Shown: positions 1 to 64,000 of the stretch, in pieces
Numbering within the stretch: the first letter of the stretch is position 1
Layout: each line of letters opens with the position of its first letter
From: Candidatus Omnitrophota bacterium
Lineage (GTDB): Bacteria > Omnitrophota > Gorgyraeia > Gygaellales > Profunditerraquicolaceae
DNA length: 64,000 nt
NCBI GenBank assembly: GCA_030691865.1
Contig: JAUYDL010000029.1
Span: 4,721 to 68,720 of the forward strand
Direction of reading: 5' to 3'
Translations under genes and position numbers: made by a program
The notes under the pieces: generated by a model
The model's input: only the letters and a program-made list of their open reading frames with translations
Databases searched by the model: none
Told to the model about the DNA's origin: nothing

Positions 1-3000
1 ATCCGTCTGCTGCTGAATAAGAAAATCATAACGTTTCTTTAGTTCATCATACTCTTCAATCGCCACCAGATTAACCGTGCCGTAGGAATCTAACTTCCTC
101 TTTAATTCGCTGATCTCTGCAGATAACGCCTCTTGGTCTAATTCTATAAGCGGCTCTGTTAAAAGGCCTAGATCAACCTTATAAGCCGAAGACATCCTCT
201 CTTTAATCGTGGTATAGCGATAATCCAAATCCTTATCCAGCATCTCTAAATCATGCAGACGGTTCTTTATCTGATCCAATTGTTTACGGTCAGCCTCAAT
301 CTTTTTTACCACCCCGGCCGCGCCGTAAGATACCTCATTATACTTAAGCTCAATTTCCTCCAGGGAAGTTTTTTTCTGCTCTATCTGGATTTGGCCTTGT
401 TTATTCGTATTCTGACATTCCGTAATTTCAACCTTTAAAATCTCCTGGCGCTCTTTGGCCTCGCTAATCTGCCGCTGGATATTTTCCAGGCTCGCCTTAT
501 CCTGCGCATAAGTTTGATCTAGGATCTTTAAAGTTGCCGCATCAGAACTAAAACGCCTATTCAGAGCTTCAATTTCAGTCTTAGTTTGGGTAATAAAAAC
601 TAAAACCTCCTCGCGTAACTTACTATTTAAAGAGATGGCATCCTCTTCTTGCACGATTGCATCCTGCCTTTGCCTCTCTTGATTATTTAAATCCAGAAGC
701 TGATTCTGGGCGCTGTCCAAATTTTGCTGGATAGCAGAAATCTCCCGCGCTACATCAGCCAGCTCCATTACAATCACATCCTCTTCTTCTTTAATTTTGT
801 CAAACTGTTCCGCAATCGCAGTGTGGTGGGATTCTTTGTTAGCCAAAGCAATCTCGTAGTTACGTAACTCCAGCTCCAGGCCCGCAGACATCTTATTTAA
901 TTCCGAAATACAGGCCTGCCGCAGCACCATTCTATTTCTTAACTCACCGAGATTCTCTTTTAGCCTGGCAATCTTTTCATTAATTTTCTGCGTATCTAAT
1001 TCAATGGGCTTAGCCTCTCCGCTTATTTTAAAAGCGGCAGTGCTCAAAGCCAGACGATCCTGTAGACTTAAAGGCAGCTGATTCTGGATCTTTACCACCA
1101 GGCCCGTTAAATTCTCATTAGGCATTTTGTCCAGAAAAATGACGGCATTTGACGACTCGCCGATACCATCATATTTGCTCTTTAATTTCTCTAAAAATTC
1201 TTTATGCGAAACTAAAGTGAGCTTTTCATTTCCCAGGTTCACAATCTCTTTATTAATTTTCTCTAAATTTAACCCCTCCTGCGCAAGGCTTGCCTTGACA
1301 TCAGAAATCCTCTGCTTAAATTCAGCTACTTGCGCTGCCGTATCCTCTAATTCCTGAGTAACTTTGGCTAAAGCCTCTTGGGTAATTACCTTATCCTCAT
1401 AAACCTTGGCCTTTTCTATCCCCAACCTCTTTTTGCGTGCCAGAAAGACCTGATGCTTGGAATTAAAATCTCCGATTTGGTTATTGGTATTAGAAATTGC
1501 GGTTTCTAAATCTAGAATTATTTTTTTACATTCAGCTATTAAGCCAAGGGAATTCTTTATACTGGCGCCCAGCTTATCAATCTCCTCTTGGCTTCCTGCC
1601 AAGCTGGCTTGCTTGACTTCTATATTCTGCTTAAGGTTAGCGTACTCGCCACGAACCTGCTGTAATTTTTCTTCATCCTGAACGAGTTTAGCGGCCGCCT
1701 GGTCAATTTGCCCCTCTAAAACCTGGTTATTCTGCATTAATTCATCAATGTGTTGCTGATTAAAATTGATGTGCTCATTATTACGTACTAAACTATTTTC
1801 CAGATTAAGCATCTGGCTGCGCGCCTCCATCATCGCTTCCCCTAAACTTTTTAGCTCTGACTGACGATTGGCAATTTTTGCCTCTTGCTGGGCAATTAAT
1901 TCTATTAAAGAAGATTCCTCTTTTCCTAAATCCTTCAATTGCCCAACAATCCCATTTTTCTCTTCCAACAAATTCTTCTTATCCAGAGTGGCTAAATCTA
2001 TCTCTTTTAATTTTAATTCTTCAAAAACTTCTTTATACCGACGCGCTTTGTTGGCCTGGCGTTCCAGGGAACCAATCTGACGTTTGACCTCCGCAACAAT
2101 ATCATTTACACGCAAGAGATTCTGCTCTGTCTCATCCAGCTTACGCGTGGTTTCTCTCTTCTGGGCTTTATACTTACTTATTCCGCTGGCTTCATCAAAA
2201 ACCACCCGGCGGTCTTCCGGCCGGGAACTTAACACCAAATCAATTTTCCCCTGGGCAATGATCGAATAACTCTCCGCCCCTACACCTGTACCTAATAACA
2301 AATCCAGGATATCCTTAAGCCGCACAGTTGCTTTATTCAACATATACTCGCTTTCCCCTGATCTAAAAAGCCTGCGGGTAATAAGCACCTCCGGATTGTT
2401 CAGATTAAAAAAACGGCTGGTATTATCAAAAGCCAGGCTTACCTCGGCCATACTTAATGGCTCCTTTTGATCCGTGCCATTAAAGATAACATCCAGCATC
2501 TCAGAGCCACGCAATGATTTTGCGGATTGTTCACCCAAGACCCAACGGATAGAATCAAAAATATTGCTATTATGCACGACAATATCCTGAGCAACAAAAT
2601 TATGGTTACCAAATATTGACAAGTCATAAACCCATTTCGGAGACTTAATTTTCTTTATTCCCACAATCTCATCCCAATAAATATCCGAATTTGCCAGGCG
2701 CTTTAAATACTCAAAAATTGCCTTTGCGGCACCGATAATCTCAGCATGTTCAGATATTATACTTAAAGCTTCAAGCAACCCCTGGCGCGAAGGCAAGCAT
2801 CTATTTTCGTAATAGCTGGCTAACTTAGGTGATAATTTTCTAAATCTTTTAACTTTAAGCCCTGATAATTTGACCAAGATCTTAAAAATAGCGTTAACCT
2901 CAGGGATAAGGTCATGATTTGGATTACTCTTGCCCTGATAACTTCTTATTTGCGCCAATTTATCTGATTTTCTCCCCACAAAACTTAGTTTAGCGGCAAG

Positions 3001-4317
3001 CCTTTTTGTATTTTCATAACCATAAATGTAAACAGAATAGTAAGCTCTCTTTGTTTTCTTCTTCGAATTTGTAGCGGCTTTCATCTTCAGCCTGATTACT
3101 GAATTAACCCCTAACCTGAGTAACAAGCTGCTTAAACCCTGCGCCAGCTCCTTGGAAGCGGTTGAATACTCAAAATATACTGCATCTTTCGTGCAAACGA
3201 ATCCATCGCCTTCAAACAAAGCAGAGATAAAACTCACTACTACATCTTCAGAGCAACCGAATAACTGAGGCGGTATGACCTTTTCTTTTGATACGCTCCC
3301 AACCTTAAAATTAAAAGCTGCCTCAAGAAATTTAGCTAGCGCCGCGGAGAAAATAATTACATCGCTGGTTCCTCCGGTTTTATAATGGAACTCTTTTGCC
3401 TCAACGCCGAATCCGGCTTTCGCGCACCAGATATATTCATCCAGGATAGCCCTCTCTTCATTAACAAACCAAGCCTGGTTACCTTTATTTGACCTTCCTT
3501 CCGCGATTAAATAGCCTAAGAATTTCGCCACCTGAGAGTTAATTTCTGAAGGAATATTTATCCTGCCGCAACTGCGGGATTTCAAGGTTTTGGCAAAATC
3601 CGGGATCTCTTCTGCCTTGCTTTCAGTAAAAATCTGCATAAAATTAGCAACATTCATTGCCTGGCCTGACAATGCGCATTTAACCGCAAGGCTACCCTTT
3701 CCATTACTGCCAACAGCATGCTTTATAATAAATTCAGCAAATTGTTCAGAATAAGGTATATAAAGCAAATCTTCAGCTCTTATACTTTTGTAAATATGCA
3801 TTAAATCAAGCTTGTTATTTGTTTGGATATTTGGTAATTGACGCGGAACAGAAATTCTTAACCCCTTGCTTAATTCTTCAGCTTTAAGCTCAACCAAACT
3901 TCCATTTTTAATCGTAAAAAACGGATGGTAATGCGTAGTGGTAACTTTTTTCCCTGAGCGAGTCTGAATCTCAAGCAAATAATCCGGTGCTTCTTTTTTT
4001 ACAAAAGCAAAAACCGGTTTTGGCTCAAGTTTAAAAGTTTCAGGATTTAAAGAAAGTACGCGGACATTCAAAGGGTTTTCAAAAGAGGTATAGCCGTCTG
4101 TATTCTTTTCAACGCGAGATGCTCTTTCAATTGTCTCTTCAACAAGCTCTCCGATTTTAACCTGCAAGCCATTATCCAAAGTAACCAGTGAATCATACTG
4201 CAGGCACTTCCCGCAGCCATTTGGGCCGACTACCGCCGTAATCCCCGGTTCAAAGTTAATGGTAGTCTTATCGCAAAATGATTTAAAACCAATAAGCTCT
4301 AATCTTTTAAAATACAT
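1..4317 (-). CDS. smc: Chromosome segregation protein SMC, precursor containing an intein. The N-terminus is at 4317 and the 3' end lies beyond window position 1.
   Basis: Manual minus-strand translation from the ATG at 4317-4315, preceded by an AGGAGG RBS, gives MYFKRLELIGFKSFCDKTTINFEPGITAVVGPNGCGK. After the intein the extein resumes with SNIFDSIRWVLGEQSAKSLRG...AQGKIDLVLSSRPEDRRVVFDEASGISKYK. A long coiled coil follows, then ...GTVNLVAIEEYDELKKRYDFL at the window start. I found no stop in this frame, whose codon tops are divisible by 3. The ORF track omits it because it runs off the window edge. Confidence 0.85.
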   Translation of the reverse strand, partial: MYFKRLELIGFKSFCDKTTINFEPGITAVVGPNGCGKCLQYDSLVTLDNGLQVKIGELVEETIERASRVEKNTDGYTSFENPLNVRVLSLNPETFKLEPKPVFAFVKKEAPDYLLEIQTRSGKKVTTTHYHPFFTIKNGSLVELKAEELSKGLRISVPRQLPNIQTNNKLDLMHIYKSIRAEDLLYIPYSEQFAEFIIKHAVGSNGKGSLAVKCALSGQAMNVANFMQIFTESKAEEIPDFAKTLKSRSCGRINIPSEINSQVAKFLGYLIAEGRSNKGNQAWFVNEERAILDEYIWCAKAGFGVEAKEFHYKTGGTSDVIIFSAALAKFLEAAFNFKVGSVSKEKVIPPQLFGCSEDVVVSFISALFEGDGFVCTKDAVYFEYSTASKELAQGLSSLLLRLGVNSVIRLKMKAATNSKKKTKRAYYSVYIYGYENTKRLAAKLSFVGRKSDKLAQIRSYQGKSNPNHDLIPEVNAIFKILVKLSGLKVKRFRKLSPKLASYYENRCLPSRQGLLEALSIISEHAEIIGAAKAIFEYLKRLANSDIYWDEIVGIKKIKSPKWVYDLSIFGNHNFVAQDIVVHNSNIFDSIRWVLGEQSAKSLRGSEMLDVIFNGTDQKEPLSMAEVSLAFDNTSRFFNLNNPEVLITRRLFRSGESEYMLNKATVRLKDILDLLLGTGVGAESYSIIAQGKIDLVLSSRPEDRRVVFDEASGISKYKAQKRETTRKLDETEQNLLRVNDIVAEVKRQIGSLERQANKARRYKEVFEELKLKEIDLATLDKKNLLEEKNGIVGQLKDLGKEESSLIELIAQQEAKIANRQSELKSLGEAMMEARSQMLNLENSLVRNNEHINFNQQHIDELMQNNQVLEGQIDQAAAKLVQDEEKLQQVRGEYANLKQNIEVKQASLAGSQEEIDKLGASIKNSLGLIAECKKIILDLETAISNTNNQIGDFNSKHQVFLARKKRLGIEKAKVYEDKVITQEALAKVTQELEDTAAQVAEFKQRISDVKASLAQEGLNLEKINKEIVNLGNEKLTLVSHKEFLEKLKSKYDGIGESSNAVIFLDKMPNENLTGLVVKIQNQLPLSLQDRLALSTAAFKISGEAKPIELDTQKINEKIARLKENLGELRNRMVLRQACISELNKMSAGLELELRNYEIALANKESHHTAIAEQFDKIKEEEDVIVMELADVAREISAIQQNLDSAQNQLLDLNNQERQRQDAIVQEEDAISLNSKLREEVLVFITQTKTEIEALNRRFSSDAATLKILDQTYAQDKASLENIQRQISEAKERQEILKVEITECQNTNKQGQIQIEQKKTSLEEIELKYNEVSYGAAGVVKKIEADRKQLDQIKNRLHDLEMLDKDLDYRYTTIKERMSSAYKVDLGLLTEPLIELDQEALSAEISELKRKLDSYGTVNLVAIEEYDELKKRYDFLIQQQTD
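2569..4206 (-). mobile_element. Intein of 546 aa inserted in the SMC Walker-A P-loop, carrying a two-motif LAGLIDADG homing endonuclease.
   Basis: Block A reads CLQYDSLVTLDNGLQVKIGELV directly after GPNGCGK. Block B reads GKKVTTTHYHPFF. The LAGLIDADG motifs are KFLGYLIAEGRSN and FISALFEGDGFV. Block F reads WVYDLSIFGNHNFVA and block G reads DIVVHN, followed by the +1 Ser of the extein (SNIFDSIRW). I translated the full stretch codon by codon and found no stop. Confidence 0.8.
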
Positions 4318-4330
4318 GTTTTTAATCCTC

Positions 4331-4516
4331 CTAATGTGGTTGCGACTGCTGTCCGTCAAGCCAATCATCAATTTTATCTTTTTTAAAACGCCATTGCCCG
4401 ACCAGCTTTAGCGCAGGTATCTTATTATGCTTTAACCAGTCATAAATAGTCCGACGGGTAACCTTTAAATAATCCGCCAGATCTTCTATAGTCATTAAAT
4501 TACTATTTACCATCAT
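4331..4516 (-). CDS. Small HTH DNA-binding protein of the excisionase/MerR-like HTH_17 family.
   Basis: The 61-aa product carries ...TIEDLADYLKVTRRTIYDWLKHNKIPALKLVGQWRFKKDKIDDW, a typical excisionase-family HTH. It ends 13 nt upstream of the smc start. Confidence 0.6.
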   Translation of the reverse strand: MMVNSNLMTIEDLADYLKVTRRTIYDWLKHNKIPALKLVGQWRFKKDKIDDWLDGQQSQPH

Positions 4517-4723
4517 ACTCTCCGAAAGACCTCCTGAATTTTATGTTTGCATTATAAACAAAAGAATAATTTTTGTCAAGGAGAATCTTTACATTCTTTA
4601 ACATATGGATACAAATAAGTGCAATATAAGGCAGATTCCTGCAAAACATATCATTGAGCAGTGTAGACAGTGTACGTAACCCTATATTCATCAGTTAGTT
4701 CTGTAAGAAATACTATTCTAAAT

Positions 4724-4780
4724 AAAGGGGACGGTTCTATTTTTTGAAACAAAAAATGAGCAAAAAATAGAACCGTCCCC
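4724..4780. repeat. REP/MITE-like palindromic element, copy 1. It probably acts as an intrinsic terminator after etfA.
   Basis: AAAGGGGACGGTTCTATTTTTT-loop-AAAAATAGAACCGTCCCC, with T/A runs on both sides. It abuts the etfA stop at 4789. Confidence 0.8.
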
Positions 4781-4788
4781 ATTATTTT

Positions 4789-5991
4789 TTATTTACGGAA
4801 AGCTACTTTGAAAGCTTGAGTTAAAGCAGGAATGACCTGAAAAAGATCACCGACAATCCCATAAGTGGCTACCTTAAAAATCGGGGCTTCGGGATCTTTA
4901 TTAATCGCCACAATAATCTTTGAGGATTGCATGCCTACAAGATGTTGAATCTGGCCGCTTATTCCGCAGGCAAAATAAATCTTAGGGCCCACCGTGCGTC
5001 CGGTCTGGCCGACCTGATGTGAATAAGGTATCCATCCGGCGTCAACTGCCGCGCGGCTGGAACCAATTGCTGCCCCTAAAACATGGGCCAAATCTTCTAA
5101 TAGTTTAAAATTTTCCGGCCCACCCATTCCGCGGCCTCCGGAAACAATAATATCTGCTTCGGATAAATTTACCGTAGACTCAATCTCTTCAATAATATCT
5201 AAGAGCTTAGTCCGCGAAAAATAAAGCGCTTGATCAAAACTTTCTTTAATAATTTTCCCCTTTCGTTTTTTATCCGCTGCCATCGGCGCAAATACTTTAT
5301 GCCTGACGGTAGCCATTTGCGGACGGTAAATCGGAGAAATAATTGTCGCCATGATATTGCCGCCGAAAGCCGGGCGTGTCTGCAATAAAATCTTTTTATC
5401 CGGGTCAATATCCAGGCCCGTACAGTCTGCGGTTAAGCCGGCTTTGATATTGATCGCCACGCGCGAAATCAGGGATCGGCCGATATTGGTGGCACCACAC
5501 AAGAAAATCTCAGGCTTATACTTCTTGACCAACTCCACTAAAATATTAGTATAGGGCTCATCCTGAAAATTGGCTAGCTCTGGAGCTTCCACCAGATAAA
5601 TATTATCCGCTCCGCAAAAAATCAGCTCATCTAACTGGTCTTCTAATTTATTGCCAATCAGAACTCCGCTGACGTTAGTATTTAATTTTTTCGCCAACTC
5701 CTGGGCCTTGCCTAATAATTCGTACGAAACCGATTGCACCCGGCTATTTTTCTGCTCGATAAAAACCCAAATTCCCCTATAATCTTCTACACAGGAATTT
5801 GGTGCTGCCGTCTCTAACTTCTCTAGCAGCACCGCGTTAAATATACAGGCATCTTGGCAAGCGCCGCAAAGAGTACATTTTTGTAAATCAATTACCGCCT
5901 TCTTGTCCATCATTCGGATGGCATCAAACGGGCAGGCCTTTACGCAAAGAGTGCAACCCGTACATTTCTCAATAATAATGGAAATCGGCAT
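4789..5991 (-). CDS. etfA: Electron transfer flavoprotein alpha subunit with an N-terminal 2x[4Fe-4S] ferredoxin domain (FixB-like).
   Basis: The N-terminus holds CTGCTLCVKACP and CTLCGACQDAC cysteine clusters. The ETF alpha FAD-binding C-terminus follows (...GISGQIQHLVGMQSSKIIVAINKDPEAPIF). Confidence 0.85.
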   Translation of the reverse strand: MPISIIIEKCTGCTLCVKACPFDAIRMMDKKAVIDLQKCTLCGACQDACIFNAVLLEKLETAAPNSCVEDYRGIWVFIEQKNSRVQSVSYELLGKAQELAKKLNTNVSGVLIGNKLEDQLDELIFCGADNIYLVEAPELANFQDEPYTNILVELVKKYKPEIFLCGATNIGRSLISRVAINIKAGLTADCTGLDIDPDKKILLQTRPAFGGNIMATIISPIYRPQMATVRHKVFAPMAADKKRKGKIIKESFDQALYFSRTKLLDIIEEIESTVNLSEADIIVSGGRGMGGPENFKLLEDLAHVLGAAIGSSRAAVDAGWIPYSHQVGQTGRTVGPKIYFACGISGQIQHLVGMQSSKIIVAINKDPEAPIFKVATYGIVGDLFQVIPALTQAFKVAFRK

Positions 5992-5993
5992 CT

Positions 5994-6776
5994 TTAATTA
6001 ACCTCGTCTTTGATCAACTCCACCAGCTGCTTAGTAATATCAGAAATCTCGCCCTTAAGTATCTGGCCACCGACTCTGGGCGTAGGAGTAAAAATTTTTA
6101 CAACCTGAGTAGGCGAACCACACAGCCCAATCTGTTGCGGGTCTAACCGTAACTCCTTTTGGGTAAGCGTAGTAATCTTAGCCGACTTTGCGCGCATTAA
6201 ACCTCTTAATGAAGGAATCCTGGGTTCATTAATCTCTTTGACTACGGTCAAAAGCGCAGGAAGCGAAGTCTGGATAATTTCAAAGCCTTCTTCCATCATC
6301 CTCTCTACACGCATTATCTTATCGGTTGCTTCTTCTATTTTCTTGACATAAGTTACCTGCGGGATATTCAAATGCGTGGATATTCCCGGACCAACCTGCG
6401 CTGTATCTCCGTCTGAAGCCTGCTTGCCGCAAATAATCAAATCAAACTCGCCCAGTTTTTTAATCGCGCCGGCCAAAGTATAGCTGGTTGCCCAGGTATC
6501 ACTTCCGGCAAAAGCACGGTCACAAACTAAATATCCTTCATCAGCCCCCAGGGAAATTGCTTCGCGCAAAGCGCTATCCGCTTGCGGCGGCCCCATTGTC
6601 AGAACAGAAACCTTACCCCCGAATCTTTCCTTAAGCCGGATAGCCTCTTCAATGGCATACATATCAAAAGGATTGATAATCGACTTAACCCCTTCGCGTA
6701 TCAGCGTATTGGTTTCAGGATTGATTCTTACTTCGGTAGTCTCAGGAACTTGTTTGATACAAACGATAATATGCAT
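5994..6776 (-). CDS. etfB: Electron transfer flavoprotein beta subunit.
   Basis: MHIIVCIKQVPETTEVRINPETNTLIREGVKSIINPFDMYAIEEAIRLKE is the classic EtfB N-terminus. Confidence 0.85.
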   Translation of the reverse strand: MHIIVCIKQVPETTEVRINPETNTLIREGVKSIINPFDMYAIEEAIRLKERFGGKVSVLTMGPPQADSALREAISLGADEGYLVCDRAFAGSDTWATSYTLAGAIKKLGEFDLIICGKQASDGDTAQVGPGISTHLNIPQVTYVKKIEEATDKIMRVERMMEEGFEIIQTSLPALLTVVKEINEPRIPSLRGLMRAKSAKITTLTQKELRLDPQQIGLCGSPTQVVKIFTPTPRVGGQILKGEISDITKQLVELIKDEVN

Positions 6777-6795
6777 AGATCCTTCGTCGTTCTTC

Positions 6796-6829
6796 GGGGA
6801 CGGTTCTCTTAAAAAAGAGAACCGTCCCC
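6796..6829. repeat. REP-like element, copy 2, a short-loop variant lying between bcd and etfB.
   Basis: GGGGACGGTTCTCTTAAAAAAGAGAACCGTCCCC, located inside the bcd-etfBA gene string. Confidence 0.75.
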
Positions 6830-6834
6830 TGATT

Positions 6835-7986
6835 TTATTTAACCATCTCCTTAATCAACTTCAAGGCAATAATCCCGCGTTGCACCTGATTGGTACCCTC
6901 ATAAATCTGGGTAATTTTAGCATCCCGCACATATTTTTCAATCGGATAATCCTTCATGTAACCATAACCGCCGAATAACTGCAAGGCATCCACCGTAACC
7001 TTCATCGCCACATCCGAAGCATACATCTTAGCCATGGCTGATTCTTTAGCCACATCCTTGACTCCGGCATCCACCATTCTAGCAGTAGCATAAACTAAAC
7101 CGCGCGCTGCCTCAACTTCCGTAGCCATATCCGCCAGCATCCATTGAATCCCCTGGAAACTAGAGATAGGTTTACCAAACTGCACTCTTTCATGCACATA
7201 TTTAACCGCCAGTTCCAGAGCTCCTTGAGCAATACCTAATGCCTGGGCAGCTACTCCAGGCCGCGACATATCAAAAGTCCTCATGGTAACAATAAAACCC
7301 ATCCCTTCCTTAGCCAATAAATTTTCCGCAGGAATTTTACAATCCGTAAAAATTAACTCTCGTGTACTTGATGCGCGGATTCCGAATTTATCTTCTTTTT
7401 TGCCAAAACCAAAACCCGGGGTGCCCTTTTCTACGATAAACGCCGAAGCCCCGCGCGCCCCTTTGTTCTTATCCGTCATGGCAATGACCACGTAAGTCTC
7501 AGCATCGCCACCATTGGTAATAAAATGCTTTAAACCATTTAGAATATAATGGTCACCTACTTTTTTAGCGGTAGTCTTAATTGCTGAAGCGTCGCTTCCG
7601 GCTTCCGGTTCAGTAATAGCAAAAGCCGCAACTTTTTTACCACTAGCTAAAGCCGGCAAATATTTTTTCTTCTGTTCAACGGTACCGAATAGGACAATCG
7701 GAAACGTTCCCAAAGCACTAGCAGCATAGCAGACCGCAATACCACCGCAAGCGCGAGAAAATTCTTCAGTGGCTAAACATAAGTTAAATACGCTAGTCGC
7801 AAATCCGCCATACTCCTGGGGAACAAACAGGCCGAACATATCCGACTCAGCCATCACCTTCAACACCTCCCAGGGGTATTCTTCGCTGATATCATATTTA
7901 GCCGCAACCGGACGAATCTTCTCTTCGGCGATCTTATGCGCCAAATCCTTGATCATTTTCTGTTCTTCAGTCAACAAATAATCCAT
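6835..7986 (-). CDS. bcd: Acyl-CoA (butyryl-CoA) dehydrogenase.
   Basis: 383 aa with MDYLLTEEQKMIKDLAHKIAEEKIRPVAAKYD... and ...QIYEGTNQVQRGIIA at the C-terminus, an ACAD-family protein. Confidence 0.85.
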   Translation of the reverse strand: MDYLLTEEQKMIKDLAHKIAEEKIRPVAAKYDISEEYPWEVLKVMAESDMFGLFVPQEYGGFATSVFNLCLATEEFSRACGGIAVCYAASALGTFPIVLFGTVEQKKKYLPALASGKKVAAFAITEPEAGSDASAIKTTAKKVGDHYILNGLKHFITNGGDAETYVVIAMTDKNKGARGASAFIVEKGTPGFGFGKKEDKFGIRASSTRELIFTDCKIPAENLLAKEGMGFIVTMRTFDMSRPGVAAQALGIAQGALELAVKYVHERVQFGKPISSFQGIQWMLADMATEVEAARGLVYATARMVDAGVKDVAKESAMAKMYASDVAMKVTVDALQLFGGYGYMKDYPIEKYVRDAKITQIYEGTNQVQRGIIALKLIKEMVK

Positions 7987-8085
7987 CTCTCCTCCTCATT
8001 GTTAAACCCTAAATTCTAAACTCTTCCCGCTAAAGCAGGAAGGGTTTCGAGTTTAGGGTTTAAATTTTAACATATAAATTTGTTT

Positions 8086-8535
8086 TTACAAGGATTTTAA
8101 CAGCGCAATCTCTTGGCAGTTGGGGAATTTACAACAGTTAATGCACTCCGCCCAAATCTTATGCGGGAGAGCCTCATGCTTAATCTTTTTAAAACCTATT
8201 TTTTTAAAAAAATCCGGCTTATAAGTGAGCACAAAGATCTTTTTTGCCCCCATCAGGCGAGCTTCGGCAAGACAGGCCGAAACCAAATCATGCCCCAAAC
8301 CCTTTCCTTGCTTATTTTTAGCAACGGCTAAAGACTTAATCTCCGCTAAATCATCCCAGGAAATATGCAAGGCAGCGCAGCCGGATATCTTGCCCCTATC
8401 TTCATAAACCCAAAAATCGCGGATATTCTCATAAAGCTCATTGAGCGAACGCGGCAACATCACATCCTGCTTGGCAAAATAGCCAATCAGCTCTTGAATT
8501 TGTTTAATATCTTTTATTCTGGCTTTTCGGATCAT
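8086..8535 (-). CDS. GNAT-family N-acetyltransferase (small, ArgA-like).
   Basis: 149 aa with the GNAT core ...AVAKNKQGKGLGHDLV.... It overlaps the glgC start by 4 nt. Confidence 0.6.
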   Translation of the reverse strand: MIRKARIKDIKQIQELIGYFAKQDVMLPRSLNELYENIRDFWVYEDRGKISGCAALHISWDDLAEIKSLAVAKNKQGKGLGHDLVSACLAEARLMGAKKIFVLTYKPDFFKKIGFKKIKHEALPHKIWAECINCCKFPNCQEIALLKSL

Positions 8536-9755
8536 TTGATTTCCGTGCCTTTGGCCACCACAACAATTCCCGATTCACTGACAAAAAACTTCTTCTTATC
8601 TTCTTCCAAATTAAAACCAATAACCATTCCCTGCGGTATACTCACATCTTTATCAATAATCGCCCGTTTAATTTTAGCGTGCCTGCCTACATTAACACTC
8701 TCCATTAAAATTGAATCATAGACCTCAGAGAAACTATTGATCCGGACATTCGGTGACAGTATGGAACGCTGCACCCGGCCGCCGGAAACTACGCAACCCT
8801 CCGAAACTATGGAATCAAGCACCAACCCCACCCTTCCTTCTTCTTTCTCTCCGGAGTGCACTGTTTTTACCGGAGGATACTGTTCCTGGAAGGTTCGAAT
8901 TAACCACTCCTGATCATAAAGATTAAACGTAGGATTAACCTGGATTAACTCCATATTTGCCTCGTAATAAGCATCAATGGTCCCGATATCCCGCCAATAC
9001 TCCTGGCTCTTATCCTTATTACGAAAATTATAAGCCGAGATCTTCATCCCTTTTTTTAACATCTGCGGGATAATATCTTTGCCAAAATCATGCGAGGATT
9101 TGCTATTCTTAGCATCCTCCAATAATTCCTGCATTAGTACCTTCTGATTAAATACATAAATCCCCATTGAGCCAAAAATCTTATCCGGTTTTCCGGGAAT
9201 AGTTTTAGGATTTGCCGGCTTTTCCTGAAAACCGGTAACCCGGCCCTGAGCATCTGCATCCACCACGCCCAGATGTTTAGATTTAGACTTATCGATCTCA
9301 ACCACCCCCACCGTCAGATCCGCGTTTTGCTCACGGTGCACATCGATCATAGAATAATAATTCATTTTATAGATATGGTCGCCGGCTAAAATCAAAACCT
9401 CATCCGGACGGTCCATTTCTAAAGTATAAAGATTCTGATAAATCGCATCCGCAGTGCCCATGTACCAGGAATCTCCGATACGCTGCTGCGCGGGAAGCAG
9501 CTCGATAAACTGGCCTAGTTCCGAAGGAAGAAAATTCCAACCCAAACGGATATGTTTTTGCAAGGAAGCGGATTTATACTGGGTAAGGATATAAATCTTG
9601 CGCATCCCTGAATTAATACAGTTACTTAAAGTAAAATCAATAATCCGGTAAATGCCCCCAAAAGGAACTGCAGACTTAGTGCGGTCTTTGGTTAAAGGCA
9701 ACAGCCGCTCGCCTTTTCCACCGGCCATAATAAAGGTTAAAACTTTACGCATCAT
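8532..9755 (-). CDS. glgC: Glucose-1-phosphate adenylyltransferase.
   Basis: The N-terminus reads LTFIMAGGKGERLLPLTKDRTKSAVPFGGIYRIIDFTLSNCINSG. Confidence 0.85.
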   Translation of the reverse strand: MMRKVLTFIMAGGKGERLLPLTKDRTKSAVPFGGIYRIIDFTLSNCINSGMRKIYILTQYKSASLQKHIRLGWNFLPSELGQFIELLPAQQRIGDSWYMGTADAIYQNLYTLEMDRPDEVLILAGDHIYKMNYYSMIDVHREQNADLTVGVVEIDKSKSKHLGVVDADAQGRVTGFQEKPANPKTIPGKPDKIFGSMGIYVFNQKVLMQELLEDAKNSKSSHDFGKDIIPQMLKKGMKISAYNFRNKDKSQEYWRDIGTIDAYYEANMELIQVNPTFNLYDQEWLIRTFQEQYPPVKTVHSGEKEEGRVGLVLDSIVSEGCVVSGGRVQRSILSPNVRINSFSEVYDSILMESVNVGRHAKIKRAIIDKDVSIPQGMVIGFNLEEDKKKFFVSESGIVVVAKGTEIK

Positions 9756-10351
9756 TTAAGAAACGCTCCAATTATACCGTGCCTGATCATCATCACCGCG
9801 ATCGCCGCCAGCAATATATACATTATCTTAGAATATGCCCGTGTGCCGTTGGGGCCGATCACCTTCATTATCGTATCAGCCTTAACCAAAGTAATCCAGA
9901 CAAAAAACATATTTAATACTACTGCCACTAGGGTAGCCAGGGCGCCAAAACTGTTCATCATCATCAGCGTGGTAGTCAAAACCGCTGGCCCGGTAATTAA
10001 TGGTGTACCCAGGGGGAATACGCCCATGTCTTTATCATGAGAACTTGTTAATACGCTTTTCTGAGCACCCGGCAATAAAAGACGTACTGAAATAACAAAT
10101 AAAAGCGCGCCACCGGCAATCTGAAAATCAGGGATAGTTATACCTAAAAGCGAAAAAACCCACCGACCTATGAACATAAAAATAATCGCTACCGCCGTAG
10201 CAGTAGCAATCGCGTCTAAAATTATCTTATGCCTCTGAGTTTTTGAGGAACCCTCAACCAGAGATAGAAAAATAGGAATATTGGCAATCGCATCCACTGC
10301 CACAAACAGCGGAATAAAGCTAAGTATATAGGGTTTCAGCGCTTCCATCAT
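9752..10351 (-). CDS. MarC-family (UPF0056) integral membrane protein.
   Basis: 199 aa, about six transmembrane segments, MarC-like composition. Confidence 0.55.
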   Translation of the reverse strand: MMEALKPYILSFIPLFVAVDAIANIPIFLSLVEGSSKTQRHKIILDAIATATAVAIIFMFIGRWVFSLLGITIPDFQIAGGALLFVISVRLLLPGAQKSVLTSSHDKDMGVFPLGTPLITGPAVLTTTLMMMNSFGALATLVAVVLNMFFVWITLVKADTIMKVIGPNGTRAYSKIMYILLAAIAVMMIRHGIIGAFLK

Positions 10352-10409
10352 AATTTATTATTATATAGAATAGTCAGTAAAATGGCAATAGAAAAAATCG
10401 ATTTAAAAT

Positions 10410-10457
10410 AAAGGGGACGGTTCTATTTTCCGTATTAAAATAGAACCGTCCCCTTTT
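10410..10457. repeat. REP-like element, copy 3.
   Basis: AAAGGGGACGGTTCTATTTTCCGTATTAAAATAGAACCGTCCCCTTTT, lying between the MFS stop and the marC start. Confidence 0.8.
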
Positions 10458-10460
10458 ATT

Positions 10461-11606
10461 CTATTCAATCTTATTAATGAGGAATAAGCAAAGAAAGCTG
10501 GTTAATGCGGATAAGACTATCAACCATTTTAAGCCCACCAGAGGAAGTAGGAATGCGCCGGATAAATTACTGCTTACTCCGGCTAAATTATTTATACTAC
10601 ATAAAAGCGCAAATGAAGTTGCCTCTAACCCGCGAACCGAGTGGCGGGCCATAAAATCCATAACCATCAAAAATATAAACATCCCCAAGAAACTATAAAC
10701 CACATCATAAGCTACTGCGGTTACCGGAGTATAATATAGGTAACTTAAGGTAGTTAATCCTCCCAAAAACACTGAATAATACAGCCACTTCTTAATATTT
10801 ATCTTTTGGCTAAATTTGTAATAAAGTAATGCCCCAATAACCCCAAACACCGTGCTAATCGTGCCTAATGTCCCGATCCACATCTTGCCCCATTTAAAAC
10901 TATCCCGCTGAATAAAAAATAACGGGGTGCCAAAAGATGGAGAGTATTTATACAAAAATATAAATAAACCGATAATCAATATTTTCTTATCACTAAAAAG
11001 TCTTTTTAGGTCCGTAAACAAGGTTGAATGCTTCTTCTCTGTTTTTTCTTCTTGATAAAAATACGCCGGCAGGCCAACCAATAAATAAATCGGAACCAAA
11101 CATAAGAAACCTACTTGATAACCCCATTTCTGGGCGATAAAAGCTCCGCCGATTCCGGTAAATAACCCGGCAATTAAAATTGAAATCCATTGAATGCTCT
11201 GAATCTTCCCGGTGGCCTGGTATTTCTTGCCTTCCACGCACATAATTCCATCAACCGCCACATCACGAAAAGCGGCATTGCCGGAACTAATGATCAGTAA
11301 TGCCACCAAGATAAAAAGCGGCAGATGCATTAAACCTAAAAATAAAACAAAAATTATATCCAGCGCTAAAGAAATAAATATCCAGGCTCGTTTACTAAAT
11401 AAATTATCGATAAGATAACCAATCAACGGCTTAACCAGCCAGGCAAAGGTAGTCAGGCTGCCGATAAGCATGATTTTTTCAGGAGAAAAATTCAGGGTCT
11501 CTTTAAGATAATAAAATAACCCTTGGGCCGGCAGGCCTTCTATGCCTTGCGTAAAATAAACCGCGCTACTTAGAGCAAATATCCAAAATAGTTTTTTATT
11601 CTTCAT
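10461..11606 (-). CDS. MFS-type transporter, folate-biopterin (BT1)-like.
   Basis: 381 aa with about 12 transmembrane segments. The N-terminal region resembles BT1-family transporters. Confidence 0.5.
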   Translation of the reverse strand: MKNKKLFWIFALSSAVYFTQGIEGLPAQGLFYYLKETLNFSPEKIMLIGSLTTFAWLVKPLIGYLIDNLFSKRAWIFISLALDIIFVLFLGLMHLPLFILVALLIISSGNAAFRDVAVDGIMCVEGKKYQATGKIQSIQWISILIAGLFTGIGGAFIAQKWGYQVGFLCLVPIYLLVGLPAYFYQEEKTEKKHSTLFTDLKRLFSDKKILIIGLFIFLYKYSPSFGTPLFFIQRDSFKWGKMWIGTLGTISTVFGVIGALLYYKFSQKINIKKWLYYSVFLGGLTTLSYLYYTPVTAVAYDVVYSFLGMFIFLMVMDFMARHSVRGLEATSFALLCSINNLAGVSSNLSGAFLLPLVGLKWLIVLSALTSFLCLFLINKIE

Positions 11607-11615
11607 ATTAAAAAT

Positions 11616-11675
11616 AAAGGGGACGGTTCTATTTTTCCTGCGTCCATTTCTAGAAAAATAGAACCGTCCCCTTTT
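11616..11675. repeat. REP-like element, copy 4. It probably terminates the gap-pgk-tpiA-secG operon.
   Basis: AAAGGGGACGGTTCTATTTTT-CCTGCGTCCATTTCTAG-AAAAATAGAACCGTCCCCTTTT, 9 nt downstream of the secG stop. Confidence 0.8.
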
Positions 11676-11683
11676 ATTTAATT

Positions 11684-11998
11684 TTATTGAACTCCTGCTG
11701 CATCCGGTTTAACTGTTTCTGCTGGCAAGATTACTGCGGGCTTTGCAGTACGCACATCGCGCATTAATGACTTACTCTGCTTAACCGATAAAACTGCCAA
11801 AGCTAAACAAGTTATGAAGAAAACAACCGACATAATCGTGGTTATACGCGTAAGAAAAACACTGGTCTTGGTTCCAAACATCGACTCTACCCCGGCAAAA
11901 CTTTCTACTAAGCCGGCGCCTCTTCCGCGCTGAATTAAAACTAATCCGATTAAAACTACACAAGCAGTCACATGAATTATAATCAAAAATGTCATCAT
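11684..11998 (-). CDS. secG: Preprotein translocase subunit SecG.
   Basis: 104 aa with LIGLVLIQRGRGAGLVESFAGVESMFGTKTSVFLTRIT. It sits directly downstream of tpiA, the conserved tpiA-secG arrangement. Confidence 0.75.
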   Translation of the reverse strand: MMTFLIIIHVTACVVLIGLVLIQRGRGAGLVESFAGVESMFGTKTSVFLTRITTIMSVVFFITCLALAVLSVKQSKSLMRDVRTAKPAVILPAETVKPDAAGVQ

Positions 11999-12762
11999 TT
12001 TACAACCTCGCTGGTTCGAGTAACGATTGCACTAAAACTATCCACCTTTAAGCTTGCCCCGCCCACCAAAGCACCGTCCACATCCGGTTTACCGATTAAC
12101 TCCGCAATATTTTCAGGCTTCACACTTCCGCCATACTGGATTCTAATACTACCGGCCACTTCTTCCCCATACATCTTTCTTAATAAATCACGGATATATT
12201 TATGCACTTCCTGCGCTTGATCGCTAGTAGCAGTCTTACCCGTACCAATTGCCCAAACCGGCTCGTAAGCAATCACAGTTTTGATCATATCTAGAGCGCT
12301 AATATCCGCTAGGCTACCTTGAATATGATTTTGGATAACTTTAAAGGTATTGCCCGATTCTCTTTCCTGCAGATTCTCCCCCACGCAAATAATCGGAGTC
12401 AACCCATGCTTTAAGCAGGCTTTAATTTTTTTATTTACAGTCTCATTAGTATCGCCGAAAAACTGCCTGCGTTCAGAGTGCCCGACAATAACATACTGGC
12501 AACCCGCATCCTTAAGCATAACCGCAGAAACCTCTCCTGTAAAAGCACCCTCATCCTGCCAATAGATATCCTGAGCGCCTATGGTTATATTACTATCTTC
12601 CAAATCATCCGCCAAATACGCCAGTAATGTATAAGCGGGACAAATTACGATATCCACATTTTCTATTTTATAAAGTTCTCTTTTTAAGGCAACCGCTAAT
12701 TCCTGGCCGTCTTTAATCGTTTTGTACATCTTCCAGTTTCCAGCGATAATTAATTTTCTCAT
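11995..12762 (-). CDS. tpiA: Triosephosphate isomerase.
   Basis: MRKLIIAGNWKMYKT...VICPAYT...VIVGHSERR...IAYEPVWAIGTGKTAT. Confidence 0.9.
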   Translation of the reverse strand: MRKLIIAGNWKMYKTIKDGQELAVALKRELYKIENVDIVICPAYTLLAYLADDLEDSNITIGAQDIYWQDEGAFTGEVSAVMLKDAGCQYVIVGHSERRQFFGDTNETVNKKIKACLKHGLTPIICVGENLQERESGNTFKVIQNHIQGSLADISALDMIKTVIAYEPVWAIGTGKTATSDQAQEVHKYIRDLLRKMYGEEVAGSIRIQYGGSVKPENIAELIGKPDVDGALVGGASLKVDSFSAIVTRTSEVVK

Positions 12763-13955
12763 TTGTCCGTAAGCGCGGCAATCCCGGGTAAAGTTTTACC
12801 CTCCAAGAACTCCAGGCTTGCCCCTCCTCCAGTTGAAATATGCGACATCTTATCTTCTAAATTAAATTTAGCAATCGCGGCTGCCGTATCCCCTCCGCCG
12901 ATTATCGAAGTAGCCTTTAGGCCTGAGATAAATTTAGCCACCTCCAGCGTCCCTTTGCTAAAAGCATCCATCTCAAAAATTCCTAAAGGCCCGTTCCAAA
13001 CAATGGTTTTAGCCAAACTTAATTTATCTTCAAATAACTTAATTGTCTTAGGCCCGATATCCACGGCGATTTTACCGGCCGGTATATCAGGACCCACTAT
13101 TTCGGTTTTAGCCGCCGGATCAATATTATCCACCACTACGTGGTCAATAGGTAAAAGAATCGCTTTATTTAATTTTTTAGCTTGCTCTAAAATCGATCTA
13201 GCTAAATCTAGCTTTTCTTTTTCCAGCCGAGAATTGCCAATCTCTATGCCTTGGCTTTTTAGAAAAGTATAGGCCATACCACCGCCGACAATAATCGCAT
13301 CACACTTAGGAAGCAGATTTTGAATAACCCCGATTTTATCCGATACCTTGGCTCCACCTAAAATAACCATAAACGGTTTTTGGGGATTACTAACCGCGCC
13401 ACCTAAATATTTAATCTCTTTCTCTAAAAGAAATCCCGCGGCAGATTTTAAGAAATGCGTAACACCTTCGCAAGAAGCATGCGCCCGATGCGCCGTACCA
13501 AAAGCATCATTAACAAAAATATCCGCCAAGCTAGCTAACTTTTTGGCAAAATTTGCATCATTTGCTTCTTCTTCGGCGTGGAAACGTAAATTCTCCAGCA
13601 AAATTACTTTTTTTTTAGAATTATCGATTTCCTGTTTGATACTATCGCCAACACAATCATTAAGAAATAATACATCCTGCCCGAGCAGCTCTTTTAAACG
13701 CGCGGCTACCGGTTTGAGGCTGTATTTAGCCACCGCTTTGCCATCCGGCCGGCCTAAATGGCTCATAATTACTAATTTTTTGGCCCCCTTCTTTAAAATA
13801 TATTTTAAAGTAGGCACCGTTGAGCGAATGCGCGTGTCATCAGTAATATTAAGGTTGGCATCCTGCGGCACATTAAAATCCGCCCGCACTAATACTGTCT
13901 TGTTTTTTAAATCGATATCTTTTAAGGTTAATTTCGCCATCTCTTCTTCTTCCAC
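12759..13955 (-). CDS. pgk: Phosphoglycerate kinase.
   Basis: VLVRADFNVP... MSHLGRP... AVSNPQKPFMVILGGAKVSDKIGVI... WNGPLGIFE. Confidence 0.9.
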   Translation of the reverse strand: MEEEEMAKLTLKDIDLKNKTVLVRADFNVPQDANLNITDDTRIRSTVPTLKYILKKGAKKLVIMSHLGRPDGKAVAKYSLKPVAARLKELLGQDVLFLNDCVGDSIKQEIDNSKKKVILLENLRFHAEEEANDANFAKKLASLADIFVNDAFGTAHRAHASCEGVTHFLKSAAGFLLEKEIKYLGGAVSNPQKPFMVILGGAKVSDKIGVIQNLLPKCDAIIVGGGMAYTFLKSQGIEIGNSRLEKEKLDLARSILEQAKKLNKAILLPIDHVVVDNIDPAAKTEIVGPDIPAGKIAVDIGPKTIKLFEDKLSLAKTIVWNGPLGIFEMDAFSKGTLEVAKFISGLKATSIIGGGDTAAAIAKFNLEDKMSHISTGGGASLEFLEGKTLPGIAALTDK

Positions 13956-14028
13956 AAGGAGGACACCCGCGCAATACCAATCAGCGCGGGGTGCCTTTCC
14001 GAATATTTAAGCTACAATTGACTAAACC

Positions 14029-15081
14029 TTATAGCCCCTTCTTAGCAATATACTCGCACAAATCCACTACCCGATTAGAATAACCCCACTCATTGTCATA
14101 CCAGGCCAGCACTTTAACAAAATCATCCTGAATAATCTTGGTAATCTTAGCATCCACTACCAAGCTTAATGCGCAATGATTAAAATCAATTGAAACTACC
14201 GGATCCTCAGTATATCCAAGTATCCCCTTCATTGCGCCTTCGCTAGCTGCTTTAAAAGCAGCATTCAATTCTTCAACCGTAGCTTTTTTTGCCAACATTA
14301 CGGTTAAATCTACTACTGAAACATTTGGCGTAGGAACACGAATGGCAAAACCATCCAGCTTACCTTTTAATTCCGGGATTACTAACGAAATTGCCTTAGC
14401 CGCACCTGTAGAGGTAGGAATCATCGAAACGGCAGCAGCGCGTGCGCGGCGTAAATCCGAGTGCGCCATATCCTGCAACTTCTGGTCATTAGTATAGGAA
14501 TGTATCGTAGTCATCAGGCCTTTAACAATCCCCCAATTATCCTGCATCACCTTGGCCACGGGTGCAAGACAATTAGTGGTACAAGAAGCATTGGAAATCA
14601 CGTGATGATTTTTAGGGTCATATTTTGATTCGTTCACTCCCAGAACAATGGTTATATCTTCCCCTTCAGCCGGAGCAGAAATAATAACTTTCTTAGCACC
14701 TCCCTTGGTGATATGATTCTCTGCGCCTCGCACTGTTTTGCCCTTCTTATTCACTCCGTCATGCTTAATGGTAAATAATCCGGTAGACTCCACAACGATC
14801 TCTACCCCTAAATCTTTCCAGGGTAACGCTGCAGGATCCGTTTCCTTTAAAACTTTAATCGCTTTACCGTTAACCGAAATTACATCAAGCGCGGTTGCCT
14901 TAACCTCACCGTTAAAGCGTCCATGCACAGAATCATATTTAAAAAGATAGGCGTTGCTCTTGGCATCCGTCAAATCATTAATTGCCACTAGCTCTATATC
15001 TTTACTATTCTTCTCTAAAATAGCCCGGGCCACTAAACGGCCAATCCTGCCAAAACCATTGATCCCCACTTTAACAGCCAT
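14029..15081 (-). CDS. gap: Glyceraldehyde-3-phosphate dehydrogenase.
   Basis: [13 protein letters not shown]... [10 protein letters not shown]... WYDNEWGYS. Confidence 0.9.
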
Positions 15082-15196
15082 TTGACTCCTCCTCTTATTA
15101 TAGTTTTTTGCTTTCGTGCTACATCCTATCTACTAACTACTACCTACCTGCCTGACGGCAGCCAGGGCAGGCAGGCTAACTACCCTATATTTATGT

Positions 15197-16198
15197 TTAG
15201 TCTTTTACGGCTTTTAAATACTGCGCGGCTAATTCAGGCGAGGTTGGATCAAGATAAAAACCAGTTCCCCACTCAAAACCCGCCACCTCAGTTAAACGCG
15301 GCATAATTTCAAGATGCCAATGGTAATACTCTACGCCGGCATCGCCATTAATCGGCGCAGAATGAATTATATAATTATATGACAAATTTACAAATACTTT
15401 TTTTAATTTCGCTAAAGTGTACTTTAAAATCTTGGCCAGCGCCACAATCTCTTCAGCTGACATATGGTAGAAATAACCGCTATGCTGCTTAGGAAAAATC
15501 ATAATCTCAAATGGAAACCGGGAAACAAAGGGGCAAAATGAAATGAAATACTTATTTTCTAAAATCACCCTCTCCTTATCCTGGACCTCCTGACGAATAA
15601 TATCGCAGAATATACAACGCTCCCGGTAATTATAATAATTTTGCGCTCCATGAATCTCCTCCAGCACATTTTTGGGTACCATCGGCAAGGCGACTAATTG
15701 CGTATGCGGATGCTCCAGGGAAGCCCCGGCTGCTGCGCCATAATTACGAAAGACCATAATATATTTAAAACGGCTATCTCTTCTTAGATCCGCTGCGCGC
15801 ACACAACACATCTTCACGTAACTTTCGATTTCCTGCGGCAGGAGATCCGAGATATCTTTATTATGATACGGGCTCTCAATTAAAACTTCATGCGCACCGA
15901 TACCGTTGGACATATCATAAATACCTAATCCCCGACGGTCAAGCTCACCTTCAATCTGTAAAACGGGAAATTTATTGGCTACCACGCGTACCTGCCAACC
16001 GGGAGTATTCGCCCCTGTGCCCGGATCGCGAAAACAACTTATTTCAGGCGGGGTCATAAATTCATTGCCATAACAAAACGGGCATAAACCTCCGTCGGGA
16101 ATATACTGCTCATATTTAAAATCTCCCGGTTTCTTCGGATGAACCGTATCCACGATCACCCAGCGGCCAACCACCGGATCTCTTCTTAATTCACCCAT
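15197..16198 (-). CDS. galT: Galactose-1-phosphate uridylyltransferase (HIT-family class I GalT).
   Basis: CPFCYGNE Zn site and the HPHTQ (His-Pro-His) catalytic motif. Confidence 0.75.
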   Translation of the reverse strand: MGELRRDPVVGRWVIVDTVHPKKPGDFKYEQYIPDGGLCPFCYGNEFMTPPEISCFRDPGTGANTPGWQVRVVANKFPVLQIEGELDRRGLGIYDMSNGIGAHEVLIESPYHNKDISDLLPQEIESYVKMCCVRAADLRRDSRFKYIMVFRNYGAAAGASLEHPHTQLVALPMVPKNVLEEIHGAQNYYNYRERCIFCDIIRQEVQDKERVILENKYFISFCPFVSRFPFEIMIFPKQHSGYFYHMSAEEIVALAKILKYTLAKLKKVFVNLSYNYIIHSAPINGDAGVEYYHWHLEIMPRLTEVAGFEWGTGFYLDPTSPELAAQYLKAVKD

Positions 16199-17224
16199 CT
16201 ATATTTTAACCTCTCTTAAAAATTTAGCTGTATCTTCAGGCGGAAGCGGACAGATATAAAAACCCGTTCCCCATTCAAAACCCGCCACCTTAGTTAAACG
16301 CGGCATAATCTCGATATGCCAATGGTAATCCTGATCAATAGTCTTCCAGTAGCCCACCTTCTGCCGGCGAAAAGGCGCGGTATGAATGAGATAATTATAA
16401 TCCGGGTCATTCAATCCTATCTTTAACTTTAAAAGCACAGCTTTAAGCACGCGGGCTAGATTTCTCCTGGACTCCGCATCCATACAGGTATAATCACTGC
16501 AATGCTTCTTAGGTAAAATCCAGGTCTCAAAAGGAAACCGCGCGGCAAACGGGCTAACCGCAACAAAACCATCAAAATCTAAAATCACGCGTTCCTTTTG
16601 CGCCAATTCCTGTTTAATTAAATCGCAAAAAACGCAGCGCTCATGATAATCGTAATATTGACGCGCCCCAACCAGCTCTTCTTTTACGCGTTTAGGAGTA
16701 ACTGGTGTGGCAATCAATTGCGATCGCGCATGCCTGATCCCGCCGCCACCTGAACCTTTACCGTAATTTTTAAATACTAAAACATATTTAAACCGGCTGT
16801 CCCTCTCCAAATCCACTAATCTATCAGAATAGCAATTAAGCACTCTGGTAATCTGCTCTTCGCTTAAATCCGCCATATTGGCGATATGCTGATTCGTCTC
16901 AATCACAACCTCATGCGCACCTACGCCATTCATTACATCATAAATGCCGTTTCCACGACGATCTAAATCACCTTCAACCCTTAAAAATGGGGAAATGCTA
17001 GGAACTACGCGCAAATCCCAACCCGGGCCATTACGCGTAGAATTACGCGGTCGGATAGCATAAATTTCAGGGGGAGTATTTCCTTCCCTACCTTCACAAA
17101 ATGGGCAGGCCAACTGATCTTCCTGATCTTTGAGTTGGCCGACAAATTGATCAGGGCGCCGTGCGCGTTCGGTGGAGATAATTACCCACCTACCTATAAT
17201 CGGATCTTTCCTTAATTCTGGCAT
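16199..17224 (-). CDS. GalT paralog whose His-x-His nucleophile motif is replaced by His-Ala-Arg.
   Basis: CPFCEGRE Zn site is retained. The motif IRHARSQLIATP aligns to EHPHTQLVALP of the neighbouring copy. Confidence 0.65.
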   Translation of the reverse strand: MPELRKDPIIGRWVIISTERARRPDQFVGQLKDQEDQLACPFCEGREGNTPPEIYAIRPRNSTRNGPGWDLRVVPSISPFLRVEGDLDRRGNGIYDVMNGVGAHEVVIETNQHIANMADLSEEQITRVLNCYSDRLVDLERDSRFKYVLVFKNYGKGSGGGGIRHARSQLIATPVTPKRVKEELVGARQYYDYHERCVFCDLIKQELAQKERVILDFDGFVAVSPFAARFPFETWILPKKHCSDYTCMDAESRRNLARVLKAVLLKLKIGLNDPDYNYLIHTAPFRRQKVGYWKTIDQDYHWHIEIMPRLTKVAGFEWGTGFYICPLPPEDTAKFLREVKI

Positions 17225-17225
17225 A

Positions 17226-17262
17226 GAAAGTAATTATAACAGAACTCCTAAAAGTTGCAACA
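17226..17262 (-). promoter_or_regulatory. Sigma70-like promoter TTGCAA-N16-TATAAT, ending 8 nt before the ATG of the GalT paralog. It may give a leaderless or near-leaderless transcript.
   Basis: The minus strand reads TTGCAACTTTTAGGAGTTCTGTTATAATTACTTTCTATG. No Shine-Dalgarno is visible. Confidence 0.3.
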
Positions 17263-17358
17263 AGTTTATAACATCCCGTCATTGCGCGAAACGAAGCGAC
17301 CGAGGGCGAAATGCCCGAGGAAGTGCCGAGCCCATCCGGGCGAGGCCAATCTCGTAAA

Positions 17359-18393
17359 CTATTTATTTTTCCTTAATAGGCGTTTAGCGGCTTTCCGCTC
17401 AATCATTTTTACCGAGCGATCAAAATCGCTGTCTTTTGCATCGCAGGCTTTGATCCTTTTGAGATTAAATTTATCATATTGTACTTCCGCATGCCCAAGC
17501 GCAAGCTCATGAGATATCTTGCCTGCATGAGCGAGAATTTCCCGCTCATTAAGCGACAAAAATCCGTCAAGCTTTTTAATCCAGTCCTTCATATACATGG
17601 GGGTACGGCGCATCGCCTGGCCTTCGGCGAAAATCAGATATTGCTCTACGAGATTGTTGAGCGCCAAAAGTTCTTGTCCATAAAGATAATTCTTCGCGAT
17701 GGCGACATCGTGTTTGCGAACTTTAGCGCCTCGCCAGCTGGTAAGCCCCATGTTCGTCTTTGAGCTGTCAGCGCGTTCGCGTATAATTTCCGCGGCTGTT
17801 TTGCCACTGATTGCCCAATGCATTTTATTCTGCACCGTTTTAAAGAAGTCAATGCTGATTTCCAATGCAGGATTGTAATCTACGCTAGTAGCATAAATGT
17901 CCGTTATCTTCTGATAGAACCGGCGCTCGGAGGTACGAATATCCTGAATACGCCGGACAACCTCATCAAAATAATCAAAGGGTTGATCGGGATTTTTAAG
18001 CCGTTCGTCATCAAGCACAAAACCTTTTACAATATATTCCCGCAAATGCTGGGTTGCCCATTGACGAAACCGCGTGGCGATATGTGATTTAACACGATAT
18101 CCAACAGAAATAATCACATCAAGATTATAATATTCAATTTTTCTTTTGACCGGCCGCGTACCTTCTATTTGAACTGTCAAGAATTCCTTGACAGTTGCCT
18201 TAGGTATTAATTCTCCTTCTTCGTAAATATTTTTAACATGGACGCTGATGTTCTGCTTAGTAGTCTGAAATAGTTCCGCCATCAACTGCTGAGTCAGCCA
18301 GACCGTCTCATTTTGAAAACGAACATCAATTTTAATTTTTCCGTCTTCAGTCTGATAAATTATCAACTCGGACTTATTTTCTTTATTTTCCAC
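17359..18393 (-). CDS. RhuM-family (virulence-protein RhuM-like) protein.
   Basis: The N-terminus reads IIYQTEDGKIKIDVRFQNETVWLTQQLMAELFQTTKQNISVHVKNIYEEGEL, characteristic of the RhuM family. Confidence 0.6.
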   Translation of the reverse strand: MENKENKSELIIYQTEDGKIKIDVRFQNETVWLTQQLMAELFQTTKQNISVHVKNIYEEGELIPKATVKEFLTVQIEGTRPVKRKIEYYNLDVIISVGYRVKSHIATRFRQWATQHLREYIVKGFVLDDERLKNPDQPFDYFDEVVRRIQDIRTSERRFYQKITDIYATSVDYNPALEISIDFFKTVQNKMHWAISGKTAAEIIRERADSSKTNMGLTSWRGAKVRKHDVAIAKNYLYGQELLALNNLVEQYLIFAEGQAMRRTPMYMKDWIKKLDGFLSLNEREILAHAGKISHELALGHAEVQYDKFNLKRIKACDAKDSDFDRSVKMIERKAAKRLLRKNK

Positions 18394-18513
18394 TGGTTAA
18401 CTCCTTTTCTAACTTTTCAAGAAGTTATCTTTCATCTAGTTTGCCATAACCTTAGATTGCTTCGCCCCGCCTGCGGCGTGGCCCGCAATGACCGGAACCC
18501 GCAATGATGCAAA

Positions 18514-19458
18514 CTATTTATTCTTCCCTAAAATTTCACCTGCGGCAAGCTTATGCCCGATAATAAAATTCTGTGCCGACATACGCTTTCCCGCTTCCAG
18601 CTGCAGCTCTTTAATTTCTAAAAAACCTCTTGCGCAAGCCACAACAATACCATGCTTGTCCGCCCTGATCACTTCACCAACTGAAGGCTTATGGCTAGGG
18701 AATATCGGTAGGACTTGCGCCTGAAATATCTTAAGCAACTTCTTGCGATAACTGGTAAATGCCCCCGGCCAGGGGATAACCCCTTTTATCTGGTTATGAA
18801 TATTCACGGCAGAAGTATCCCAATCAATTAAACCGATCTCTTTTTTCATCTTTGGGGCATAGACAACCTTATCTTCATCTTGTTCCACCAAACGATAATC
18901 CCGGTTATCAATAATCACCAACACCTCCATTAAAAGCTGGGCTCCGCATTGACTCAGTTTCTCTTCTAAACTAACCGCAGTATCCCGATCTTCGATTTTT
19001 ATTTCCTTCTGCATAATTACCGGGCCGGAATCCATCTTTAGAGTTACATAGATAATCGTAATCCCGGTTTTCTTTTCCCCATTAATTATCGCCCAGTTAA
19101 TCGGAGCCGCCCCCCGGTAACGCGGCAGAAGCGAAGCGTGGATATTAATCGGCATAATCTTGGGAATATCTAAGATCTCTTGAGACAATATCTGGCCATA
19201 GGCGACGATTACAAAAAGATCCGCATCCAGGCTCTTTAAAAATTTTACGCTTTCTTTACTATTGATATTTTCCGGCTGAAAAGTTTTAAGCCCGGCGGCA
19301 ATAGCCGTGTTTTTAACATCGGTAGCCGCTAACTGTAAATGCCGGCCTTTCTGTTTATCCGGCTGGGTAACCACACAGGCCAACTCATGCTGGCTTTTAA
19401 TTAAAACCTCAAGAACCGAAACACCAAAATGTGCACTTCCGAAGAATATTATTTTCAT
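18514..19458 (-). CDS. fmt: Methionyl-tRNA formyltransferase.
   Basis: MKIIFFGSAHFGV... NIHASLLPRYRGAAPINWAIINGEKKTGITI. Confidence 0.85.
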   Translation of the reverse strand: MKIIFFGSAHFGVSVLEVLIKSQHELACVVTQPDKQKGRHLQLAATDVKNTAIAAGLKTFQPENINSKESVKFLKSLDADLFVIVAYGQILSQEILDIPKIMPINIHASLLPRYRGAAPINWAIINGEKKTGITIIYVTLKMDSGPVIMQKEIKIEDRDTAVSLEEKLSQCGAQLLMEVLVIIDNRDYRLVEQDEDKVVYAPKMKKEIGLIDWDTSAVNIHNQIKGVIPWPGAFTSYRKKLLKIFQAQVLPIFPSHKPSVGEVIRADKHGIVVACARGFLEIKELQLEAGKRMSAQNFIIGHKLAAGEILGKNK

Positions 19459-19459
19459 C

Positions 19460-21304
19460 TTAGATAGGGTCTACATCCACCGTCACTATTATACCTGAAA
19501 AATGCCCTTCTTTTAAGTGTAATTTTAAAAAATGGCTGGCTTTCTCTACGTTAGGCGCGCGCATTAATATCTGATAATAAAAATTCTCCCGCAATTTAGC
19601 CGGTTGCCCGGGATTAAGGGAGAGCATTTTTATACTGCTTGTCTTAATCTTATTTAATTTTTCAAATAAATCACAAGCAGACTGCTTAACCTTTTCCAAA
19701 CTTTCCCCTCTTAATCTAACCAGGATCATATGTTTAAAAGGTGCAAAGTTTAGCTGTTTGCGTTGTTTTAATTCCTCTTTATAAAACAACCTTGAATCAT
19801 TCTTAATCAAAGCCTGAAAGCAATGATGGTTAACATTAGCGCTTTGAATAATTATCGACTTAGATGTTAAACTAACTAACCCCATCAGCAGATTAAAAGT
19901 TTTCTCAGCAGCGCGAAAATCCACCCGGTTAAGCGAATTATCTATCGCCAAAACCCCTATTAAATCAAAATTTATTTCCTGGTGTTTAATTACCGAGCTG
20001 GTAGCAACAAAAATATCCACATTCATACGCGCCTGTGGGAAAATTCTCGCCAGTTCGCTTTCTACCTTTTCTGTGCCGATACCTGAATATTTAATATAAC
20101 CGGCATTACAATGTGGACAGATTTTAGGCACCGGCATTTTAAAATTGCAATGATGACATTTTAATTTATCATCATCAAAATGAAATACCAGATTAATATT
20201 GCAGCGCGGACATTTCAAAGCCACCTGGCAATTATGACAAGCAACCGTGGTAGCAAAACCTTTGCGATTAATCACCAATAAGACCTTACCTTTTTCAGCC
20301 AGGGCCATCTGTATCGCATCCAGCAAAAACTTTGAAAACATGGATTTGTTTTTTCTTTCCGCATAAGCCAGCCGGCGCACATCGATAACCTTAACAAGCG
20401 GGTAAGCCAGTTTTGAAGGAATAACTTCAAGATCCAGTTTACCTTTTTGCAACAGATAAAAACTTTCCAAAGATAAACAATGACTGCCCAGAATAACTCC
20501 TGAACCCTGAATCTGTGCGCGCATCAATCCAACTTCCCGGGCATGATAATGCGGAACCTGCTCCTGCTTATAAACCTGATCCTCTTCTTGGTCGATAATC
20601 ATCAACCCCAGATTATTCACGCAAGAGAAAATACTTGAGCGCGTACCGGCCACCACGCAGTAATCTGCTTGTCTGATTTTTTCCCAAATCTCCAGTTCAT
20701 TAGGCTGTTTGCGGAAGGAGATAAAAACTTCTTTCCCCAAACTCTTCTCCAATTTCTCTTTTACCCTTTCCACTGCTGCGATATTACTGCACAGAATAAT
20801 TACCGACTTTTTAGCCGCCAGAACTTTCTTAATCTCCCTTAGGTAAACCGGTATTCGGTCAAACCCCTGAACAAAAAGGGGACGTTTCCCTTTCTCAAGA
20901 GAAAGGGGACGGTTCTCTTTTTCTGAAACCTTATTAAGAGAACCGTCCCCCTGATTTAAGTCTTTCCCCTTCCTCAACTCATCCGGTAACGCCGCTTCAA
21001 TTGCCTCTCCCCAGGAACAACAATAATATTCCGCCAGCTCCTTAGTCAACTGAAGCATCGAATCATCCAAGATCGGGAATAAATCAATAACCGAGATAAT
21101 CTCTTTTAATTTTTTGATTTTAGTTTTATTATTTAATTCTACTACGTAGGCAACTTCTTTTTTGTTGCGGAAATTTACCCAAACTCTTGCTCCAATGTTA
21201 ACTTTGGCTTCCAGGCCCACCGGAACAAGGTAATCAAACGGGCCATCAATCGGCAGGCCCAACACCACATTAGCGTATAACACTAGCCAACTCCTTACAA
21301 GCAA
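19460..21304 (-). CDS. priA: Primosomal protein N' (PriA) homolog with degenerate helicase motifs and an in-frame REP-derived insertion.
   Basis: The N-terminal domain (GLPIDGPFDYLVP) and the Cys4 zinc fingers (CHNCQVALKCPRC... CHHCNFKMPVPKICPHC) match PriA. Where GVTGSGKTEVYL is expected it reads GFDRIPVYL. DEEH is replaced by DQEE, SAT by SHC, and QVAGRAGR by GLVSLTSK. Confidence 0.8.
   Translation of the reverse strand: MLVRSWLVLYANVVLGLPIDGPFDYLVPVGLEAKVNIGARVWVNFRNKKEVAYVVELNNKTKIKKLKEIISVIDLFPILDDSMLQLTKELAEYYCCSWGEAIEAALPDELRKGKDLNQGDGSLNKVSEKENRPLSLEKGKRPLFVQGFDRIPVYLREIKKVLAAKKSVIILCSNIAAVERVKEKLEKSLGKEVFISFRKQPNELEIWEKIRQADYCVVAGTRSSIFSCVNNLGLMIIDQEEDQVYKQEQVPHYHAREVGLMRAQIQGSGVILGSHCLSLESFYLLQKGKLDLEVIPSKLAYPLVKVIDVRRLAYAERKNKSMFSKFLLDAIQMALAEKGKVLLVINRKGFATTVACHNCQVALKCPRCNINLVFHFDDDKLKCHHCNFKMPVPKICPHCNAGYIKYSGIGTEKVESELARIFPQARMNVDIFVATSSVIKHQEINFDLIGVLAIDNSLNRVDFRAAEKTFNLLMGLVSLTSKSIIIQSANVNHHCFQALIKNDSRLFYKEELKQRKQLNFAPFKHMILVRLRGESLEKVKQSACDLFEKLNKIKTSSIKMLSLNPGQPAKLRENFYYQILMRAPNVEKASHFLKLHLKEGHFSGIIVTVDVDPI
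20875..20951. repeat. REP-like element, copy 5, inserted in-frame inside priA.
   Basis: GGGGACGTTTCCCTTTCTCAAGAGAAAGGGGACGGTTCTCTTTTTCTGAAACCTTATTAAGAGAACCGTCCCCC. It encodes ...GDGSLNKVSEKENRPLSLEKGKRPL..., which is absent from canonical PriA. Confidence 0.7.
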
Positions 21305-22361
21305 ACGGCTTTTTAATCTCCCTAATCCTTTGCCTTAACTCCAGGATTTTTTGCGGATTGTTTTTTAAATCCAAAACAAAATTTTTTATTTCCTCGATGT
21401 TTTTAGGGCTTACTACAATACCATATTCTGCTAAAGCTTCTACATTAGCTGTTTCCTGACCCGGGATAGCGCTAATAAATATCACCGGCAATTCCATAAT
21501 CAATACCTCGGTAATTGTAGCGCCTCCGGGCTTTGTAACTATACAATCAGAAACCGCCATTAATTCTTGAGCGTTATCCACAAACCCAAAGACTTTCACA
21601 TTCTCTAAATTTCGCTTTTGCAGGCGGGCAAAAAGTTTTTTATTTCTTGCGCAAACTACCAGCACCTGTGCCTCACACATAAGGCTTTCGGAAATTTCCT
21701 CAAGCGGCCCGGAACCAAATGATCCGGTCATAAGCAAAACTGTAAAACTATTTGGATTTATCCCAAATTTTTCTGCCAACTGAGCTCTATTTTGAGTTTT
21801 AACAAAACTAGGGCTAAACGGGATACCGGAAGCCTGAATTTTTTGTTCCTCTACCCCCATATTTAATAATTTATCCTTGGTTAACCTTGAGGCAACAACA
21901 TAAAGATCCGTGCCGTTTGAAACCCAAAACGGATGCACCCCGAAATCTGTAATTACCGTAATCAGTTTTGCCTGAACTTTATTTCTTAGTTTTAAATTGG
22001 CGGCCAGCTCCGAATTTAGAAAATGCGTAGAAATAATAAAATCAAACTCCTCTTTAATCAGATAATTCACGAACTTACGGAAGCTAAAATAATTTACAAT
22101 TAAAGAAGATTTACGGCTAATCCAGCGGGTCAACTTAAATTCAGTCATCCAAAAAAATAACCCCCAAAGCCAGGTGGCATAATTTACTAAAAACGGATAT
22201 CCGGAATTATAGCAAAAGCGTAAAATTGGATTGCCAAAAGGAAGGATGTCTACCAGCTTAAGTTTTAGGTCCTGGCGATTGTTTTTTAAATAATCATATG
22301 CTGCCTCAGCTGCCCTGCGATGGCCGGCACCTGCTGAAACATAAGTAACTAATACTTTCAT
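21270..22361 (-). CDS. GT28-family glycosyltransferase (MGDG-synthase/UgtP/MurG-like).
   Basis: MKVLVTYVSAGAGHRRAAEAAYDYL...; the C-terminal half shows a MurG-like GT-B fold. It overlaps the priA start by 35 nt. Confidence 0.6.
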   Translation of the reverse strand: MKVLVTYVSAGAGHRRAAEAAYDYLKNNRQDLKLKLVDILPFGNPILRFCYNSGYPFLVNYATWLWGLFFWMTEFKLTRWISRKSSLIVNYFSFRKFVNYLIKEEFDFIISTHFLNSELAANLKLRNKVQAKLITVITDFGVHPFWVSNGTDLYVVASRLTKDKLLNMGVEEQKIQASGIPFSPSFVKTQNRAQLAEKFGINPNSFTVLLMTGSFGSGPLEEISESLMCEAQVLVVCARNKKLFARLQKRNLENVKVFGFVDNAQELMAVSDCIVTKPGGATITEVLIMELPVIFISAIPGQETANVEALAEYGIVVSPKNIEEIKNFVLDLKNNPQKILELRQRIREIKKPFACKELASVIR

Positions 22362-22380
22362 AATCTTACCTGTTGAAATA

Positions 22381-22435
22381 AAAGGGGACGGTTCTATTTT
22401 TACCGAGTCGAGTTCTAGAAAAATAGAACCGTCCC
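22381..22435. repeat. REP-like element, copy 6.
   Basis: AAAGGGGACGGTTCTATTTTTACCGAGTCGAGTTCTAGAAAAATAGAACCGTCCCC. Confidence 0.8.
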
Positions 22436-22438
22436 CAT

Positions 22439-22981
22439 TTATTTTTTAATCAGAAATTCCGCTGCTGCCAGGAGATCTTTAAACACAAAATCCGGCTTTG
22501 CTTCCCAGTTCTTTTGATTAGATAATTTCTCTTTGCCGGAAAGAATAAGAACGGATTTAGCGCCCACGGCATGAGCAGTCAGCACATCGCGTATAGTGTC
22601 ACCCACAAAATATGCTTCTTTTAGGTTAACCTTAAATTCCCGCGCGGCTTTCTTAAGCAAACCCGGTTTGGGCTTGCGGCAGCTACAGCATGCCTCTTTG
22701 CGATGCGTACAATAATAAACTTTAGTAATTTTGCCGCCTGCTTGCTCAATATCCTCAAGCATCTTAGTAGTTATGCTATCTAAGGTCTTTTGAGCGTAAG
22801 CCCCTTTACCTACTCCTGCCTGATTGGAAGCCACAAAAATTTTATACCCTGCCTTACTCAACAATGCAATTGCTTGCTTTGCACGCGGCAGAAACCTAAA
22901 CTTCCTGAGCGAAGTTACATACAATCTATCGCCAGGATATTTGTTTATTACACCGTCTCTATCTAGAAACACAATCTTCAT
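22439..22981 (-). CDS. gmhB: D-glycero-D-manno-heptose 1,7-bisphosphate phosphatase (HAD-IIIA).
   Basis: MKIVFLDRDGVIN... and CxCRKPKPGLL, with the HAD motifs. Confidence 0.75.
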   Translation of the reverse strand: MKIVFLDRDGVINKYPGDRLYVTSLRKFRFLPRAKQAIALLSKAGYKIFVASNQAGVGKGAYAQKTLDSITTKMLEDIEQAGGKITKVYYCTHRKEACCSCRKPKPGLLKKAAREFKVNLKEAYFVGDTIRDVLTAHAVGAKSVLILSGKEKLSNQKNWEAKPDFVFKDLLAAAEFLIKK

Positions 22982-23065
22982 AGTTCTATAATTTTACTCA
23001 GTTAACGGGTGACTTGGGTATTTTCGAAGCGCGTCAGCGCTAGAAAATACCCAAGACAGGCCCCG

Positions 23066-23821
23066 TTAACAGTATTTATCTTTGTTTTGCATCTCTCTAA
23101 ACTTACAGTAACTCAATATCTGATACAGTGTGTCAAAGAAAGCAATAATAAACCCATACATACCATCCTTATACGCCTTCTTCCTAATATATCTTCTAAA
23201 GAAACGATCTTGCGCTCTCCAGATAGCCCACAGTAGTGTCATCTTGCGCCCGGTTTTAATCCACTTTTGGGCTTCCAGAGTTGACTGACGATTAACGCTA
23301 TTTAAGAAATGCTCCAGATCCGGATAGCCCCGATGAATAATATCAGATTTTAAATGCCCGCACGCGCCATCAATGAAAGCCCGCGGATGCACCTGGGCCT
23401 CCTCATATTTAAATTTATCTTTTTGAAAAAGCCGCACCTTAGAAGCCGGATACCAGCCGCCATATCTTACCCAGTAATTGCTGATAAAGTTGCGCAGTGG
23501 GATATCATAAGCCACAAAATCCCCGGACTCAATCGCCTGCTGGATCTCTATTCTTAACTCCGGAGTAACCACTTCATCCGCATCCAGGCTCAAAACCCAT
23601 TGGTTTTTTGCCTGCGCATACCCCCAATTCCGGTGTTTACCCTCAATATCCATCTTACGGAAAAAAATCCTGGCATTATATTTCTTTACGATCTCCACTG
23701 TCTTATCCGTACTCTCATCATCCACCACAATAATCTCATCCGCCCATTTCACTGACTCCAGACACGCCGCGATACAAGACTCTTCATTTTTTGTTAAAAT
23801 CATCACCGATAACTTAGCCAT
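23066..23821 (-). CDS. GT2-family glycosyltransferase (LPS-core type).
   Basis: LSVMILTKNEESCIAACLESVKWADEIIVVDDESTD. Confidence 0.7.
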   Translation of the reverse strand: MAKLSVMILTKNEESCIAACLESVKWADEIIVVDDESTDKTVEIVKKYNARIFFRKMDIEGKHRNWGYAQAKNQWVLSLDADEVVTPELRIEIQQAIESGDFVAYDIPLRNFISNYWVRYGGWYPASKVRLFQKDKFKYEEAQVHPRAFIDGACGHLKSDIIHRGYPDLEHFLNSVNRQSTLEAQKWIKTGRKMTLLWAIWRAQDRFFRRYIRKKAYKDGMYGFIIAFFDTLYQILSYCKFREMQNKDKYC

Positions 23822-23841
23822 TAACTTTCTCCTTGATAAAT

Positions 23842-23895
23842 GGGGACGGTTCTATTTTTCTAGAACTCATTTGCGGAAAAAATAGAACCGTCCCC
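23842..23895. repeat. REP-like element, copy 7, with its loop in inverted orientation.
   Basis: GGGGACGGTTCTATTTTTCTAGAACTCATTTGCGGAAAAAATAGAACCGTCCCC. The loop is the reverse complement of the loop in copies 4, 6 and 8. Confidence 0.8.
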
Positions 23896-23897
23896 AT

Positions 23898-25019
23898 TTA
23901 TTTAAACTCCTTCACAGATTGGATAATATAATCTTTTTCTTCGCCGGTTAAATCCGGATAAATAGGTAAAGTAAATGTCTGTTTTGCCGCCTTCTCAGCT
24001 TGCGGAAAATCACCGGCCTTATATCCTAAGTATTTAAAACATTTCTGCAGATGCAAGGGAACCGGATAAAATATGCGAGAGTCAATACCTTTTGCCTGCA
24101 GATGCTCCACAAAGGCCTTATTTGAAACTGGCGCCCTTAAAGTATACTGATGATAAATATGCGTGGAGTAAACAGGCACAATTGGCAACTTAATATCCAG
24201 CCCGGCTAAATTCCTATTATAATACTGAGCAACTTGTTGTCTGGACTTATTCCAAAGGTCTAAATATTTTAACTTGATATCAAGTACGGCCGCCTGAATG
24301 GTATCCATGCGATTATTGCGGCCCAAAACCAAATGATAATATTTATTTTTATTCCCCTGATTACGCAAAATCTTTAGTTTTTCAGCAACAGCTTTATTAT
24401 TCGTCAAAACTAACCCCGCATCGCCAAAAGCTCCCAGATTCTTACCCGGATAAAAACTCACTGCCCCGCAATCGCCCATAGTGCCGGCTTTCTTACCCTG
24501 ATATTCCGCCCCAAATGCCTGCGCCGTATCCTCAACAACTTTAATTTTATGCTTACGCGTCAGCTTTAAAATCCCATCCATATCCGCGCACGCTCCATAA
24601 AGATGCACCGGGATAATCGCCTTAATCTTAAACGGCATGCGCCGATTCTTCCTGCTTAATATCCTCTCTATACTTTTAAGTGAAATATTATAAGTATCTT
24701 CATCAATATCCGCAAAAACCGGCCGCGCCCCGATATTGGCCACTGCACCTGCCGTAGCATAATAAGTAAATGCCGGGCAAATTACCCCGTCCCCGGCTTT
24801 AATCCCCAACGCCAGCAAGGACAAGCTTATCGCGTCAGTACCGTTAGAGACCCCAATGGCATATTTTGCACCGGAATATTCAACAACATGCCGCTCAAAT
24901 TTATCCACCCCGGCTCCCAATATAAAACTCGTATTGTCAATTACCTCTTTAATTGCCGCATCTAACTCCTGGCGAATTGGCGCAATTTGTTTCTTAAGAT
25001 CTAACGCAGATATTTTCAT
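23898..25019 (-). CDS. DegT/DnrJ/EryC1/StrS-family PLP-dependent sugar aminotransferase.
   Basis: 373 aa with an AAT-I fold and a Lys-containing motif. The closest family resemblance is to ArnB/PseC/perosamine-synthetase-type enzymes. Confidence 0.8.
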   Translation of the reverse strand: MKISALDLKKQIAPIRQELDAAIKEVIDNTSFILGAGVDKFERHVVEYSGAKYAIGVSNGTDAISLSLLALGIKAGDGVICPAFTYYATAGAVANIGARPVFADIDEDTYNISLKSIERILSRKNRRMPFKIKAIIPVHLYGACADMDGILKLTRKHKIKVVEDTAQAFGAEYQGKKAGTMGDCGAVSFYPGKNLGAFGDAGLVLTNNKAVAEKLKILRNQGNKNKYYHLVLGRNNRMDTIQAAVLDIKLKYLDLWNKSRQQVAQYYNRNLAGLDIKLPIVPVYSTHIYHQYTLRAPVSNKAFVEHLQAKGIDSRIFYPVPLHLQKCFKYLGYKAGDFPQAEKAAKQTFTLPIYPDLTGEEKDYIIQSVKEFK

Positions 25020-25033
25020 CTTTCTCCTGCAAT

Positions 25034-25090
25034 AAAAGGGGACGGTTCTATTTTTCCCGAGTCCAGTTCTAGAAAAATAGAACCGTCCCC
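25034..25090. repeat. REP-like element, copy 8.
   Basis: AAAAGGGGACGGTTCTATTTTTCCCGAGTCCAGTTCTAGAAAAATAGAACCGTCCCC. Confidence 0.8.
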
Positions 25091-25101
25091 TTTTATTTTA
25101 T

Positions 25102-26172
25102 TTAACTTAATAACCTTGCCGCTGCATCAAACACCGCATCAACACTAACCTGCCTCAAACACTCCCTATCCTTTTCACAAGCCGGCATACGGAAATTCTT
25201 ATAACACGGCCGACAATCCATATCCCATTTTAAAACTACATGGTTCCTATTCTCAGGATACGGCCCATAAACCAGCTCGCTTACCGGGCCAAATATCGAA
25301 ACTGTCTTTACCCCCAAAGCCGCTGCCATATGCATCGGCCCGCCATCATTAGTAATCAGCAAATTACAATTTTTAATTACTGCCGGCAAAATCTCTAAGC
25401 TTGTTTTACCCACCAAATCTATCGGCTTATTGACCATGGCATGCACGATTACCTCTGCAATCTTTCGCTCTGATTCATCTCCCAAGATTACCACTTTGGC
25501 GCCGCACTTATCAATCAACTTATTCGCTACTTGGGCAAACTTTAATGCCGGCCAATGCTTTATCGCGGCATCCTTACCCCAACTACCGCCGGCACCGGGG
25601 AAAATACTAATAACACAATCAGTTTCTTCGATTCCAACTGAAGCCAAAATATTTTTTGCCTTCAATTCATCGTTTAAAAGAACGGTCAAAAACAGATTTT
25701 TATCATTAACCGGAATATTTAAGAATTTAAGCAGCTCTAAATAATACTCCACCACATGCTTATCATGATAACCATCCAGATCAACACGCTCAGTAAGAAA
25801 CCTACCCCTCCCCTTATAATTGAATCCAATCCGCTTCCTAATCCCGATTATTTTTGCCAATAGACTATAGCGGTGATCAAGAGAGAAATCAAGACAAATA
25901 TCAAAATGCTCTTTTTTTATCTCCCAAATGAGTCTAATGGCGCTCCATAATCCCTTAAAAAAAGACTCCTGATAAATTTTCTTAAGGTCCCCACGCGAAA
26001 GAGCAAAAACTTTATTAATTTGGGGGTTGTTTTCCAGAATCGGCTTAACCCGCAAATTTGACCAGTAACCGATAAAACTATCCGGATGCTGTCGCTTCAG
26101 CGCCTTGATTACCGGTGTGGTAAATAAAACATCCCCAATGCCGAAAGGATTAATAATTAATATTTTTTTCAT
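25102..26172 (-). CDS. ADP-heptose:LPS heptosyltransferase (GT9).
   Basis: MKKILIINPFGIGDVLFTTPVIKALKRQHP... with the GT9 C-terminal domain. Confidence 0.75.
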   Translation of the reverse strand: MKKILIINPFGIGDVLFTTPVIKALKRQHPDSFIGYWSNLRVKPILENNPQINKVFALSRGDLKKIYQESFFKGLWSAIRLIWEIKKEHFDICLDFSLDHRYSLLAKIIGIRKRIGFNYKGRGRFLTERVDLDGYHDKHVVEYYLELLKFLNIPVNDKNLFLTVLLNDELKAKNILASVGIEETDCVISIFPGAGGSWGKDAAIKHWPALKFAQVANKLIDKCGAKVVILGDESERKIAEVIVHAMVNKPIDLVGKTSLEILPAVIKNCNLLITNDGGPMHMAAALGVKTVSIFGPVSELVYGPYPENRNHVVLKWDMDCRPCYKNFRMPACEKDRECLRQVSVDAVFDAAARLLS

Positions 26173-26849
26173 ATGAGGACGTCGGCCAAATCCGATTGAT
26201 CGCTATCTTTCAACACATCAATAATTCTCTTGCGTAATTTAGGAGAAAAACCTATAAAGAAAAACTTCAATTTATCTGCTTCACCTTTATCAAGCAATGC
26301 CCTTATAATCCTAATTGCCATATCTAAGTCTTTGATCTTTTTGTCCTTTTTTGGCCGCCTTTCTGATACAATCAACTTATGTAAAGCAAAAAGGGCAGGA
26401 TGAGGCAAATTAATTCTAATGTCCTCAACTACAATATTTATAAGTTTCGCTGTAAGTAAATTAAGAAGCCTTAAGGGTTGAGCATTAATCCCAAGCTGGC
26501 CCAATTTATAAGGCTTATTTAAACCCGCGCCTTTCTCTGTTACCAGAAACTCCAGAATAAGCTCAGGATGATATAATTGGATATAACCGTCAGACCCCTT
26601 AAAATCAATAACAAAACCAAGCCCATCCAACAATTTTTCAATATCAATTTTGTTTTTTATTACAAGTGGCAGGGGAACAAATAAATCAAGGTCTCTTGTT
26701 GTTATAGAAGTGACATACTCTACATCTGAAAAATATTCTTTATAGAAAGGAACACACCAACTCCCAACAAGAACTAAATGTTTTAATATGCCGGAACTAT
26801 CCAGTCTTTTTAAGACTTCAACGCATAATTTATACTGGCTGCTTTCCAC
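26169..26849 (-). CDS. Pol-beta-fold nucleotidyltransferase (AbiEii/GSU2403-like), the toxin-like partner of the upstream small ORF.
   Basis: LVLVGSWCVPFY...TRDLDLFV fits the hG[GS]...[DE]h[DE]h pattern. The protein is a paralog of the 31180..31971 product. It overlaps the upstream ORF by 20 nt. Confidence 0.5.
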   Translation of the reverse strand: MESSQYKLCVEVLKRLDSSGILKHLVLVGSWCVPFYKEYFSDVEYVTSITTRDLDLFVPLPLVIKNKIDIEKLLDGLGFVIDFKGSDGYIQLYHPELILEFLVTEKGAGLNKPYKLGQLGINAQPLRLLNLLTAKLINIVVEDIRINLPHPALFALHKLIVSERRPKKDKKIKDLDMAIRIIRALLDKGEADKLKFFFIGFSPKLRKRIIDVLKDSDQSDLADVLI

Positions 26850-27159
26850 GTAAAGTACTCCGTAAAAACTTAATCTGTTTATTTAGTTTGCTTAAAGACT
26901 TACGGTAACTCGCGCGTTTAGACTGCAAAGACTTATATTTTCTAACTTCATCAGGCGAAAGCTTGCCCTTATAATTGTATAGAAACTTACCATTATGCCT
27001 TTGAACTAAATAAAAATAATAGTGTCCTTTAATTTTTTTACGGGCGAGACACCACTTAGGAAGCTTATCAAGTTCCTCTATATATCTTTTTTTCATACGC
27101 AGAGAGTTACCCAATTCTTCTGACAACACACCCTTAATTAAGCCTTTCATATAGCACAC
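26830..27159 (-). CDS. Small basic protein, a putative antitoxin or regulator partner of the nucleotidyltransferase.
   Basis: 109 aa and Lys/Arg-rich. It is translationally coupled to the NTase gene and has a palindromic operator immediately upstream. Confidence 0.4.
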   Translation of the reverse strand: MCYMKGLIKGVLSEELGNSLRMKKRYIEELDKLPKWCLARKKIKGHYYFYLVQRHNGKFLYNYKGKLSPDEVRKYKSLQSKRASYRKSLSKLNKQIKFLRSTLRGKQPV

Positions 27160-27163
27160 TCCT

Positions 27164-27205
27164 GTTAACCAACAATGTATATAATAATATATATTGTTGG
27201 TTAAC
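27164..27205. promoter_or_regulatory. Perfect 13-bp inverted repeat flanking an AT-rich promoter-like core; a putative autoregulatory operator.
   Basis: GTTAACCAACAAT-gtatataataatatat-ATTGTTGGTTAAC, lying 5 nt upstream of the ORF start at 27159. Confidence 0.45.
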
Positions 27206-27261
27206 TTATGTCAATTAATAATAAACCCCTATTAACAGGATGGTAAAGTCAAATTGGGCAA

Positions 27262-28644
27262 TTACCTTTTAAAATCATCTTCGAATCTTTCAATATCATC
27301 CTCAGCTAGATAATTTCCTGTTTGCACCTCCACAATTCTCAAGGTCTGATTAGTGGTATTTTCTAAGCGATGCTTTTTGCCTTTGGGTATATAAATGCTC
27401 TGGTTGCTATGCACCAGGGAAACTCCCCGGCCGCTTACCACCTTGGCCATACCGGAAACCACTACCCAATGCTCAGCGCGGCTTTTATGCCGCTGTAAAC
27501 TTAAACGTTTATGCGGCGTAATTTCAATAAGTTTAATCTTAAAATCGATGCCTTGCTGTAAAACCGTAAATGATCCCCACGGCCTTCTCTCCGTTAAATG
27601 CACCAGGTGCTCTTTACGGTTTAACGACTTCATCAGGCCCACCAACTTCTTAACATCTTGGGTCCTACCCCTATCACAAACCAACAGGGCATCCGGAGTA
27701 TCCGCGATAATCGTATCTTTAATGCCAATGGTCGAAACCAGCCGATTACCCTTTGAGAATACACACACGCCTTGACTATCTAAATTCAGAGCATCGCCAC
27801 TAACAATATTTCCCTTTTTGTCTTTCGGGAAGATTTCCGATAAAGCCTCCCAACTGCCTAAATCCGTCCAGTAAAAATCAGCAGGAATAAGCGCGATACG
27901 CTTAGAATGCTCCATAATTCCATAATCAACAGATATAGCATCAATTCTCGGCCAAATCTTAGGAATATCATTTACTGAATTAATCAGCCGCAGGTTAGTA
28001 TACAATCCGGGTAAATATTTTTTAACCTCTTCCAGTAAAACCGAAGCCTTCCAGATAAACATCCCGCTGTTCCAGAAAAATTTCTTGTTCTTAAAATATT
28101 CCTTTGCCTTATTTAAATCCGGCTTTTCCAGAAACTTCTCGACTTCCCAATAACCATCTTTTTTTTTATCTACTTTTATATAACCATAACCTATAGATGG
28201 CGCACTGGGTTTAATGCCCAGCGTAACCAAAAGATTATTTTTAGCGCAAGCGATTGCTTTTTTAAACGTCCTCTTAAAATTCTCAATATTCTTAATATAA
28301 TGGTCAGAAGGCAAAACCAAAAGCACCGCATCTTTATCAATCCGGCTGATTAATTTTGCGCACAACCCCACTGCCGGAGCAGTATTCTTGCCCTGCGGCT
28401 CTAAAATTATATTCTTATCCGGAATGCGAAACTTGGTAATCTGGGCTTTAACTTCATAAAAATAAATTTTATTGGTAATAATATAAGTATGCGCCGGGTC
28501 CACCACGCCTTTTAATCGCTGGATGGTCGACTGCAACAAGCTCTCCTGGCCAATAATTTTCATAAACTGCTTTGGCTCAAGCTCGCGTGAAAACGGCCAA
28601 AACCTGCTTCCTACTCCACCGGCTAAAATAACAGCGTATGTCAT
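27262..28644 (-). CDS. manC: Mannose-1-phosphate guanylyltransferase / mannose-6-phosphate isomerase (bifunctional, with a cupin C-terminus).
   Basis: MTYAVILAGGVGSRFWPFSRELEPKQF... and a C-terminal cupin (...HRLENTTNQTLRIVEVQTG). Confidence 0.85.
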   Translation of the reverse strand: MTYAVILAGGVGSRFWPFSRELEPKQFMKIIGQESLLQSTIQRLKGVVDPAHTYIITNKIYFYEVKAQITKFRIPDKNIILEPQGKNTAPAVGLCAKLISRIDKDAVLLVLPSDHYIKNIENFKRTFKKAIACAKNNLLVTLGIKPSAPSIGYGYIKVDKKKDGYWEVEKFLEKPDLNKAKEYFKNKKFFWNSGMFIWKASVLLEEVKKYLPGLYTNLRLINSVNDIPKIWPRIDAISVDYGIMEHSKRIALIPADFYWTDLGSWEALSEIFPKDKKGNIVSGDALNLDSQGVCVFSKGNRLVSTIGIKDTIIADTPDALLVCDRGRTQDVKKLVGLMKSLNRKEHLVHLTERRPWGSFTVLQQGIDFKIKLIEITPHKRLSLQRHKSRAEHWVVVSGMAKVVSGRGVSLVHSNQSIYIPKGKKHRLENTTNQTLRIVEVQTGNYLAEDDIERFEDDFKR

Positions 28645-28720
28645 TTCTCAAACTCCTATCTTAGAGACTGTCCCTAAGCTTTCCATCATTCGTTAAACCA
28701 CATCTTTATTAAGTACGAGA

Positions 28721-29581
28721 TTACGGCTTTTTCAAAATCTCGTTAAACCGCTCAAAAACTTTATCGAGGTTGAAACTCTCACCTACCCGGATAACAGGTA
28801 TCAATTCTGTTTCTATCTGCTTGTGAAGCAATTCTTTTGATTGTTGATCCAAACCGAAATTATGAGAATAATTCGCTCTGTATTTCTCAGCTTCAAGCTT
28901 CTTTTTGAATATGGAAAGGAAGTGCCTGTCTTTAAAGTCAAACTTGGCTTCCGATATAAACCATAAGTCATAATAGTCGCGAATTGCCACATCTTTTCTT
29001 GTGATTGCGGCTTTGAGTTTTTCTGCCACGGCCTCGTTTAATGTAAGCGATAATATCTTATTTTTAGGAATTAAATCCTCTCCCGTAAATGGGTCCTTAT
29101 AAAAATGCGTGATTACATTATGAACGGGCTTGTCGATAGGAGTTTGCCTGAGTGAAATTTCTAGTTTTATCTTCTCATCCTTTCCTGAGATAAATGACGG
29201 ATAGAAAATGTTGAACACATACTGAGTAGAATTATTAAATCCTTCTCCTTCAGGCCTTTCACTTTTTAACTCCAGTAGTTTCAGCAATTCTGGCATCTTT
29301 TCTCTTATTGGGGTGATTGCACGGGATCGCCTAGAACGGGTTTGGAGGCCTTCAGGGTTAAAGTATGTAAAGTCAATGTCTTCGCTTAACCTGTGATAGT
29401 TAAGGTGAATCTTATTTAAAAGCGTCCCGCCTTTAAAAACGATTTTATCGCTTAAATGTGATTCGACGCTGTTTAAGATAAGCGTTAAATAATAATCTTT
29501 TTCGATGGTCTCGAGCCTAAAGTTATATTTTTCCGCAATAAACGGTATTATTTTCTCAAGCTTATCCCTATCCATTGACAA
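28721..29581 (-). CDS. AbiEii-family nucleotidyltransferase toxin (type IV TA / abortive infection, DUF1814-like).
   Basis: IEKDYYLTLIL...IVFKGGTLLNKIHLNYHRLSEDIDFTY. Confidence 0.75.
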   Translation of the reverse strand: MSMDRDKLEKIIPFIAEKYNFRLETIEKDYYLTLILNSVESHLSDKIVFKGGTLLNKIHLNYHRLSEDIDFTYFNPEGLQTRSRRSRAITPIREKMPELLKLLELKSERPEGEGFNNSTQYVFNIFYPSFISGKDEKIKLEISLRQTPIDKPVHNVITHFYKDPFTGEDLIPKNKILSLTLNEAVAEKLKAAITRKDVAIRDYYDLWFISEAKFDFKDRHFLSIFKKKLEAEKYRANYSHNFGLDQQSKELLHKQIETELIPVIRVGESFNLDKVFERFNEILKKP

Positions 29582-30356
29582 TAATTCTCCATCTTTTATC
29601 AGTTTTGCCTTTTTTTGCCTCTGTATCGTATAAGAAAGAATGCCCTTTTATTCCCGCGTCGACTTTGCTAAGCAGTCTTTGGGACACTCCAAGCCTTTCC
29701 AGGAAATATCCCATACGCCTGCGAATGATACAAACGGGATATCGCGCGACATAATCCACGAAGACTGCCATATCCATATTGCTAAGCTGTTCAGTTAAAA
29801 TACTAAATCCTTTTTTCACACCATAAAAATCAAACGCGTCTATCAACGCGCGTTCCTTAGAAGCAAAAACAATATCCTCCTTATCTATTCTGCGCGTTTC
29901 CAAGCCATACATTCTATTGGGCAGCACCTTGATAAGCTTATACCTGATACCGCCAACTTTTTTCTCAAGTGAATATTTTTCATTCACTACATGTATCATT
30001 TGCGCGACTTGATCGGTAAAGCCATATGAATTAAAAACGCTGGAGTATCCTATATAATAATTCGCTCCTCTGGCTAACGCTTTTGCAATCACATATTCGT
30101 TACCCGCCCACTTGCCTCCGGGAGCTTTCATCGGAATAAACAAATACACATTTTTGACAATATTCCTTAACCTATTTTTAATCAAAAGCCGCCTGATAAG
30201 ATAGTCCACCTTGCTTTCATCGTCATAGAAAGAAATAATATCCGCGCGAGTATAGACCTCTTTACCCTCATACTCTAACCTAGCCAAAAGGCCTATTTCG
30301 TTCGGAGTAAGCCCATTATATTTGTTTACTTTTGGTTTCATATTTCTGCCTCCCAA
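29568..30356 (-). CDS. AbiEi-family antitoxin / transcriptional regulator.
   Basis: 262 aa with an N-terminal wHTH-like region and ...IVFASKERALIDAFDFYGVKKGF.... It overlaps abiEii by 14 nt. Confidence 0.65.
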   Translation of the reverse strand: MGGRNMKPKVNKYNGLTPNEIGLLARLEYEGKEVYTRADIISFYDDESKVDYLIRRLLIKNRLRNIVKNVYLFIPMKAPGGKWAGNEYVIAKALARGANYYIGYSSVFNSYGFTDQVAQMIHVVNEKYSLEKKVGGIRYKLIKVLPNRMYGLETRRIDKEDIVFASKERALIDAFDFYGVKKGFSILTEQLSNMDMAVFVDYVARYPVCIIRRRMGYFLERLGVSQRLLSKVDAGIKGHSFLYDTEAKKGKTDKRWRIIVNG

Positions 30357-30374
30357 TGCACTTATCTAAAACTA

Positions 30375-30416
30375 AAAATAATATACTCTTGAGTGGGTTA
30401 TTTGTCAATAAATATT
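30375..30416 (-). promoter_or_regulatory. Sigma70-like promoter TTGACA-N17-TATATT upstream of the abiEi/abiEii pair.
   Basis: The minus strand reads ATTTATTGACAAATAACCCACTCAAGAGTATATTATTTTTAG. A GGGAGG RBS sits before the start. Confidence 0.35.
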
Positions 30417-30486
30417 GTTGCAGTAATTATCCTTCCAGGACTCTTCTTTACAATAATAACCACAGACGGAATTATCGTTAATTATT

Positions 30487-31176
30487 TTATAGCCTGCCCG
30501 GTGTTCCTCCGTATAAGTCCAAAGTTAAATCTGATTGCCAATATTCCTTAGTATCAACATTCATTATGGTAAGTTTCCCTGACCATCCGGCTCCGGTATC
30601 AATATTCCAAACATTACACACATGAATCGGTTGAAAAGTATTATAAAGTTCAGTTGGTGTATGACCGACAAAGATATCCTTGTATCGGCCCAATTTACAG
30701 TTGCGCCCCTCTGCTTGCATCTTCCACGCCATATCAAGAAGCCTCCTATCCCAAACCAATGTTTGCGCGCTATGACTCGAAAGCGATATGTCCGGATTAA
30801 ACCCGCCATGCACGAAAACCTGATCATCACGCTCAATCCAAAGATGTCCGCTCTTTAGAAAATCGATGTGTGCCTTCGGCATAGGGCCACCGTTATATGA
30901 CGCTATTGTTCGATCACCGCCTTGACTCGTCCATATCTCCGGCTTATCCCCGCGCAAAGCCCAATCCAGAGCCCACATATCATGGTTACCAATAACCAAA
31001 TTGCAGTGTTTAACCTTTAAAAGCTCATCGATGCTTTGCTTGACATCCGGATAACCATCACACACGTCACCTAAAACGATTAAGCGATCTTGCTTGTAAT
31101 CAAATTTCGAGCGTTCAAAACACTGCATTAGCGCCTTGTAAGCGCCATGAATATCACCAATAGCGTATGTCTTCAC
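30487..31176 (-). CDS. Calcineurin-like metallophosphoesterase (PPP-family Ser/Thr phosphatase-like).
   Basis: MKTYAIGDIHGAYKAL...LIVLGDVCDGYPD...VIGNHDMWA. Confidence 0.75.
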   Translation of the reverse strand: MKTYAIGDIHGAYKALMQCFERSKFDYKQDRLIVLGDVCDGYPDVKQSIDELLKVKHCNLVIGNHDMWALDWALRGDKPEIWTSQGGDRTIASYNGGPMPKAHIDFLKSGHLWIERDDQVFVHGGFNPDISLSSHSAQTLVWDRRLLDMAWKMQAEGRNCKLGRYKDIFVGHTPTELYNTFQPIHVCNVWNIDTGAGWSGKLTIMNVDTKEYWQSDLTLDLYGGTPGRL

Positions 31177-31179
31177 TCA

Positions 31180-31971
31180 TCAATCCTTTGCAATGCTTCT
31201 CTTGAGCCTCTTAAATCTATCAAATATGTCTTGGCGCACATCATGGATATATTCATCAGGACCGTTTTCCTGTTCTACCAAAAGACAGCCTCGACTTGAA
31301 ACCCTTTCAAAAAACTTGTTTATATTATCCGGGACGCCCATTAAATACCCTTTTTCTCTGTACTGGGATATTTCCTTCAAAATCAAGTCAATATCAGGCG
31401 CGTACCGCAAGATGAAGTACATATAATACAAATCTTTAGCCTGTTTTTCCTTGTTCTCCCTATCGATAAAAGTCGCTCCCTTGTGATACAAAAAAGCTGA
31501 CGGTTTCGGACAATTAATAAGATAGCCTTTGTTCTTTTTCATAGCGTAAATGTTTATCGATATCCGGTGTTTTAAGAGGAAATCAAATTTGTCGATTTTA
31601 TTTATTTGTATCTGCTGGCCTACCATTTTCTCGATCGCCTTGATATCCGCGGTAGGATAAGTAATAAACTCTACCGGGACTTTTTCTTTATACAGCACAA
31701 CAGGAAACATCCTGTCCATCTTCAGATGACGTTCTTTGTAATCCAAAGAAGAAAGTGTTTCAAAAATTGTCTTTGAATAATCTCCGGTAACGGATTGATC
31801 TACGCCAAAATCTATATCAACCGTAGTCACCGGATTTCTGACGGATGTTTTCCAAATAAAATTTGAATAGATATACGGCATCCATCCACCGACAAGCGTG
31901 AGGTCAGGAAGATAATCACGCATGTCTTCAAGCACGTTAAAAAACACTGCTTCAATTTTTTCAAGATTCAT
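31180..31971 (-). CDS. Pol-beta-fold nucleotidyltransferase, a paralog of the 26169..26849 product (AbiEii/GSU2403-like).
   Basis: LTLVGGWMPYIY...TTVDIDFGV. It overlaps the upstream regulator gene by 11 nt. Confidence 0.5.
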   Translation of the reverse strand: MNLEKIEAVFFNVLEDMRDYLPDLTLVGGWMPYIYSNFIWKTSVRNPVTTVDIDFGVDQSVTGDYSKTIFETLSSLDYKERHLKMDRMFPVVLYKEKVPVEFITYPTADIKAIEKMVGQQIQINKIDKFDFLLKHRISINIYAMKKNKGYLINCPKPSAFLYHKGATFIDRENKEKQAKDLYYMYFILRYAPDIDLILKEISQYREKGYLMGVPDNINKFFERVSSRGCLLVEQENGPDEYIHDVRQDIFDRFKRLKRSIAKD

Positions 31972-32656
31972 ACAAACCCGTCCCCTTCTCTTCTAAAACT
32001 TTTTTCAGATAATCAGCGTGCTCGCGCCCGCGGGGCTTATAATTATAGAGGTCTAAATAAAGCTGCAAATTAGAAACAACCTTATATCCCTTTATTGCCT
32101 GAGCGCCATAAAATACGCTCTTCTTGTAATGCGGGCGAATAATATGAATGTTCCCACCTCTTACAAGCTCCTTTAAATCAAGTTGTTGGCGTAACTCGAG
32201 AACATCCTTTTTCCAGTCTTCAGGTTCCAAATACAGGCATACCTGATCCGTTACTACAAAAGAAGTTACCAAATTGGCGCCAGAATGGAGTGTGAACGCG
32301 TATTGTTTGTCTTTCAGATAATCTTTAAGCTTCGGTAAAATATTTTTATCTGGAGAATAATAGGTATCGACTTCGTTTAATTCAAAGCGGTACTCTGTTA
32401 CCCAATCGCTGATTAGCTCATCTATATTCGTAAGAAGCGCATAGCTATTCGGCCCACGTTTGACCCGCTCGATGTAGCCCTTTTTTGCCATGGTTTCAAG
32501 CGCTCCTTGTGCCAACCCAATGCTCACCCCATTATCTCCTGTAAAGTCGCGCGTAACCCATTTCTTCTGTGGATCAGACAGCATCTTCCTCAAGATAAAA
32601 GTCGCTTTATCAGCAAAAATATTTTTCATATTCGTTGGGTTATTCATAATGTTCAC
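31961..32656 (-). CDS. wHTH regulator, AbiEi-like antitoxin partner of the 31180..31971 nucleotidyltransferase.
   Basis: 231 aa with an N-terminal wHTH-like region (SIGLAQGALETMAKKGYIERVKRG). It is coupled to the NTase gene. Confidence 0.45.
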   Translation of the reverse strand: MNIMNNPTNMKNIFADKATFILRKMLSDPQKKWVTRDFTGDNGVSIGLAQGALETMAKKGYIERVKRGPNSYALLTNIDELISDWVTEYRFELNEVDTYYSPDKNILPKLKDYLKDKQYAFTLHSGANLVTSFVVTDQVCLYLEPEDWKKDVLELRQQLDLKELVRGGNIHIIRPHYKKSVFYGAQAIKGYKVVSNLQLYLDLYNYKPRGREHADYLKKVLEEKGTGLYES

Positions 32657-32710
32657 TCCTTCTTAATGTTCATTGATTAGTAAACAATATATACCCAGTG
32701 AACATTAATG
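32656..32710. promoter_or_regulatory. Three direct repeats of TGAACATTA, spaced about 22 bp apart. The first overlaps the start codon; a putative operator for the 231-aa regulator.
   Basis: The minus strand reads GTGAACATTAATG ... AATGAACATTAAG ... GTGAACATTATG(start). Confidence 0.4.
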
Positions 32711-32736
32711 TCAAACGTTTTTATTACATGCTCTTT

Positions 32737-32804
32737 TCCCCACGGCCCCCAGCGCCGCGCCTCCACCTTCCCGCTCCACCTTCTAAAATAACTTCGTATG
32801 TCAT
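32737..32804 (-). pseudogene. Chimeric gene-fragment scar: a manC 5' end of about 10 codons fused to heptosyltransferase 3'-end-like sequence.
   Basis: The minus strand ATGACATACGAAGTTATTTTAGAAGGTGGAG matches the manC start ATGACATACGCTGTTATTTTAGCCGGTGGAG. The adjoining CCCCACGGCCCCCAGCGCCGCGC matches 33838-33862. Confidence 0.45.
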
Positions 32805-32904
32805 AAAAATTGATTATATCATGCTCAACTCAAAAATCACATATCTAAGCATGAAATCCAACTATCCTTTTTTTTAAGGTCACAATTTGTGACCTTAAAG
32901 ATTC

Positions 32905-33085
32905 TACCTCTCCCCACGGCCCCCAGCGCCACGCGGTTTTGCCCGGCAGGTCATTCCTGAACAACGCCACCACCGGCATCCCCACGACGCAACAGCCAAA
33001 TGCATCGGCCCACTGTCGCAACTCACCAGTACCCTGCACTGCGTAAAAATCTGCGCTAACTCTACTAAAGTAGTCTTATTAAGAT
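32905..33085 (-). pseudogene. Degenerate duplicate, roughly 80% identical, of the 3' end of the GT2-GT9 heptosyltransferase gene.
   Basis: 32911-33010 aligns to 33838-33940. The 64-aa ORF 32845..33039 encodes VALFRNDLPGKTAWRWGPWGE, compared with PVIALFRNDLPGKTAQRWGPWGEG at the C-terminus of the 33751..35355 product. Confidence 0.5.
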
Positions 33086-33150
33086 GATTCTATCTTGATG
33101 ATCGTGACAATTCTGGTTTGGATTATACAAAAAAATACAATCGGGAATAA

Positions 33151-33543
33151 TTATACACTCAGTTCGCGGGGAATAAAGTCTATGCTGAGTCTTGCTCTTA
33201 AGGCCGCGGCAAGCCTCGCAAGGGTTTTGAGATTAATGCGTGCATTTCTTAAATCCTCCAAGCGCGAGATGGTCTGTTGGGTAGTGTTAACTTTTTTTGC
33301 TAATTCTGCCTGGCTTAAATGCCTCATTTGCCTTAGCTGAGTGATCTTGTAGCCTATTTGCAGCCTTGCCACTTCTTCGTCGTAGGCTTTTCTAAACCCA
33401 GGGCTCTTTCTAAGCTCTTCTTCAATATGCTGGTTTATTGTTTTGGGAACTATTATTTTTCTTTTCATAAGAATCACCTCTATAGACTCTTCAACTGGCC
33501 GTTTATTTCTTTCGTCCTCGTAGTATATGGCTTTCTTTTTCAT
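33151..33543 (-). CDS. XRE-family HTH transcriptional regulator.
   Basis: The C-terminus reads ITQLRQMRHLSQAELAKKVNTTQQTISRLE. Confidence 0.65.
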   Translation of the reverse strand: MKKKAIYYEDERNKRPVEESIEVILMKRKIIVPKTINQHIEEELRKSPGFRKAYDEEVARLQIGYKITQLRQMRHLSQAELAKKVNTTQQTISRLEDLRNARINLKTLARLAAALRARLSIDFIPRELSV

Positions 33544-33565
33544 ACTGACTCTTTAGCCTACTTAA

Positions 33566-33596
33566 AATATACGCTATTTGTGGTGTAATGTCAAGA
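33566..33596 (-). promoter_or_regulatory. Sigma70-like promoter TTGACA-N17-TATATT for the XRE gene.
   Basis: The minus strand reads CTTGACATTACACCACAAATAGCGTATATTTT, about 25 nt upstream of the start at 33543. Confidence 0.35.
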
Positions 33597-33694
33597 TAAA
33601 ATTACATCTTATTTAATGTATGATAACACCAGTCGCGCGCAATCTTTTCAGCATCCTCTTTCTATTACAACAGACGCAACAAGAGACGAAATCT

Positions 33695-33733
33695 AACTAA
33701 AATAAAAGAGCCGAATCTATTAGATCCGGCCCC
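33695..33733 (-). terminator. Rho-independent terminator after the GT2-GT9 fusion gene.
   Basis: The minus strand reads GGGGGCCGGATCTAATAGATTCGGCTCTTTTATTTT: a 10-bp stem with one mismatch, followed by a T-run. Confidence 0.4.
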
Positions 33734-33750
33734 CAAAGATAATCCCAACT

Positions 33751-35355
33751 CTATATTATTCTTTCTTTAATCCTGCAAAGTACTTCCTCAACGCTTATAT
33801 CCTCTAAATTACTCTTCTCTATAACTATATGCCCCTCTCCCCACGGTCCCCAGCGTTGCGCGGTTTTACCCGGCAAATCATTCCTGAACAACGCTATCAC
33901 CGGAGTCCCCACAGAGGCAGCCAAATGCATCGGCCCGCTATCCCCTGAAACAACTAAACTGCCACGTTTCAATAATGCCGCTAATTCCACTAAACTTGTC
34001 TTATTAATCAAATCTATAGTCCCTAAGGGGACTGTCCCCAAAGGGGACTGTCCCCGATCTTCAACTCTTCCCACAAGCACAACCTTCACTTTCATCTCCT
34101 GTATAATTCTCTGCGCTAATTCGCCAAACCGCTCAATTGGCCACTGTTTAACCGGATCACTGGTAAAAGGATGGATGATTACAATTTTTTGATTAATAAA
34201 ATATTTATATAAATTATCATTTACTTTAATCGCTAGTGACAAATCCTGCGTTTTTGCCCCCAGCAACCCTACCAACTCCAAATTACAATCTACCTCATGC
34301 CGGCTACCTTGATGCTTGGTATCTTTTAATTTATGGGTAAGCAAAAACCCCCATTTCCTATCATAACCCACACGCACAGGGATGCCCGCTAAAAAAATAC
34401 TCTGATGTGCTTCTTTAGTAGGATTTAGGACAACACAGAGATCAAACCTGTGCTTCCTTAATCCTTTCCTGATTTGGTCCCAAACTACTACCTGATCAAC
34501 ACATTCCACCGCAGTCGCCAACTCACTAACTGTAGAATTTACCGCTAAAGTAAGCTCTGCCTGCGGATATCTCTCTTTCAACGCCCGAATAGCCGGAATA
34601 TTCAACAAAAACTCTCCAAACCGGTCATTACGTATGACGAGTATTCTCTTGATCATGGAACACCCCACGGGCAAGCCCGTGGTACCTAAATTTACCCCCT
34701 GACGTATAATAGCTTGCCCATCCAGTGACATCCCCCGAAGCAGTTCTTTCTTCGCATTCATCTGCGAAGGGGGATAGAAAATAGGCACTTCCATTACGCG
34801 CATTTTTTTTCTTAAGGCTTTAGTTAAAATCTCAAACGCAGTATCCGCGCCTTTTAATTCCGGCGCTAAATTTAAAAAACTTTCCCTGCGCATAAGCTGA
34901 CAATGCGTAAACCAGTCATACAACTTAACACCAAATAGAATATTTAATATCAGGGTTGAGAAATAATTTTTAACTTTCGCCAACCCCGAGGTCCCTTGAT
35001 GCATTTTGCTAAAACGTGCACCCAGAACGATATCCGCCCCTGAATCCTTGATCGCCCCCAAAAGCTTAAGATAATTACCAGGGTCATACCTTAAGTCCCC
35101 ATTCTGGATGAGAATAAATTCACCGGTGGCATTCTGTAACCCCGTGCGCACCGCAGCCGCCTTTCCGCGATTACTGACATGGTGGATAACCTTTAAGCTA
35201 TTAAGAGAAAGCCCCCTTAAGATTAACTCAGTATTATCCTTAGAGCAATCGTTAACCACGATAATCTCTTTCTCAACAGAAAGATTGCTAACCTTATTGA
35301 TTACTGCTTCAATAGTTTTCTCTTGATTATAAACCGGCAAAATTACAGAAATCAT
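33751..35355 (-). CDS. Bifunctional fusion of a GT2 glycosyltransferase (N-terminus) and a GT9 heptosyltransferase (C-terminus).
   Basis: The N-terminus reads MISVILPVYNQEKTIEAVINKV...IIVVNDCSKDNT (GT2). From about residue 235 it reads ILVIRNDRFGEFLLNIPAIRALKERYP... (GT9, RfaF/WaaC-like). Confidence 0.7.
   Translation of the reverse strand: MISVILPVYNQEKTIEAVINKVSNLSVEKEIIVVNDCSKDNTELILRGLSLNSLKVIHHVSNRGKAAAVRTGLQNATGEFILIQNGDLRYDPGNYLKLLGAIKDSGADIVLGARFSKMHQGTSGLAKVKNYFSTLILNILFGVKLYDWFTHCQLMRRESFLNLAPELKGADTAFEILTKALRKKMRVMEVPIFYPPSQMNAKKELLRGMSLDGQAIIRQGVNLGTTGLPVGCSMIKRILVIRNDRFGEFLLNIPAIRALKERYPQAELTLAVNSTVSELATAVECVDQVVVWDQIRKGLRKHRFDLCVVLNPTKEAHQSIFLAGIPVRVGYDRKWGFLLTHKLKDTKHQGSRHEVDCNLELVGLLGAKTQDLSLAIKVNDNLYKYFINQKIVIIHPFTSDPVKQWPIERFGELAQRIIQEMKVKVVLVGRVEDRGQSPLGTVPLGTIDLINKTSLVELAALLKRGSLVVSGDSGPMHLAASVGTPVIALFRNDLPGKTAQRWGPWGEGHIVIEKSNLEDISVEEVLCRIKERII
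34027..34055. repeat. In-frame tandem copies of the palindrome GGGGACTGTCCCC, which look like collapsed REP cores.
   Basis: GGGGACTGTCCCCAAAGGGGACTGTCCCC encodes GTVPLGTVPLG inside the GT2-GT9 fusion. Confidence 0.5.
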
Positions 35356-35370
35356 TTTTATTACTCCTAT

Positions 35371-36606
35371 TTAAATTTTTTCGATTTCTCTATCCGAAAT
35401 TTTTCCTAACGCCAGACCCAAGCCAATCAAAAACCAAAAAATCATCACTAAACGCGCGTAATAAAGGCTAGTTTCGGTAAGCCCATTAATCAGATACGCT
35501 ATAATCGCCGCAAAAACAGATACGGATAAAGCCTTTAAAAAAGGATCTGTATTCCTCTTAAAAGCTAACCAAATAGACTTAAGAACAAAGAACAAAAAGA
35601 TCAAAAATGTTCCCAAGCCAAGCAGCCCCATCTCACCACCCATCTGCAAAAAGCTATTATGCGCGTAAATAGTATCCGGCGTCTCCATTCTAGCTTCAGC
35701 CACTGCGGTCTTATATTTACCATAATTCTTTGAAAAAGTATTAATCCCCACACCAATAAACGGATGTTCACCAATCATATGCACAGTATTACGGTAAATA
35801 CTCATCCTTACTTCATCAGTCAACAAAACCATCGGATTATAGTTAACACTCTTAGCCCACACTTTGATATTTTTAGGCATCACAAAAGGATAAATTAAAA
35901 GTAATAAAATAAGCCCCAAAGTTATAATCTTATTCTTCCTGACTAAACTCAAGAAAAGCACACTTACAAAAAGCCCCAAGCCTGCCCCGCGCGATAAAGA
36001 AAGATAAACGCCCAAGCTGCCAATTAATGCAGCACAAGAAAAGAAAACCCTGTTCTTTAATTTTGAGGAGAACAGGGCCAATCCGACAATAACTGGAGTT
36101 AATCCAGTAAGATATACCCCCATAGCATTACAGCCCGGGAAAGACGCTGTCGCGCGCGCCAAACCAATGTTCCCGTTAAGAGGATTTCCGCGTATAAAAT
36201 CCCTTCCCGAAAATAACTGCCAAAGAGCATCAATGCCGATAAGGGAAATAGCGCAAGCCACAGAAATGGCAATTCTCTTAAAATGTTCTCTATCTTTAAT
36301 ACTCTCACTGCACACCAGAAAGATTAAAAAAGCTTTAAATAATTTAACCATTCCATTTAGGCTATTGCTCATGCTAACTGAGTTTATAAAAGAAAGTATG
36401 CCAATAAACATGAACACCCCAAAAATTATAACTGGCAGAGAAAGAAAGCACAGCTTTTCTTTCTTTATTATCTTTTCAATTAAAAACGCGCCAATCATAA
36501 TCCCAATAACCGTATTCGCCACCCCCGGCGCAATCGCCACCGAAACCGGCAACAAAATAATCCCCCAATAAACAATCTTTCCCATTATTTTAACGAACTT
36601 TTGCAC
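35371..36606 (-). CDS. O-antigen ligase (WaaL-like) polytopic membrane protein.
   Basis: 411 aa with about 10-12 transmembrane segments and a Wzy_C-like periplasmic loop region. It sits in an LPS-core context. Confidence 0.6.
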   Translation of the reverse strand: MQKFVKIMGKIVYWGIILLPVSVAIAPGVANTVIGIMIGAFLIEKIIKKEKLCFLSLPVIIFGVFMFIGILSFINSVSMSNSLNGMVKLFKAFLIFLVCSESIKDREHFKRIAISVACAISLIGIDALWQLFSGRDFIRGNPLNGNIGLARATASFPGCNAMGVYLTGLTPVIVGLALFSSKLKNRVFFSCAALIGSLGVYLSLSRGAGLGLFVSVLFLSLVRKNKIITLGLILLLLIYPFVMPKNIKVWAKSVNYNPMVLLTDEVRMSIYRNTVHMIGEHPFIGVGINTFSKNYGKYKTAVAEARMETPDTIYAHNSFLQMGGEMGLLGLGTFLIFLFFVLKSIWLAFKRNTDPFLKALSVSVFAAIIAYLINGLTETSLYYARLVMIFWFLIGLGLALGKISDREIEKI

Positions 36607-36668
36607 TATTTATCTCCTTCCAACCCGTCATTGTGAGGCGCCGCAGCGCCGAATCAATCTCGCTTTCA

Positions 36669-37439
36669 TTAATACCCTCTCTTCTCTCTCCTCAAGATAT
36701 TATAATATCCCGATAACTTAGCCCAAAAGCTAAACAACTTATTCGTATCAGAATTGGTTACTTTGATTCTTTTAAGCTCATACACATCGCGGTTAAACTT
36801 AGCAAATCCGCGATTTGTCGTACAGGCGCCTTTATAACCTGCCTGCATAACTAATTTTTTTGCTTTCTCATTAAACCCACCGGAAGGATAACAAAAATAA
36901 TCTACCGGCAGGCCTATTTTCTCTTCAATCGCCTTCTTTGAGCCAGCTATCTCCTCAAACGCAGCCTTTTCATCTTTCACAACCCCAAGATAAAAATGCG
37001 TTTTGGTATGTCCCCCGAAAGCTATATTATCTTTAGACATAGCGATAACCTCATCCCAATTTAAAAATCCTTTTCCTATATAATCAGTTACAAGGAATAT
37101 AGTTGCCGGAAAACCAAACTTTTTCAAAACCGGATATGCATATTGAAAATTATCTTTATATCCATCATCAATAGTAATTACTATCTTGTTCCTTTTAAAA
37201 GACTTTTTATCTTTTATGCTTCTAACTAATTCATCTAAAGTTATGACTTCATAACCATTTTTCTTAATAAACGCCATCTGTTTAATAAAATTCTCAGGTT
37301 TAACAAAAAAACCCCCCTCCCCATACCCAATGCTATGATACACCAAAATAGGTACAGTGTACCTTGGAGTAAACCAAAAAAAATAAAAAGCTCCCAAAAT
37401 AATAATCAAAGAAAATAATGTTAAAAGTAATTTTTTCAT
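36669..37439 (-). CDS. Polysaccharide deacetylase (NodB homology domain).
   Basis: ITIDDGYKDNFQYAYPVLKKFGFPATIFLV, with an N-terminal TM anchor. Confidence 0.75.
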   Translation of the reverse strand: MKKLLLTLFSLIIILGAFYFFWFTPRYTVPILVYHSIGYGEGGFFVKPENFIKQMAFIKKNGYEVITLDELVRSIKDKKSFKRNKIVITIDDGYKDNFQYAYPVLKKFGFPATIFLVTDYIGKGFLNWDEVIAMSKDNIAFGGHTKTHFYLGVVKDEKAAFEEIAGSKKAIEEKIGLPVDYFCYPSGGFNEKAKKLVMQAGYKGACTTNRGFAKFNRDVYELKRIKVTNSDTNKLFSFWAKLSGYYNILRREKRGY

Positions 37440-37457
37440 ATAAATACAAACACTTTA

Positions 37458-39518
37458 CTACAACAAAATCTTATAGATCCGAGCTAACGAGTTACTAAAA
37501 ACTAATTTGAAAGATTCAGCATGTCCAGATGCCCAATCATCTTCTATGGGGAATTTCTTTAAATCATTGGATTCGTTATTTAATTTATGCGGAAGGGCAA
37601 TAAATAAGTAATCCACCTTATCTTTTCTTAGATTATTTAACCAGCTGCCATAATTTTTTTCCTTACGATAAAGGCCATCAGCATAAAAATGCGCCAGCGG
37701 AGGCTTATCATTCACCGAAACATATAACACGCTGTTTTTTAGCTTACTTCCAAAAAATGGATAAAACTCACTGCGTCCAGTATAAGCAATTTTCATTCCA
37801 CTACCGGTATTTTCATTAAGCCATTTCCAAGCGCGGCCAATATCAACCTGCGCTGATTCCTTTCCTTTAAAGGATATCGCATAACGATTAAATTCTTCTC
37901 TGTTGTATTTCTCGTTTAAAATAAATAAAACAACAAAAGTAATAATAACCATCACTAACAACGCCTTTAGTGAAAGTATGTTTCTAAGATTGCGCATTAA
38001 ACTCTTTCTAAAAATAAATGCAATAGCAAATAACAATAAAGCTAACAAAAATGAGAAGATTAATTCATTTCTTTTTGCCAATTCAGCCGCTGAACTAAAT
38101 ATGCAGATAAAACCTAAAAAGGTTAGATATTTTTTACCGTATTTAAATTTATCTAAAAATACTGCCACAGCGATCAACCCTATACCTAAATACGGAAATA
38201 AATACCTTATCCACAGAGCTTTAATGACAAAAAAATACATACAAAACATTATTAACGGCAGCATAAATAACAAAATATATTCAATACTATAATTAAACTT
38301 GCGCTTAAAGAATGTGGCCACGATAAAGGGTATTATGGTCCCTGGAATAACAAAAGCAATAAACTGTAAACCCAGCCCTTCGCTAAAAAACATATCCTTA
38401 ACGCTAAACTGTTCCCAAGGAATAAATAGCCTGCTAAAACCGGCTTTATCGATAATCCCAGGGAAGATTGTCCTGCCAAACAATGATACCGAAACCGGAT
38501 ACAATGGATTCCCCGTAAGAATAAATGTTCTAAAGTAGCTAAATGATCCAAAAATAAAAAACGTAGCCGCAACAACAGAAAGAACAAAAAATAAACTTCT
38601 ATAATTTTCTTTCTTGGCATTGCTGATTATAAAATAGGCAGCTAAAGGCAACAATGTAACTGACCAAAAAACATTTAAAATCTTGGTTCCAACAAATATC
38701 CCTAATGTAACCCCTAAAATAAGAGCGTTTTTGTAATTGAATTTCTTGTTCAAAATTAATAAATAATTTAAAACCATCAAAAATAAAGCAGCGCACATAA
38801 CATCAATCTGCGTGCCATTCCTGATTTGCTTAAACACATTAGGTATAATGGCCCATAAAAAACTAACCAACAAAGCCGTGTTGTTTTTTAGAGAGTACTT
38901 TCTTAATATTGAATATATAGCCAATATGCCCAATAGATAAAATACAGCCTGCCCGACATCAGCGATAAAAGCATTTTTAAGCGGAAGCATCCACCAAAAA
39001 AACAATAGCTCAGCATTCATAGGATAGTAGGTTAAAGCGGTCAAATCTGCTGAGATTGGCCAAGCACCAAAAACAGAGATCGGATTTATAAGGTTACCGT
39101 TCTTTAACCAAAAGGCAGGAAAACTAAGATGATACTGATGGCTCTCCGGGCAAATCGGAGGATTAATAAGATTGACCCAAAGCTTTATAATAAAAAAACC
39201 CAAAAATATCGCTATTGCTAAAAGCAATATCTTATTTTCAAATATAAAATTTACCTTAGGTATTTTAAATTCAAAACGCGGTTTTCTCCGAGTAAATAGA
39301 TACACTATTAAAAACACCGTTAAATGTAAAAAAATAACATTTGGTAGATAAAGTATCTGCGAGAGTCCCAAAAATAATTCTACAATAATAACCTGGGCAA
39401 AAAAAAGTGTAAACCACGAAAGACAAAAATCCGCCAACGTCTGTTGTAAAAATAAAATAGAACTAAAATAATAAGAACTCAATCCCACTAAAGCATTAAG
39501 TAAAATAAATACTACCAT
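37458..39518 (-). CDS. Large polytopic membrane protein, a putative GT-C-fold glycosyltransferase (ArnT/PMT/YfhO-like).
   Basis: 686 aa with many transmembrane helices. It lies adjacent to a polyprenyl-phosphate-type GT2 gene. Confidence 0.4.
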   Translation of the reverse strand: MVVFILLNALVGLSSYYFSSILFLQQTLADFCLSWFTLFFAQVIIVELFLGLSQILYLPNVIFLHLTVFLIVYLFTRRKPRFEFKIPKVNFIFENKILLLAIAIFLGFFIIKLWVNLINPPICPESHQYHLSFPAFWLKNGNLINPISVFGAWPISADLTALTYYPMNAELLFFWWMLPLKNAFIADVGQAVFYLLGILAIYSILRKYSLKNNTALLVSFLWAIIPNVFKQIRNGTQIDVMCAALFLMVLNYLLILNKKFNYKNALILGVTLGIFVGTKILNVFWSVTLLPLAAYFIISNAKKENYRSLFFVLSVVAATFFIFGSFSYFRTFILTGNPLYPVSVSLFGRTIFPGIIDKAGFSRLFIPWEQFSVKDMFFSEGLGLQFIAFVIPGTIIPFIVATFFKRKFNYSIEYILLFMLPLIMFCMYFFVIKALWIRYLFPYLGIGLIAVAVFLDKFKYGKKYLTFLGFICIFSSAAELAKRNELIFSFLLALLLFAIAFIFRKSLMRNLRNILSLKALLVMVIITFVVLFILNEKYNREEFNRYAISFKGKESAQVDIGRAWKWLNENTGSGMKIAYTGRSEFYPFFGSKLKNSVLYVSVNDKPPLAHFYADGLYRKEKNYGSWLNNLRKDKVDYLFIALPHKLNNESNDLKKFPIEDDWASGHAESFKLVFSNSLARIYKILL

Positions 39519-39522
39519 CGCC

Positions 39523-41049
39523 TTACCTTTCCTCTCTAAGCCATATTCTTTTTACTGATCGAAGATTTTCTAACCAACCATTATAGCGTTTAAATAAGAT
39601 TAAGCGCAACATTTTTATGGCCGTCCTAGCGGAAGATATAAAATTATTTGAAAATTTTGATGCCCCCATGATTCTAGCATGATAAGGAACGGGCACCTCA
39701 ATAACCCGTTGCCAGGCATTAAGCAATTCAATGATCATTTCCGGAGAAAATTCAGGGCCTTTTCCGGTTAAAGAACCAGATATTTTCTTATATGATTCCT
39801 GCCAAATACAACGAAAGGTACAACCCACATCCGTAAAACGTGATTTACGATTCCACCAAAGCAAGGTAATTATACCTCCAAAAAGAATATTTCCCATTCT
39901 TTGAAAAAAAGGCATATTCGCGCCATATTCAATATATTGCCAATAGGTCCTGGTGCCAATAACCGCATCCGCATTTTTTATATACAAAAGCAATTTTTCA
40001 AGATCTTCCGCTCGAAATGTACCATCGGCCTCAACTACAACTAGTATATCCGCATCAGAACGATCCAAACCTTTCTTTATCGCGTCACCATAGCCATTGA
40101 GCGGCTCAGAATAAACTAATGCTCCTGCCCTTCTAGCCTTTGCCGCAGTACCATCGGCAGAATTATTATCCATAACAATGACCTGCCTGCAAACAGGTAA
40201 AAAATTCTTAACCACATATTCTATTGACTCCACTTCATTCCAAGCCGGAATAATTACATCGATTGTAAAACTATTCCAGCGTTTTTGGCGAATAGACCTT
40301 TTCATCTTATATACATCACTACGATTATTTATATTCACATATCCGCCATAAAATTCATGTCCAATAATCGGTCCACATCCTTGGGCAGATACAAGATTAA
40401 AAAGATTGATAAAATTAATTACACTAGCGCTAGCAATATTTTCTTTAGCTAATTCCGCCAGCCGGCTTTTTGCGCAAATAAATCCTAGCCCAAAATAAAC
40501 CGAAGTTATGCTCGCCGGTTTTTCTTTCACCTGTTTAACTATTTTAGTATTTTCATCAAAATCTACTGAATAATTATTAAAATATTCATCTGGAAAATCA
40601 TACTTCTTCAATCCACAACATATAGAAAAGTCAATAGAGCTTTGCACAAATTTTGCAAAAGGCAGATGATCTTCTCCTCCATAATACTCATCACCCAACA
40701 CCGAAACAAACATCTCATCTTTATTCAAGTATGGGACTATGGCAGCGTAACCAGCAATTAAACCTTTCGCTATCTGATTATCCGCTATAGTAATAAATTC
40801 GATCCTAGATTTTAACCCTTTAATTTTACTTAAAACATCGCGTATCATTTCAGAGTTGTAACCAACTAAAACATACAACGTCTCAAGATTAAACGCATTA
40901 TCCAAGAGCCTTACATTTCTAACAATAAGCGGCTCATTATCTACAACCAGCATAGTTTTTGAAATTTTCTTACTATAAGGCAGAAAACGTGTTCCTCTGC
41001 CCGCAGCCATAATAAAACCCTTACTTATTTTTCTTATATTTTCAAGCAT
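39523..41049 (-). CDS. Fusion of a sugar-1-phosphate nucleotidyltransferase (N-terminus) and a GT2 polyprenyl-phosphate glycosyltransferase (C-terminus).
   Basis: The N-terminus reads MAAGRGTRFLPYSKKISKTML (NTP_transferase). From about residue 255 it reads FTIDVIIPAWNEVESIEYV...VIVMDNNSADGT (GT2, ArnC/DPM1-like). Confidence 0.7.
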   Translation of the reverse strand: MLENIRKISKGFIMAAGRGTRFLPYSKKISKTMLVVDNEPLIVRNVRLLDNAFNLETLYVLVGYNSEMIRDVLSKIKGLKSRIEFITIADNQIAKGLIAGYAAIVPYLNKDEMFVSVLGDEYYGGEDHLPFAKFVQSSIDFSICCGLKKYDFPDEYFNNYSVDFDENTKIVKQVKEKPASITSVYFGLGFICAKSRLAELAKENIASASVINFINLFNLVSAQGCGPIIGHEFYGGYVNINNRSDVYKMKRSIRQKRWNSFTIDVIIPAWNEVESIEYVVKNFLPVCRQVIVMDNNSADGTAAKARRAGALVYSEPLNGYGDAIKKGLDRSDADILVVVEADGTFRAEDLEKLLLYIKNADAVIGTRTYWQYIEYGANMPFFQRMGNILFGGIITLLWWNRKSRFTDVGCTFRCIWQESYKKISGSLTGKGPEFSPEMIIELLNAWQRVIEVPVPYHARIMGASKFSNNFISSARTAIKMLRLILFKRYNGWLENLRSVKRIWLREER

Positions 41050-41050
41050 A

Positions 41051-42451
41051 TTATCTAAAGAATGAAATTATTTTTTGTAAAATAATACTAGCATGAGATA
41101 TTGTCCTTATATTTCTAAGATTATGTAAAATTATTTTTGGTCTCAAATAAAATCTTAAAAAAAACCAACGATACCAATAACGTAACTGCTTATCAGTTAG
41201 TTTCGGCGGAATATAAGAAAAGTTCCCATATTGCATCTTATTAGAAATAATATCTTTTTCGCTAATTTCTCCACTAGCAATTAATCTATCTGTAATCGGA
41301 GTGCCCGGTAAAGGAATAAATCTAGTTAAGCTTATCCTGACTAAAGGTAGAGACGAAACAAACTTTATAGTCCTACGCAATGTTGCTAAGGTCTCCAGCG
41401 GATAACCCACCATAACAAAACCAATTATATCAATTCCATGTGCATAGATAAGTTTTATTTTTTCTGTTATCATCTCTAAGCTTATCCCCTTGCCGATATC
41501 TTTTAATATTTCAGGATCCCCGGATTCAATCCCCACCGCAACTTCATAGCAACCGGATTCTTTCATAGCGACAAGTAACTTTTCATCTAAAGTATCTAAC
41601 CGCAGCCCATTAGGACAGGTCCATAATAAATCCAAACGCCGTTTAATCAATTCATTAGCAAACTCTAAAGCCGCACTGTTAGGAAAAGTAAAATTATCAT
41701 CTATAACCTGAAATTCCCTAAGACCGTACTTATTCTTTAGATATTCTAATTCATCAACCACGCTAACCGGATCTCTTCTCCTGACCTTGTAACCGGTAAT
41801 ATTCCTGCTCCCGCAAAAAGAACAACGATACGGACAGCCCCGCGATATCATAATTGGCAATACCGGCAACCTTCTATAAAAAAATCCATGTACTGCATTA
41901 CCATATAGCCGAGGATTAAGTTCATCCCAATCCGGCGAGCCGATAGCATCAAGATCCTCAACATACTCATGATGAGATACTAATATCTCATCATTTTCTC
42001 TCCAGGCAAGATTAGGAATTTGCTCTAATGAGCTTTTATCCATCCTCCCGCTATTAAACAACTCCAGAAGCCTTACAACTGCCACCTCCCCTTCTCCGAC
42101 AACCAGGAAATTAACTTCTTTTAGCAAATTAAATACAGATTTAGGATTTGAAGAAGGCGCCGGCCCGCCAATAATTATCGGAATATCCAAAGACTCTTTT
42201 CGCACTGCCCGGACATATTCTTTAATTTTCCCCAGGTCCATGTCAAAAGCCTGAAAACCTATAAATCTGTAATCCTTAATTAATATATGCTTAAATAATT
42301 CTTCCGGCAAAACTCCTAAAACATTACAATCAAAAATACGTACAGTAAAACCATTCTTTTTAACGTAATTAGCGATAAACCCTAATCCTAATGGCGGAGT
42401 GTATTGAAGATTATAGCTGCTCAAAGGTTTAATTAATAATAAATCGTACAT
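41051..42451 (-). CDS. Cobalamin-binding (class B) radical SAM enzyme.
   Basis: An N-terminal B12-binding-like domain, then CPYRCSFCGS (CxxxCxxC). Confidence 0.75.
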   Translation of the reverse strand: MYDLLLIKPLSSYNLQYTPPLGLGFIANYVKKNGFTVRIFDCNVLGVLPEELFKHILIKDYRFIGFQAFDMDLGKIKEYVRAVRKESLDIPIIIGGPAPSSNPKSVFNLLKEVNFLVVGEGEVAVVRLLELFNSGRMDKSSLEQIPNLAWRENDEILVSHHEYVEDLDAIGSPDWDELNPRLYGNAVHGFFYRRLPVLPIMISRGCPYRCSFCGSRNITGYKVRRRDPVSVVDELEYLKNKYGLREFQVIDDNFTFPNSAALEFANELIKRRLDLLWTCPNGLRLDTLDEKLLVAMKESGCYEVAVGIESGDPEILKDIGKGISLEMITEKIKLIYAHGIDIIGFVMVGYPLETLATLRRTIKFVSSLPLVRISLTRFIPLPGTPITDRLIASGEISEKDIISNKMQYGNFSYIPPKLTDKQLRYWYRWFFLRFYLRPKIILHNLRNIRTISHASIILQKIISFFR

Positions 42452-42452
42452 G

Positions 42453-43850
42453 CTAATACCGTTTAAGAAATAAATTGAATGATCTTTTAACCTTGTTCAA
42501 TGTTTTTGCCAGCCTCTTGCTTCCCAAAACCTTCTTCTGGACTAATGCAACCGGAATTAAATCCCAAAAATATTTAACGGTATAAGAGATTTTAATTCCG
42601 CAATGATTCACTAACTTTCGCCATCTATTTAAAGTCTTCATACTATGTTCTCTAGTATAATAATAGACATCTCCACTTTTAACCCAGATCTTGGCATCAA
42701 ATTTATTTTCCTTAATTAAATCGGAATAAACTTTGGTTCCCGGAAGCACATAAAGCATCGAAGCCCCCGCTCCATGCGTTGACCTTATGTTAGCATTGGC
42801 GTAATCCACTGTTTCTTTTATCGTTGCCTCGGTTTCACCGGGAGTCCCCACACAGAAAAATGCCGAAGTAGTCATCTTGTCCGTAAACTTAGCGCAGATA
42901 TCAAAAGCGGTTTTAACCAATTCCCGGGTAATCTTTTTATTTATTTTACCAAGTATATTCTCGGATAAAGTTTCTACTCCCCAGGTTATATGCCTACATC
43001 CTGAATCCGCCAATTTAGCCACCATCTCTTCATTCACCGGAGTAACTCTACAGGAAATCGCATATTCTATATCTAGTTTTTTTAACACCTCTGTAATCTT
43101 AATCGTCCTATCTATTCCCAGATTAAATGTATCATCGTGAAAAAAAATACGCTTTGCCCCCATTCTTTTCACATATTCCACTTCCTGAGCTATTCTTTCA
43201 GGGGAATTCATCCGCACGTTTTGCCCCCAAAAAGATGAGGTGGAACAAAACGAGCAGTTGACCGGACAGCCCCGCGAAGTTATTAAGTATGCGAGCTTCT
43301 TTTGCCTAATTTCTTCTGCAGCGTAAGAATAATCCGGTAAAGCTAATTCATCTAGATCCTTAACCAGTCCAAAAACTCTGTTGGATAAAAAACCCTTATC
43401 CTTATCTTTGTATACTAAACCACTAATAGTTGATAGGTCCCCGCCTTGCTTGAGAGCCTGGCAAAGCCCAGGCAATGACCTCTCTCCTTCAGACTGAATT
43501 ATAAAATCTAAATCATGGTAAAAATATTTAAAAGTCTGTTCATAAAGAGTAGCCGGATGAACTCCGCCCAGCACAACCAAGATCTTCCTATCTATTTTCT
43601 TTATTTGTCTTAATAGCTTAAACGCGCCCCAACGGTTAAAAGAATTAAATGATATCCCGACCAAATCCGGCTTTTTAGTCCTAACTGTAGATAAAAATAA
43701 CCTAATACTCGGATTAAATTCTTTTCCATTATAATTATAAATATCGACTTCATGCTGCTTATTTAAGGAAGCTGAAAGATACCCTAGGCCCAAAGGATAA
43801 CCTTTTAAATTTAACTCTGAAGTTGGAGGATAAACCAGGGCTATTTTCAT
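42453..43850 (-). CDS. Cobalamin-binding (class B) radical SAM enzyme.
   Basis: An N-terminal B12-binding-like domain, then CPVNCSFCST. Confidence 0.75.
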   Translation of the reverse strand: MKIALVYPPTSELNLKGYPLGLGYLSASLNKQHEVDIYNYNGKEFNPSIRLFLSTVRTKKPDLVGISFNSFNRWGAFKLLRQIKKIDRKILVVLGGVHPATLYEQTFKYFYHDLDFIIQSEGERSLPGLCQALKQGGDLSTISGLVYKDKDKGFLSNRVFGLVKDLDELALPDYSYAAEEIRQKKLAYLITSRGCPVNCSFCSTSSFWGQNVRMNSPERIAQEVEYVKRMGAKRIFFHDDTFNLGIDRTIKITEVLKKLDIEYAISCRVTPVNEEMVAKLADSGCRHITWGVETLSENILGKINKKITRELVKTAFDICAKFTDKMTTSAFFCVGTPGETEATIKETVDYANANIRSTHGAGASMLYVLPGTKVYSDLIKENKFDAKIWVKSGDVYYYTREHSMKTLNRWRKLVNHCGIKISYTVKYFWDLIPVALVQKKVLGSKRLAKTLNKVKRSFNLFLKRY

Positions 43851-43858
43851 TTTAAAGA

Positions 43859-44578
43859 TTAGTTTTTACACACGCAGACAAAATCCGAAGCAACCTTAAG
43901 ATTAGACCGGGTAAGCCTAAAATCATTAATATTTATAATCTTGTAGAACCTCTTTACCGGATTAATCCCATCCGGTAAAAATTTAAAAATTCCGCTTTTC
44001 TTAAGCCTTAAATAAAAATAATGCCTGGGGCTTAAATGCAGGCCATAGATTGTAACTTCTTTAAATACTCTTAACAAAGTCTCTCGCAGCTCTTCTAGCC
44101 TAAACTCTTTACAATGCGCAAGATTCTTTTTATAAGTTTTAGGCGATTTCATAACTTTATCTAAATTCAAAGTCGACAAATACAGCGTTCCTTTATCTTT
44201 TAGCACTCTTCTTAACTGATTAAGGTATACCGGAATTAACTCCTCCGGAATATGCTCAATTACTTGAAAAGAACAAACGATATCAAATTCCTGGTTTTTA
44301 AACTCCAATTTCAAAGCATCCATCGCTAAATACTTTAGATTATCAGCTTTATATTTCTTTTGCGCAGACAATACGACTTCAGATTCATAATCCACACCCT
44401 GAACAAACTTAGCCCTTTCGGCTAAAAAAGCACAACCATACCCATCCCCACAGCCAACATCAAGCACAGATTTACCAAGCACATTATCTTTGATAAAAGA
44501 ATAAACCTTAAGGTGCTGTAAATAAAAACTACGATCAGTCTCTTCAGGAATTATTCTTGTCTCGATCTTCTTAAGCAT
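43859..44578 (-). CDS. Class I SAM-dependent methyltransferase.
   Basis: VLDVGCGDGYGCAFLAERA, motif I. Confidence 0.75.
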   Translation of the reverse strand: MLKKIETRIIPEETDRSFYLQHLKVYSFIKDNVLGKSVLDVGCGDGYGCAFLAERAKFVQGVDYESEVVLSAQKKYKADNLKYLAMDALKLEFKNQEFDIVCSFQVIEHIPEELIPVYLNQLRRVLKDKGTLYLSTLNLDKVMKSPKTYKKNLAHCKEFRLEELRETLLRVFKEVTIYGLHLSPRHYFYLRLKKSGIFKFLPDGINPVKRFYKIININDFRLTRSNLKVASDFVCVCKN

Positions 44579-45278
44579 TTTTTCCTAACCAAAATTTTAC
44601 CTTTAATATCGTCCACAGCGCGGGAATCATATCCGTGGCCTTAACCGTTTTACCTTCTTTATGTGTCCGGGGCTTGTAATAGACAGGAATCTCCCCGGTT
44701 TTATATCCACCCTTGCAAAGTTTACTTACCAACTCAAATGCAAAAGCCTGGCTACTAGCCTTACAGTTAAGTTTCTTTAAAACATTGATTTTAATTAAGT
44801 TTGTGCCGATAATATCAGTAAAATGTTTTCCGTACAACAGATTTATGAAAAATGTTGCGATAATCGTCCCCAGCCAAAAAGGCCTTTCTTTGATCAATTC
44901 TATGTTTGAGGTATTCACCCTACCTAAAAGGCGTGAACCAAAAACAACATCCAGGCCTTCATTTTCCATTTTATCTATCATTTTTAAGGCATCTTCCATC
45001 TTGTATTCCAGATCCGCACCAGGCCCATAAACATAATCGCCTTGCGCCAGGCATATTCCTTCCCAGCCCGAATATCCGGCACCCATATTTTTAGAGTGGA
45101 GAATTATTTTAAGCGTTTTGTCATCCTTTAAACCATCCAATATTTCTTTTGTACCGTCAGTTGAGCAGTTATCTATAACAATTATTTCCTTATCAATCTT
45201 TAATACCTTAGCTTCTTGGATGGCTTTTAAGATTGTCAGTTTTTCATTAAAGCAACCTATAATAATTGTCAGTTTCAT
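44571..45278 (-). CDS. GT2 glycosyltransferase (DPM1/GtrB-like).
   Basis: MKLTIIIGCFNEKLTILKAI...IIVIDNCSTDGT. Confidence 0.7.
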   Translation of the reverse strand: MKLTIIIGCFNEKLTILKAIQEAKVLKIDKEIIVIDNCSTDGTKEILDGLKDDKTLKIILHSKNMGAGYSGWEGICLAQGDYVYGPGADLEYKMEDALKMIDKMENEGLDVVFGSRLLGRVNTSNIELIKERPFWLGTIIATFFINLLYGKHFTDIIGTNLIKINVLKKLNCKASSQAFAFELVSKLCKGGYKTGEIPVYYKPRTHKEGKTVKATDMIPALWTILKVKFWLGKNA

Positions 45279-46585
45279 ATTGTCATTCTGAAAAAATTAT
45301 GTAAAATCCTCTCTACATAAGATAACATTGGCTTGGTAAGCCCCGGATAAACTCCTATCCAAAACAGATTATTCATAACTAAATCGGTGTTTTTTAAATT
45401 TCCTAACACTCGATGTTTTATATTTTTATAAGCCGGCTGCTTAAGTAAGTTCCCTCCAAATAACATTCTGGTGACAATCTTATTACTTTCAAGATAATTA
45501 ACAATCTCTGCCCTTTTAAACGGCACATTTTCCTTAACCAGAATAGGAAAACCAAACCAGCTTGGATCAGAATACATCTGCGCCTGTGGCAGTATAAAAT
45601 AATCGTTATATTTCTCAAAAATTTTATATAAGAATTTAAAGTTTCTTTTCCTTGCGTCAATAAAACCGGGTAGTTTTTCCAGTTGCGCGCAGCCGATAGC
45701 CGCCTGCATATCGGTAACCTTTAAGTTATATCCAATATGCGAATACACATACTTATGGTCATAGCTATAGGGCAAATCGCCAAACTTTTGCTTAAATCTC
45801 ATTTTACAAGTATCATCATGCCCCGGTTCACACCAACAATCTCTCCCCCAATCACGAAAAGACATTATTATCCTTCTTAATAACGGATTATTAGTTAAAA
45901 CCGCTCCGCCCTCTCCCATGGTCAAATGGTGAGGTGGGTAGAAACTACAAGTAGAGATATCACCAAATGTTCCAGTATATCTACCCTTATATTTGGATCC
46001 AAGACTATCGCAATTATCCTCAAGCCACCATAATTTATGTTTCTTTACTATCTGATTAATCTTATTAATATTTACCGGATTCCCCAACGTGTGCGCCGTA
46101 AAAATCGCCTTTGACTTTTTAGTAATCGCTTTTTCTATTTTTTCTGCCTGTATATTATATGTTCCCATCTCTACATCAATGAATACGGGCACAAGGTTAT
46201 TCTGTAGAATCGGATTAAGCGTTGTCGGAAAACCGCAAGCAGTAGTAATTACTTCATCTCCGGGTTTTAATTGCCTTTCCTTTAACAGCGGCGAAGTCAA
46301 TGCGGAAATTGCTAATAGGTTTGCCGATGAGCCTGAATTTGTAAGTAAACAAGATTTAACGCCTAAGAAACTTCCAAGCTTCTCCTCAAACATAGCAGCG
46401 TATCTTCCTGCAGTTAGCCAAAAATCAAGAGATGCATCAACTAAATTTATTAATTCCCTGGAATCATAAACTCTGCCGGCATAATTAATTGTATTTTCAC
46501 CAGAAATAAATTTTTTTTCTTTCGCTTCGGATTTATACAGCTTTTCAATTAATTTAAATATCTTTTTTCTGATTTTATTTTTCAT
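45275..46585 (-). CDS. DegT-family PLP/PMP-dependent enzyme, RfbH/DdhC-like (CDP-6-deoxy-4-keto-hexose 3-dehydrase type).
   Basis: 436 aa, with length and N-terminal region (GENTINYAGRVYDSRELINLVDASLDFWLTAGRY) typical of RfbH/E1. It sits in a CDP-sugar context with rfbF/rfbG-like genes. Confidence 0.7.
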   Translation of the reverse strand: MKNKIRKKIFKLIEKLYKSEAKEKKFISGENTINYAGRVYDSRELINLVDASLDFWLTAGRYAAMFEEKLGSFLGVKSCLLTNSGSSANLLAISALTSPLLKERQLKPGDEVITTACGFPTTLNPILQNNLVPVFIDVEMGTYNIQAEKIEKAITKKSKAIFTAHTLGNPVNINKINQIVKKHKLWWLEDNCDSLGSKYKGRYTGTFGDISTCSFYPPHHLTMGEGGAVLTNNPLLRRIIMSFRDWGRDCWCEPGHDDTCKMRFKQKFGDLPYSYDHKYVYSHIGYNLKVTDMQAAIGCAQLEKLPGFIDARKRNFKFLYKIFEKYNDYFILPQAQMYSDPSWFGFPILVKENVPFKRAEIVNYLESNKIVTRMLFGGNLLKQPAYKNIKHRVLGNLKNTDLVMNNLFWIGVYPGLTKPMLSYVERILHNFFRMTI

Positions 46586-47656
46586 TTAATCAATAAAGTC
46601 CTCTTTTGTAAACACCTCAGAATAAAGCACTGGAAGTGGTTTACCGTATATTTTCTTAATTTCATAATCATTAATAAATTTTCTGTCCTCCGCAATAAGA
46701 CAGGTATCAATATAATTTTTAAAGTATTTAATCTTCATCCCCCGTTGAATAATATCTTTTAACGACTCTTCAAAGAAGTTCCCCAATGAAACATGAATAT
46801 ACGGACATGGCATAACATCACCATATTTTGTGATAGATACCATTCTTTTTACCGCTATGCAACCCAAATTAAGGCCATACGCTGGAGTTAGATGTGTGAA
46901 TACATTATATTTTTTTTCCAGTTCGCGCATATACTCCATATCATCTTTACTAATAAGGACATTGTAATTCCCTTCCCATGCCCCGACAGGTTTGGCGTAT
47001 GTTACAAATACCCCCACTCCTTTTTTCTTCGCAAATTCCAGGAATTCAATAAATTCCTGCGACCTAACCCTTTGTTTGGTAACTACAGTCGCCAATATGA
47101 TATTTAGTCCTGCATCCAGACATGCATCGATTGCTTTTATCGCTCTTTCATGCGAACCGGCTTTACGCCTGAATTCATCGTGCTCAGTTGCAGAAAGGCT
47201 GTCCAGGCTTAGTTGAATCTTATCTAACCCTATATTCTTTAAATGTTTTGCTTTTTTAGCATCTAAAAACCATCCATTAGTGTCTGAGGTTATATAAAAC
47301 TTCTGCGGGTCAATCGCCTTGACTATATCATCAAAATCAGGAAAAACTAATGGCTCCCCGCCAGTAATTACAATATGCGCTAAGCCCATTTCGTCAGCTT
47401 GCCGCGAAAGCTCCTTTACATCCTTAATCGTAAAGAACCTGCTCCCGTTTTTACCCCGCAGCTTAGTTATATCGCAATGCTGACAGGCAAAATTACATGT
47501 ATAGTCGTATTGAAATTGTAATATAGCTACACTTTCTCCCCGCTTGATTTTTTCATCATATTTCATAATCTTCTCATAAACATACGGCTTTTCTTTTTTC
47601 AGAAGTTTTCTTTTTTCGTTTTCTTCCGGTTTTAATTGCCCTTGTTGAGCCATCAT
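46586..47656 (-). CDS. Radical SAM enzyme (CxxxCxxC), possibly with a twitch/SPASM-like C-terminus.
   Basis: YDYTCNFACQHCD, with additional C-terminal cysteines. Confidence 0.7.
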   Translation of the reverse strand: MMAQQGQLKPEENEKRKLLKKEKPYVYEKIMKYDEKIKRGESVAILQFQYDYTCNFACQHCDITKLRGKNGSRFFTIKDVKELSRQADEMGLAHIVITGGEPLVFPDFDDIVKAIDPQKFYITSDTNGWFLDAKKAKHLKNIGLDKIQLSLDSLSATEHDEFRRKAGSHERAIKAIDACLDAGLNIILATVVTKQRVRSQEFIEFLEFAKKKGVGVFVTYAKPVGAWEGNYNVLISKDDMEYMRELEKKYNVFTHLTPAYGLNLGCIAVKRMVSITKYGDVMPCPYIHVSLGNFFEESLKDIIQRGMKIKYFKNYIDTCLIAEDRKFINDYEIKKIYGKPLPVLYSEVFTKEDFID

Positions 47657-47660
47657 GATA

Positions 47661-49334
47661 TCAATCTCCTAAGCTAAACGAAAGACTAAACATCTCTGCA
47701 TATTTACGCCAAAAAGGTTTTTCTGTTATAATTGCCTTTGCGGTATCCATGTATTGTCGCGCTTTTTCCAGATTACCAAGTTTCTCGTAGCATTCTGCGG
47801 CATAGTAATATGCGATAGCATGGTCGCTTTTCGCTCTTATTGCATTCTCAAATCCTTTCAATGCCATTTCGTAATTTCCCAGGCGGAAGTCGCTGTTATA
47901 TACAAAATTAAGCTCCAAATTTAAGATATATGCCATTTCCTGTATATATTCAGCGGTAAAATCTTCGGTTTCGACAACCGCTTTTTTATAATTGGTATCA
48001 GTAATCCGGCCTTTAAAATAATTTTTTTTAAGGCAGATATCGTACATTTCACTTCCTACAAGAGGAGTGGCAACATTAATTCTAAACCAGTTTGCATAGA
48101 TAGTTTTCAAAAAAATTCTTGAATCCTCAATATCCTGTTTTGTTTCACCAGGCAACCCGATTAAAATATTAACATCAGAATATATTCCAACTTCACGGCA
48201 ATCGTTAATTACACCTTTAATTATAGAAAGGTTAAGCGGTTTGTGCATTATTTCCTTTAAAACCCTTTTGCTTCCTGACTCAACCGACAAAACAAGCTGA
48301 TTAACGCCTACCCTTTTAAAAGCTTCAAGCATTCCCCTGTCAAGAACATAAAGAGCCAATGAATTTGGAAAAAAAGCTGTTAACTGCAATTCCTTAAGTA
48401 TATCAATGATTTCATAAACCCTTTGTTTATCCGCCATTAAGTGATCATCCTGAAAAATAATTGTCTTCGTACTGTATTGGTCTCTAAGGCGTTTAAAATC
48501 CTCTTTGATTCTGGGTAGGCTATAATAACGCATCTTTTTGCCGTGTACCGTGTGTGATGAACAAAAACAACAATTAAAAACACAACCTCTAGAAGTCATC
48601 GCAACTAAATTTTGCTTTTTTCCGGTGACAGAAAGGTAAGCTGCTATTGTTGGGTTTGTTCGATAATCGTCTATTTCCAAAATGTCAAAATCATAAAAAG
48701 GAATTTCATCAAGGTCTTCTATATAATCATGCCTGAATGACTCCTTGTTTTCAGTTTTTCTCCGCGTAATCCACGATGGATTTTCTTCAAGGTACTGCAA
48801 TTTATCATCGGCTTTGACAAGGCCTAACAAAGGCTTTTCGCCTTCACCGTAGCAAAGGGTATCAAAACATATACTATCTCTAAAAATTTCATTATACATA
48901 TTTGTTGGCACACCGCCACCGGCAACTATCATAGCATTCGGAAATATACCGCGGCAGCACTGCGCAATATCCAGCATACTTTGATATAACGGAGTAAATA
49001 ATGCGGATATCCCTACTATGCTCGGGGCATAATCAACCCACGTTGGCGATGAAAGAAATCCTTGGAAAAAACCAGCAAAAGAAGAAAATTCGAAGCTTTT
49101 TATTTTATTTAAAACACAGTTAAAATCAATAAGTTTCGCTTGGGTTTCAGTATACTTTTTCAGATACGCACTCAAAGATATTATACCTAAAGGCATGTCT
49201 GTAATTACAGCTCCGAAGGTACCTGATTTCTTTGACACTGCTTTTACATTGTAAGGGGGATTGACAAAATCGTCATAATTAATATTCGGCGGGACTATAA
49301 ACAATATTCTATCCATATATTGCCTTATCAACAA
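47661..49334 (-). CDS. Cobalamin-binding radical SAM enzyme with a C-terminal TPR-like region.
   Basis: A B12-binding-like N-terminus, CVFNCCFCSS, and C-terminal TPR-like repeats. Confidence 0.7.
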   Translation of the reverse strand: MLIRQYMDRILFIVPPNINYDDFVNPPYNVKAVSKKSGTFGAVITDMPLGIISLSAYLKKYTETQAKLIDFNCVLNKIKSFEFSSFAGFFQGFLSSPTWVDYAPSIVGISALFTPLYQSMLDIAQCCRGIFPNAMIVAGGGVPTNMYNEIFRDSICFDTLCYGEGEKPLLGLVKADDKLQYLEENPSWITRRKTENKESFRHDYIEDLDEIPFYDFDILEIDDYRTNPTIAAYLSVTGKKQNLVAMTSRGCVFNCCFCSSHTVHGKKMRYYSLPRIKEDFKRLRDQYSTKTIIFQDDHLMADKQRVYEIIDILKELQLTAFFPNSLALYVLDRGMLEAFKRVGVNQLVLSVESGSKRVLKEIMHKPLNLSIIKGVINDCREVGIYSDVNILIGLPGETKQDIEDSRIFLKTIYANWFRINVATPLVGSEMYDICLKKNYFKGRITDTNYKKAVVETEDFTAEYIQEMAYILNLELNFVYNSDFRLGNYEMALKGFENAIRAKSDHAIAYYYAAECYEKLGNLEKARQYMDTAKAIITEKPFWRKYAEMFSLSFSLGD

Positions 49335-49342
49335 TCATAATA

Positions 49343-50479
49343 TTAAACAACTTCCAATCCAAAATCCCTCAATATAGAAACTTTAATATTTCTACCATAC
49401 TTCTGTTGTATAATCCCTGCCACTTCATCTGAGTAACTGGCAGCCATAACAATAACAGCATCTACCGGGTCTGATTCAAGCGCGTCGGGAGAAACTATTG
49501 GGATATGTGTGGCTGGCGTATATTTACCCTGTTTAAATGGTGCAGAGTCAACGACATACCTGATTTTACCGGCTAAATCCATTAAAGAGATAACTGCGAG
49601 CGCCTGATGTCCGGCTCCCCATATCGCCACCTTTTTACCCTTAAAACGACGGATATATTTTTCCACTCCATTCTTAATTTGTACTTGATATTTATGAAAA
49701 TCCGATATATCCAATTTTATTCTTTTTCTTACAATAGCGGAAATTATGTAGTCATGCCAAACTTCATTACAGCTAATAACATCAAAACCATTCAGCTTTA
49801 ACAGGGCATTCAGAGTTTCCTTGGAAAAATAAAACAGGTGATCTCCTATGAATTCAGAAAAAAGCTTTTTTCGCAAAATCATATCAAAATTCGGGACCTC
49901 AATCAGCCCTACAGCATTATCTGTCAAATTATTATATATACCCCTCAAGGTAGAATTTGGCTCCGGAAGATGCTCAAGAAAGCTTAAAATGAAAAATGCT
50001 TCAAATGGAGCGTATTTTAATTGAGCAGCGCTGTTCTGAATAAATCCTTTTGAAACCTTTAGCCTGCTTTTGACACACTCTGCCACGGACTCGCCTGAAT
50101 ACTCCAAGCCATAGGCATCCACGCCAAATTTATTCATAATGGACAGGGATTCTCCACGTCCACAGCCAATCTCAATAATTCTTTTATTTTTAAGCGAAAA
50201 ATCTTTTACAAAACTACCAAATTGCCTTTGCCGAAAACTCTTCATCTCATTTGAGATTCCGCAGGCGCGTATAACCTGTCTATAATAAGGCACTGGCTCG
50301 CTATTTAACTGCGCCAACCCGCAGCCTGAACACTGACAGAGTTCCAGATTAATTCCTTTATCGCTTCCAAGCGACTTTAAATCCGGTAAAAATTGAGCGG
50401 CCTTTGGCATATTTTTGTAGCGCAGCAATGGCACTTTAAAAAATTTGTTACCACATACCCTGCATTTTTTTATTGGCAT
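49343..50479 (-). CDS. Zn-ribbon + SAM methyltransferase + C-methyltransferase C-domain (TylCIII/NDP-hexose C-methyltransferase-like).
   Basis: CRVCGNKF...CQCSGCGLAQL Zn ribbon, then IIEIGCGRGESL (motif I). Confidence 0.6.
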   Translation of the reverse strand: MPIKKCRVCGNKFFKVPLLRYKNMPKAAQFLPDLKSLGSDKGINLELCQCSGCGLAQLNSEPVPYYRQVIRACGISNEMKSFRQRQFGSFVKDFSLKNKRIIEIGCGRGESLSIMNKFGVDAYGLEYSGESVAECVKSRLKVSKGFIQNSAAQLKYAPFEAFFILSFLEHLPEPNSTLRGIYNNLTDNAVGLIEVPNFDMILRKKLFSEFIGDHLFYFSKETLNALLKLNGFDVISCNEVWHDYIISAIVRKRIKLDISDFHKYQVQIKNGVEKYIRRFKGKKVAIWGAGHQALAVISLMDLAGKIRYVVDSAPFKQGKYTPATHIPIVSPDALESDPVDAVIVMAASYSDEVAGIIQQKYGRNIKVSILRDFGLEVV

Positions 50480-50488
50480 AAAATACTC

Positions 50489-52870
50489 CTACTCCTGCCG
50501 ATACGTAAAAATAGAAAGTAAGGCAATAAAATAAAAACAAGCGCTTCCAATTAATACTAAATTAAATCCGAATGACATAGCAATCATGATTGCTGCAATC
50601 GAAGCAATAACCGAAGCAGAACCATTTATCGCCCAAGCCCAAGGGACCAAACTACCGTCTTTGGTAGAAATAAGCCTTAGGCCAAGAGGAAAAGCAAAAC
50701 CCATAAAATAAGAAATGGGGGCTACGACCATAGTCACAATACCAATACGAAACCACAGGGACGATAACAGAAAAAGATTTGACAAAAAAGGCATAAGTTT
50801 AACAAGGATAAGTATAAAAATGCCGCAGATAAACACAAGTGCCATTATCCATTGCTTTAGATGCTTCTTTATTAAACCCGAAGATAGGCTTCCAAACCCC
50901 GCTCCAGCCAAAATTGCCGGTATAACTACTGCCATTGAATAAATAGGGCTGCCTAAAAAAAGAACAAACTTTTGCAAAATGCCCATTTCAAGGAGCATGA
51001 ATGCAAAACCAATTGAGAAAAAATAAAAACAGGTAAAAAGGCCTAAATTCGATATGCTGGCTCTTTTTCTTGTAAACATAAGCGGTAGCAAAACAAGGAT
51101 GAGAGATAAAACTGATGCGTGTAAAAAAAGAAATGACAAAACAAAAATGTGCCACACCCCTCTTATGCTATTGAAATATGCTGACGTCCATGGTGCTGAC
51201 GGCTTTATTTGCAAGGGGCCCTTTCTATTGTAGTGATAAAAAAAAGGAATATCATCGGTACTCGGCGTAACATCAAATTCATATTTGTTATAAAACTCGC
51301 TTTCGGTATTGCTATCAGAATATTTAGCCAGGCTCACAAAAGGCTCCATGTAATTTCGCTGGCCCTCACTAACAACAGCGATGTCAGGATACCAAATTTC
51401 CAGCCTATTTGATTTGCAAAATTGAATGAGCTTTTCCTTCTCTGCCCGACTAAAAGGTTTCGTCTTAAAAATTACATTCCCTACTGTCTTATTCTGAGAG
51501 GCTATAACAACTATGTGCTCGCTCGGCCTTTTATATCCTTTCTCTCGGCATGCCGCAAGGGCTATTGAGAAGACACGTAACGCTTCTTTTGGTTTTTCTG
51601 GATAGGCCCATCTGCCTATCTGAATATAACCGGTATCCGTTAAATGGTCCAGATAATCAATAAAAGCTTCTTTGGTATAAAGAAAACTGTCAGAAAGTGT
51701 ATAGGCTCCTGTTGAAAGCGCAAGAAAACTATCAGTATAATATAATATTATAGCGTCATATTTATATGGCGATCTCCTTACAAAACTCCTTCCGTCTTCT
51801 ACAAAGAGGTTTATGTTATTATAAGAAAAGACATTGTTGATCTGATCTGAAAATTTCTCTCTTATTAAATACGCTGTTGTCGGATTAATCTCTACCGCAT
51901 CAACTATTTTCGCAGAATTAAATACTGCTGTAAGAACATCAAATCCACCTCCAGCTCCAATAACAAGCACTCGCTCTGGCGCAACATCGGCCAAAACATA
52001 GGCTGCATTTCTATCAACAAATGTTGTTCGTAATAAATCCCGTGATAAAGCAGGGCTATAAAACCAAGCCATCGCGTCTCCATCCATAACTATATATTTA
52101 AATCCCGGTGCCTTTTTATACGATATAACATCAATACGGGAAATCGGGTTCCATTTTGTGTATTCAACCTCTGTATCCTCCTGAAACACGGTCCAAAATT
52201 GCTTGTGCTTTTCTGGTAAGATGTTATGAAAGATGGAGTCTTCCGGGAAAGCAAGTATCAATATTAAAAAAATGGGCCAAATTAAAATAGCTCTTTTATG
52301 TTTATGAAGTTTATGCTGGAGGTTTATATATAATAGCGGGGCTATACTTAAAAGCGAGGTTATAGTTACTAAGTGTGAGGCTCCTATTGGGCCAATGGAC
52401 ACAATAAAAAATAAACATCCTAAACTAGACCCAATTAAGTTAAAAAAATAAATTTTTGCTGTTATGCCAGGAAAACGCATAAACGAGCCCCCGATTGCTA
52501 ACCCAGCAAAAAAATACGGCAACATAAGTATTAAATATGTTGCCATCAGTCCAAAAATTATCTTTGGATTAGGCGATAATGCGAACGTATCTATAATTGG
52601 GTAATATCCGTACTTAGACGAAATAAAGACTGAGATAGATAAACCTATAAGACAAAACGCATAAAAAGATTCATCGGAAAGATTTTTTAATTTGTTTGAT
52701 AAAAATAATACCGTACCGCTTGTTGCAAATCCCAGTAACGCCATAGTTATTACAATATAGACAAAATGATACCATAATGCTACGGATAGGATGCGTATTT
52801 GCAGAAGCTGTAATTCCAGCGTCACCGCGGAGGTAACCAAGACTATAAAAAACAGCAATCTTCTTGACAT
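50489..52870 (-). CDS. Polytopic membrane protein with an embedded spermidine-synthase-like (PABS) methyltransferase-fold domain.
   Basis: 793 aa. About 8 N-terminal and about 6 C-terminal transmembrane segments flank VLVIGAGGGFDVLTAVFNSAKIVDAVEINP. Confidence 0.55.
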   Translation of the reverse strand: MSRRLLFFIVLVTSAVTLELQLLQIRILSVALWYHFVYIVITMALLGFATSGTVLFLSNKLKNLSDESFYAFCLIGLSISVFISSKYGYYPIIDTFALSPNPKIIFGLMATYLILMLPYFFAGLAIGGSFMRFPGITAKIYFFNLIGSSLGCLFFIVSIGPIGASHLVTITSLLSIAPLLYINLQHKLHKHKRAILIWPIFLILILAFPEDSIFHNILPEKHKQFWTVFQEDTEVEYTKWNPISRIDVISYKKAPGFKYIVMDGDAMAWFYSPALSRDLLRTTFVDRNAAYVLADVAPERVLVIGAGGGFDVLTAVFNSAKIVDAVEINPTTAYLIREKFSDQINNVFSYNNINLFVEDGRSFVRRSPYKYDAIILYYTDSFLALSTGAYTLSDSFLYTKEAFIDYLDHLTDTGYIQIGRWAYPEKPKEALRVFSIALAACREKGYKRPSEHIVVIASQNKTVGNVIFKTKPFSRAEKEKLIQFCKSNRLEIWYPDIAVVSEGQRNYMEPFVSLAKYSDSNTESEFYNKYEFDVTPSTDDIPFFYHYNRKGPLQIKPSAPWTSAYFNSIRGVWHIFVLSFLFLHASVLSLILVLLPLMFTRKRASISNLGLFTCFYFFSIGFAFMLLEMGILQKFVLFLGSPIYSMAVVIPAILAGAGFGSLSSGLIKKHLKQWIMALVFICGIFILILVKLMPFLSNLFLLSSLWFRIGIVTMVVAPISYFMGFAFPLGLRLISTKDGSLVPWAWAINGSASVIASIAAIMIAMSFGFNLVLIGSACFYFIALLSIFTYRQE

Positions 52871-52873
52871 GCC

Positions 52874-53749
52874 TTATCTCCCCTTATTTTTTTCGATAAT
52901 CTGCTTATTTGAATCATACCAGTTATATAAAGCTTTAAGCGACTTATCAATCGGAGAAAACTTAAAATCTTTCAATTCATCCAAAATTAATGAATTATCC
53001 CCGCTATATTCTTGGCCAAGTCCTTCGGTTTTAATGATTATCTTCAATTTTTTACCGGATATTTTAGCAATTTTATCAGCTATACCCTTAAAATCGACAG
53101 TCTCCCCGGTGCATACGTTATAGACGTTCTTCCGGGGTTTGTTATCGATAAACCATTTTACGATTTTTACCAAATCATCAATATATAAGAAATCAAAGAA
53201 TTTATTTTGGTTAATACTAACGGGTAAGCCAAGAACAGCATTGCAGCAAGCATTTGGAATAAAACGAGTGCGCCAATCATCATATTTACCAAAAACGCCA
53301 AAAAGCCTAAGATTGTAAATATTGCTGCTTGACTGCGCGTATTTAGTCATTATATACTTTGAGAAACCGTATTGATCTTGCGGAACATGCTGGTTGAAAT
53401 ATTCTTCCTTCATCTTAGGTATCCAGTTTTCCCTGCCAAACTCCGCGCCCGAGCCAAAATAAATCATTTTTCCAAAATAATCCTTACATCTGGCAAGGTT
53501 AAAAAACATTTTCAAATTATTTTCCAGGACTTTTAAAGGATCTTTTATGGAATGTTTTGGCGCGGCGTCATAGGTAGCCGTATGGATAATTACATCAAAT
53601 GCGTTACTCTTTATATAATCAAAAATCTTCTGTGAGTCTAAAAGATTAAGTTCTCCACTATTTAAAGAAACAATATCGTATTCGCTATTTAATTGTTCAG
53701 ATAAATTTCGAGCAATAAATCCAGTTCCTCCGGTGATTAATATTTTCAT
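52874..53749 (-). CDS. NAD(P)-dependent sugar epimerase/reductase (SDR).
   Basis: MKILITGGTGFIARNL. Confidence 0.75.
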   Translation of the reverse strand: MKILITGGTGFIARNLSEQLNSEYDIVSLNSGELNLLDSQKIFDYIKSNAFDVIIHTATYDAAPKHSIKDPLKVLENNLKMFFNLARCKDYFGKMIYFGSGAEFGRENWIPKMKEEYFNQHVPQDQYGFSKYIMTKYAQSSSNIYNLRLFGVFGKYDDWRTRFIPNACCNAVLGLPVSINQNKFFDFLYIDDLVKIVKWFIDNKPRKNVYNVCTGETVDFKGIADKIAKISGKKLKIIIKTEGLGQEYSGDNSLILDELKDFKFSPIDKSLKALYNWYDSNKQIIEKNKGR

Positions 53750-55545
53750 GGTTCTTCTATGGGCTTTAGGATCATATTCGCCTTGAATTCTTTTCTATCT
53801 AAAAACGGCCAAAGGTCTTCCATGGGCTTTGAGACCATCTGGCCATCAGGTTTAGCTTCCGATGATACTTTAGGTTGAGTTAATAGATCAGGGTTTACCA
53901 TAACCTCGCATACAACCGGGCCGCGAGAATTAAGGATTAAATTAATTTTCTCTTTTAATTTTTGATGATTACTAAGTTTGAAAGTTTTCAAACCATAGGC
54001 CTTGGCTATTTTTAGCGTATCCGGCAAAGTCAAACCGCTTGAGGGGTCGCAACCTACTAGGCGCCCGCCAAAGAATTTTTGATGCGTGGCCCTAATTGAT
54101 GCATAGGCATTATTGTTTAAAACAAATACCTTAATTGGTAACTGATACCTTTTTAATAATTCTAATTCCTGAATATTATGCTGTAATCCTCCGTCTCCTA
54201 CTAAACAAATAGTCCGCCTCTTACCGCTGGCAATACAGGCGCCGATACTCGCCGGCAAGCCAAACCCCATCGCTCCTAAACCCGGAGAATTAAAGATTCT
54301 CTGCCCCTGTTTAACTTTGAATGTTTGCATGGTTATCTCACTACAGCTGCCAGAACTGCCCGGGACAATTAGATCATCCTTAGTTAGCAATTCAGACAAT
54401 GTATCCACCAAAACATAAGTATTCAGGAATTTCTTTTCTTGTTTAAATTCAGCTAAAACAACCGGATATTTTTTCTTCCAAGACTGACACCTATTTAACC
54501 ATTTTTCAGTATCTAAATTTATTTGATTAGCTTTAATTAAAAGGGCATTTAAAAATCTTGCGGCATCTAGATTAAACTTTATATCGATTTTAGTTGCGAT
54601 CTTTTCTATCTCATACTCATCAATATCAACAATAACTTTTCTGGCTGCTCTGGCAAAATTGCCATAATTATAGGCAACTTGCGCCACATCTAACCTTGCG
54701 CCAATACAAATTATCAAATCCGCGTTTTGCTGGGCAAAGTTTGCACCACGTTGTCCGACAGAACCCGGCCGGCCAACATATAAAGGATGATCCTGCGGCA
54801 AAATATCTAAAGATCTCCAGGTGGTTAATACCGGAATTCTTGTTTCTTTAATTAACTTTTTAAACTGGTTAATCCCCTTAGCCAATCTAATGCCATTACC
54901 GGCTAAAATAATCGGCCGCTTAGATTGATTAATTAATTTTATCAGCCGATTGATTTTATTATTTAGGCGTTTTTCTTTACTGATCTGTTTTGGCTTAATA
55001 AATTCTTTTAATTTATTTTTATCAATCATTGCTCCCTGAACATCCAGCGGTATATCCAGCCAGACCGGCCCCATTCTTCTTTCGCGAGCGTAATAAACAG
55101 CTTTATCTAAATGGTACTTTATATCTTTAGGCTCCATAATCGTAGCTGCGTATTTAGTAATGGGCTTAACTAATGAAACGATGTCTACTTCTTGGGGCCC
55201 AATTTGACGCACCCCCTTACCAAGCATTAAATCCGCTTTTTTAACTTGCCCTGAAATAATCAAAACAGGGGTAGATTCAATCCAAGAAGCAGCCACCCCG
55301 GTAATAGCATTGGTTCCACCCGGCCCAGTCGTTACTAAAGCCGCTCCAATGTTACCGGTATATTGACTATAAGCATCCGCGGCAATTGCGCAGGCCTGTT
55401 CATGCAAATTAACAACAAACTTTAATTTCTTATTTCTGCCTAAAGAATCCACCAGATGCATGCACCCGCCGCCTGGCAGCATAAAGATATTTTTTACGCC
55501 TAAACCGGCAATATACCCCATTACATAATCAGATAATTTAATCAT
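53746..55545 (-). CDS. Thiamine-diphosphate-dependent enzyme (acetolactate-synthase-like; YerE-type candidate).
   Basis: 599 aa with N-terminal, central and C-terminal ThDP-binding domains (...GPGGTNAITGVAASW..., ...GDGGLQHNIQEL...). Confidence 0.8.
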   Translation of the reverse strand: MIKLSDYVMGYIAGLGVKNIFMLPGGGCMHLVDSLGRNKKLKFVVNLHEQACAIAADAYSQYTGNIGAALVTTGPGGTNAITGVAASWIESTPVLIISGQVKKADLMLGKGVRQIGPQEVDIVSLVKPITKYAATIMEPKDIKYHLDKAVYYARERRMGPVWLDIPLDVQGAMIDKNKLKEFIKPKQISKEKRLNNKINRLIKLINQSKRPIILAGNGIRLAKGINQFKKLIKETRIPVLTTWRSLDILPQDHPLYVGRPGSVGQRGANFAQQNADLIICIGARLDVAQVAYNYGNFARAARKVIVDIDEYEIEKIATKIDIKFNLDAARFLNALLIKANQINLDTEKWLNRCQSWKKKYPVVLAEFKQEKKFLNTYVLVDTLSELLTKDDLIVPGSSGSCSEITMQTFKVKQGQRIFNSPGLGAMGFGLPASIGACIASGKRRTICLVGDGGLQHNIQELELLKRYQLPIKVFVLNNNAYASIRATHQKFFGGRLVGCDPSSGLTLPDTLKIAKAYGLKTFKLSNHQKLKEKINLILNSRGPVVCEVMVNPDLLTQPKVSSEAKPDGQMVSKPMEDLWPFLDRKEFKANMILKPIEEP

Positions 55546-56123
55546 AATAATCTATTTATTTCTGCCAAAGCAGCTGTAACTGATAAATTGCTCTTATTCC
55601 AAGGTTTGCCCACTAATATGCCTCTTATCCCTAATTCTTTGGCCTGGCGGATATTTTCTTCGCTATCCTCAACCAAAACATCAATTTTATTTAGCCATTT
55701 TAAATAATCAGCTTTAGTATTACCATAATTCGGTGCCTGCTCATTTACCCTTAGTGATGGAACAAAATTAAAGCTCCTGATCCATTTGCCAAAGTTCCTC
55801 ATAACCCAATCAGCGGATATGTGCGCTGCTTTTATTGGAACAAAGGTTAAAGCAATATGCCTTGCCTTATCTCCAAACTCTTCAAACCATGCCAATACTT
55901 CCGGATCAGGTTTTATTTCAGAATATGCTTTTGATAATCTAAAACTATCTAAAGATGATAAATATTCTTCTTTAGTGCTCCTGATAATACGTTCTGGGGT
56001 ATTTTCCGTTATTTGTTCAAAATTGACTTTACAATCAGGATGTTCAGGCAACCACTTATTAACCAACCAACAGCGCATTAAATCATTTAATATGTCATCC
56101 ACATCCCAAACGATAGTTATCAT
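55542..56123 (-). CDS. HAD-superfamily phosphatase (5'(3')-deoxyribonucleotidase-like).
   Basis: N-terminal IVWDVDDILNDL (DxDx motif). Confidence 0.35.
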   Translation of the reverse strand: MITIVWDVDDILNDLMRCWLVNKWLPEHPDCKVNFEQITENTPERIIRSTKEEYLSSLDSFRLSKAYSEIKPDPEVLAWFEEFGDKARHIALTFVPIKAAHISADWVMRNFGKWIRSFNFVPSLRVNEQAPNYGNTKADYLKWLNKIDVLVEDSEENIRQAKELGIRGILVGKPWNKSNLSVTAALAEINRLL

Positions 56124-56136
56124 TAATCAATGGCCT

Positions 56137-57672
56137 TTACTTTATTGCTTCGTATAGCCAATCCGACCTAAAGGTCATCTGGGTTTTTCTGTCTTTATTA
56201 CTTGATATTGTTTTATCCTCATAAAAAGAATCGTCTTGATAATGCGTTGTGGATACTTCTTCAAAAATAACTCCTTCTTTAGAAGAGAAATCGTGATTTA
56301 CGCCCCTTTCCACTGTCAACATACCGCCGGCTTTAAGTAATTTGACTTCCTTGCCAATCGTAACATCCATGCTTCCGTATAAAACCTGAAATGTCTCTTC
56401 TTTTTTAACATGATAATGAAAAGGGTGCTTTTGCCCGGGTAACATGATAATAAGTTTTTTGCAATATTCACGATTAATACAATTTAAGATAGCCGCTCCC
56501 CATTCTTCATACCTATCTATCCCGTAATGGTGAGACAATTCCAAATCAATCTTTTCAGGTAAAGCTATATGGCTTTTTAAAATCACCTCTTTTAATTCTT
56601 TAATAATCTTGAGGACCTTTTCACGTAAATTTCTTATTTTTAAATCATTAAAATTGACGGCTGCGTTAGCCTTTAAGTTTCTATCAAGAATATATTCTAT
56701 ATATTTGGATATATCATTGGCAACGAGCTGACCTTCTTGACAAGGTATCGCATAAAAAACATAATCTTTGGTTAACTTTTCTCCTAGCTTTAGGTCAACC
56801 TTGGCAAATACCCCTCTTTTTAGCCCTTTCAAATCATTTCTTTCTTTTTCGGTTATCAGATATCGGCCTTCTTCAACACCATCCATTTGATAAGCATCTT
56901 GTGCGGCGCCAAGCCATTTATCTATTTGGCTAGGGACAGAAGAATAAGCGTTTATCGAGTACTTTTTCGACTCAATAACAACATGCCTTTCAAAAACTTT
57001 TGCCCCTTTAGCAATGGCAATTTTTATGGAATCTATATTATCGGGTTCTTCGTGCGTAGAAAAACCAACCGCGATACCCGGATAACGCTCTCTTAATAAA
57101 TCAATCTGGTTTAACTGAAGATTATCCCTTTTGGTTGGATACTCACCTACACAATGCATAATACAAAGATTCTTATTCCTGTGTTCGAAGAAGGTAACCA
57201 CCTGATCGATCTCTTCTAATGTAGCGCTTGCCGTAGATGCTATTATCGGCAAATCAGTTTGGGCTATTCTTTCTAATAACGGCCAATCAGTAAAAGAACA
57301 GCTGCCGATTTTTATAACACTGAAATCATGTTTTTCTATTAGGTCTACGGATTTTTCATCAAAAGGCGTGCAAATCGGCATAAAGCCTGCGCTACAGATC
57401 TCATCTTTGAGCGCCTTAAGTTCCTTTTCACTTAAACGAGTTTCTTCGAAACGCTTAACGTATTTAATATCTGCCCTGCCCTTGGAATCCGGATGAATAA
57501 AAGTATCTAAGTTTCTGTATTGAAGCTTGAAACCAAATTTAAAATCATATTTTTTACAGGCTTTGCCTATCTCTCTAATAATATTGATTCCGTGCTTTAA
57601 ATCTCCGGAATGGTTATTGGCCAATTCAAATATGAATAATTTATTAAATATTGATGCCTTAAGCATAAACAC
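56137..57672 (-). CDS. NeuB-family (sialic/pseudaminic acid synthase-like) aldolase fused to a C-terminal cupin-like domain.
   Basis: LANNHSGDLKHGINIIREIGKA... (NeuB) and a C-terminal HPFHYHVKKEETFQVLYGSMDVTIG (cupin-like). Confidence 0.65.
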   Translation of the reverse strand: MFMLKASIFNKLFIFELANNHSGDLKHGINIIREIGKACKKYDFKFGFKLQYRNLDTFIHPDSKGRADIKYVKRFEETRLSEKELKALKDEICSAGFMPICTPFDEKSVDLIEKHDFSVIKIGSCSFTDWPLLERIAQTDLPIIASTASATLEEIDQVVTFFEHRNKNLCIMHCVGEYPTKRDNLQLNQIDLLRERYPGIAVGFSTHEEPDNIDSIKIAIAKGAKVFERHVVIESKKYSINAYSSVPSQIDKWLGAAQDAYQMDGVEEGRYLITEKERNDLKGLKRGVFAKVDLKLGEKLTKDYVFYAIPCQEGQLVANDISKYIEYILDRNLKANAAVNFNDLKIRNLREKVLKIIKELKEVILKSHIALPEKIDLELSHHYGIDRYEEWGAAILNCINREYCKKLIIMLPGQKHPFHYHVKKEETFQVLYGSMDVTIGKEVKLLKAGGMLTVERGVNHDFSSKEGVIFEEVSTTHYQDDSFYEDKTISSNKDRKTQMTFRSDWLYEAIK

Positions 57673-57685
57673 CTCTTCTTAAATA

Positions 57686-58426
57686 TTATATATCAATACA
57701 AAGCCCATCTCTGGCGGCTATCGTGTGCTTAAAAATCTTGCGAGCGAATTCTTTAGCTGATCTTATATCGCTTTCTTTTAGGTAAACGCCGGAATCAAAA
57801 TGCGCCAAAAATAATTTCTTGACTTTCCCCTGCTTAGCGATCAAAGCAGCCTGTTGGGGATTAAGATGCGGCCAATGGTTATCAATTTTACCCGGAGGCA
57901 AAGATGACTCAGTGATCAAAATATCCGCTCCTTTAGCTAATAGATCAAGATTCCTACAAGGCCCGGTATCCGTACAAAAAACTATCGCTTTATTATCTGC
58001 AAATACCCGGTATCCATAACAAGTGCCAATGTGACGGAGTTCTTTGTATTCAATATCTACCGGCAGCTTTAAATTATTCGAAAATTCATTTACCATTAGC
58101 TTTGTCTTAAGCTTGTTAACCGGCATTGAATAAGGGGCATTGATAATAACCTTAAATAACCTCTTTACCCCCTTGGGGCCAAAAACCTTAATTCCCTGGA
58201 TAAAATTAAATTTAGCTAAAGCGTGTAATCCGATGATATGGTCTAAATGGAAATGGCTAAGTAAAACTATGATTGGCTTATTTTCTTTTATATATTGATC
58301 AAGCTTATAGAATCCGCCCCCGGCGTCAAAAACAATATAAGCCTGATTCGTATCCAGCAAAATACAAAGCGTATTGCCTAGGGCCGTATCATACCAACCG
58401 CTTGTTCCTAAGAAATGTAGTTTCAT
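57686..58426 (-). CDS. MBL-fold metallo-hydrolase.
   Basis: HFHLDHIIG. Confidence 0.7.
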   Translation of the reverse strand: MKLHFLGTSGWYDTALGNTLCILLDTNQAYIVFDAGGGFYKLDQYIKENKPIIVLLSHFHLDHIIGLHALAKFNFIQGIKVFGPKGVKRLFKVIINAPYSMPVNKLKTKLMVNEFSNNLKLPVDIEYKELRHIGTCYGYRVFADNKAIVFCTDTGPCRNLDLLAKGADILITESSLPPGKIDNHWPHLNPQQAALIAKQGKVKKLFLAHFDSGVYLKESDIRSAKEFARKIFKHTIAARDGLCIDI

Positions 58427-59406
58427 GCCTGATTAAAATATTCCGCGTACCATTTGCCAGTTTTGCGAAGGCCTTCTCTTAGGCTATAGCTAGGCTTCCA
58501 GCCTAAAATGCGTCGGGCTTTTGCGGAAGAAAGATACTGTTTTTTTATTTCATATCTAGCTGTATTTATGATTTTATAATTTAATTTCTTTGCGCCGGGA
58601 TAAAATTTACCGATTTCCTTTAATAGTTTAATTACCGTCACCGGCTTCTCATCACTTAAATTAAAAGCTTCTCCGAAGAGTTTGCGCCTGGTCAATAGCT
58701 CAGCTATCCGAATATAACCAGCGACGATATCATCAATGTAAACATAATCGCGCACAAACTTTCCATCGCTGCGTATCTTTAATTTTTTATTTAAAACCAA
58801 ACTTCGCATGGCATCCGGTATAAGCCGGCTGAAATTAAAATCTCCCGGGCCGTATATATTGCCGCACCTGGTGATTGCTACCGGTAAATTATAGGTGTGC
58901 GCGTAAGTATAAGCGATCAGGTCAGCGCAGCTTTTAGACACGTCATAAGGGTGATTACCTTGTAATGGCGCATCTTCCTTATATGGTAAATTTTTATGGG
59001 CTCCGTATGCCTTATCGCTTGAAGCGATAATAATTGACTGAATATTTTTAGAATTCCTGCATGCTTCCAGAATATTCCAGGTGCCTTCGATATTCGCGGA
59101 AAAAGTCTTTAATGGATTAAAATGGCATTTACCTACAATCGCCTCAGCTGCCAGATGGAATACCAGATTAATTTTATTTTTATTTATAATCCTTTCAACT
59201 AATTTATAATTAACTACGCTGCCTTTAATTACAGCGATCTTCCCATAGTCAGCTTTAGTTAAAACAGTCTTTTTCCTTCTGACCTTGATATCTAAACCAA
59301 ATATTTTTGCACCCGAAGAGGCAAGCGCCTTAGTAAGATTAGAACCCAGAAATCCCTCAAAACCTGTAATTAATACTTTTTTGCCTTTCCAAAATTTATT
59401 ATTCAT
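58423..59406 (-). CDS. NDP-sugar 4,6-dehydratase (CDP-glucose 4,6-dehydratase RfbG-like).
   Basis: FWKGKKVLITGFEGFLGSNL...; the SDR YxxxK motif is present. Confidence 0.65.
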   Translation of the reverse strand: MNNKFWKGKKVLITGFEGFLGSNLTKALASSGAKIFGLDIKVRRKKTVLTKADYGKIAVIKGSVVNYKLVERIINKNKINLVFHLAAEAIVGKCHFNPLKTFSANIEGTWNILEACRNSKNIQSIIIASSDKAYGAHKNLPYKEDAPLQGNHPYDVSKSCADLIAYTYAHTYNLPVAITRCGNIYGPGDFNFSRLIPDAMRSLVLNKKLKIRSDGKFVRDYVYIDDIVAGYIRIAELLTRRKLFGEAFNLSDEKPVTVIKLLKEIGKFYPGAKKLNYKIINTARYEIKKQYLSSAKARRILGWKPSYSLREGLRKTGKWYAEYFNQA

Positions 59407-59415
59407 TACTCCTGC

Positions 59416-60192
59416 TTAATCCTTCCATTTTTTCCATGGCGCTTTACCCTCATCCCAGGACGCCTCTAACTCAGATCTGTCTCTTAATGTATCCATACAC
59501 TTCCAAAAACCATTGTGCTTAAATGCGGCTAGCTGTTTAGCATCCGCCATATCTTTTAAAGAATCAAATTCCCACACAGTTTCATCTCCACTGATATAAT
59601 TAAAAACTTCCGGCTCAAGCACAAAAAATCCACCGTTAATCCAAGAGCCATCGCCTTTGGGTTTTTCAAGAAAAGAATTAACCACCCCTGCTTCTTTCAT
59701 GCTTAAAGCGCCAAACCTTCCGGCAAGCTGCACAGCGGTAACGGTCGCGGATTTTCCGCTGGCTTTATGAAACTTCACCAACTCTTTAATATTAACATCA
59801 CTCACCCCATCGCCATAGGTCATCATAAATGTTTCATTGCCTATGTATTTACGAATACGTTTTAGGCGGCCACCAGTCATTGTTTCAAGCCCGGTATCAA
59901 CCAGGGTAATCTTCCACGGCTCAGATGATGTGGTGTGAACCTTAACCTCGTTTTTCTTTAAATCAATGGTAACGTCGCTCATATGCATAAAATAATGCGA
60001 GAAATATTCTTTCAGCATATAGCTTTTATATCCCAGGCAGATAATAAAATCATTAAAGCCAAAATGGGAATACATCTTCATAATATGCCAAATAATCGGC
60101 TTGTTGCCAATTTCCACCATCGGCTTAGGAATATTAGTAGTTTCCTCGCTAAGCCTCGTCCCTCTGCCACCTGCTAAAATGACTACTTTCAT
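59416..60192 (-). CDS. rfbF: Glucose-1-phosphate cytidylyltransferase.
   Basis: MKVVILAGGRGTRLSEETTNIPKPMVEIGNKPIIWHIMKMYSHFGFNDFIICLGYK. Confidence 0.85.
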   Translation of the reverse strand: MKVVILAGGRGTRLSEETTNIPKPMVEIGNKPIIWHIMKMYSHFGFNDFIICLGYKSYMLKEYFSHYFMHMSDVTIDLKKNEVKVHTTSSEPWKITLVDTGLETMTGGRLKRIRKYIGNETFMMTYGDGVSDVNIKELVKFHKASGKSATVTAVQLAGRFGALSMKEAGVVNSFLEKPKGDGSWINGGFFVLEPEVFNYISGDETVWEFDSLKDMADAKQLAAFKHNGFWKCMDTLRDRSELEASWDEGKAPWKKWKD

Positions 60193-60202
60193 CTGCCCTC
60201 CC

Positions 60203-61594
60203 TTAAGATGCTTCCTGAGCCAATCTTCTCATCTGGCCTGTCATATACAGCGGTAATGTTAATACCTTATCGCATAAGGATAGCTTCTCCTGCGAAAAAC
60301 GTATACCAAACGGAGGCTTCTTTTCTTTTATAAATAGTTTTAACGATTTAAGCGTGCCCGTTTTACCTGCTTTAACCTCCACCGGCAATATTAGAGAATC
60401 TAACGCCACAACATAATCAACCTCTGCTGAACTATTTTTTTTATCACGCGCCCAAAAAAACAGCCCGCGCTCTAAATAACTATCAGTTTGAGCCCTTAAT
60501 TCCTGGCCAATAAACTGCTCTGTTACGGCGCCGGCGTTAATCTGAATAAAATCATTCGTTAGTGTAAGCTTGGTTTGCAGGCCACAGGCATTCTGCATTA
60601 GGCCTACATCAAGAAAGTTTAATTTAAATTTCATTTCATTAATTTGCGCTTCCAAAGGAAGCCCTGAAGCGGCAGTCGCGTATACCGGATAAATAATACC
60701 GGCTAATTTTAAAAGGTTAAGTGCCTGTTTAATATCCCTTGATTTGCTGTCCGGATCAATATTCGAATACTTGATGCGATCCCCAACCAGGCGCGGAGCT
60801 TCATCTAATACCTTTTGCAAATATTTATGCTCGGAAGATTTAGCGTATTTCCCAAAATCACTCCGATACGTTTGAAGCAATGAATTCTGGATTCGCTGAC
60901 AATTTAAAAAATTCTTGCTTTCTAGATACTCTTTAACTACAGCCGGCATGCCCCCCACAATAAGGTATATCCGCAACAGATCCAACAATTTCTTATGCAC
61001 CGCGCCATCGATTACGCTATTCAAGCTTATCTGGCCCAAATAATGACGCAACTGCTCATTCCCCGAAGCCGTTAAAAACTCAAGCCATGATAAAGGCTCA
61101 AGATATATAAACTGAACTCTGCCTACCGGCATTCTAAAATTTGAATTGTTAAGGGCAAATTCCATCAATGAACCTGCCCCGATAACAGCAAGTTTATTGT
61201 ACTTTTCCTTGAAATACCGCAGAGCCATTATCGCGTTTGGGCATTCCTGTATCTCATCAAGAAAAAGCAATGTTTTCCCTGCTTCTATGGTTTGACCCGT
61301 AAGCAACTGCAATTTATTAATAATCTCAATAGGATCAAGCGTAGTGAAACACTGCTTAAGTTCAGGCCTAAATTCGAAGTTGACGACAACTAAATTTTTG
61401 AATGCCTTCTTCCCAAACTCTTCTACAATATAACTCTTGCCTACTTGCCGCGCGCCTCGCAATAATAAGGGCAACCTATCAATACGCTCTTTCCAATTAA
61501 ATAAATCATTCTCTATATCTCTTTTCATAGTATATCCTTTCCAACTATGGCTAATATCCAAGGATATAATATAACAATTTTGGCTATAATACAA
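60203..61594 (-). CDS. AAA+ ATPase with a C-terminal DUF4143-type domain (COG1373).
   Basis: LLLRGARQVGKSYIVEEF (Walker A). Confidence 0.6.
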   Translation of the reverse strand: MYYSQNCYIISLDISHSWKGYTMKRDIENDLFNWKERIDRLPLLLRGARQVGKSYIVEEFGKKAFKNLVVVNFEFRPELKQCFTTLDPIEIINKLQLLTGQTIEAGKTLLFLDEIQECPNAIMALRYFKEKYNKLAVIGAGSLMEFALNNSNFRMPVGRVQFIYLEPLSWLEFLTASGNEQLRHYLGQISLNSVIDGAVHKKLLDLLRIYLIVGGMPAVVKEYLESKNFLNCQRIQNSLLQTYRSDFGKYAKSSEHKYLQKVLDEAPRLVGDRIKYSNIDPDSKSRDIKQALNLLKLAGIIYPVYATAASGLPLEAQINEMKFKLNFLDVGLMQNACGLQTKLTLTNDFIQINAGAVTEQFIGQELRAQTDSYLERGLFFWARDKKNSSAEVDYVVALDSLILPVEVKAGKTGTLKSLKLFIKEKKPPFGIRFSQEKLSLCDKVLTLPLYMTGQMRRLAQEAS

Positions 61595-61632
61595 GGTAAA
61601 TCGGACATTTCCTTATTAGATGAGTTCATATT

Positions 61633-62865
61633 TTACACTTCACCTTTTTGCTCTGAATCAAACTTAGAATACAAGGCAACCGTCAATCCCAACACAACCC
61701 AAAAAAGAAAGCTCAGCTGAAAAGAATACAGATGGACTTCAAAAAAACTGTGCACCAAGAATCCCAACAATCCCGCAGTTAGGCCAACCAAAAGAAAATA
61801 GTTTAGCGACCTGGCAGCACTTAAGCTCACTTTAATACTTCGATAAAAAACATACCCCACAAACAAAAGAAAACACAATAAAGAAAAAATCCCTGACTCA
61901 GCCCACATCTGAAGATAGCAATTGTGTGCATAATAAGTACCGAAATTATTAGTGTAGAAAGCACAGTAATCCATAAAAGTTCCAACCCCCTTACCGAGAA
62001 AAGGATTTTCTTTAATCATTCCCCAAGCACCGTGAGAAAGAATAAATCTATTGCTATCCCCTCTATTCCGAAAGAAAAATAAAGCAAACCCTATTAACGG
62101 CACACAGAAAACATAGCTAAATGAAAACAAAACCCAAAATACTTTTTTCAAACGGCAATAATTAGTTAACAGGGTTACAAAAATTAAACCTGATATAATA
62201 CCTAACCACCCACCTCTGCAAAGAGTCCAAAAAGAAGACAGAATAAGCATGGCGGTAATCAAAAGAAGGCACAATTTGGCCACAAGGCCATGGTTTGGCT
62301 TCCTATAGCCAAAGCCATAACCAAAACCAAAACTCAAAACAATAGGAATAACACAGCTTAAATACGCTGCCAAACCATTTTGATTTTTAAAAGGGCCTAT
62401 ACTAGGTACCGAAAAACCACCTGAAACTCTCCCTCTCAAGAATTCAAACCCAAGAAACTTTTGCGTAAAAACTGTAAGCCCCACCAATGTTGCGCTGAAC
62501 AAAAAAACATACACTGCCTTAACAATGCGCCTAGCATCCTGGAATGTATCAATTATTGCCCAAAGAAACAAAGGAAACCGGCCCCATTTCATAAAAAGCA
62601 CTTTTAAACTTTTACCAACTAACGGCCCGCTGTTAAGCAGCGATAAATCCATAAAAACAAAAAAAGCCAAAAGAAATAAAAACAACACCTTATTAGCTTT
62701 TATACTGGTAAAATCCGGGGACAAAATCTTCTTAATCAAAAAGAATACGATTGCCATGCCGGCAAAAGTCCCAATCATGGTTATAGAAATGGGGATGGAA
62801 AAAATCACCCCGTAAATCAAATATTCAACTGCTACGTCTAAAAATCTTAATATTTTTAATTTCAT
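61633..62865 (-). CDS. O-antigen polymerase/ligase-like polytopic membrane protein (Wzy-like).
   Basis: 410 aa with 10 or more transmembrane segments. Confidence 0.5.
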   Translation of the reverse strand: MKLKILRFLDVAVEYLIYGVIFSIPISITMIGTFAGMAIVFFLIKKILSPDFTSIKANKVLFLFLLAFFVFMDLSLLNSGPLVGKSLKVLFMKWGRFPLFLWAIIDTFQDARRIVKAVYVFLFSATLVGLTVFTQKFLGFEFLRGRVSGGFSVPSIGPFKNQNGLAAYLSCVIPIVLSFGFGYGFGYRKPNHGLVAKLCLLLITAMLILSSFWTLCRGGWLGIISGLIFVTLLTNYCRLKKVFWVLFSFSYVFCVPLIGFALFFFRNRGDSNRFILSHGAWGMIKENPFLGKGVGTFMDYCAFYTNNFGTYYAHNCYLQMWAESGIFSLLCFLLFVGYVFYRSIKVSLSAARSLNYFLLVGLTAGLLGFLVHSFFEVHLYSFQLSFLFWVVLGLTVALYSKFDSEQKGEV

Positions 62866-64000
62866 AGCGATATTATCTCATGCAATTTCTTAACCGTTCC
62901 CAGCCCATCCATTACATTTACTATCCTTTCTAATTCTTTTATTTTACGCCTTAATACCCGCGGGTCAAAATAATCCGACTGGGCAATATAGATCTTATCC
63001 GCCTTAGTAGCTTTATCCTTTTCGCTATTTAACAAGGTCTCCTCAAAAAGTTTCTCTCCCGGCCGCAGGCCAATAAATTTTATCTTTATGTCTTCTTCAG
63101 GCACCAGGCCATGAAGAGAAATCAACTCTTTTGCCAAATCCAATATCTTAATCTGCTCCCCCATATCCAAAATAAATATCTCTCCTGCCTTGCCCATGGC
63201 CCCGGCCTGCAAAACAAGCTGGCTTGCCTCATTAATACTCATAAAGTATCTTTTAACTTCAGGATGAGTTAATGTTACGGGGCCGCCTTCTTCAATCTGT
63301 TTCTTAAATAAAGGGACAACGCTTCCATCAGAACCTAATACATTTCCAAACCTAACCGCCATAAATTTAGTCTTACTCATTTTAGCCTTAGACTGCAAAA
63401 CCATCTCCGCTATCCTTTTGGTAATACCCATCACACTTGTCGGGTTTACCGCTTTATCCGTAGAAATAAGAATAAACCTTTCTACCTTGTAATGATCCGA
63501 GGCGTAGATAAGGTTTCGGCTTCCAATAATATTATTCTTTACCGCTGACACAGGATTCTCTTCCATAAGGGGGACATGCTTATGGGCTGCCGCGTGGAAT
63601 ACAACTTGCGGCTTATAAAGCGAAAACACACTCTTCAGCAGGCCTATATCTTTTATATCCCCGATTATAGTTCTAAACTTAATCTGGGGGTATTTTGTCA
63701 AAAATTCAATCCCTAAATAATAAACATCATTCTCATTATGGTCAAATAACAAGATCTCCCTGGGGCTAAAATTCACTATTTGCCTGCAAAGAGCTGAACC
63801 TATCGAGCCGCCCGCGCCGGTAACCAAAACTACCTTCCCGGATAGGTAACCCTTAATCTCATTTTCATTGATATTAACTGTCTCTCTGCCAAGAAGATCT
63901 TCCGGCTTAACATCTCTGGGCTTAACTTCTAAATCGCCATTGAGTATCTTTTGTAAGCCCGGAACTATCCGGATTTTTACAGAAGGTATTTGGCAATTTG
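62862..64000 (-). CDS. Polysaccharide biosynthesis protein CapD/PglF/WbpM-like NDP-sugar 4,6-dehydratase. Partial: the N-terminus lies beyond the window end.
   Basis: GKVVLVTGAGGSIGSALCRQI... The frame is open upstream of the reported Met as far as position 64000. Confidence 0.75.
   Translation of the reverse strand, partial: NCQIPSVKIRIVPGLQKILNGDLEVKPRDVKPEDLLGRETVNINENEIKGYLSGKVVLVTGAGGSIGSALCRQIVNFSPREILLFDHNENDVYYLGIEFLTKYPQIKFRTIIGDIKDIGLLKSVFSLYKPQVVFHAAAHKHVPLMEENPVSAVKNNIIGSRNLIYASDHYKVERFILISTDKAVNPTSVMGITKRIAEMVLQSKAKMSKTKFMAVRFGNVLGSDGSVVPLFKKQIEEGGPVTLTHPEVKRYFMSINEASQLVLQAGAMGKAGEIFILDMGEQIKILDLAKELISLHGLVPEEDIKIKFIGLRPGEKLFEETLLNSEKDKATKADKIYIAQSDYFDPRVLRRKIKELERIVNVMDGLGTVKKLHEIISL

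Follow-up and report, generated by a model that had tools for sequence, protein, structure and literature searches.

A nucleotidyltransferase-glycosyltransferase fusion beside a GT-C membrane protein: probable core of a Gtr/Arn-type glycosylation line in an Omnitrophota bacterium

Do two adjacent genes in a stretch of 64,000 nucleotides from a Candidatus Omnitrophota bacterium (hereafter the 64-kb window) serve one glycosylation pathway? A sequence-only reading had described a 508-aa protein joining a nucleotidyltransferase to an ArnC/DPM1-like GT2 glycosyltransferase and, next to it, a 686-aa polytopic GT-C enzyme, and had proposed that they form a Gtr/Arn-type module. Both open reading frames were real and had the lengths and coordinates given in that reading (Table 1). 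They were separated by 4 nt and lay in a densely packed co-directional gene string, in which the window genes were spaced by 1-18 nt. The 686-aa protein had 94 full-length homologues and the 508-aa protein had at least 193, indicating that neither was a chance reading frame or an assembly artefact. Together, the two genes likely make up the core of an extracytoplasmic glycosylation line of the Gtr/Arn type.

Table 1. Features of the window; coordinates are positions in the 64-kb stretch.
Feature	Position	Strand	Basis or remark
NTP_transferase::GT2 fusion, 508 aa	39523-41049	-	ORF exactly as first read
N-terminal sugar-1-phosphate nucleotidyltransferase domain of the fusion, aa 1-255	40285-41049	-	Pfam, motifs, fold
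C-terminal DPM1/ArnC-like GT2 domain of the fusion, aa 256-508	39523-40284	-	Pfam, NCBIfam, solved relatives
Polytopic GT-C-like protein, 686 aa	37458-39518	-	ORF exactly as first read
Membrane domain of the GT-C fold glycosyltransferase, aa 1-549, ~13 TM helices	37872-39518	-	Hydropathy, model
C-terminal soluble alpha/beta domain of the GT-C protein, aa 550-686, predicted periplasmic	37458-37871	-	Model
B12-binding radical SAM enzyme, 466 aa	41051-42451	-	PF02310 and PF04055; next gene upstream of the fusion, after a 1-nt gap
Polysaccharide deacetylase, 256 aa, N-terminal signal-anchor	36669-37439	-	PF01522, 86.1 bits; follows the GT-C gene after 18 nt
Second small DPM1-like GT2, 235 aa, adjoining RfbH	44571-45278	-	PF00535, 83.5 bits; best NCBIfam AglJ, PpgS

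Pfam matched both halves of the 508-aa protein, in agreement with the architecture first proposed. NTP_transferase (PF00483) covered aa 10-190 with 47.3 bits (cutoff 21.2), NTP_transf_3 was matched as well, and Glycos_transf_2 (PF00535) covered aa 265-375 with 60.1 bits (cutoff 23.3). The GRGTRFLP-type motif noticed earlier was found in the protein (...AAGRGTRFLPYS), and the G-x-G-T-R...K signature was present as AAGRGTRF...SKKISK. Among 38 homologues, the catalytic motifs of both domains were invariant, namely G17, R21, K31, D120, E121, E176, K177, and N239 in the N-terminal half, whose roles we take to be those of their counterparts in RmlA and GlmU, and E340-A341-D342, an E-x-D variant of D-x-D, in the GT2 half. 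The N-terminal domain had the nucleotidyltransferase fold. NCBIfam assigned it to no specific equivalog (RmlA, GalU, GlmU, MurU, or RfbF), the scores being far below the cutoffs (Arch_glmU, 51.9 vs 292; rmlA, 36.5 vs 361).

The GT2 half was DPM1/ArnC-like rather than a processive synthase. Among NCBIfam models, AglJ, PpgS, and Dol-P-hexose transferase matched it best, and its best solved relatives were the polyprenyl-phosphate enzymes P. furiosus DPMS and ArnC, each spanning the whole catalytic domain; ArnC was also the second-best structural match. The domain scored below every named NCBIfam equivalog cutoff (AglJ, 96 vs 325; PpgS, 65 vs 370; ArnC, 19.5 vs 529). No hydrophobic segment, and hence no C-terminal TM anchor, was found by hydropathy scanning, and the model contained amphipathic helices only (aa 381-397 and 470-507), the long C-terminal one ending the protein. 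GtrB and ArnC carry two C-terminal TM helices and archaeal DPMS carries four; human DPM1 is an example of a member of the polyprenyl-phosphate GT2 class without TM helices. The fusion architecture is widespread in databases, and no characterised fusion of a nucleotidyltransferase with a polyprenyl-phosphate GT2 was found in the part of the literature covered.

For the neighbouring 686-aa protein, no match was obtained in Pfam, in NCBIfam, or among PDB sequences by phmmer, and its family profile found no PDB sequence. The domain models suggested earlier for the module were borne out for the fusion (PF00483 and PF00535) but not for this protein, which PF13231 and PF02366 missed, so that the GT-C assignment had to use fold comparison and homologues. 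Structure prediction gave a GT-C fold with ArnT as the best Foldseek match, a crude hydropathy scan detected ~13 hydrophobic segments, and aa ~550-686 were modelled as a soluble alpha/beta domain. PMT_2 was matched at E up to 1 by 12 of 54 family members, and three homologues passed its cutoff of 26.1 (P0032, 29.5; P0067, 29.8; P0086, 26.8), P0067 passing PMT as well. A comparison by hhalign with two PMT_2 proteins yielded a weak match (probability 1%) that aligned the same region, including D239. Taken together, the predicted fold and the matches of the homologues upheld the GT-C assignment.

Residue conservation in the 54 homologues was consistent with this fold. D239 and K279 were invariant, and position 125, just past helix 96-118, was acidic in 53 (D in 48, E in 5; E125 in the window protein), so that the first large extracytoplasmic loop begins with a conserved acidic residue. 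By the positive-inside rule, this loop would be periplasmic. The family is divergent, mostly invisible to Pfam, and, among sources naming an organism, found in Omnitrophota only.

About 50 related metagenome loci were compared, the locus search being run with 17 closer GT-C sequences; the comparison comprised 45 GT-C copies of a closer clade and 11 of a more distant one. In the closer clade, the gene immediately upstream of GT-C encoded a small stand-alone GT2 in 23 of 45 copies (22 plus L123, by Pfam) and an NTP::GT2 fusion in two (L086 and L122). A GtrA_DPMS_TM protein (GtrA-type flippase, 69-70 bits) was encoded just upstream in L098 and L102, and a UbiA prenyl-phosphate enzyme in L116. The distant clade had a GT2 immediately downstream in 8 of 11 copies. 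When either adjacent side was counted, BLAST labels gave a GT2 in 27 of 45 closer and 8 of 11 distant copies, and Pfam added L123. GT2/GT-C adjacency is thus conserved, as in Gtr-type systems, and 12 of the neighbouring GT2s had the GtrB/ArnC architecture, with a length of ~310 aa and two TM helices at the C terminus. Because GT2s usually occupy the slot upstream of GT-C, the window fusion takes the place of the donor synthase in a Gtr/Arn-type system. Adjacency of fusion and GT-C recurred in the window, L086, L122, and L010; in a deltaproteobacterial MAG, a fusion homologue directly followed a bona fide PMT_2 protein (67.6 bits), and further fusion homologues adjoined large polytopic proteins. 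The habitual position of this GT-C family beside polyprenyl-P-sugar synthases, and sometimes GtrA, supports the module reading.

Separate genes for a GT2 (~234 aa) and an NTP_transferase (~219-235 aa) beside GT-C paralogues in the P0031 locus and L002 were considered as an unfused form of the 508-aa protein. BLASTP led us to reject them: the NTP gene was the orthologue of the RfbF-like gene of the window (45%), and the GT2 was only 23% identical to the fusion GT2 domain.

The donor pairing is not unique, since other GT2 subtypes partner most of the GT-C homologues and a second candidate GT2 lies in the window. The GT-C donor could be made by the 235-aa GT2, which is linked to RfbH and CDP-dideoxyhexose, the fusion being merely co-located and either serving a different transferase or priming an Und-P-linked oligosaccharide. 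Orthologues of the 235-aa GT2 (63-82% identity) lie between RfbH and GT-C in L100, L108, L111, L112, and L117, among others, and several loci with this arrangement are fusion-free; P0015 (54%), the closest of the GT-C homologues examined for gene context, has no called NTP_transferase+GT2 fusion gene within 7 kb; and in lactococci, elongation of Und-P-monosaccharides can precede GT-C transfer (PMC10821137). However, in the window, L086, and L122 it is the fusion that lies immediately upstream of GT-C, in the slot of the partner GT2 in most loci, and the stand-alone GT2s most similar to the fusion GT2 fill the same slot in L088, L091, L104, L110, and L119. Moreover, L086 carries two GT-C paralogues, each with its own adjacent GT2. 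Replacement of the fusion by the 235-aa GT2 is therefore unlikely, and it is possible that the latter acts as an alternative or additional donor synthase.

A fusion GT2 acting on a soluble phospho- or carboxy-acceptor, like MpgS and GpgS, or on another lipid would be a self-contained two-step synthase unrelated to GT-C. This appears quite improbable, because the top sequence and fold matches are the polyprenyl-P enzymes named above, the GpgS profile covers only aa 253-334 whereas that of ArnC covers aa 253-460, and the fusion repeatedly lies beside GT-C; in addition, helix 381-397 and the C-terminal helix of the model appear typical of membrane-surface GT2s. It is more improbable still that the 686-aa protein is an oligosaccharyltransferase- or polymerase-like GT-C transferring whole Und-PP-linked glycans to protein or glycan, since the oligosaccharyltransferase motif WWD[YWF]G occurs in 0 of 54 members, the homologues match PMT_2 and PMT but not STT3, and the neighbours (Und-P-type GT2s, GtrA, UbiA) are markers of monophosphate donors.

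The adjoining genes were also compared. In Omnitrophota, the fusion has a conserved partner in the B12-binding radical SAM enzyme, orthologues of which immediately precede the fusion gene in L086 (84% identity), L122 (65%), and L087 (71%). The nearest NCBIfam families of the deacetylase were PgaB and IcaB, and its signal-anchor suggests a periplasmic location; orthologues with 64-71% identity occur in the same gene block of ~11 related loci. The surrounding cluster encodes GT9 heptosyltransferases, Wzy_C/ligase-like proteins, and a CDP-dideoxyhexose pathway. A search for a nearby GtrA-like flippase, proposed in the sequence-only reading, came back empty: no GtrA-, Wzx-, or SMR-type flippase was found in the 64-kb window among annotated ORFs of at least 150 aa and small non-overlapping ORFs. 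The sole small multi-TM ORF of the window (11684-11998) has two hydrophobic segments and lies beside a triose-phosphate isomerase gene; by size and position it was read as a SecG-like candidate.

From these data, the following pathway can be proposed. The N-terminal half of the fusion, given its fold and its intact motifs, would make an NDP-sugar by condensing a sugar-1-phosphate with an NTP. The GT2 domain, which amphipathic helices may hold at the membrane surface, would then move the sugar onto undecaprenyl (polyprenyl) monophosphate, as its closest relatives and gene context suggest. A flippase encoded outside the window would flip the lipid-linked sugar, which the 686-aa protein, given its predicted fold, would take as donor, probably employing the acidic residue 125 and D239. 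The acceptor would be a glycoconjugate of the periplasm; the LPS core or O-polysaccharide of the surrounding cluster is the most likely one. Modification of the sugar, either ahead of its transfer or afterwards, is the probable role of the radical SAM enzyme and the deacetylase. There is also a slim chance that the radical SAM enzyme, the fusion, and GT-C form a dedicated activate-methylate-load-transfer line, in which the NDP-sugar would be C-methylated by the radical SAM enzyme (compare Fom3 acting on a cytidylylated substrate) and captured on undecaprenyl phosphate by the fused GT2, and the rare sugar would be placed on the Omnitrophota envelope by the divergent GT-C, which has three extra N-terminal helices, without a classical GtrA flippase.

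The module type is well known, and the system is a modest variation that opens no new mechanistic category; what appears unusual is the fusion of a sugar-activating enzyme to a probable lipid-carrier-loading enzyme. Should the biochemistry hold, the fusion would be a natural 'Rosetta stone' joining sugar activation to lipid-carrier loading, and this one-protein route from sugar-1-phosphate to Und-P-sugar might be useful for glycoengineering. It would also aid annotation of hundreds of similar fusions in Desulfobacterota, Planctomycetota, Pelagibacter, and others. Omnitrophota are an uncultured phylum with ultra-small cells, and little of their envelope chemistry is known; a GT-C family that has so far been seen in this phylum alone and that standard HMMs miss would join the machinery of periplasmic glycan decoration.

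The Arn-orthologue reading, prompted by the adjacent PF01522 deacetylase, was ruled out. The locus shares with the ArnC/ArnD/ArnT pathway of lipid A aminoarabinose modification, to which LgmA/B/C and FlmF2/NaxD/FlmK are analogous, a trio of GT2, GT-C, and PF01522 deacetylase-family protein; however, the fusion GT2 falls far short of the ArnC equivalog cutoff, as given above, no ArnA, ArnB, ArnE, or ArnF equivalents lie beside the window genes, and the deacetylase has a signal-anchor and is linked to the Wzy_C gene no less than to GT-C. The reference for three-component O-antigen glucosylation by GtrA/GtrB/GtrC is Mann and Whitfield (2016), as cited in PMC10821137. Like Gtr-type systems and their Gram-positive equivalents (CsbB/GtcA/YfhO and GacI/J/K/L), the locus has a DPM1-like GT2 gene beside a polytopic GT-C gene, and GT2s of GtrB architecture and GtrA-domain proteins occur in related loci of this GT-C family. 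In contrast to these systems, the window GT2 lacks TM helices and forms one protein with a sugar-1-P nucleotidyltransferase, the window has no GtrA or Wzx gene, and its GT-C belongs to a divergent family that Pfam mostly misses. Relative to dolichol-phosphate mannose synthase with PMT, or archaeal AglD-AglS, the fusion has none of the four TM helices that anchor DPMS, and PMTs carry MIR domains and a loop-1 DE motif, the motif of the GT-C family being D/E-S-x-x-Y-H. The C-terminal domain of the 686-aa protein is AglB-like, unlike that of PMTs.

The fusion, a 508-aa protein joining a sugar-1-phosphate nucleotidyltransferase domain to a DPM1/ArnC-like GT2 domain, and the adjoining 686-aa GT-C protein are encoded in a tightly packed gene string on the minus strand, from about 33.7 kb to the window end at 64 kb. 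Both reading frames named in the sequence-only reading were present in the ORF listing, separated by 4 nt; the B12-radical SAM gene upstream ends 1 nt ahead of the 508-aa start, and a deacetylase gene starts 18 nt past the 686-aa stop. Sequence deposits include identical or near-identical versions of both proteins from a Candidatus Omnitrophota MAG, named by NCBI "glycosyltransferase family 39 protein" (686 aa) and "glycosyltransferase" (508 aa). The NCBI version of the fusion is 495 aa long and starts at M14 (window 41010-41049, minus strand). In the modeled Rossmann-like fold, residues 10-15 make up the first beta-strand, and the family consensus conserves positions 11 and 13; because the longer frame regains both, the 508-aa start is preferable and the deposited one probably too short.

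Features of the window discussed in the text
Feature	Position	Strand	Remark
Interrupting genes	28721-33543	-	
64-aa ORF	32845-33039	-	
GT2::GT9 fusion	33751-35355	-	
GT-C, 686 aa	37458-39518	-	ORF listing
Fusion, 508 aa	39523-41049	-	ORF listing
Region with radical SAM gene beside fusion	41051-43850	-	
Second DPM1-like GT2	44571-45278		
RfbH	45275-46585	-	sugar pathway; 718 bits, over cutoff
SPASM radical SAM enzyme	46586-47656	-	
B12-rSAM-TPR protein	47661-49334	-	
TylC3-like C-methyltransferase	49343-50479	-	sugar pathway
793-aa protein	50489-52870	-	
Reductase	52874-53749	-	sugar pathway
YerE-like TPP enzyme	53746-55545	-	sugar pathway
511-aa protein	56137-57672	-	
4,6-dehydratase-like SDR	58423-59406	-	sugar pathway
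RfbF-like NTP-transferase	59416-60192	-	sugar pathway

Pfam placed NTP_transferase on residues 10-190 of the fusion (47.3 bits; NTP_transf_3 also matched) and Glycos_transf_2 on residues 265-375 (60.1 bits). The top NCBIfam ranks were archaeal GlmU, RmlA, and AglF for the N-terminal half and AglJ (96 bits), PpgS (65 bits), and Dol-P-hexose transferase (61 bits) for the C-terminal half, all far under their equivalog cutoffs. In a family alignment of 38 sequences (35-82% identity), G17, R21, K31, D120, E121, E176, K177, and N239 were invariant in the N-terminal half and D299, E340-A341-D342, R367, D407, and R448 in the C-terminal half. The Pfam match and these invariant catalytic signatures bear out the NTP-transferase domain claimed earlier. 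The family profile matched RmlA at 1.9e-24, P. furiosus DPMS at 4.5e-18, and, over residues 253-460, ArnC at 2.7e-13; its GpgS match was limited to the nucleotide-binding half. In a structural comparison, RmlA scored 24.6 against the N-terminal domain. The best GT2 match there was DPMS (22.4, 24% identity), followed by ArnC (19.4), MpgS, MGS, and GpgS (about 19), GtrB (16.2), and hyaluronan synthases (about 16). Because DPMS and ArnC rank over the hyaluronan synthases, the GT2 half does not read as a processive synthase, and the DPM1/ArnC-like assignment holds. A hydropathy scan of the fusion detected no TM helix, and its C-terminus is a long amphipathic helix (residues 470-507).

The 686-aa protein, with about 13 hydrophobic segments by hydropathy scan, matched nothing in Pfam, NCBIfam, or PDB sequences, even with a 54-sequence profile. 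Its AlphaFold model, built from 54 homologues, was very confident (pLDDT 91.6, pTM 0.93) and places a soluble alpha/beta domain at residues ~550-686. The first 38 Foldseek matches against the PDB were all GT-C enzymes, led by ArnT (1.2e-5) and followed by STT3, AglB, DPY19, ALG9, EmbB, PglB, Pmt4, AftA, and PimE. Transporters appeared only at probability 0.1 or less, arguing against a transporter family and for the GT-C assignment of the sequence-only reading. The expected HMM match was absent from the protein itself and found in its relatives: PMT_2 was detected at E up to 1 in 12 of the 54 homologues, and three homologues passed its gathering score (one passing PMT too), always at residues ~190-320. 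In the motif NPPxxx(D/E)SxxYH, an acidic residue follows directly on helix 96-118; it is D in 48/54, E in 5/54, and corresponds to E125 of the window protein. The family also has invariant D239, K279, and N337, and a weak hhalign match paired D239 with the SD conserved in two bona fide PMT_2 proteins.

Gene context was surveyed in 50 metagenome loci encoding the GT-C family, with ORFs labeled by BLASTP against the window proteins. Among the 45 copies of the closer clade (identity of at least 41%), the gene immediately upstream on the same strand encoded a stand-alone GT2 in 22/45 (and, by Pfam, in L123) and the fusion in 2/45 (L086 and L122). In L098 and L102 it encoded a GtrA_DPMS_TM protein (69-70 bits), and in L116 a UbiA-family enzyme. 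Of the 11 copies in the distant clade (33-37% identity), 8 had a GT2 immediately downstream. Twelve neighboring GT2s showed the GtrB/ArnC architecture, ~310 aa with a C-terminal pair of TM helices; the remainder were DPM1-like, of 230-250 aa. PMC10821137, citing Mann & Whitfield 2016, describes three-component periplasmic glycosylation, in which an Und-P-sugar synthase works with a flippase and a GT-C. The GT-C neighborhood carries the signature of this known mechanism, with the donor-synthase slot taken by the fusion in the window. Both L086 (identities of 84%, 82%, and 44%) and L122 keep the order B12-rSAM(466), fusion, GT-C. We consider it fairly probable that the fusion and GT-C follow the proposed Gtr/Arn-type mechanism. 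The nearby GtrA-like flippase that the earlier note proposed searching for is not encoded in the 64-kb window, nor is a Wzx or SMR-type flippase. In several loci, orthologues of the second DPM1-like GT2 are located between RfbH and the GT-C gene, which makes the donor pairing of the GT-C ambiguous.

The pair would work like the Gtr, Arn, CsbB-YfhO, and GacI-L systems and belongs to no named equivalog. Unlike in those systems, the window GT2 is fused to a nucleotidyltransferase and lacks a membrane anchor, the fusion has a conserved B12-radical SAM partner, and the GT-C family is mostly missed by HMM libraries. Where the source names the organism, this GT-C family occurs in Omnitrophota only. 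NTP::GT2 fusions are common in sequence databases, and no characterized one was found in the available literature. The adjoining PF01522 deacetylase invites a reading like ArnC/ArnD/ArnT, in which deacetylation would yield an Und-P-aminosugar. Against this, the fusion scored 19.5 on the ArnC equivalog, whose cutoff is 529; the deacetylase carries a signal-anchor, and its association with the Wzy_C gene is at least as strong as with the GT-C gene.

Outside Omnitrophota, fusion homologues were examined in Desulfatibacillum and other deltaproteobacterial MAGs, Binatia, Aminicenantales, Oligoflexia, Halieaceae, Electrothrix, Planctomycetota, Pelagibacter, and Xanthobacteraceae. The L010 homologue directly follows a PMT_2 protein (67.6 bits), those in L003, L004, and L009 adjoin large Pfam-less polytopic proteins, and some have no obvious partner. 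Separate GT2 and NTP genes beside GT-C paralogues (P0031 locus, L002) were rejected by BLASTP as a split form of the fusion. Compared with the window fusion across phyla (L003-L018), the GT2 half, at 41-54% identity, was far better conserved than the nucleotidyltransferase half, at 23-33%. A Planctomycetota contig (L016) carries a stand-alone GT2 of the fusion subtype, then a separate NTP_transferase gene. In 4/4 Omnitrophota loci examined (the window, L086, L087, and L122), the fusion has a radical SAM gene as its immediate neighbor, as does its homologue in one Oligoflexia and one Pelagibacter locus (L011 and L005); this recurrence hints at a radical modification of the sugar that the fusion handles. 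On the Pelagibacter contig (L005 4947-6956), the homologue is divergently adjacent to genes for an FAD_binding_4 protein and a short-chain dehydrogenase. These two genes recall DprE1/DprE2, an epimerase pair acting on polyprenyl-P-sugar. A nearby gene encodes a protein of 561 aa and 11 TM helices.

The surrounding cluster encodes enzymes of a CDP-3,6-dideoxy or branched sugar pathway (see table), and window 45275-60192 (minus strand) looks like a pathway for a branched/methylated, yersiniose-like CDP-3,6-dideoxyhexose. It also encodes four radical SAM enzymes (three B12-type), methyltransferases, two Wzy_C/ligase-like proteins, GT9 heptosyltransferases, and ManC. Given the heptosyltransferases, the Wzy_C/ligase-like proteins, and the sugar pathway, the acceptor is most likely an LPS-type glycoconjugate.

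The 511-aa protein, encoded within the sugar cluster, combines a NeuB-like (sialic/nonulosonic acid synthase family) domain with a C-terminal cupin domain, and in the 793-aa protein a spermine-synthase-like domain (PF01564, 25 bits) is flanked by ~13 TM helices. On a Desulfatibacillum-type contig (L003 1-2594), a relative of the latter with 27% identity is encoded three genes upstream of the fusion homologue; the two intervening genes encode Pfam-less 13-14-TM proteins. GT2::GT9 (heptosyltransferase-like) is a second fusion of the same operon; its halves are separate adjacent genes (186 and 314 aa) in L001 (11854-13351)/L128 and other loci. The polysaccharide region is interrupted by two toxin-antitoxin pairs of the AbiEi/AbiEii type, a metallophosphoesterase gene, and an apparently HTH-like ORF, judged by eye. 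Within this stretch, the 64-aa ORF repeats C-terminal GT9 sequence of the GT2::GT9 protein (…ALFRNDLPGKTAxRWGPWGE…) and looks like a remnant of an insertion or duplication.

Follow-up and report, generated by a model that had tools for sequence, protein, structure and literature searches.

Yersiniose A of Yersinia pseudotuberculosis is made by DdhA-D, YerE and YerF; pyruvate gives its two-carbon branch, and the pathway has a dedicated E3 (DdhD). The pathways of erwiniose (ErwI/J/E/F), caryophyllose (MMAR_2331/2332) and gastriose (MygI/E/F) have been joined in a 'unifying scheme' (Steitz et al. 2022, PMC9306805), in which a class II pyruvate aldolase supplies the donor. The same paper describes the YerE/YerF pairing, and the rule that YerE-like genes adjoin the gene making their 4-hydroxy-2-oxo-acid donor. 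The closest solved relative of the ThDP-dependent enzyme described below is JanthE from Janthinobacterium sp. HH01 (PDB 8rph/8rpi/8rpj), which is YerE-like and takes ketones and long keto acids, with pyruvate also accepted (PMC12188165).

The locus described here lies in a 64,000-nucleotide stretch of DNA (the window) from an uncultured Omnitrophota bacterium, in which positions 41051-60192 form a tightly packed minus-strand operon. It shares RfbF/DdhA, a 4,6-dehydratase, E1, a ThDP enzyme and a reductase with the yersiniose A pathway, but has no counterpart of DdhD and carries NeuB, HAD, C-methyltransferase and radical SAM genes, all four of which yersiniose A lacks. With the pathways of the unifying scheme it has in common the CDP-4-keto-3,6-dideoxyglucose genes, a YerE-like ThDP carboligase, an adjoining gene for a predicted 4-hydroxy-2-oxo acid, and, downstream, an NAD(P)H reductase that in some cases is joined by an extra methyltransferase. 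It differs from them in its donor supply (a PEP-dependent NeuB-family synthase-cupin plus HAD), in having no E3, in the added C-methyltransferase and radical SAM enzymes, and in the hosts of related loci, which belong mainly to uncultured phyla and include some archaea. At about even confidence, we propose that the core (45275-60192) would make a CDP-activated 3,6-dideoxyhexose whose C-4 bears a long, functionalised chain of carbons. The product is most likely an undescribed cell-surface sugar.

Organization of the operon

Eighteen ORFs, all on the minus strand and spaced by -8 to +13 nt, fill positions 39523-60192, and every gene whose coordinates are given below is on that strand. The operon most likely sits inside an LPS-type surface-glycan locus; its surroundings in the window include GT9 heptosyltransferases, two Wzy_C genes and ManC. 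A first-pass annotation had listed the enzymes of 41051-60192, and domain searches recovered every enzyme type on that list. Five genes of the interval had been left out: an MBL hydrolase, a NeuB and cupin fusion, a 193-aa HAD, a 793-aa membrane protein and a GT2. The first three of these separate the dehydratase gene from the ThDP gene. The grouping of the operon genes is not due to chance, since other phyla show the core genes in the same order; the same core gene set is found again in many uncultured phyla. Conservation counts given out of 27 refer to loci with full flanks that were found via the NeuB-cupin gene.

CDP-3,6-dideoxyhexose genes

RfbF (59416-60192), the glucose-1-phosphate cytidylyltransferase that yields CDP-glucose, was named correctly at first pass: it scores 419.6 bits on TIGR02623 (cut-off 300) and is present in 20 of the 27 loci. 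The position of the CDP-glucose 4,6-dehydratase is occupied by a short SDR of 327 aa (58423-59406). Its earlier label, 'rfbG-like', is a fair one, but the activity is unproven, as the 218.5 bits on CDP_4_6_dhtase are below the cut-off of 278, a point that counts against the pathway proposed here. In most other loci the same slot holds a canonical 361-aa RfbG (470 bits).

RfbH (45275-46585) matches the PMP- and [2Fe-2S]-dependent CDP-6-deoxy-4-hexulose 3-dehydrase (E1), with 717.9 bits on NF011936 (cut-off 423) and 540 bits on PDB 3bcx. A histidine (His219/220) replaces the aminotransferase lysine, and the four-cysteine motif is kept (C192-x57-C250-x-C252-x7-C260); the meaning of both features follows PMC8987622. 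Because the NF011936 score is above its cut-off, histidine stands for lysine and the [2Fe-2S] cysteines are present, RfbH is, judged by its sequence, a true E1 dehydrase and not an aminotransferase, in line with its earlier RfbH/DdhC-like assignment. RfbF and RfbH both exceed curated cut-offs, so the CDP-3,6-dideoxy-4-hexulose route that had been proposed is present. The reported absence of an E3/DdhD reductase also holds: no Fer2/FNR-type E3 was found among the window ORFs scanned, and E3 is missing across 86 related loci as well. As no E3 is encoded, the electrons for RfbH presumably come from a general ferredoxin or flavodoxin.

The ThDP carboligase and its SDR partner

The ThDP-dependent enzyme (599 aa, 53746-55545) has the three ThDP domains and a canonical GDG motif. 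Among PDB entries JanthE (8rph) scores 396.6 bits in an end-to-end alignment, against 274.7 for 5ahk and at most 238 for AHAS, though identity to JanthE is only about 34 per cent and JanthE carries CDG in place of GDG. In a neighbor-joining tree of few references, with the YerE, ErwE, MyGE and MMAR_2332 sequences outside it, E. coli IlvI, IlvB and Gcl split from all the rest, including the window enzyme, in 100/100 bootstraps, and JanthE fell outside the NeuB-linked ThDP clade in 98/100.

The enzyme might instead be read as an ordinary acetolactate synthase, or RfbH as a plain aminotransferase, in which case the locus would make nothing beyond an ordinary dideoxy sugar or amino sugar. Source databases do label members of the ThDP family 'acetolactate synthase large subunit', and the top NCBIfam match is the ALS equivalog TIGR00118. 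That match, however, reaches 385.7 bits of a required 538, YerE-like structures outrank AHAS, the tree separates the enzyme from IlvB/IlvI, and the domain scan of window ORFs found neither ilvN nor ilvC near the gene; the histidine, the cysteines and the 718 bits of RfbH speak equally against an aminotransferase. We regard the ordinary-enzyme reading as very improbable, and as far as sequence analysis reaches it is refuted. The YerE-like call of the first-pass annotation thus stands, and two of the outcomes it had named as contrary, a ThDP enzyme grouping with acetolactate synthases and an RfbH that is a plain aminotransferase, were not found.

An extended SDR of 291 aa (52874-53749; Pfam Epimerase, 114 bits) overlaps the stop end of the ThDP gene by 4 nt. 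Of the 27 loci, 11-13 have an SDR immediately after the ThDP gene, and by position only we assign the 291-aa protein as a YerF-like side-chain ketoreductase.

A conserved NeuB-cupin, HAD and ThDP cassette

The NeuB-cupin gene (56137-57672) encodes a NeuB-family PEP-dependent synthase (residues 1-345; Pfam NeuB, 147 bits) followed by a metal cupin (about 350-511). Like the NeuB/PseI/LegI enzymes of nonulosonic acid synthesis, it has a TIM-barrel synthase with a SAF-like domain, and it keeps STHE and FERH motifs at what we take to be the NeuB metal-ligand positions. It differs from true NeuB and PseI in its fused cupin and in belonging to an uncharacterised subfamily, that of PDB 3g8r (395 bits, against at most 80 for genuine NeuB/PseI), and it is below both the NeuB and the PseI equivalog cut-offs. 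The cupin part is of the aldose-ketose isomerase type, its top PDB matches being 2y0o (D-lyxose ketol-isomerase), L-ribose isomerases and 7nzo (D-lyxose/D-mannose isomerase). Relatives occur in 423 species genomes; the best 80 match to residue 506-511, that is, through the cupin, apart from one at a contig edge that ends at residue 478.

Its partner is a HAD-superfamily phosphatase (193 aa, 55542-56123) with a DxD motif (WDVDDIL) and invariant residues D7, D9, D10, T93, K137, D148 and D153. The AF2 model has a pLDDT of 95.7, and Foldseek matches it to C1-cap HAD phosphatases and nucleotidases. Loci without this protein (archaeal and Methylophaga loci) have another phosphatase, HAD_2. A HAD phosphatase also accompanies the synthases of KDN-9-P and Neu5Ac-9-P systems.

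NeuB-cupin, HAD phosphatase and ThDP gene are contiguous and form the conserved heart of the cassette. NeuB-cupin adjoins the ThDP gene in 25 of the 27 loci, and the pairing is also found in every locus retrieved with the ThDP enzyme as query; two loci with full flanks (L025 and L047), which count against the proposed pathway, have NeuB-cupin and radical SAM genes with no ThDP gene within 10 kb. One related locus (L093/L096) reads RfbF, MBL, acetaldehyde dehydrogenase (398 bits, cut-off 282), 4-hydroxy-2-oxovalerate aldolase (323 bits, cut-off 286) and a ThDP enzyme 43 per cent identical to that of the window. By these matches a pair of the ErwJ/ErwI type, as in erwiniose synthesis, is itself present there, in an ErwJ/ErwI/ErwE arrangement that takes the slot of NeuB-cupin and HAD.

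NeuB-type reactions give a 4-hydroxy-2-oxo acid. Because NeuB-cupin and HAD directly precede the ThDP gene and are conserved together with it, the donor would be a long functionalised keto acid, and we propose that NeuB-cupin supplies a 3-deoxy-2-ulosonic (alpha-keto) acid. The conservation of the three genes, together with the aldolase pair in the same slot, argues that the product is likely a long-chain acyl-branched 3,6-dideoxyhexose of the caryophyllose/gastriose type and not a two-carbon yersiniose analogue. The two-carbon analogy to YerE drawn at first pass is therefore not supported as stated.

Pyruvate as donor is nonetheless conceivable, as it is used by YerE (PMC9306805) and can be by JanthE (PMC12188165). 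The ThDP enzyme would then add a two-carbon branch for the SDR to reduce, the C-methyltransferase and the B12 radical SAM enzymes would methylate the sugar repeatedly, and NeuB-cupin, HAD and MBL would serve another sugar of the same glycan. Joint conservation of the contiguous NeuB-cupin, HAD and ThDP genes across phyla weighs against this, as do the aldolase/dehydrogenase pair known for long donors in L093/L096 and a core without a second nucleotidyltransferase or CMP-ulosonate synthetase to activate a separate NeuB product. We consider such a two-carbon branch unlikely.

The MBL-fold, phosphodiesterase-like hydrolase (57686-58426; Pfam Lactamase_B_2) weakly matches RNase Z, cyclic-nucleotide phosphodiesterase and PhnP. 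Present in only 3 of the 27 loci, and adjoining RfbF in L093 too, it is a lineage-restricted accessory gene. A NUDIX protein, whose sole family match is a weak one to GDP-mannose mannosyl hydrolase, occurs in 28 related loci. MBL here and NUDIX elsewhere could each free a sugar from its nucleotide, which also counts against the proposed pathway. The layout of the cluster, with its HAD phosphatase, parallels that of the pseudaminic and legionaminic acid pathways, where a 4,6-dehydratase for NDP-sugars and a DegT-family enzyme are combined with a hydrolase that releases the nucleotide and with a NeuB-type synthase. MBL or NUDIX, together with HAD, might accordingly free the tailored dideoxyhexose from CDP, and NeuB might condense it with PEP into a deoxy ulosonic acid of C9 or longer, the ThDP enzyme branching the hexose earlier or processing the keto acid further. 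We think this route quite improbable. Neither the window nor the recurrent families showed a CTP_transf_3-type CMP-ulosonate synthetase, so there would be no way to transfer a nonulosonic product; RfbH is a dehydrase and not an aminotransferase; the cupin isomerase would be left without a role; and the GT2 genes that recur belong to the type that moves a sugar from an NDP-sugar to polyprenyl-P. NUDIX, moreover, is missing from the window, and elsewhere lies in the tailoring block and not beside NeuB. We favor the long-chain product, in which the cassette, lacking a CMP-activating enzyme, would feed the NeuB product to the ThDP enzyme.

Proposed pathway

Sequence supports the first four steps. 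RfbF would give CDP-glucose, the 327-aa SDR would dehydrate this to CDP-4-keto-6-deoxyglucose, the E1-type RfbH would take off the 3-OH to yield CDP-4-keto-3,6-dideoxyglucose, and the YerE-like enzyme would decarboxylate an alpha-keto acid and join it to the ketone at C-4. For the donor we infer a 3-deoxy-2-ulosonic acid made by the adjoining genes in place of pyruvate, although JanthE and YerE both take pyruvate. The cupin domain may isomerise a ketose to a manno/lyxo-type aldose, which the NeuB-type domain would condense with PEP. HAD would take off the phosphate before or after this condensation, a step that cannot be placed confidently because characterised cupin relatives use unphosphorylated sugars. 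The 291-aa SDR may then act like YerF and reduce the ketone of the side chain. The TcaB9-type enzyme may C-methylate beside a keto group, and the radical SAM/SPASM and TPR-bearing B12 enzymes may tailor the product, which the GT2 would hand on, probably via polyprenyl phosphate.

Tailoring genes and the accessory module

The first-pass calls of an SDR, a TylCIII-like C-methyltransferase with a Zn ribbon, a SAM methyltransferase and four radical SAM proteins, three of them B12-binding, all agree with Pfam, and in the case of the C-methyltransferase with PDB matches too. The TylCIII/TcaB9-type NDP-sugar C-methyltransferase (49343-50479; Methyltransf_13/23/14, N-terminal Zn ribbon CxxC...CxCxxC) is found in 19 of the 27 loci, its top PDB matches being TcaB9, KijD1 and mycarose 3-C-methyltransferase (about 70 bits). 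The cassette's most conserved tailoring enzyme is a 356-aa Pfam Radical_SAM protein with a partial SPASM/twitch domain (46586-47656), which matches only MoaA and BlsE (about 54 bits) and has orthologues of 63-85 per cent identity in 17 of the 27. Next to it, a 557-aa B12-binding Radical_SAM enzyme with a C-terminal TPR (47661-49334; Pfam) has orthologues of 56-69 per cent identity in 7 of the 27 and in 18 loci overall; its top PDB match is AprD4 (52 bits), every NCBIfam family being far under cut-off. Only these two of the B12/radical SAM enzymes are conserved with the cassette.

Two further B12-binding radical SAM enzymes identified by Pfam, of 465 aa (42453-43850; sharing about 25 per cent identity with the other two) and 466 aa (41051-42451), form a separable accessory module (36669-44578) with a methyltransferase, an NTP-transferase/GT2 fusion and a 13-TM protein. 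A second sugar, linked to a lipid, is the probable target of this module. The fusion (508 aa, 39523-41049; Pfam, NCBIfam), outside 41051-60192, joins a sugar-1-P nucleotidyltransferase to a polyprenyl-P-type GT2. The 686-aa protein (37458-39518), with about 13 TM in a TM scan, a C-terminal soluble domain and no match in a Pfam scan, is a candidate GT-C-type transferase. In L093 its 45 per cent orthologue lies between those of the 465-aa (64 per cent) and 466-aa (67 per cent) enzymes. In L094 a 466-type enzyme (56 per cent) is paired only with a fusion directly after it (57 per cent), and no CDP-hexose gene can be recognised in its neighbourhood; the single ThDP enzyme there (565 aa, 25 per cent identical) is distant and on the opposite strand. 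The class I methyltransferase (239 aa, 43859-44578; Pfam Methyltransf_25/11) has no orthologue among 87 loci.

CxxxCxxC is found in each of the four radical SAM proteins. The three B12 enzymes share this motif, an N-terminal B12-binding domain and a radical SAM core with GenK, Fom3 and PhpK, which are cobalamin-dependent (class B) methyltransferases of sugars and phosphonates. Together with the two SAM methyltransferases of the cluster, the B12 enzymes would suit repeated methylation of a sugar with a two-carbon branch, as would methyltransferase and B12 enzyme sets that vary among related loci. Against this, all three B12 enzymes are far below every named-family cut-off, the methyltransferase families included, and B12-dependent radical SAM enzymes can also catalyse reactions other than methylation (BchE, HpnJ). 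The heavy C-methylation by three class B enzymes predicted at first pass is unproven, and is weakened further because the 465-aa and 466-aa enzymes belong to the separable module.

The soluble GT2 (235 aa, 44571-45278) resembles polyprenyl-phosphate sugar synthases, with weak matches to AglJ, PpgS, dolichyl-P hexose transferase and ArnC; its place in sister loci is taken by a GtrB/ArnC/PgfS-like GT2 and a GtrA-like flippase. The 793-aa membrane protein (50489-52870) has 6 TM, a spermidine-synthase-like domain (weak Spermine_synth match) and 7 TM by TM scan, and is an accessory insertion with an orthologue (75 per cent identity) in one other locus only, L024.

Gene content of the operon

Coding sequence throughout the window lies on the minus strand, with a G+C content of 33-46%. 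From 60192 down to 39523, eighteen successive ORFs are joined by junctions of -8 to +13 nt, and we therefore treat them as a single operon. Domain calls for the operon proteins were made with Pfam and NCBIfam at curated cut-offs. Transcription begins with RfbF, followed by a 327-aa SDR, an MBL-fold hydrolase, a fusion of NeuB and cupin domains (511 aa), and a 193-aa protein with a weak match to NT5C. Next come a 599-aa ThDP enzyme, a 291-aa SDR, a 793-aa membrane protein, and a TylCIII-type C-methyltransferase. The last part encodes a B12-binding radical SAM protein (B12-rSAM) with a TPR tail, an rSAM/SPASM protein, RfbH, a 235-aa GT2, a class I methyltransferase, and two more B12-rSAMs. The cluster that a first-pass annotation had placed at 41051-60192 is thus real, as the operon and domain calls bear out; the genes it named are present, though it had left out five others within those coordinates.

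CDP-dideoxyhexose enzymes and the ThDP enzyme

RfbF scored 419.6 bits against an NCBIfam cut-off of 300. RfbH scored 717.9 bits on NF011936 (cut-off 423) and aligned end to end with the Yersinia 3-dehydrase E1 (PDB 3bcx, 540 bits). It carries the FYPPHHLTMGEGG motif, with His in place of the aminotransferase Lys, and its cysteines (C192-x57-C250-x-C252-x7-C260) follow the [2Fe-2S] pattern of E1. Both features, the His replacing Lys and the four [2Fe-2S] cysteines, are listed in a review as hallmarks of E1 and SpnQ (PMC8987622). Together with the RfbH model score, they rule out a plain aminotransferase. The 327-aa SDR (58423-59406, minus strand) comes closest to CDP-glucose 4,6-dehydratase (TIGR02622), at 218.5 bits versus a cut-off of 278.45. 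In most sister loci the same slot holds a canonical 361-aa RfbG (470 bits, L054:7708-8793), and from this comparison the short SDR of the window's Omnitrophota lineage looks like a non-orthologous replacement. RfbF, the dehydratase, and RfbH share the operon of the ThDP gene in the window, and likewise in 20 of the 27 related loci with full flanks.

The first reading had noted that the E1 partner reductase, E3 (DdhD), was not visible, and it is indeed absent from all that we scanned: none of the scanned window ORFs encodes a Fer2/FNR protein, and a motif scan of 1143 ORFs from 86 related loci was likewise negative. A concealed E3 in the window or its sister loci was dismissed after these scans. 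SpnQ runs on general ferredoxin or flavodoxin reductases (PMC8987622), so the absence of E3 is no obstacle.

All three ThDP domains (TPP_enzyme_N, M, and C) exceed their Pfam cut-offs in the 599-aa enzyme, and the GDGG motif is seen in the alignment. Its score on the acetolactate synthase (ALS) equivalog was 385.7 bits, below the cut-off of 538. Among PDB entries it ranked 8rph first (396.6 bits), then 5ahk (274.7 bits), ahead of the AHAS structures (238 bits or less). In a neighbor-joining tree, E. coli IlvI, IlvB, and Gcl, an outgroup of only three sequences, were split from all YerE-like sequences in 100 of 100 bootstraps. The ALS score, the PDB ranking, and the bootstrap split rule out a true acetolactate synthase. 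We take 5ahk to be PpYerE (Hampel et al. 2018). The closer match, 8rph, is JanthE, a YerE-like enzyme (PMC12188165). Two assignments of the first-pass annotation therefore stand: the RfbH/DdhC-like protein keeps the His and the four cysteines, and the YerE-like enzyme groups apart from acetolactate synthases. By our own estimate, which is tied to no single test, the CDP-sugar and YerE-like part of the reading is highly probable.

An exact-sequence look-up with the ThDP enzyme gave no match; a homologue look-up returned an identical protein from a Candidatus Omnitrophota MAG. Homologues with at least 62% identity were found in Omnitrophota, Nitrospirae, Planctomycetes, WOR-1, and an archaeon, and in each of these loci a NeuB-cupin gene and a gene for the 193-aa protein lie immediately upstream. 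One related locus (L020, uncultured archaeon LFW-280_3_2) has two ThDP enzymes around the NeuB-cupin gene, with ORFs at 3237 and 10594; one (63% identity) belongs to the clade of the window's enzyme, and the other (39% identity) groups with 5ahk.

The NeuB-cupin protein and its phosphatase partner

The NeuB domain scored 147 bits on Pfam NeuB and is 53% identical (395 bits) to PDB 3g8r, an entry from structural genomics labelled 'probable SpsE' and without a known function. Real NeuB and PseI structures are distant (80 bits or less). The domain falls below the equivalogs NeuB_NnaB (136 versus 400 bits) and PseI (129 versus 340 bits), and these scores rule out an enzyme of sialic or pseudaminic acid synthesis. 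Both STHE and FERH are retained, as is RGVFA in the SAF domain; these motifs presumably correspond to NeuB's metal ligands and substrate arginine. Judged from its sequence, the protein is a NeuB-family member and not a sialic acid synthase. No CMP-ulosonate synthetase of the CTP_transf_3 type was found in the window or among the families recurring in related loci.

The cupin has a GX5HXHX3E metal motif, and its best solved relatives are aldose-ketose isomerases of free sugars: B. subtilis D-lyxose ketol-isomerase (2y0o, E 7e-7), L-ribose isomerases, and the D-lyxose/D-mannose isomerase 7nzo. In two related loci a xylose-isomerase-like TIM-barrel gene lies between the ThDP and NeuB-cupin genes (L011:8982-9815, L022:9017-9838), a hint of ketose/aldose interconversion feeding the NeuB step.

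The 193-aa protein had no match in a sequence search of the PDB, and its family is small (207 matches, mostly named hypothetical). Six invariant residues (D7, D9, T93, K137, D148, and D153) correspond to HAD motifs I-IV (DxD, T/S, K, D/E-D). Foldseek matched its AlphaFold model (pLDDT 95.7) to C1-cap HAD phosphatases and nucleotidases with probability 1.00, among them HDHD4, which we take to be the Neu5Ac-9-phosphate phosphatase. The modeled protein is a Rossmannoid HAD fold and a predicted phosphatase. Loci that lack it (archaea, Methylophaga) have a different HAD_2 phosphatase instead, so a phosphatase seems to be a required partner. The step itself is hard to place because characterized relatives of the cupin act on unphosphorylated sugars.

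Occurrence in other genomes

An alignment scan with the NeuB-cupin protein, using one genome per species, identified 423 relatives, which span over 15 phyla of bacteria as well as some archaea. Seventy-nine of the best 80 of these were matched to residue 506-511 of the 511-aa query, and so include the cupin; one contig-truncated match ends at 478. Carriers include Omnitrophota, Nitrospirota, Planctomycetota, Verrucomicrobiota/Lentisphaerota (including Victivallis), Ignavibacteria, Bacteroidales, and Spirochaetota. Firestonebacteria, Saganbacteria, Saccharibacteria, Bacillota, Methylophaga, Methanoperedens, and another archaeon carry it as well.

We counted gene content in the 27 loci whose NeuB-cupin gene has flanks of 8 kb or more on either side. 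The ThDP enzyme is present in twenty-five, RfbF and RfbH in twenty each, and the 193-aa protein and the C-methyltransferase in nineteen each. The rSAM/SPASM protein occurs in seventeen (63-85% identity), the 291-aa SDR in thirteen, and the TPR-tailed B12-rSAM also in thirteen, in seven of these with at least 40% identity. The genes typically run in the order RfbF, dehydratase, RfbH, NeuB-cupin, and HAD, followed by ThDP, SDR, C-methyltransferase, B12-rSAM, and rSAM/SPASM. Two of the 27 loci have NeuB-cupin and rSAMs but no nearby ThDP gene.

Proposed donor supply and the likely product

Erwiniose, caryophyllose, and gastriose acquire their long branches when a YerE-like enzyme combines CDP-4-keto-3,6-dideoxyglucose with a functionalized 4-hydroxy-2-oxo acid (PMC9306805). 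That donor is made by an aldolase encoded beside the ThDP gene, and the erwiniose enzyme ErwE refuses pyruvate (Steitz et al., PMC9306805).

A related locus (L093/L096) has, in order, genes for RfbF (50% identity to the window's), MBL (54%), an acylating acetaldehyde dehydrogenase that scored 398 bits over a cut-off of 282, a 4-hydroxy-2-oxovalerate aldolase with 323 bits over a cut-off of 286, and a ThDP enzyme. The last is 43% identical to the window's enzyme and branches just outside the NeuB-linked clade. This is the arrangement of ErwJ/ErwI/ErwE in erwiniose, and it occupies the slot held in the window by NeuB-cupin and HAD. The swap is the strongest support for the NeuB-cupin/HAD pair as donor supply.

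A NeuB-type enzyme that condenses PEP with an aldehyde makes a product of the 4-hydroxy-2-oxo acid class, and manno/lyxo-type aldoses are substrates of NeuB-family enzymes. In the proposed mechanism, the cupin would supply such an aldose to the fused NeuB domain, which would condense it with PEP to form the 4-hydroxy-2-oxo acid donor. The YerE-like enzyme would then couple this acid to the C-4 ketone of CDP-4-keto-3,6-dideoxyglucose. A pentose as NeuB substrate would yield a C7 branch, as in gastriose, and a hexose a C8 branch. Since no CMP-ulosonate synthetase recurs in the cassette, a free nonulosonic acid would have no route into the glycan; the CDP-linked adduct, unlike it, would remain activated. 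Sister loci encode a GtrB/ArnC/PgfS-like GT2 and a GtrA-like flippase, which suggests transfer of the sugar via polyprenyl phosphate. The window's 235-aa GT2 resembles these GT2 enzymes weakly.

The NeuB step might instead be fed by hydrolysis of a nucleotide sugar. An MBL protein in the window and a NUDIX protein in 28 related loci, the latter's sole family match being a weak one to GDP-mannose mannosyl hydrolase, leave room for such a source. We consider NeuB as donor supplier somewhat better than an even call, again as an estimate of our own tied to no single test, and the complete mechanism, a NeuB-cupin/HAD donor joined to a CDP-dideoxyhexose, an even one. As the product, we regard a long-chain acyl-branched dideoxyhexose as most likely, and not a yersiniose analogue. 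The CDP-dideoxyhexose and YerE-like character first proposed for the cluster was right, but its two-carbon, yersiniose-type branch agrees less well with the conserved NeuB-cupin/HAD genes beside the ThDP gene and with the swap in L093/L096.

More tentatively, the pathway of these 423 species genomes might make an unseen class of surface sugars with 13-14 carbons. The ThDP enzyme would fuse a NeuB-made ulosonic acid of 8-9 carbons, with loss of CO2, to C-4 of a CDP-3,6-dideoxyhexulose, and rSAMs would then methylate, deoxygenate, or cyclize the adduct.

Host immune recognition of bacterial envelopes is shaped by acyl-branched sugars such as caryophyllose, of which only a handful are known, all from cultured bacteria. 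The cassette suggests that this ThDP logic is far wider, reaching Omnitrophota, Nitrospirota, Planctomycetota, Lentisphaerota, candidate phyla, and some archaea, with the donor made differently, via a relative of sialic acid synthase. If the tentative reading above holds, NeuB-type synthases would have a second role outside sialic acid synthesis, supplying donors for ThDP carboligation. The uncharacterized NeuB subfamily of 3g8r gains a testable function, JanthE-like biocatalysts a candidate physiological setting, and the conserved rSAM enzymes point to new sugar chemistry. To our knowledge, the NeuB-cupin/HAD module has not previously been linked to ThDP sugar branching. We found no literature report of the gene combination; our search did not cover a 2024 survey of YerE-like clusters, so an earlier description is possible. 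Krug et al. reportedly surveyed more than 200 such clusters in silico in 2024, and work of the same year by Lanza et al. is said to be on JanthE.

Radical SAM enzymes, methyltransferases, and an accessory module

The C-methyltransferase is of the TylCIII/TcaB9 type. It scored 21.7 bits on Methyltransf_13, below the cut-off of 31.3, and exceeded the cut-offs of Methyltransf_23 and Methyltransf_14. Its PDB matches are TcaB9, KijD1, and the mycarose 3-C-methyltransferase (~1e-18). The CxxC...CxCxxC pattern is present, and the architecture is that of a Zn-ribbon, a class I methyltransferase, and a C-terminal domain.

All three B12-rSAMs have B12-binding and radical SAM domains in Pfam, with CxxxCxxC at residues 251, 195, and 206. 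Against named families (Sden_1168, ApyD, HpnJ, PhpK, and a ladderane-lipid rSAM) they scored 90-164 bits, with cut-offs of 360-750, and no rSAM protein of the window exceeded an NCBIfam cut-off for a lipid, tRNA, or other named family. The best PDB matches of the rSAM/SPASM protein are MoaA and BlsE, and that of the TPR-tailed B12-rSAM is AprD4 (all ~50 bits). By synteny, these two proteins clearly belong to the sugar cassette. The 465-aa, 466-aa, and 557-aa B12-rSAMs are ~25% identical to one another, which rules out recent duplication.

Orthologues of the 465-aa and 466-aa proteins were absent from 85 NeuB-centred loci. In L093, orthologues of both (64% and 67%) flank an orthologue (45%) of the window's 13-TM protein (37458-39518) and a UbiA protein resembling decaprenyl-phosphate phosphoribosyltransferase. 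In L094, the only companion downstream of a 466-type rSAM (56%) is an orthologue (57%) of the window's NTP-transferase/GT2 fusion (39523-41049). No recognizable CDP-hexose gene lies near that rSAM, and the sole ThDP enzyme of the locus is distant, 565 aa long, 25% identical, and on the opposite strand. The recurring module (L093:10001-15804, L094:10001-12897) consists of two B12-rSAMs flanking a 13-TM protein, with UbiA in L093 or the NTP-transferase/GT2 fusion in the window and L094. This is a hint that a polyprenyl-phosphate-linked sugar may be modified by radical SAM enzymes. CPR/DPANN homologues of the 466-aa rSAM were set aside as functional evidence, as the one context read, from a CPR genome (Portnoybacteria), was uninformative.

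The lower third of 41051-60192 is a different module. In close relatives of the window, B12-rSAMs and methyltransferases are combined differently around the shared core. Given the separable module and these varying sets, the idea that three class B rSAMs methylate one sugar is not supported; two of them lie in that module, and no methyltransferase family cut-off was reached. A constant core with a variable, serotype-like set of tailoring and accessory genes fits better.

Other genes of the locus

The 793-aa protein (50489-52870, minus strand), encoded between the 291-aa SDR and the C-methyltransferase, has six TM helices, a spermidine-synthase-like (SAM/dcSAM-binding) domain, and seven more TM helices. 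It may transfer an aminopropyl-type group onto the glycan at the membrane. Its orthologue was found in one other locus only (L024, 75%).

The operon is set in a surface-glycan locus, with GT9 heptosyltransferases, two Wzy_C proteins, ManC, a GmhB-like phosphatase, and a PseB-like dehydratase. An AAA_14/DUF4143 ATPase gene (60203-61594, minus strand) lies between a Wzy_C gene and rfbF. In L001, rfbF directly follows Wzy_C, and the ATPase gene therefore looks inserted into the window's operon. Defence and toxin-antitoxin genes also occur within the glycan locus (26169-32656 and 17359-18393, minus strand). They encode AbiEii (28721-29581), AbiEi (31961-32656), two NTP_transf_8 nucleotidyltransferases, a calcineurin-like phosphoesterase, an HTH protein, and a RhuM-family protein. 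At the left end of the window, an ORF of at least 1469 codons (1 to ~4400, minus strand) runs past the edge, and its N-terminus resembles that of an SMC chromosome-segregation ATPase, an ordinary gene. Two neighboring paralogous GalT-like genes (15197-17224, minus strand; GalP_UDP_transf/DUF4921, HIT-type) adjoin genes for GAPDH, PGK, and TIM.
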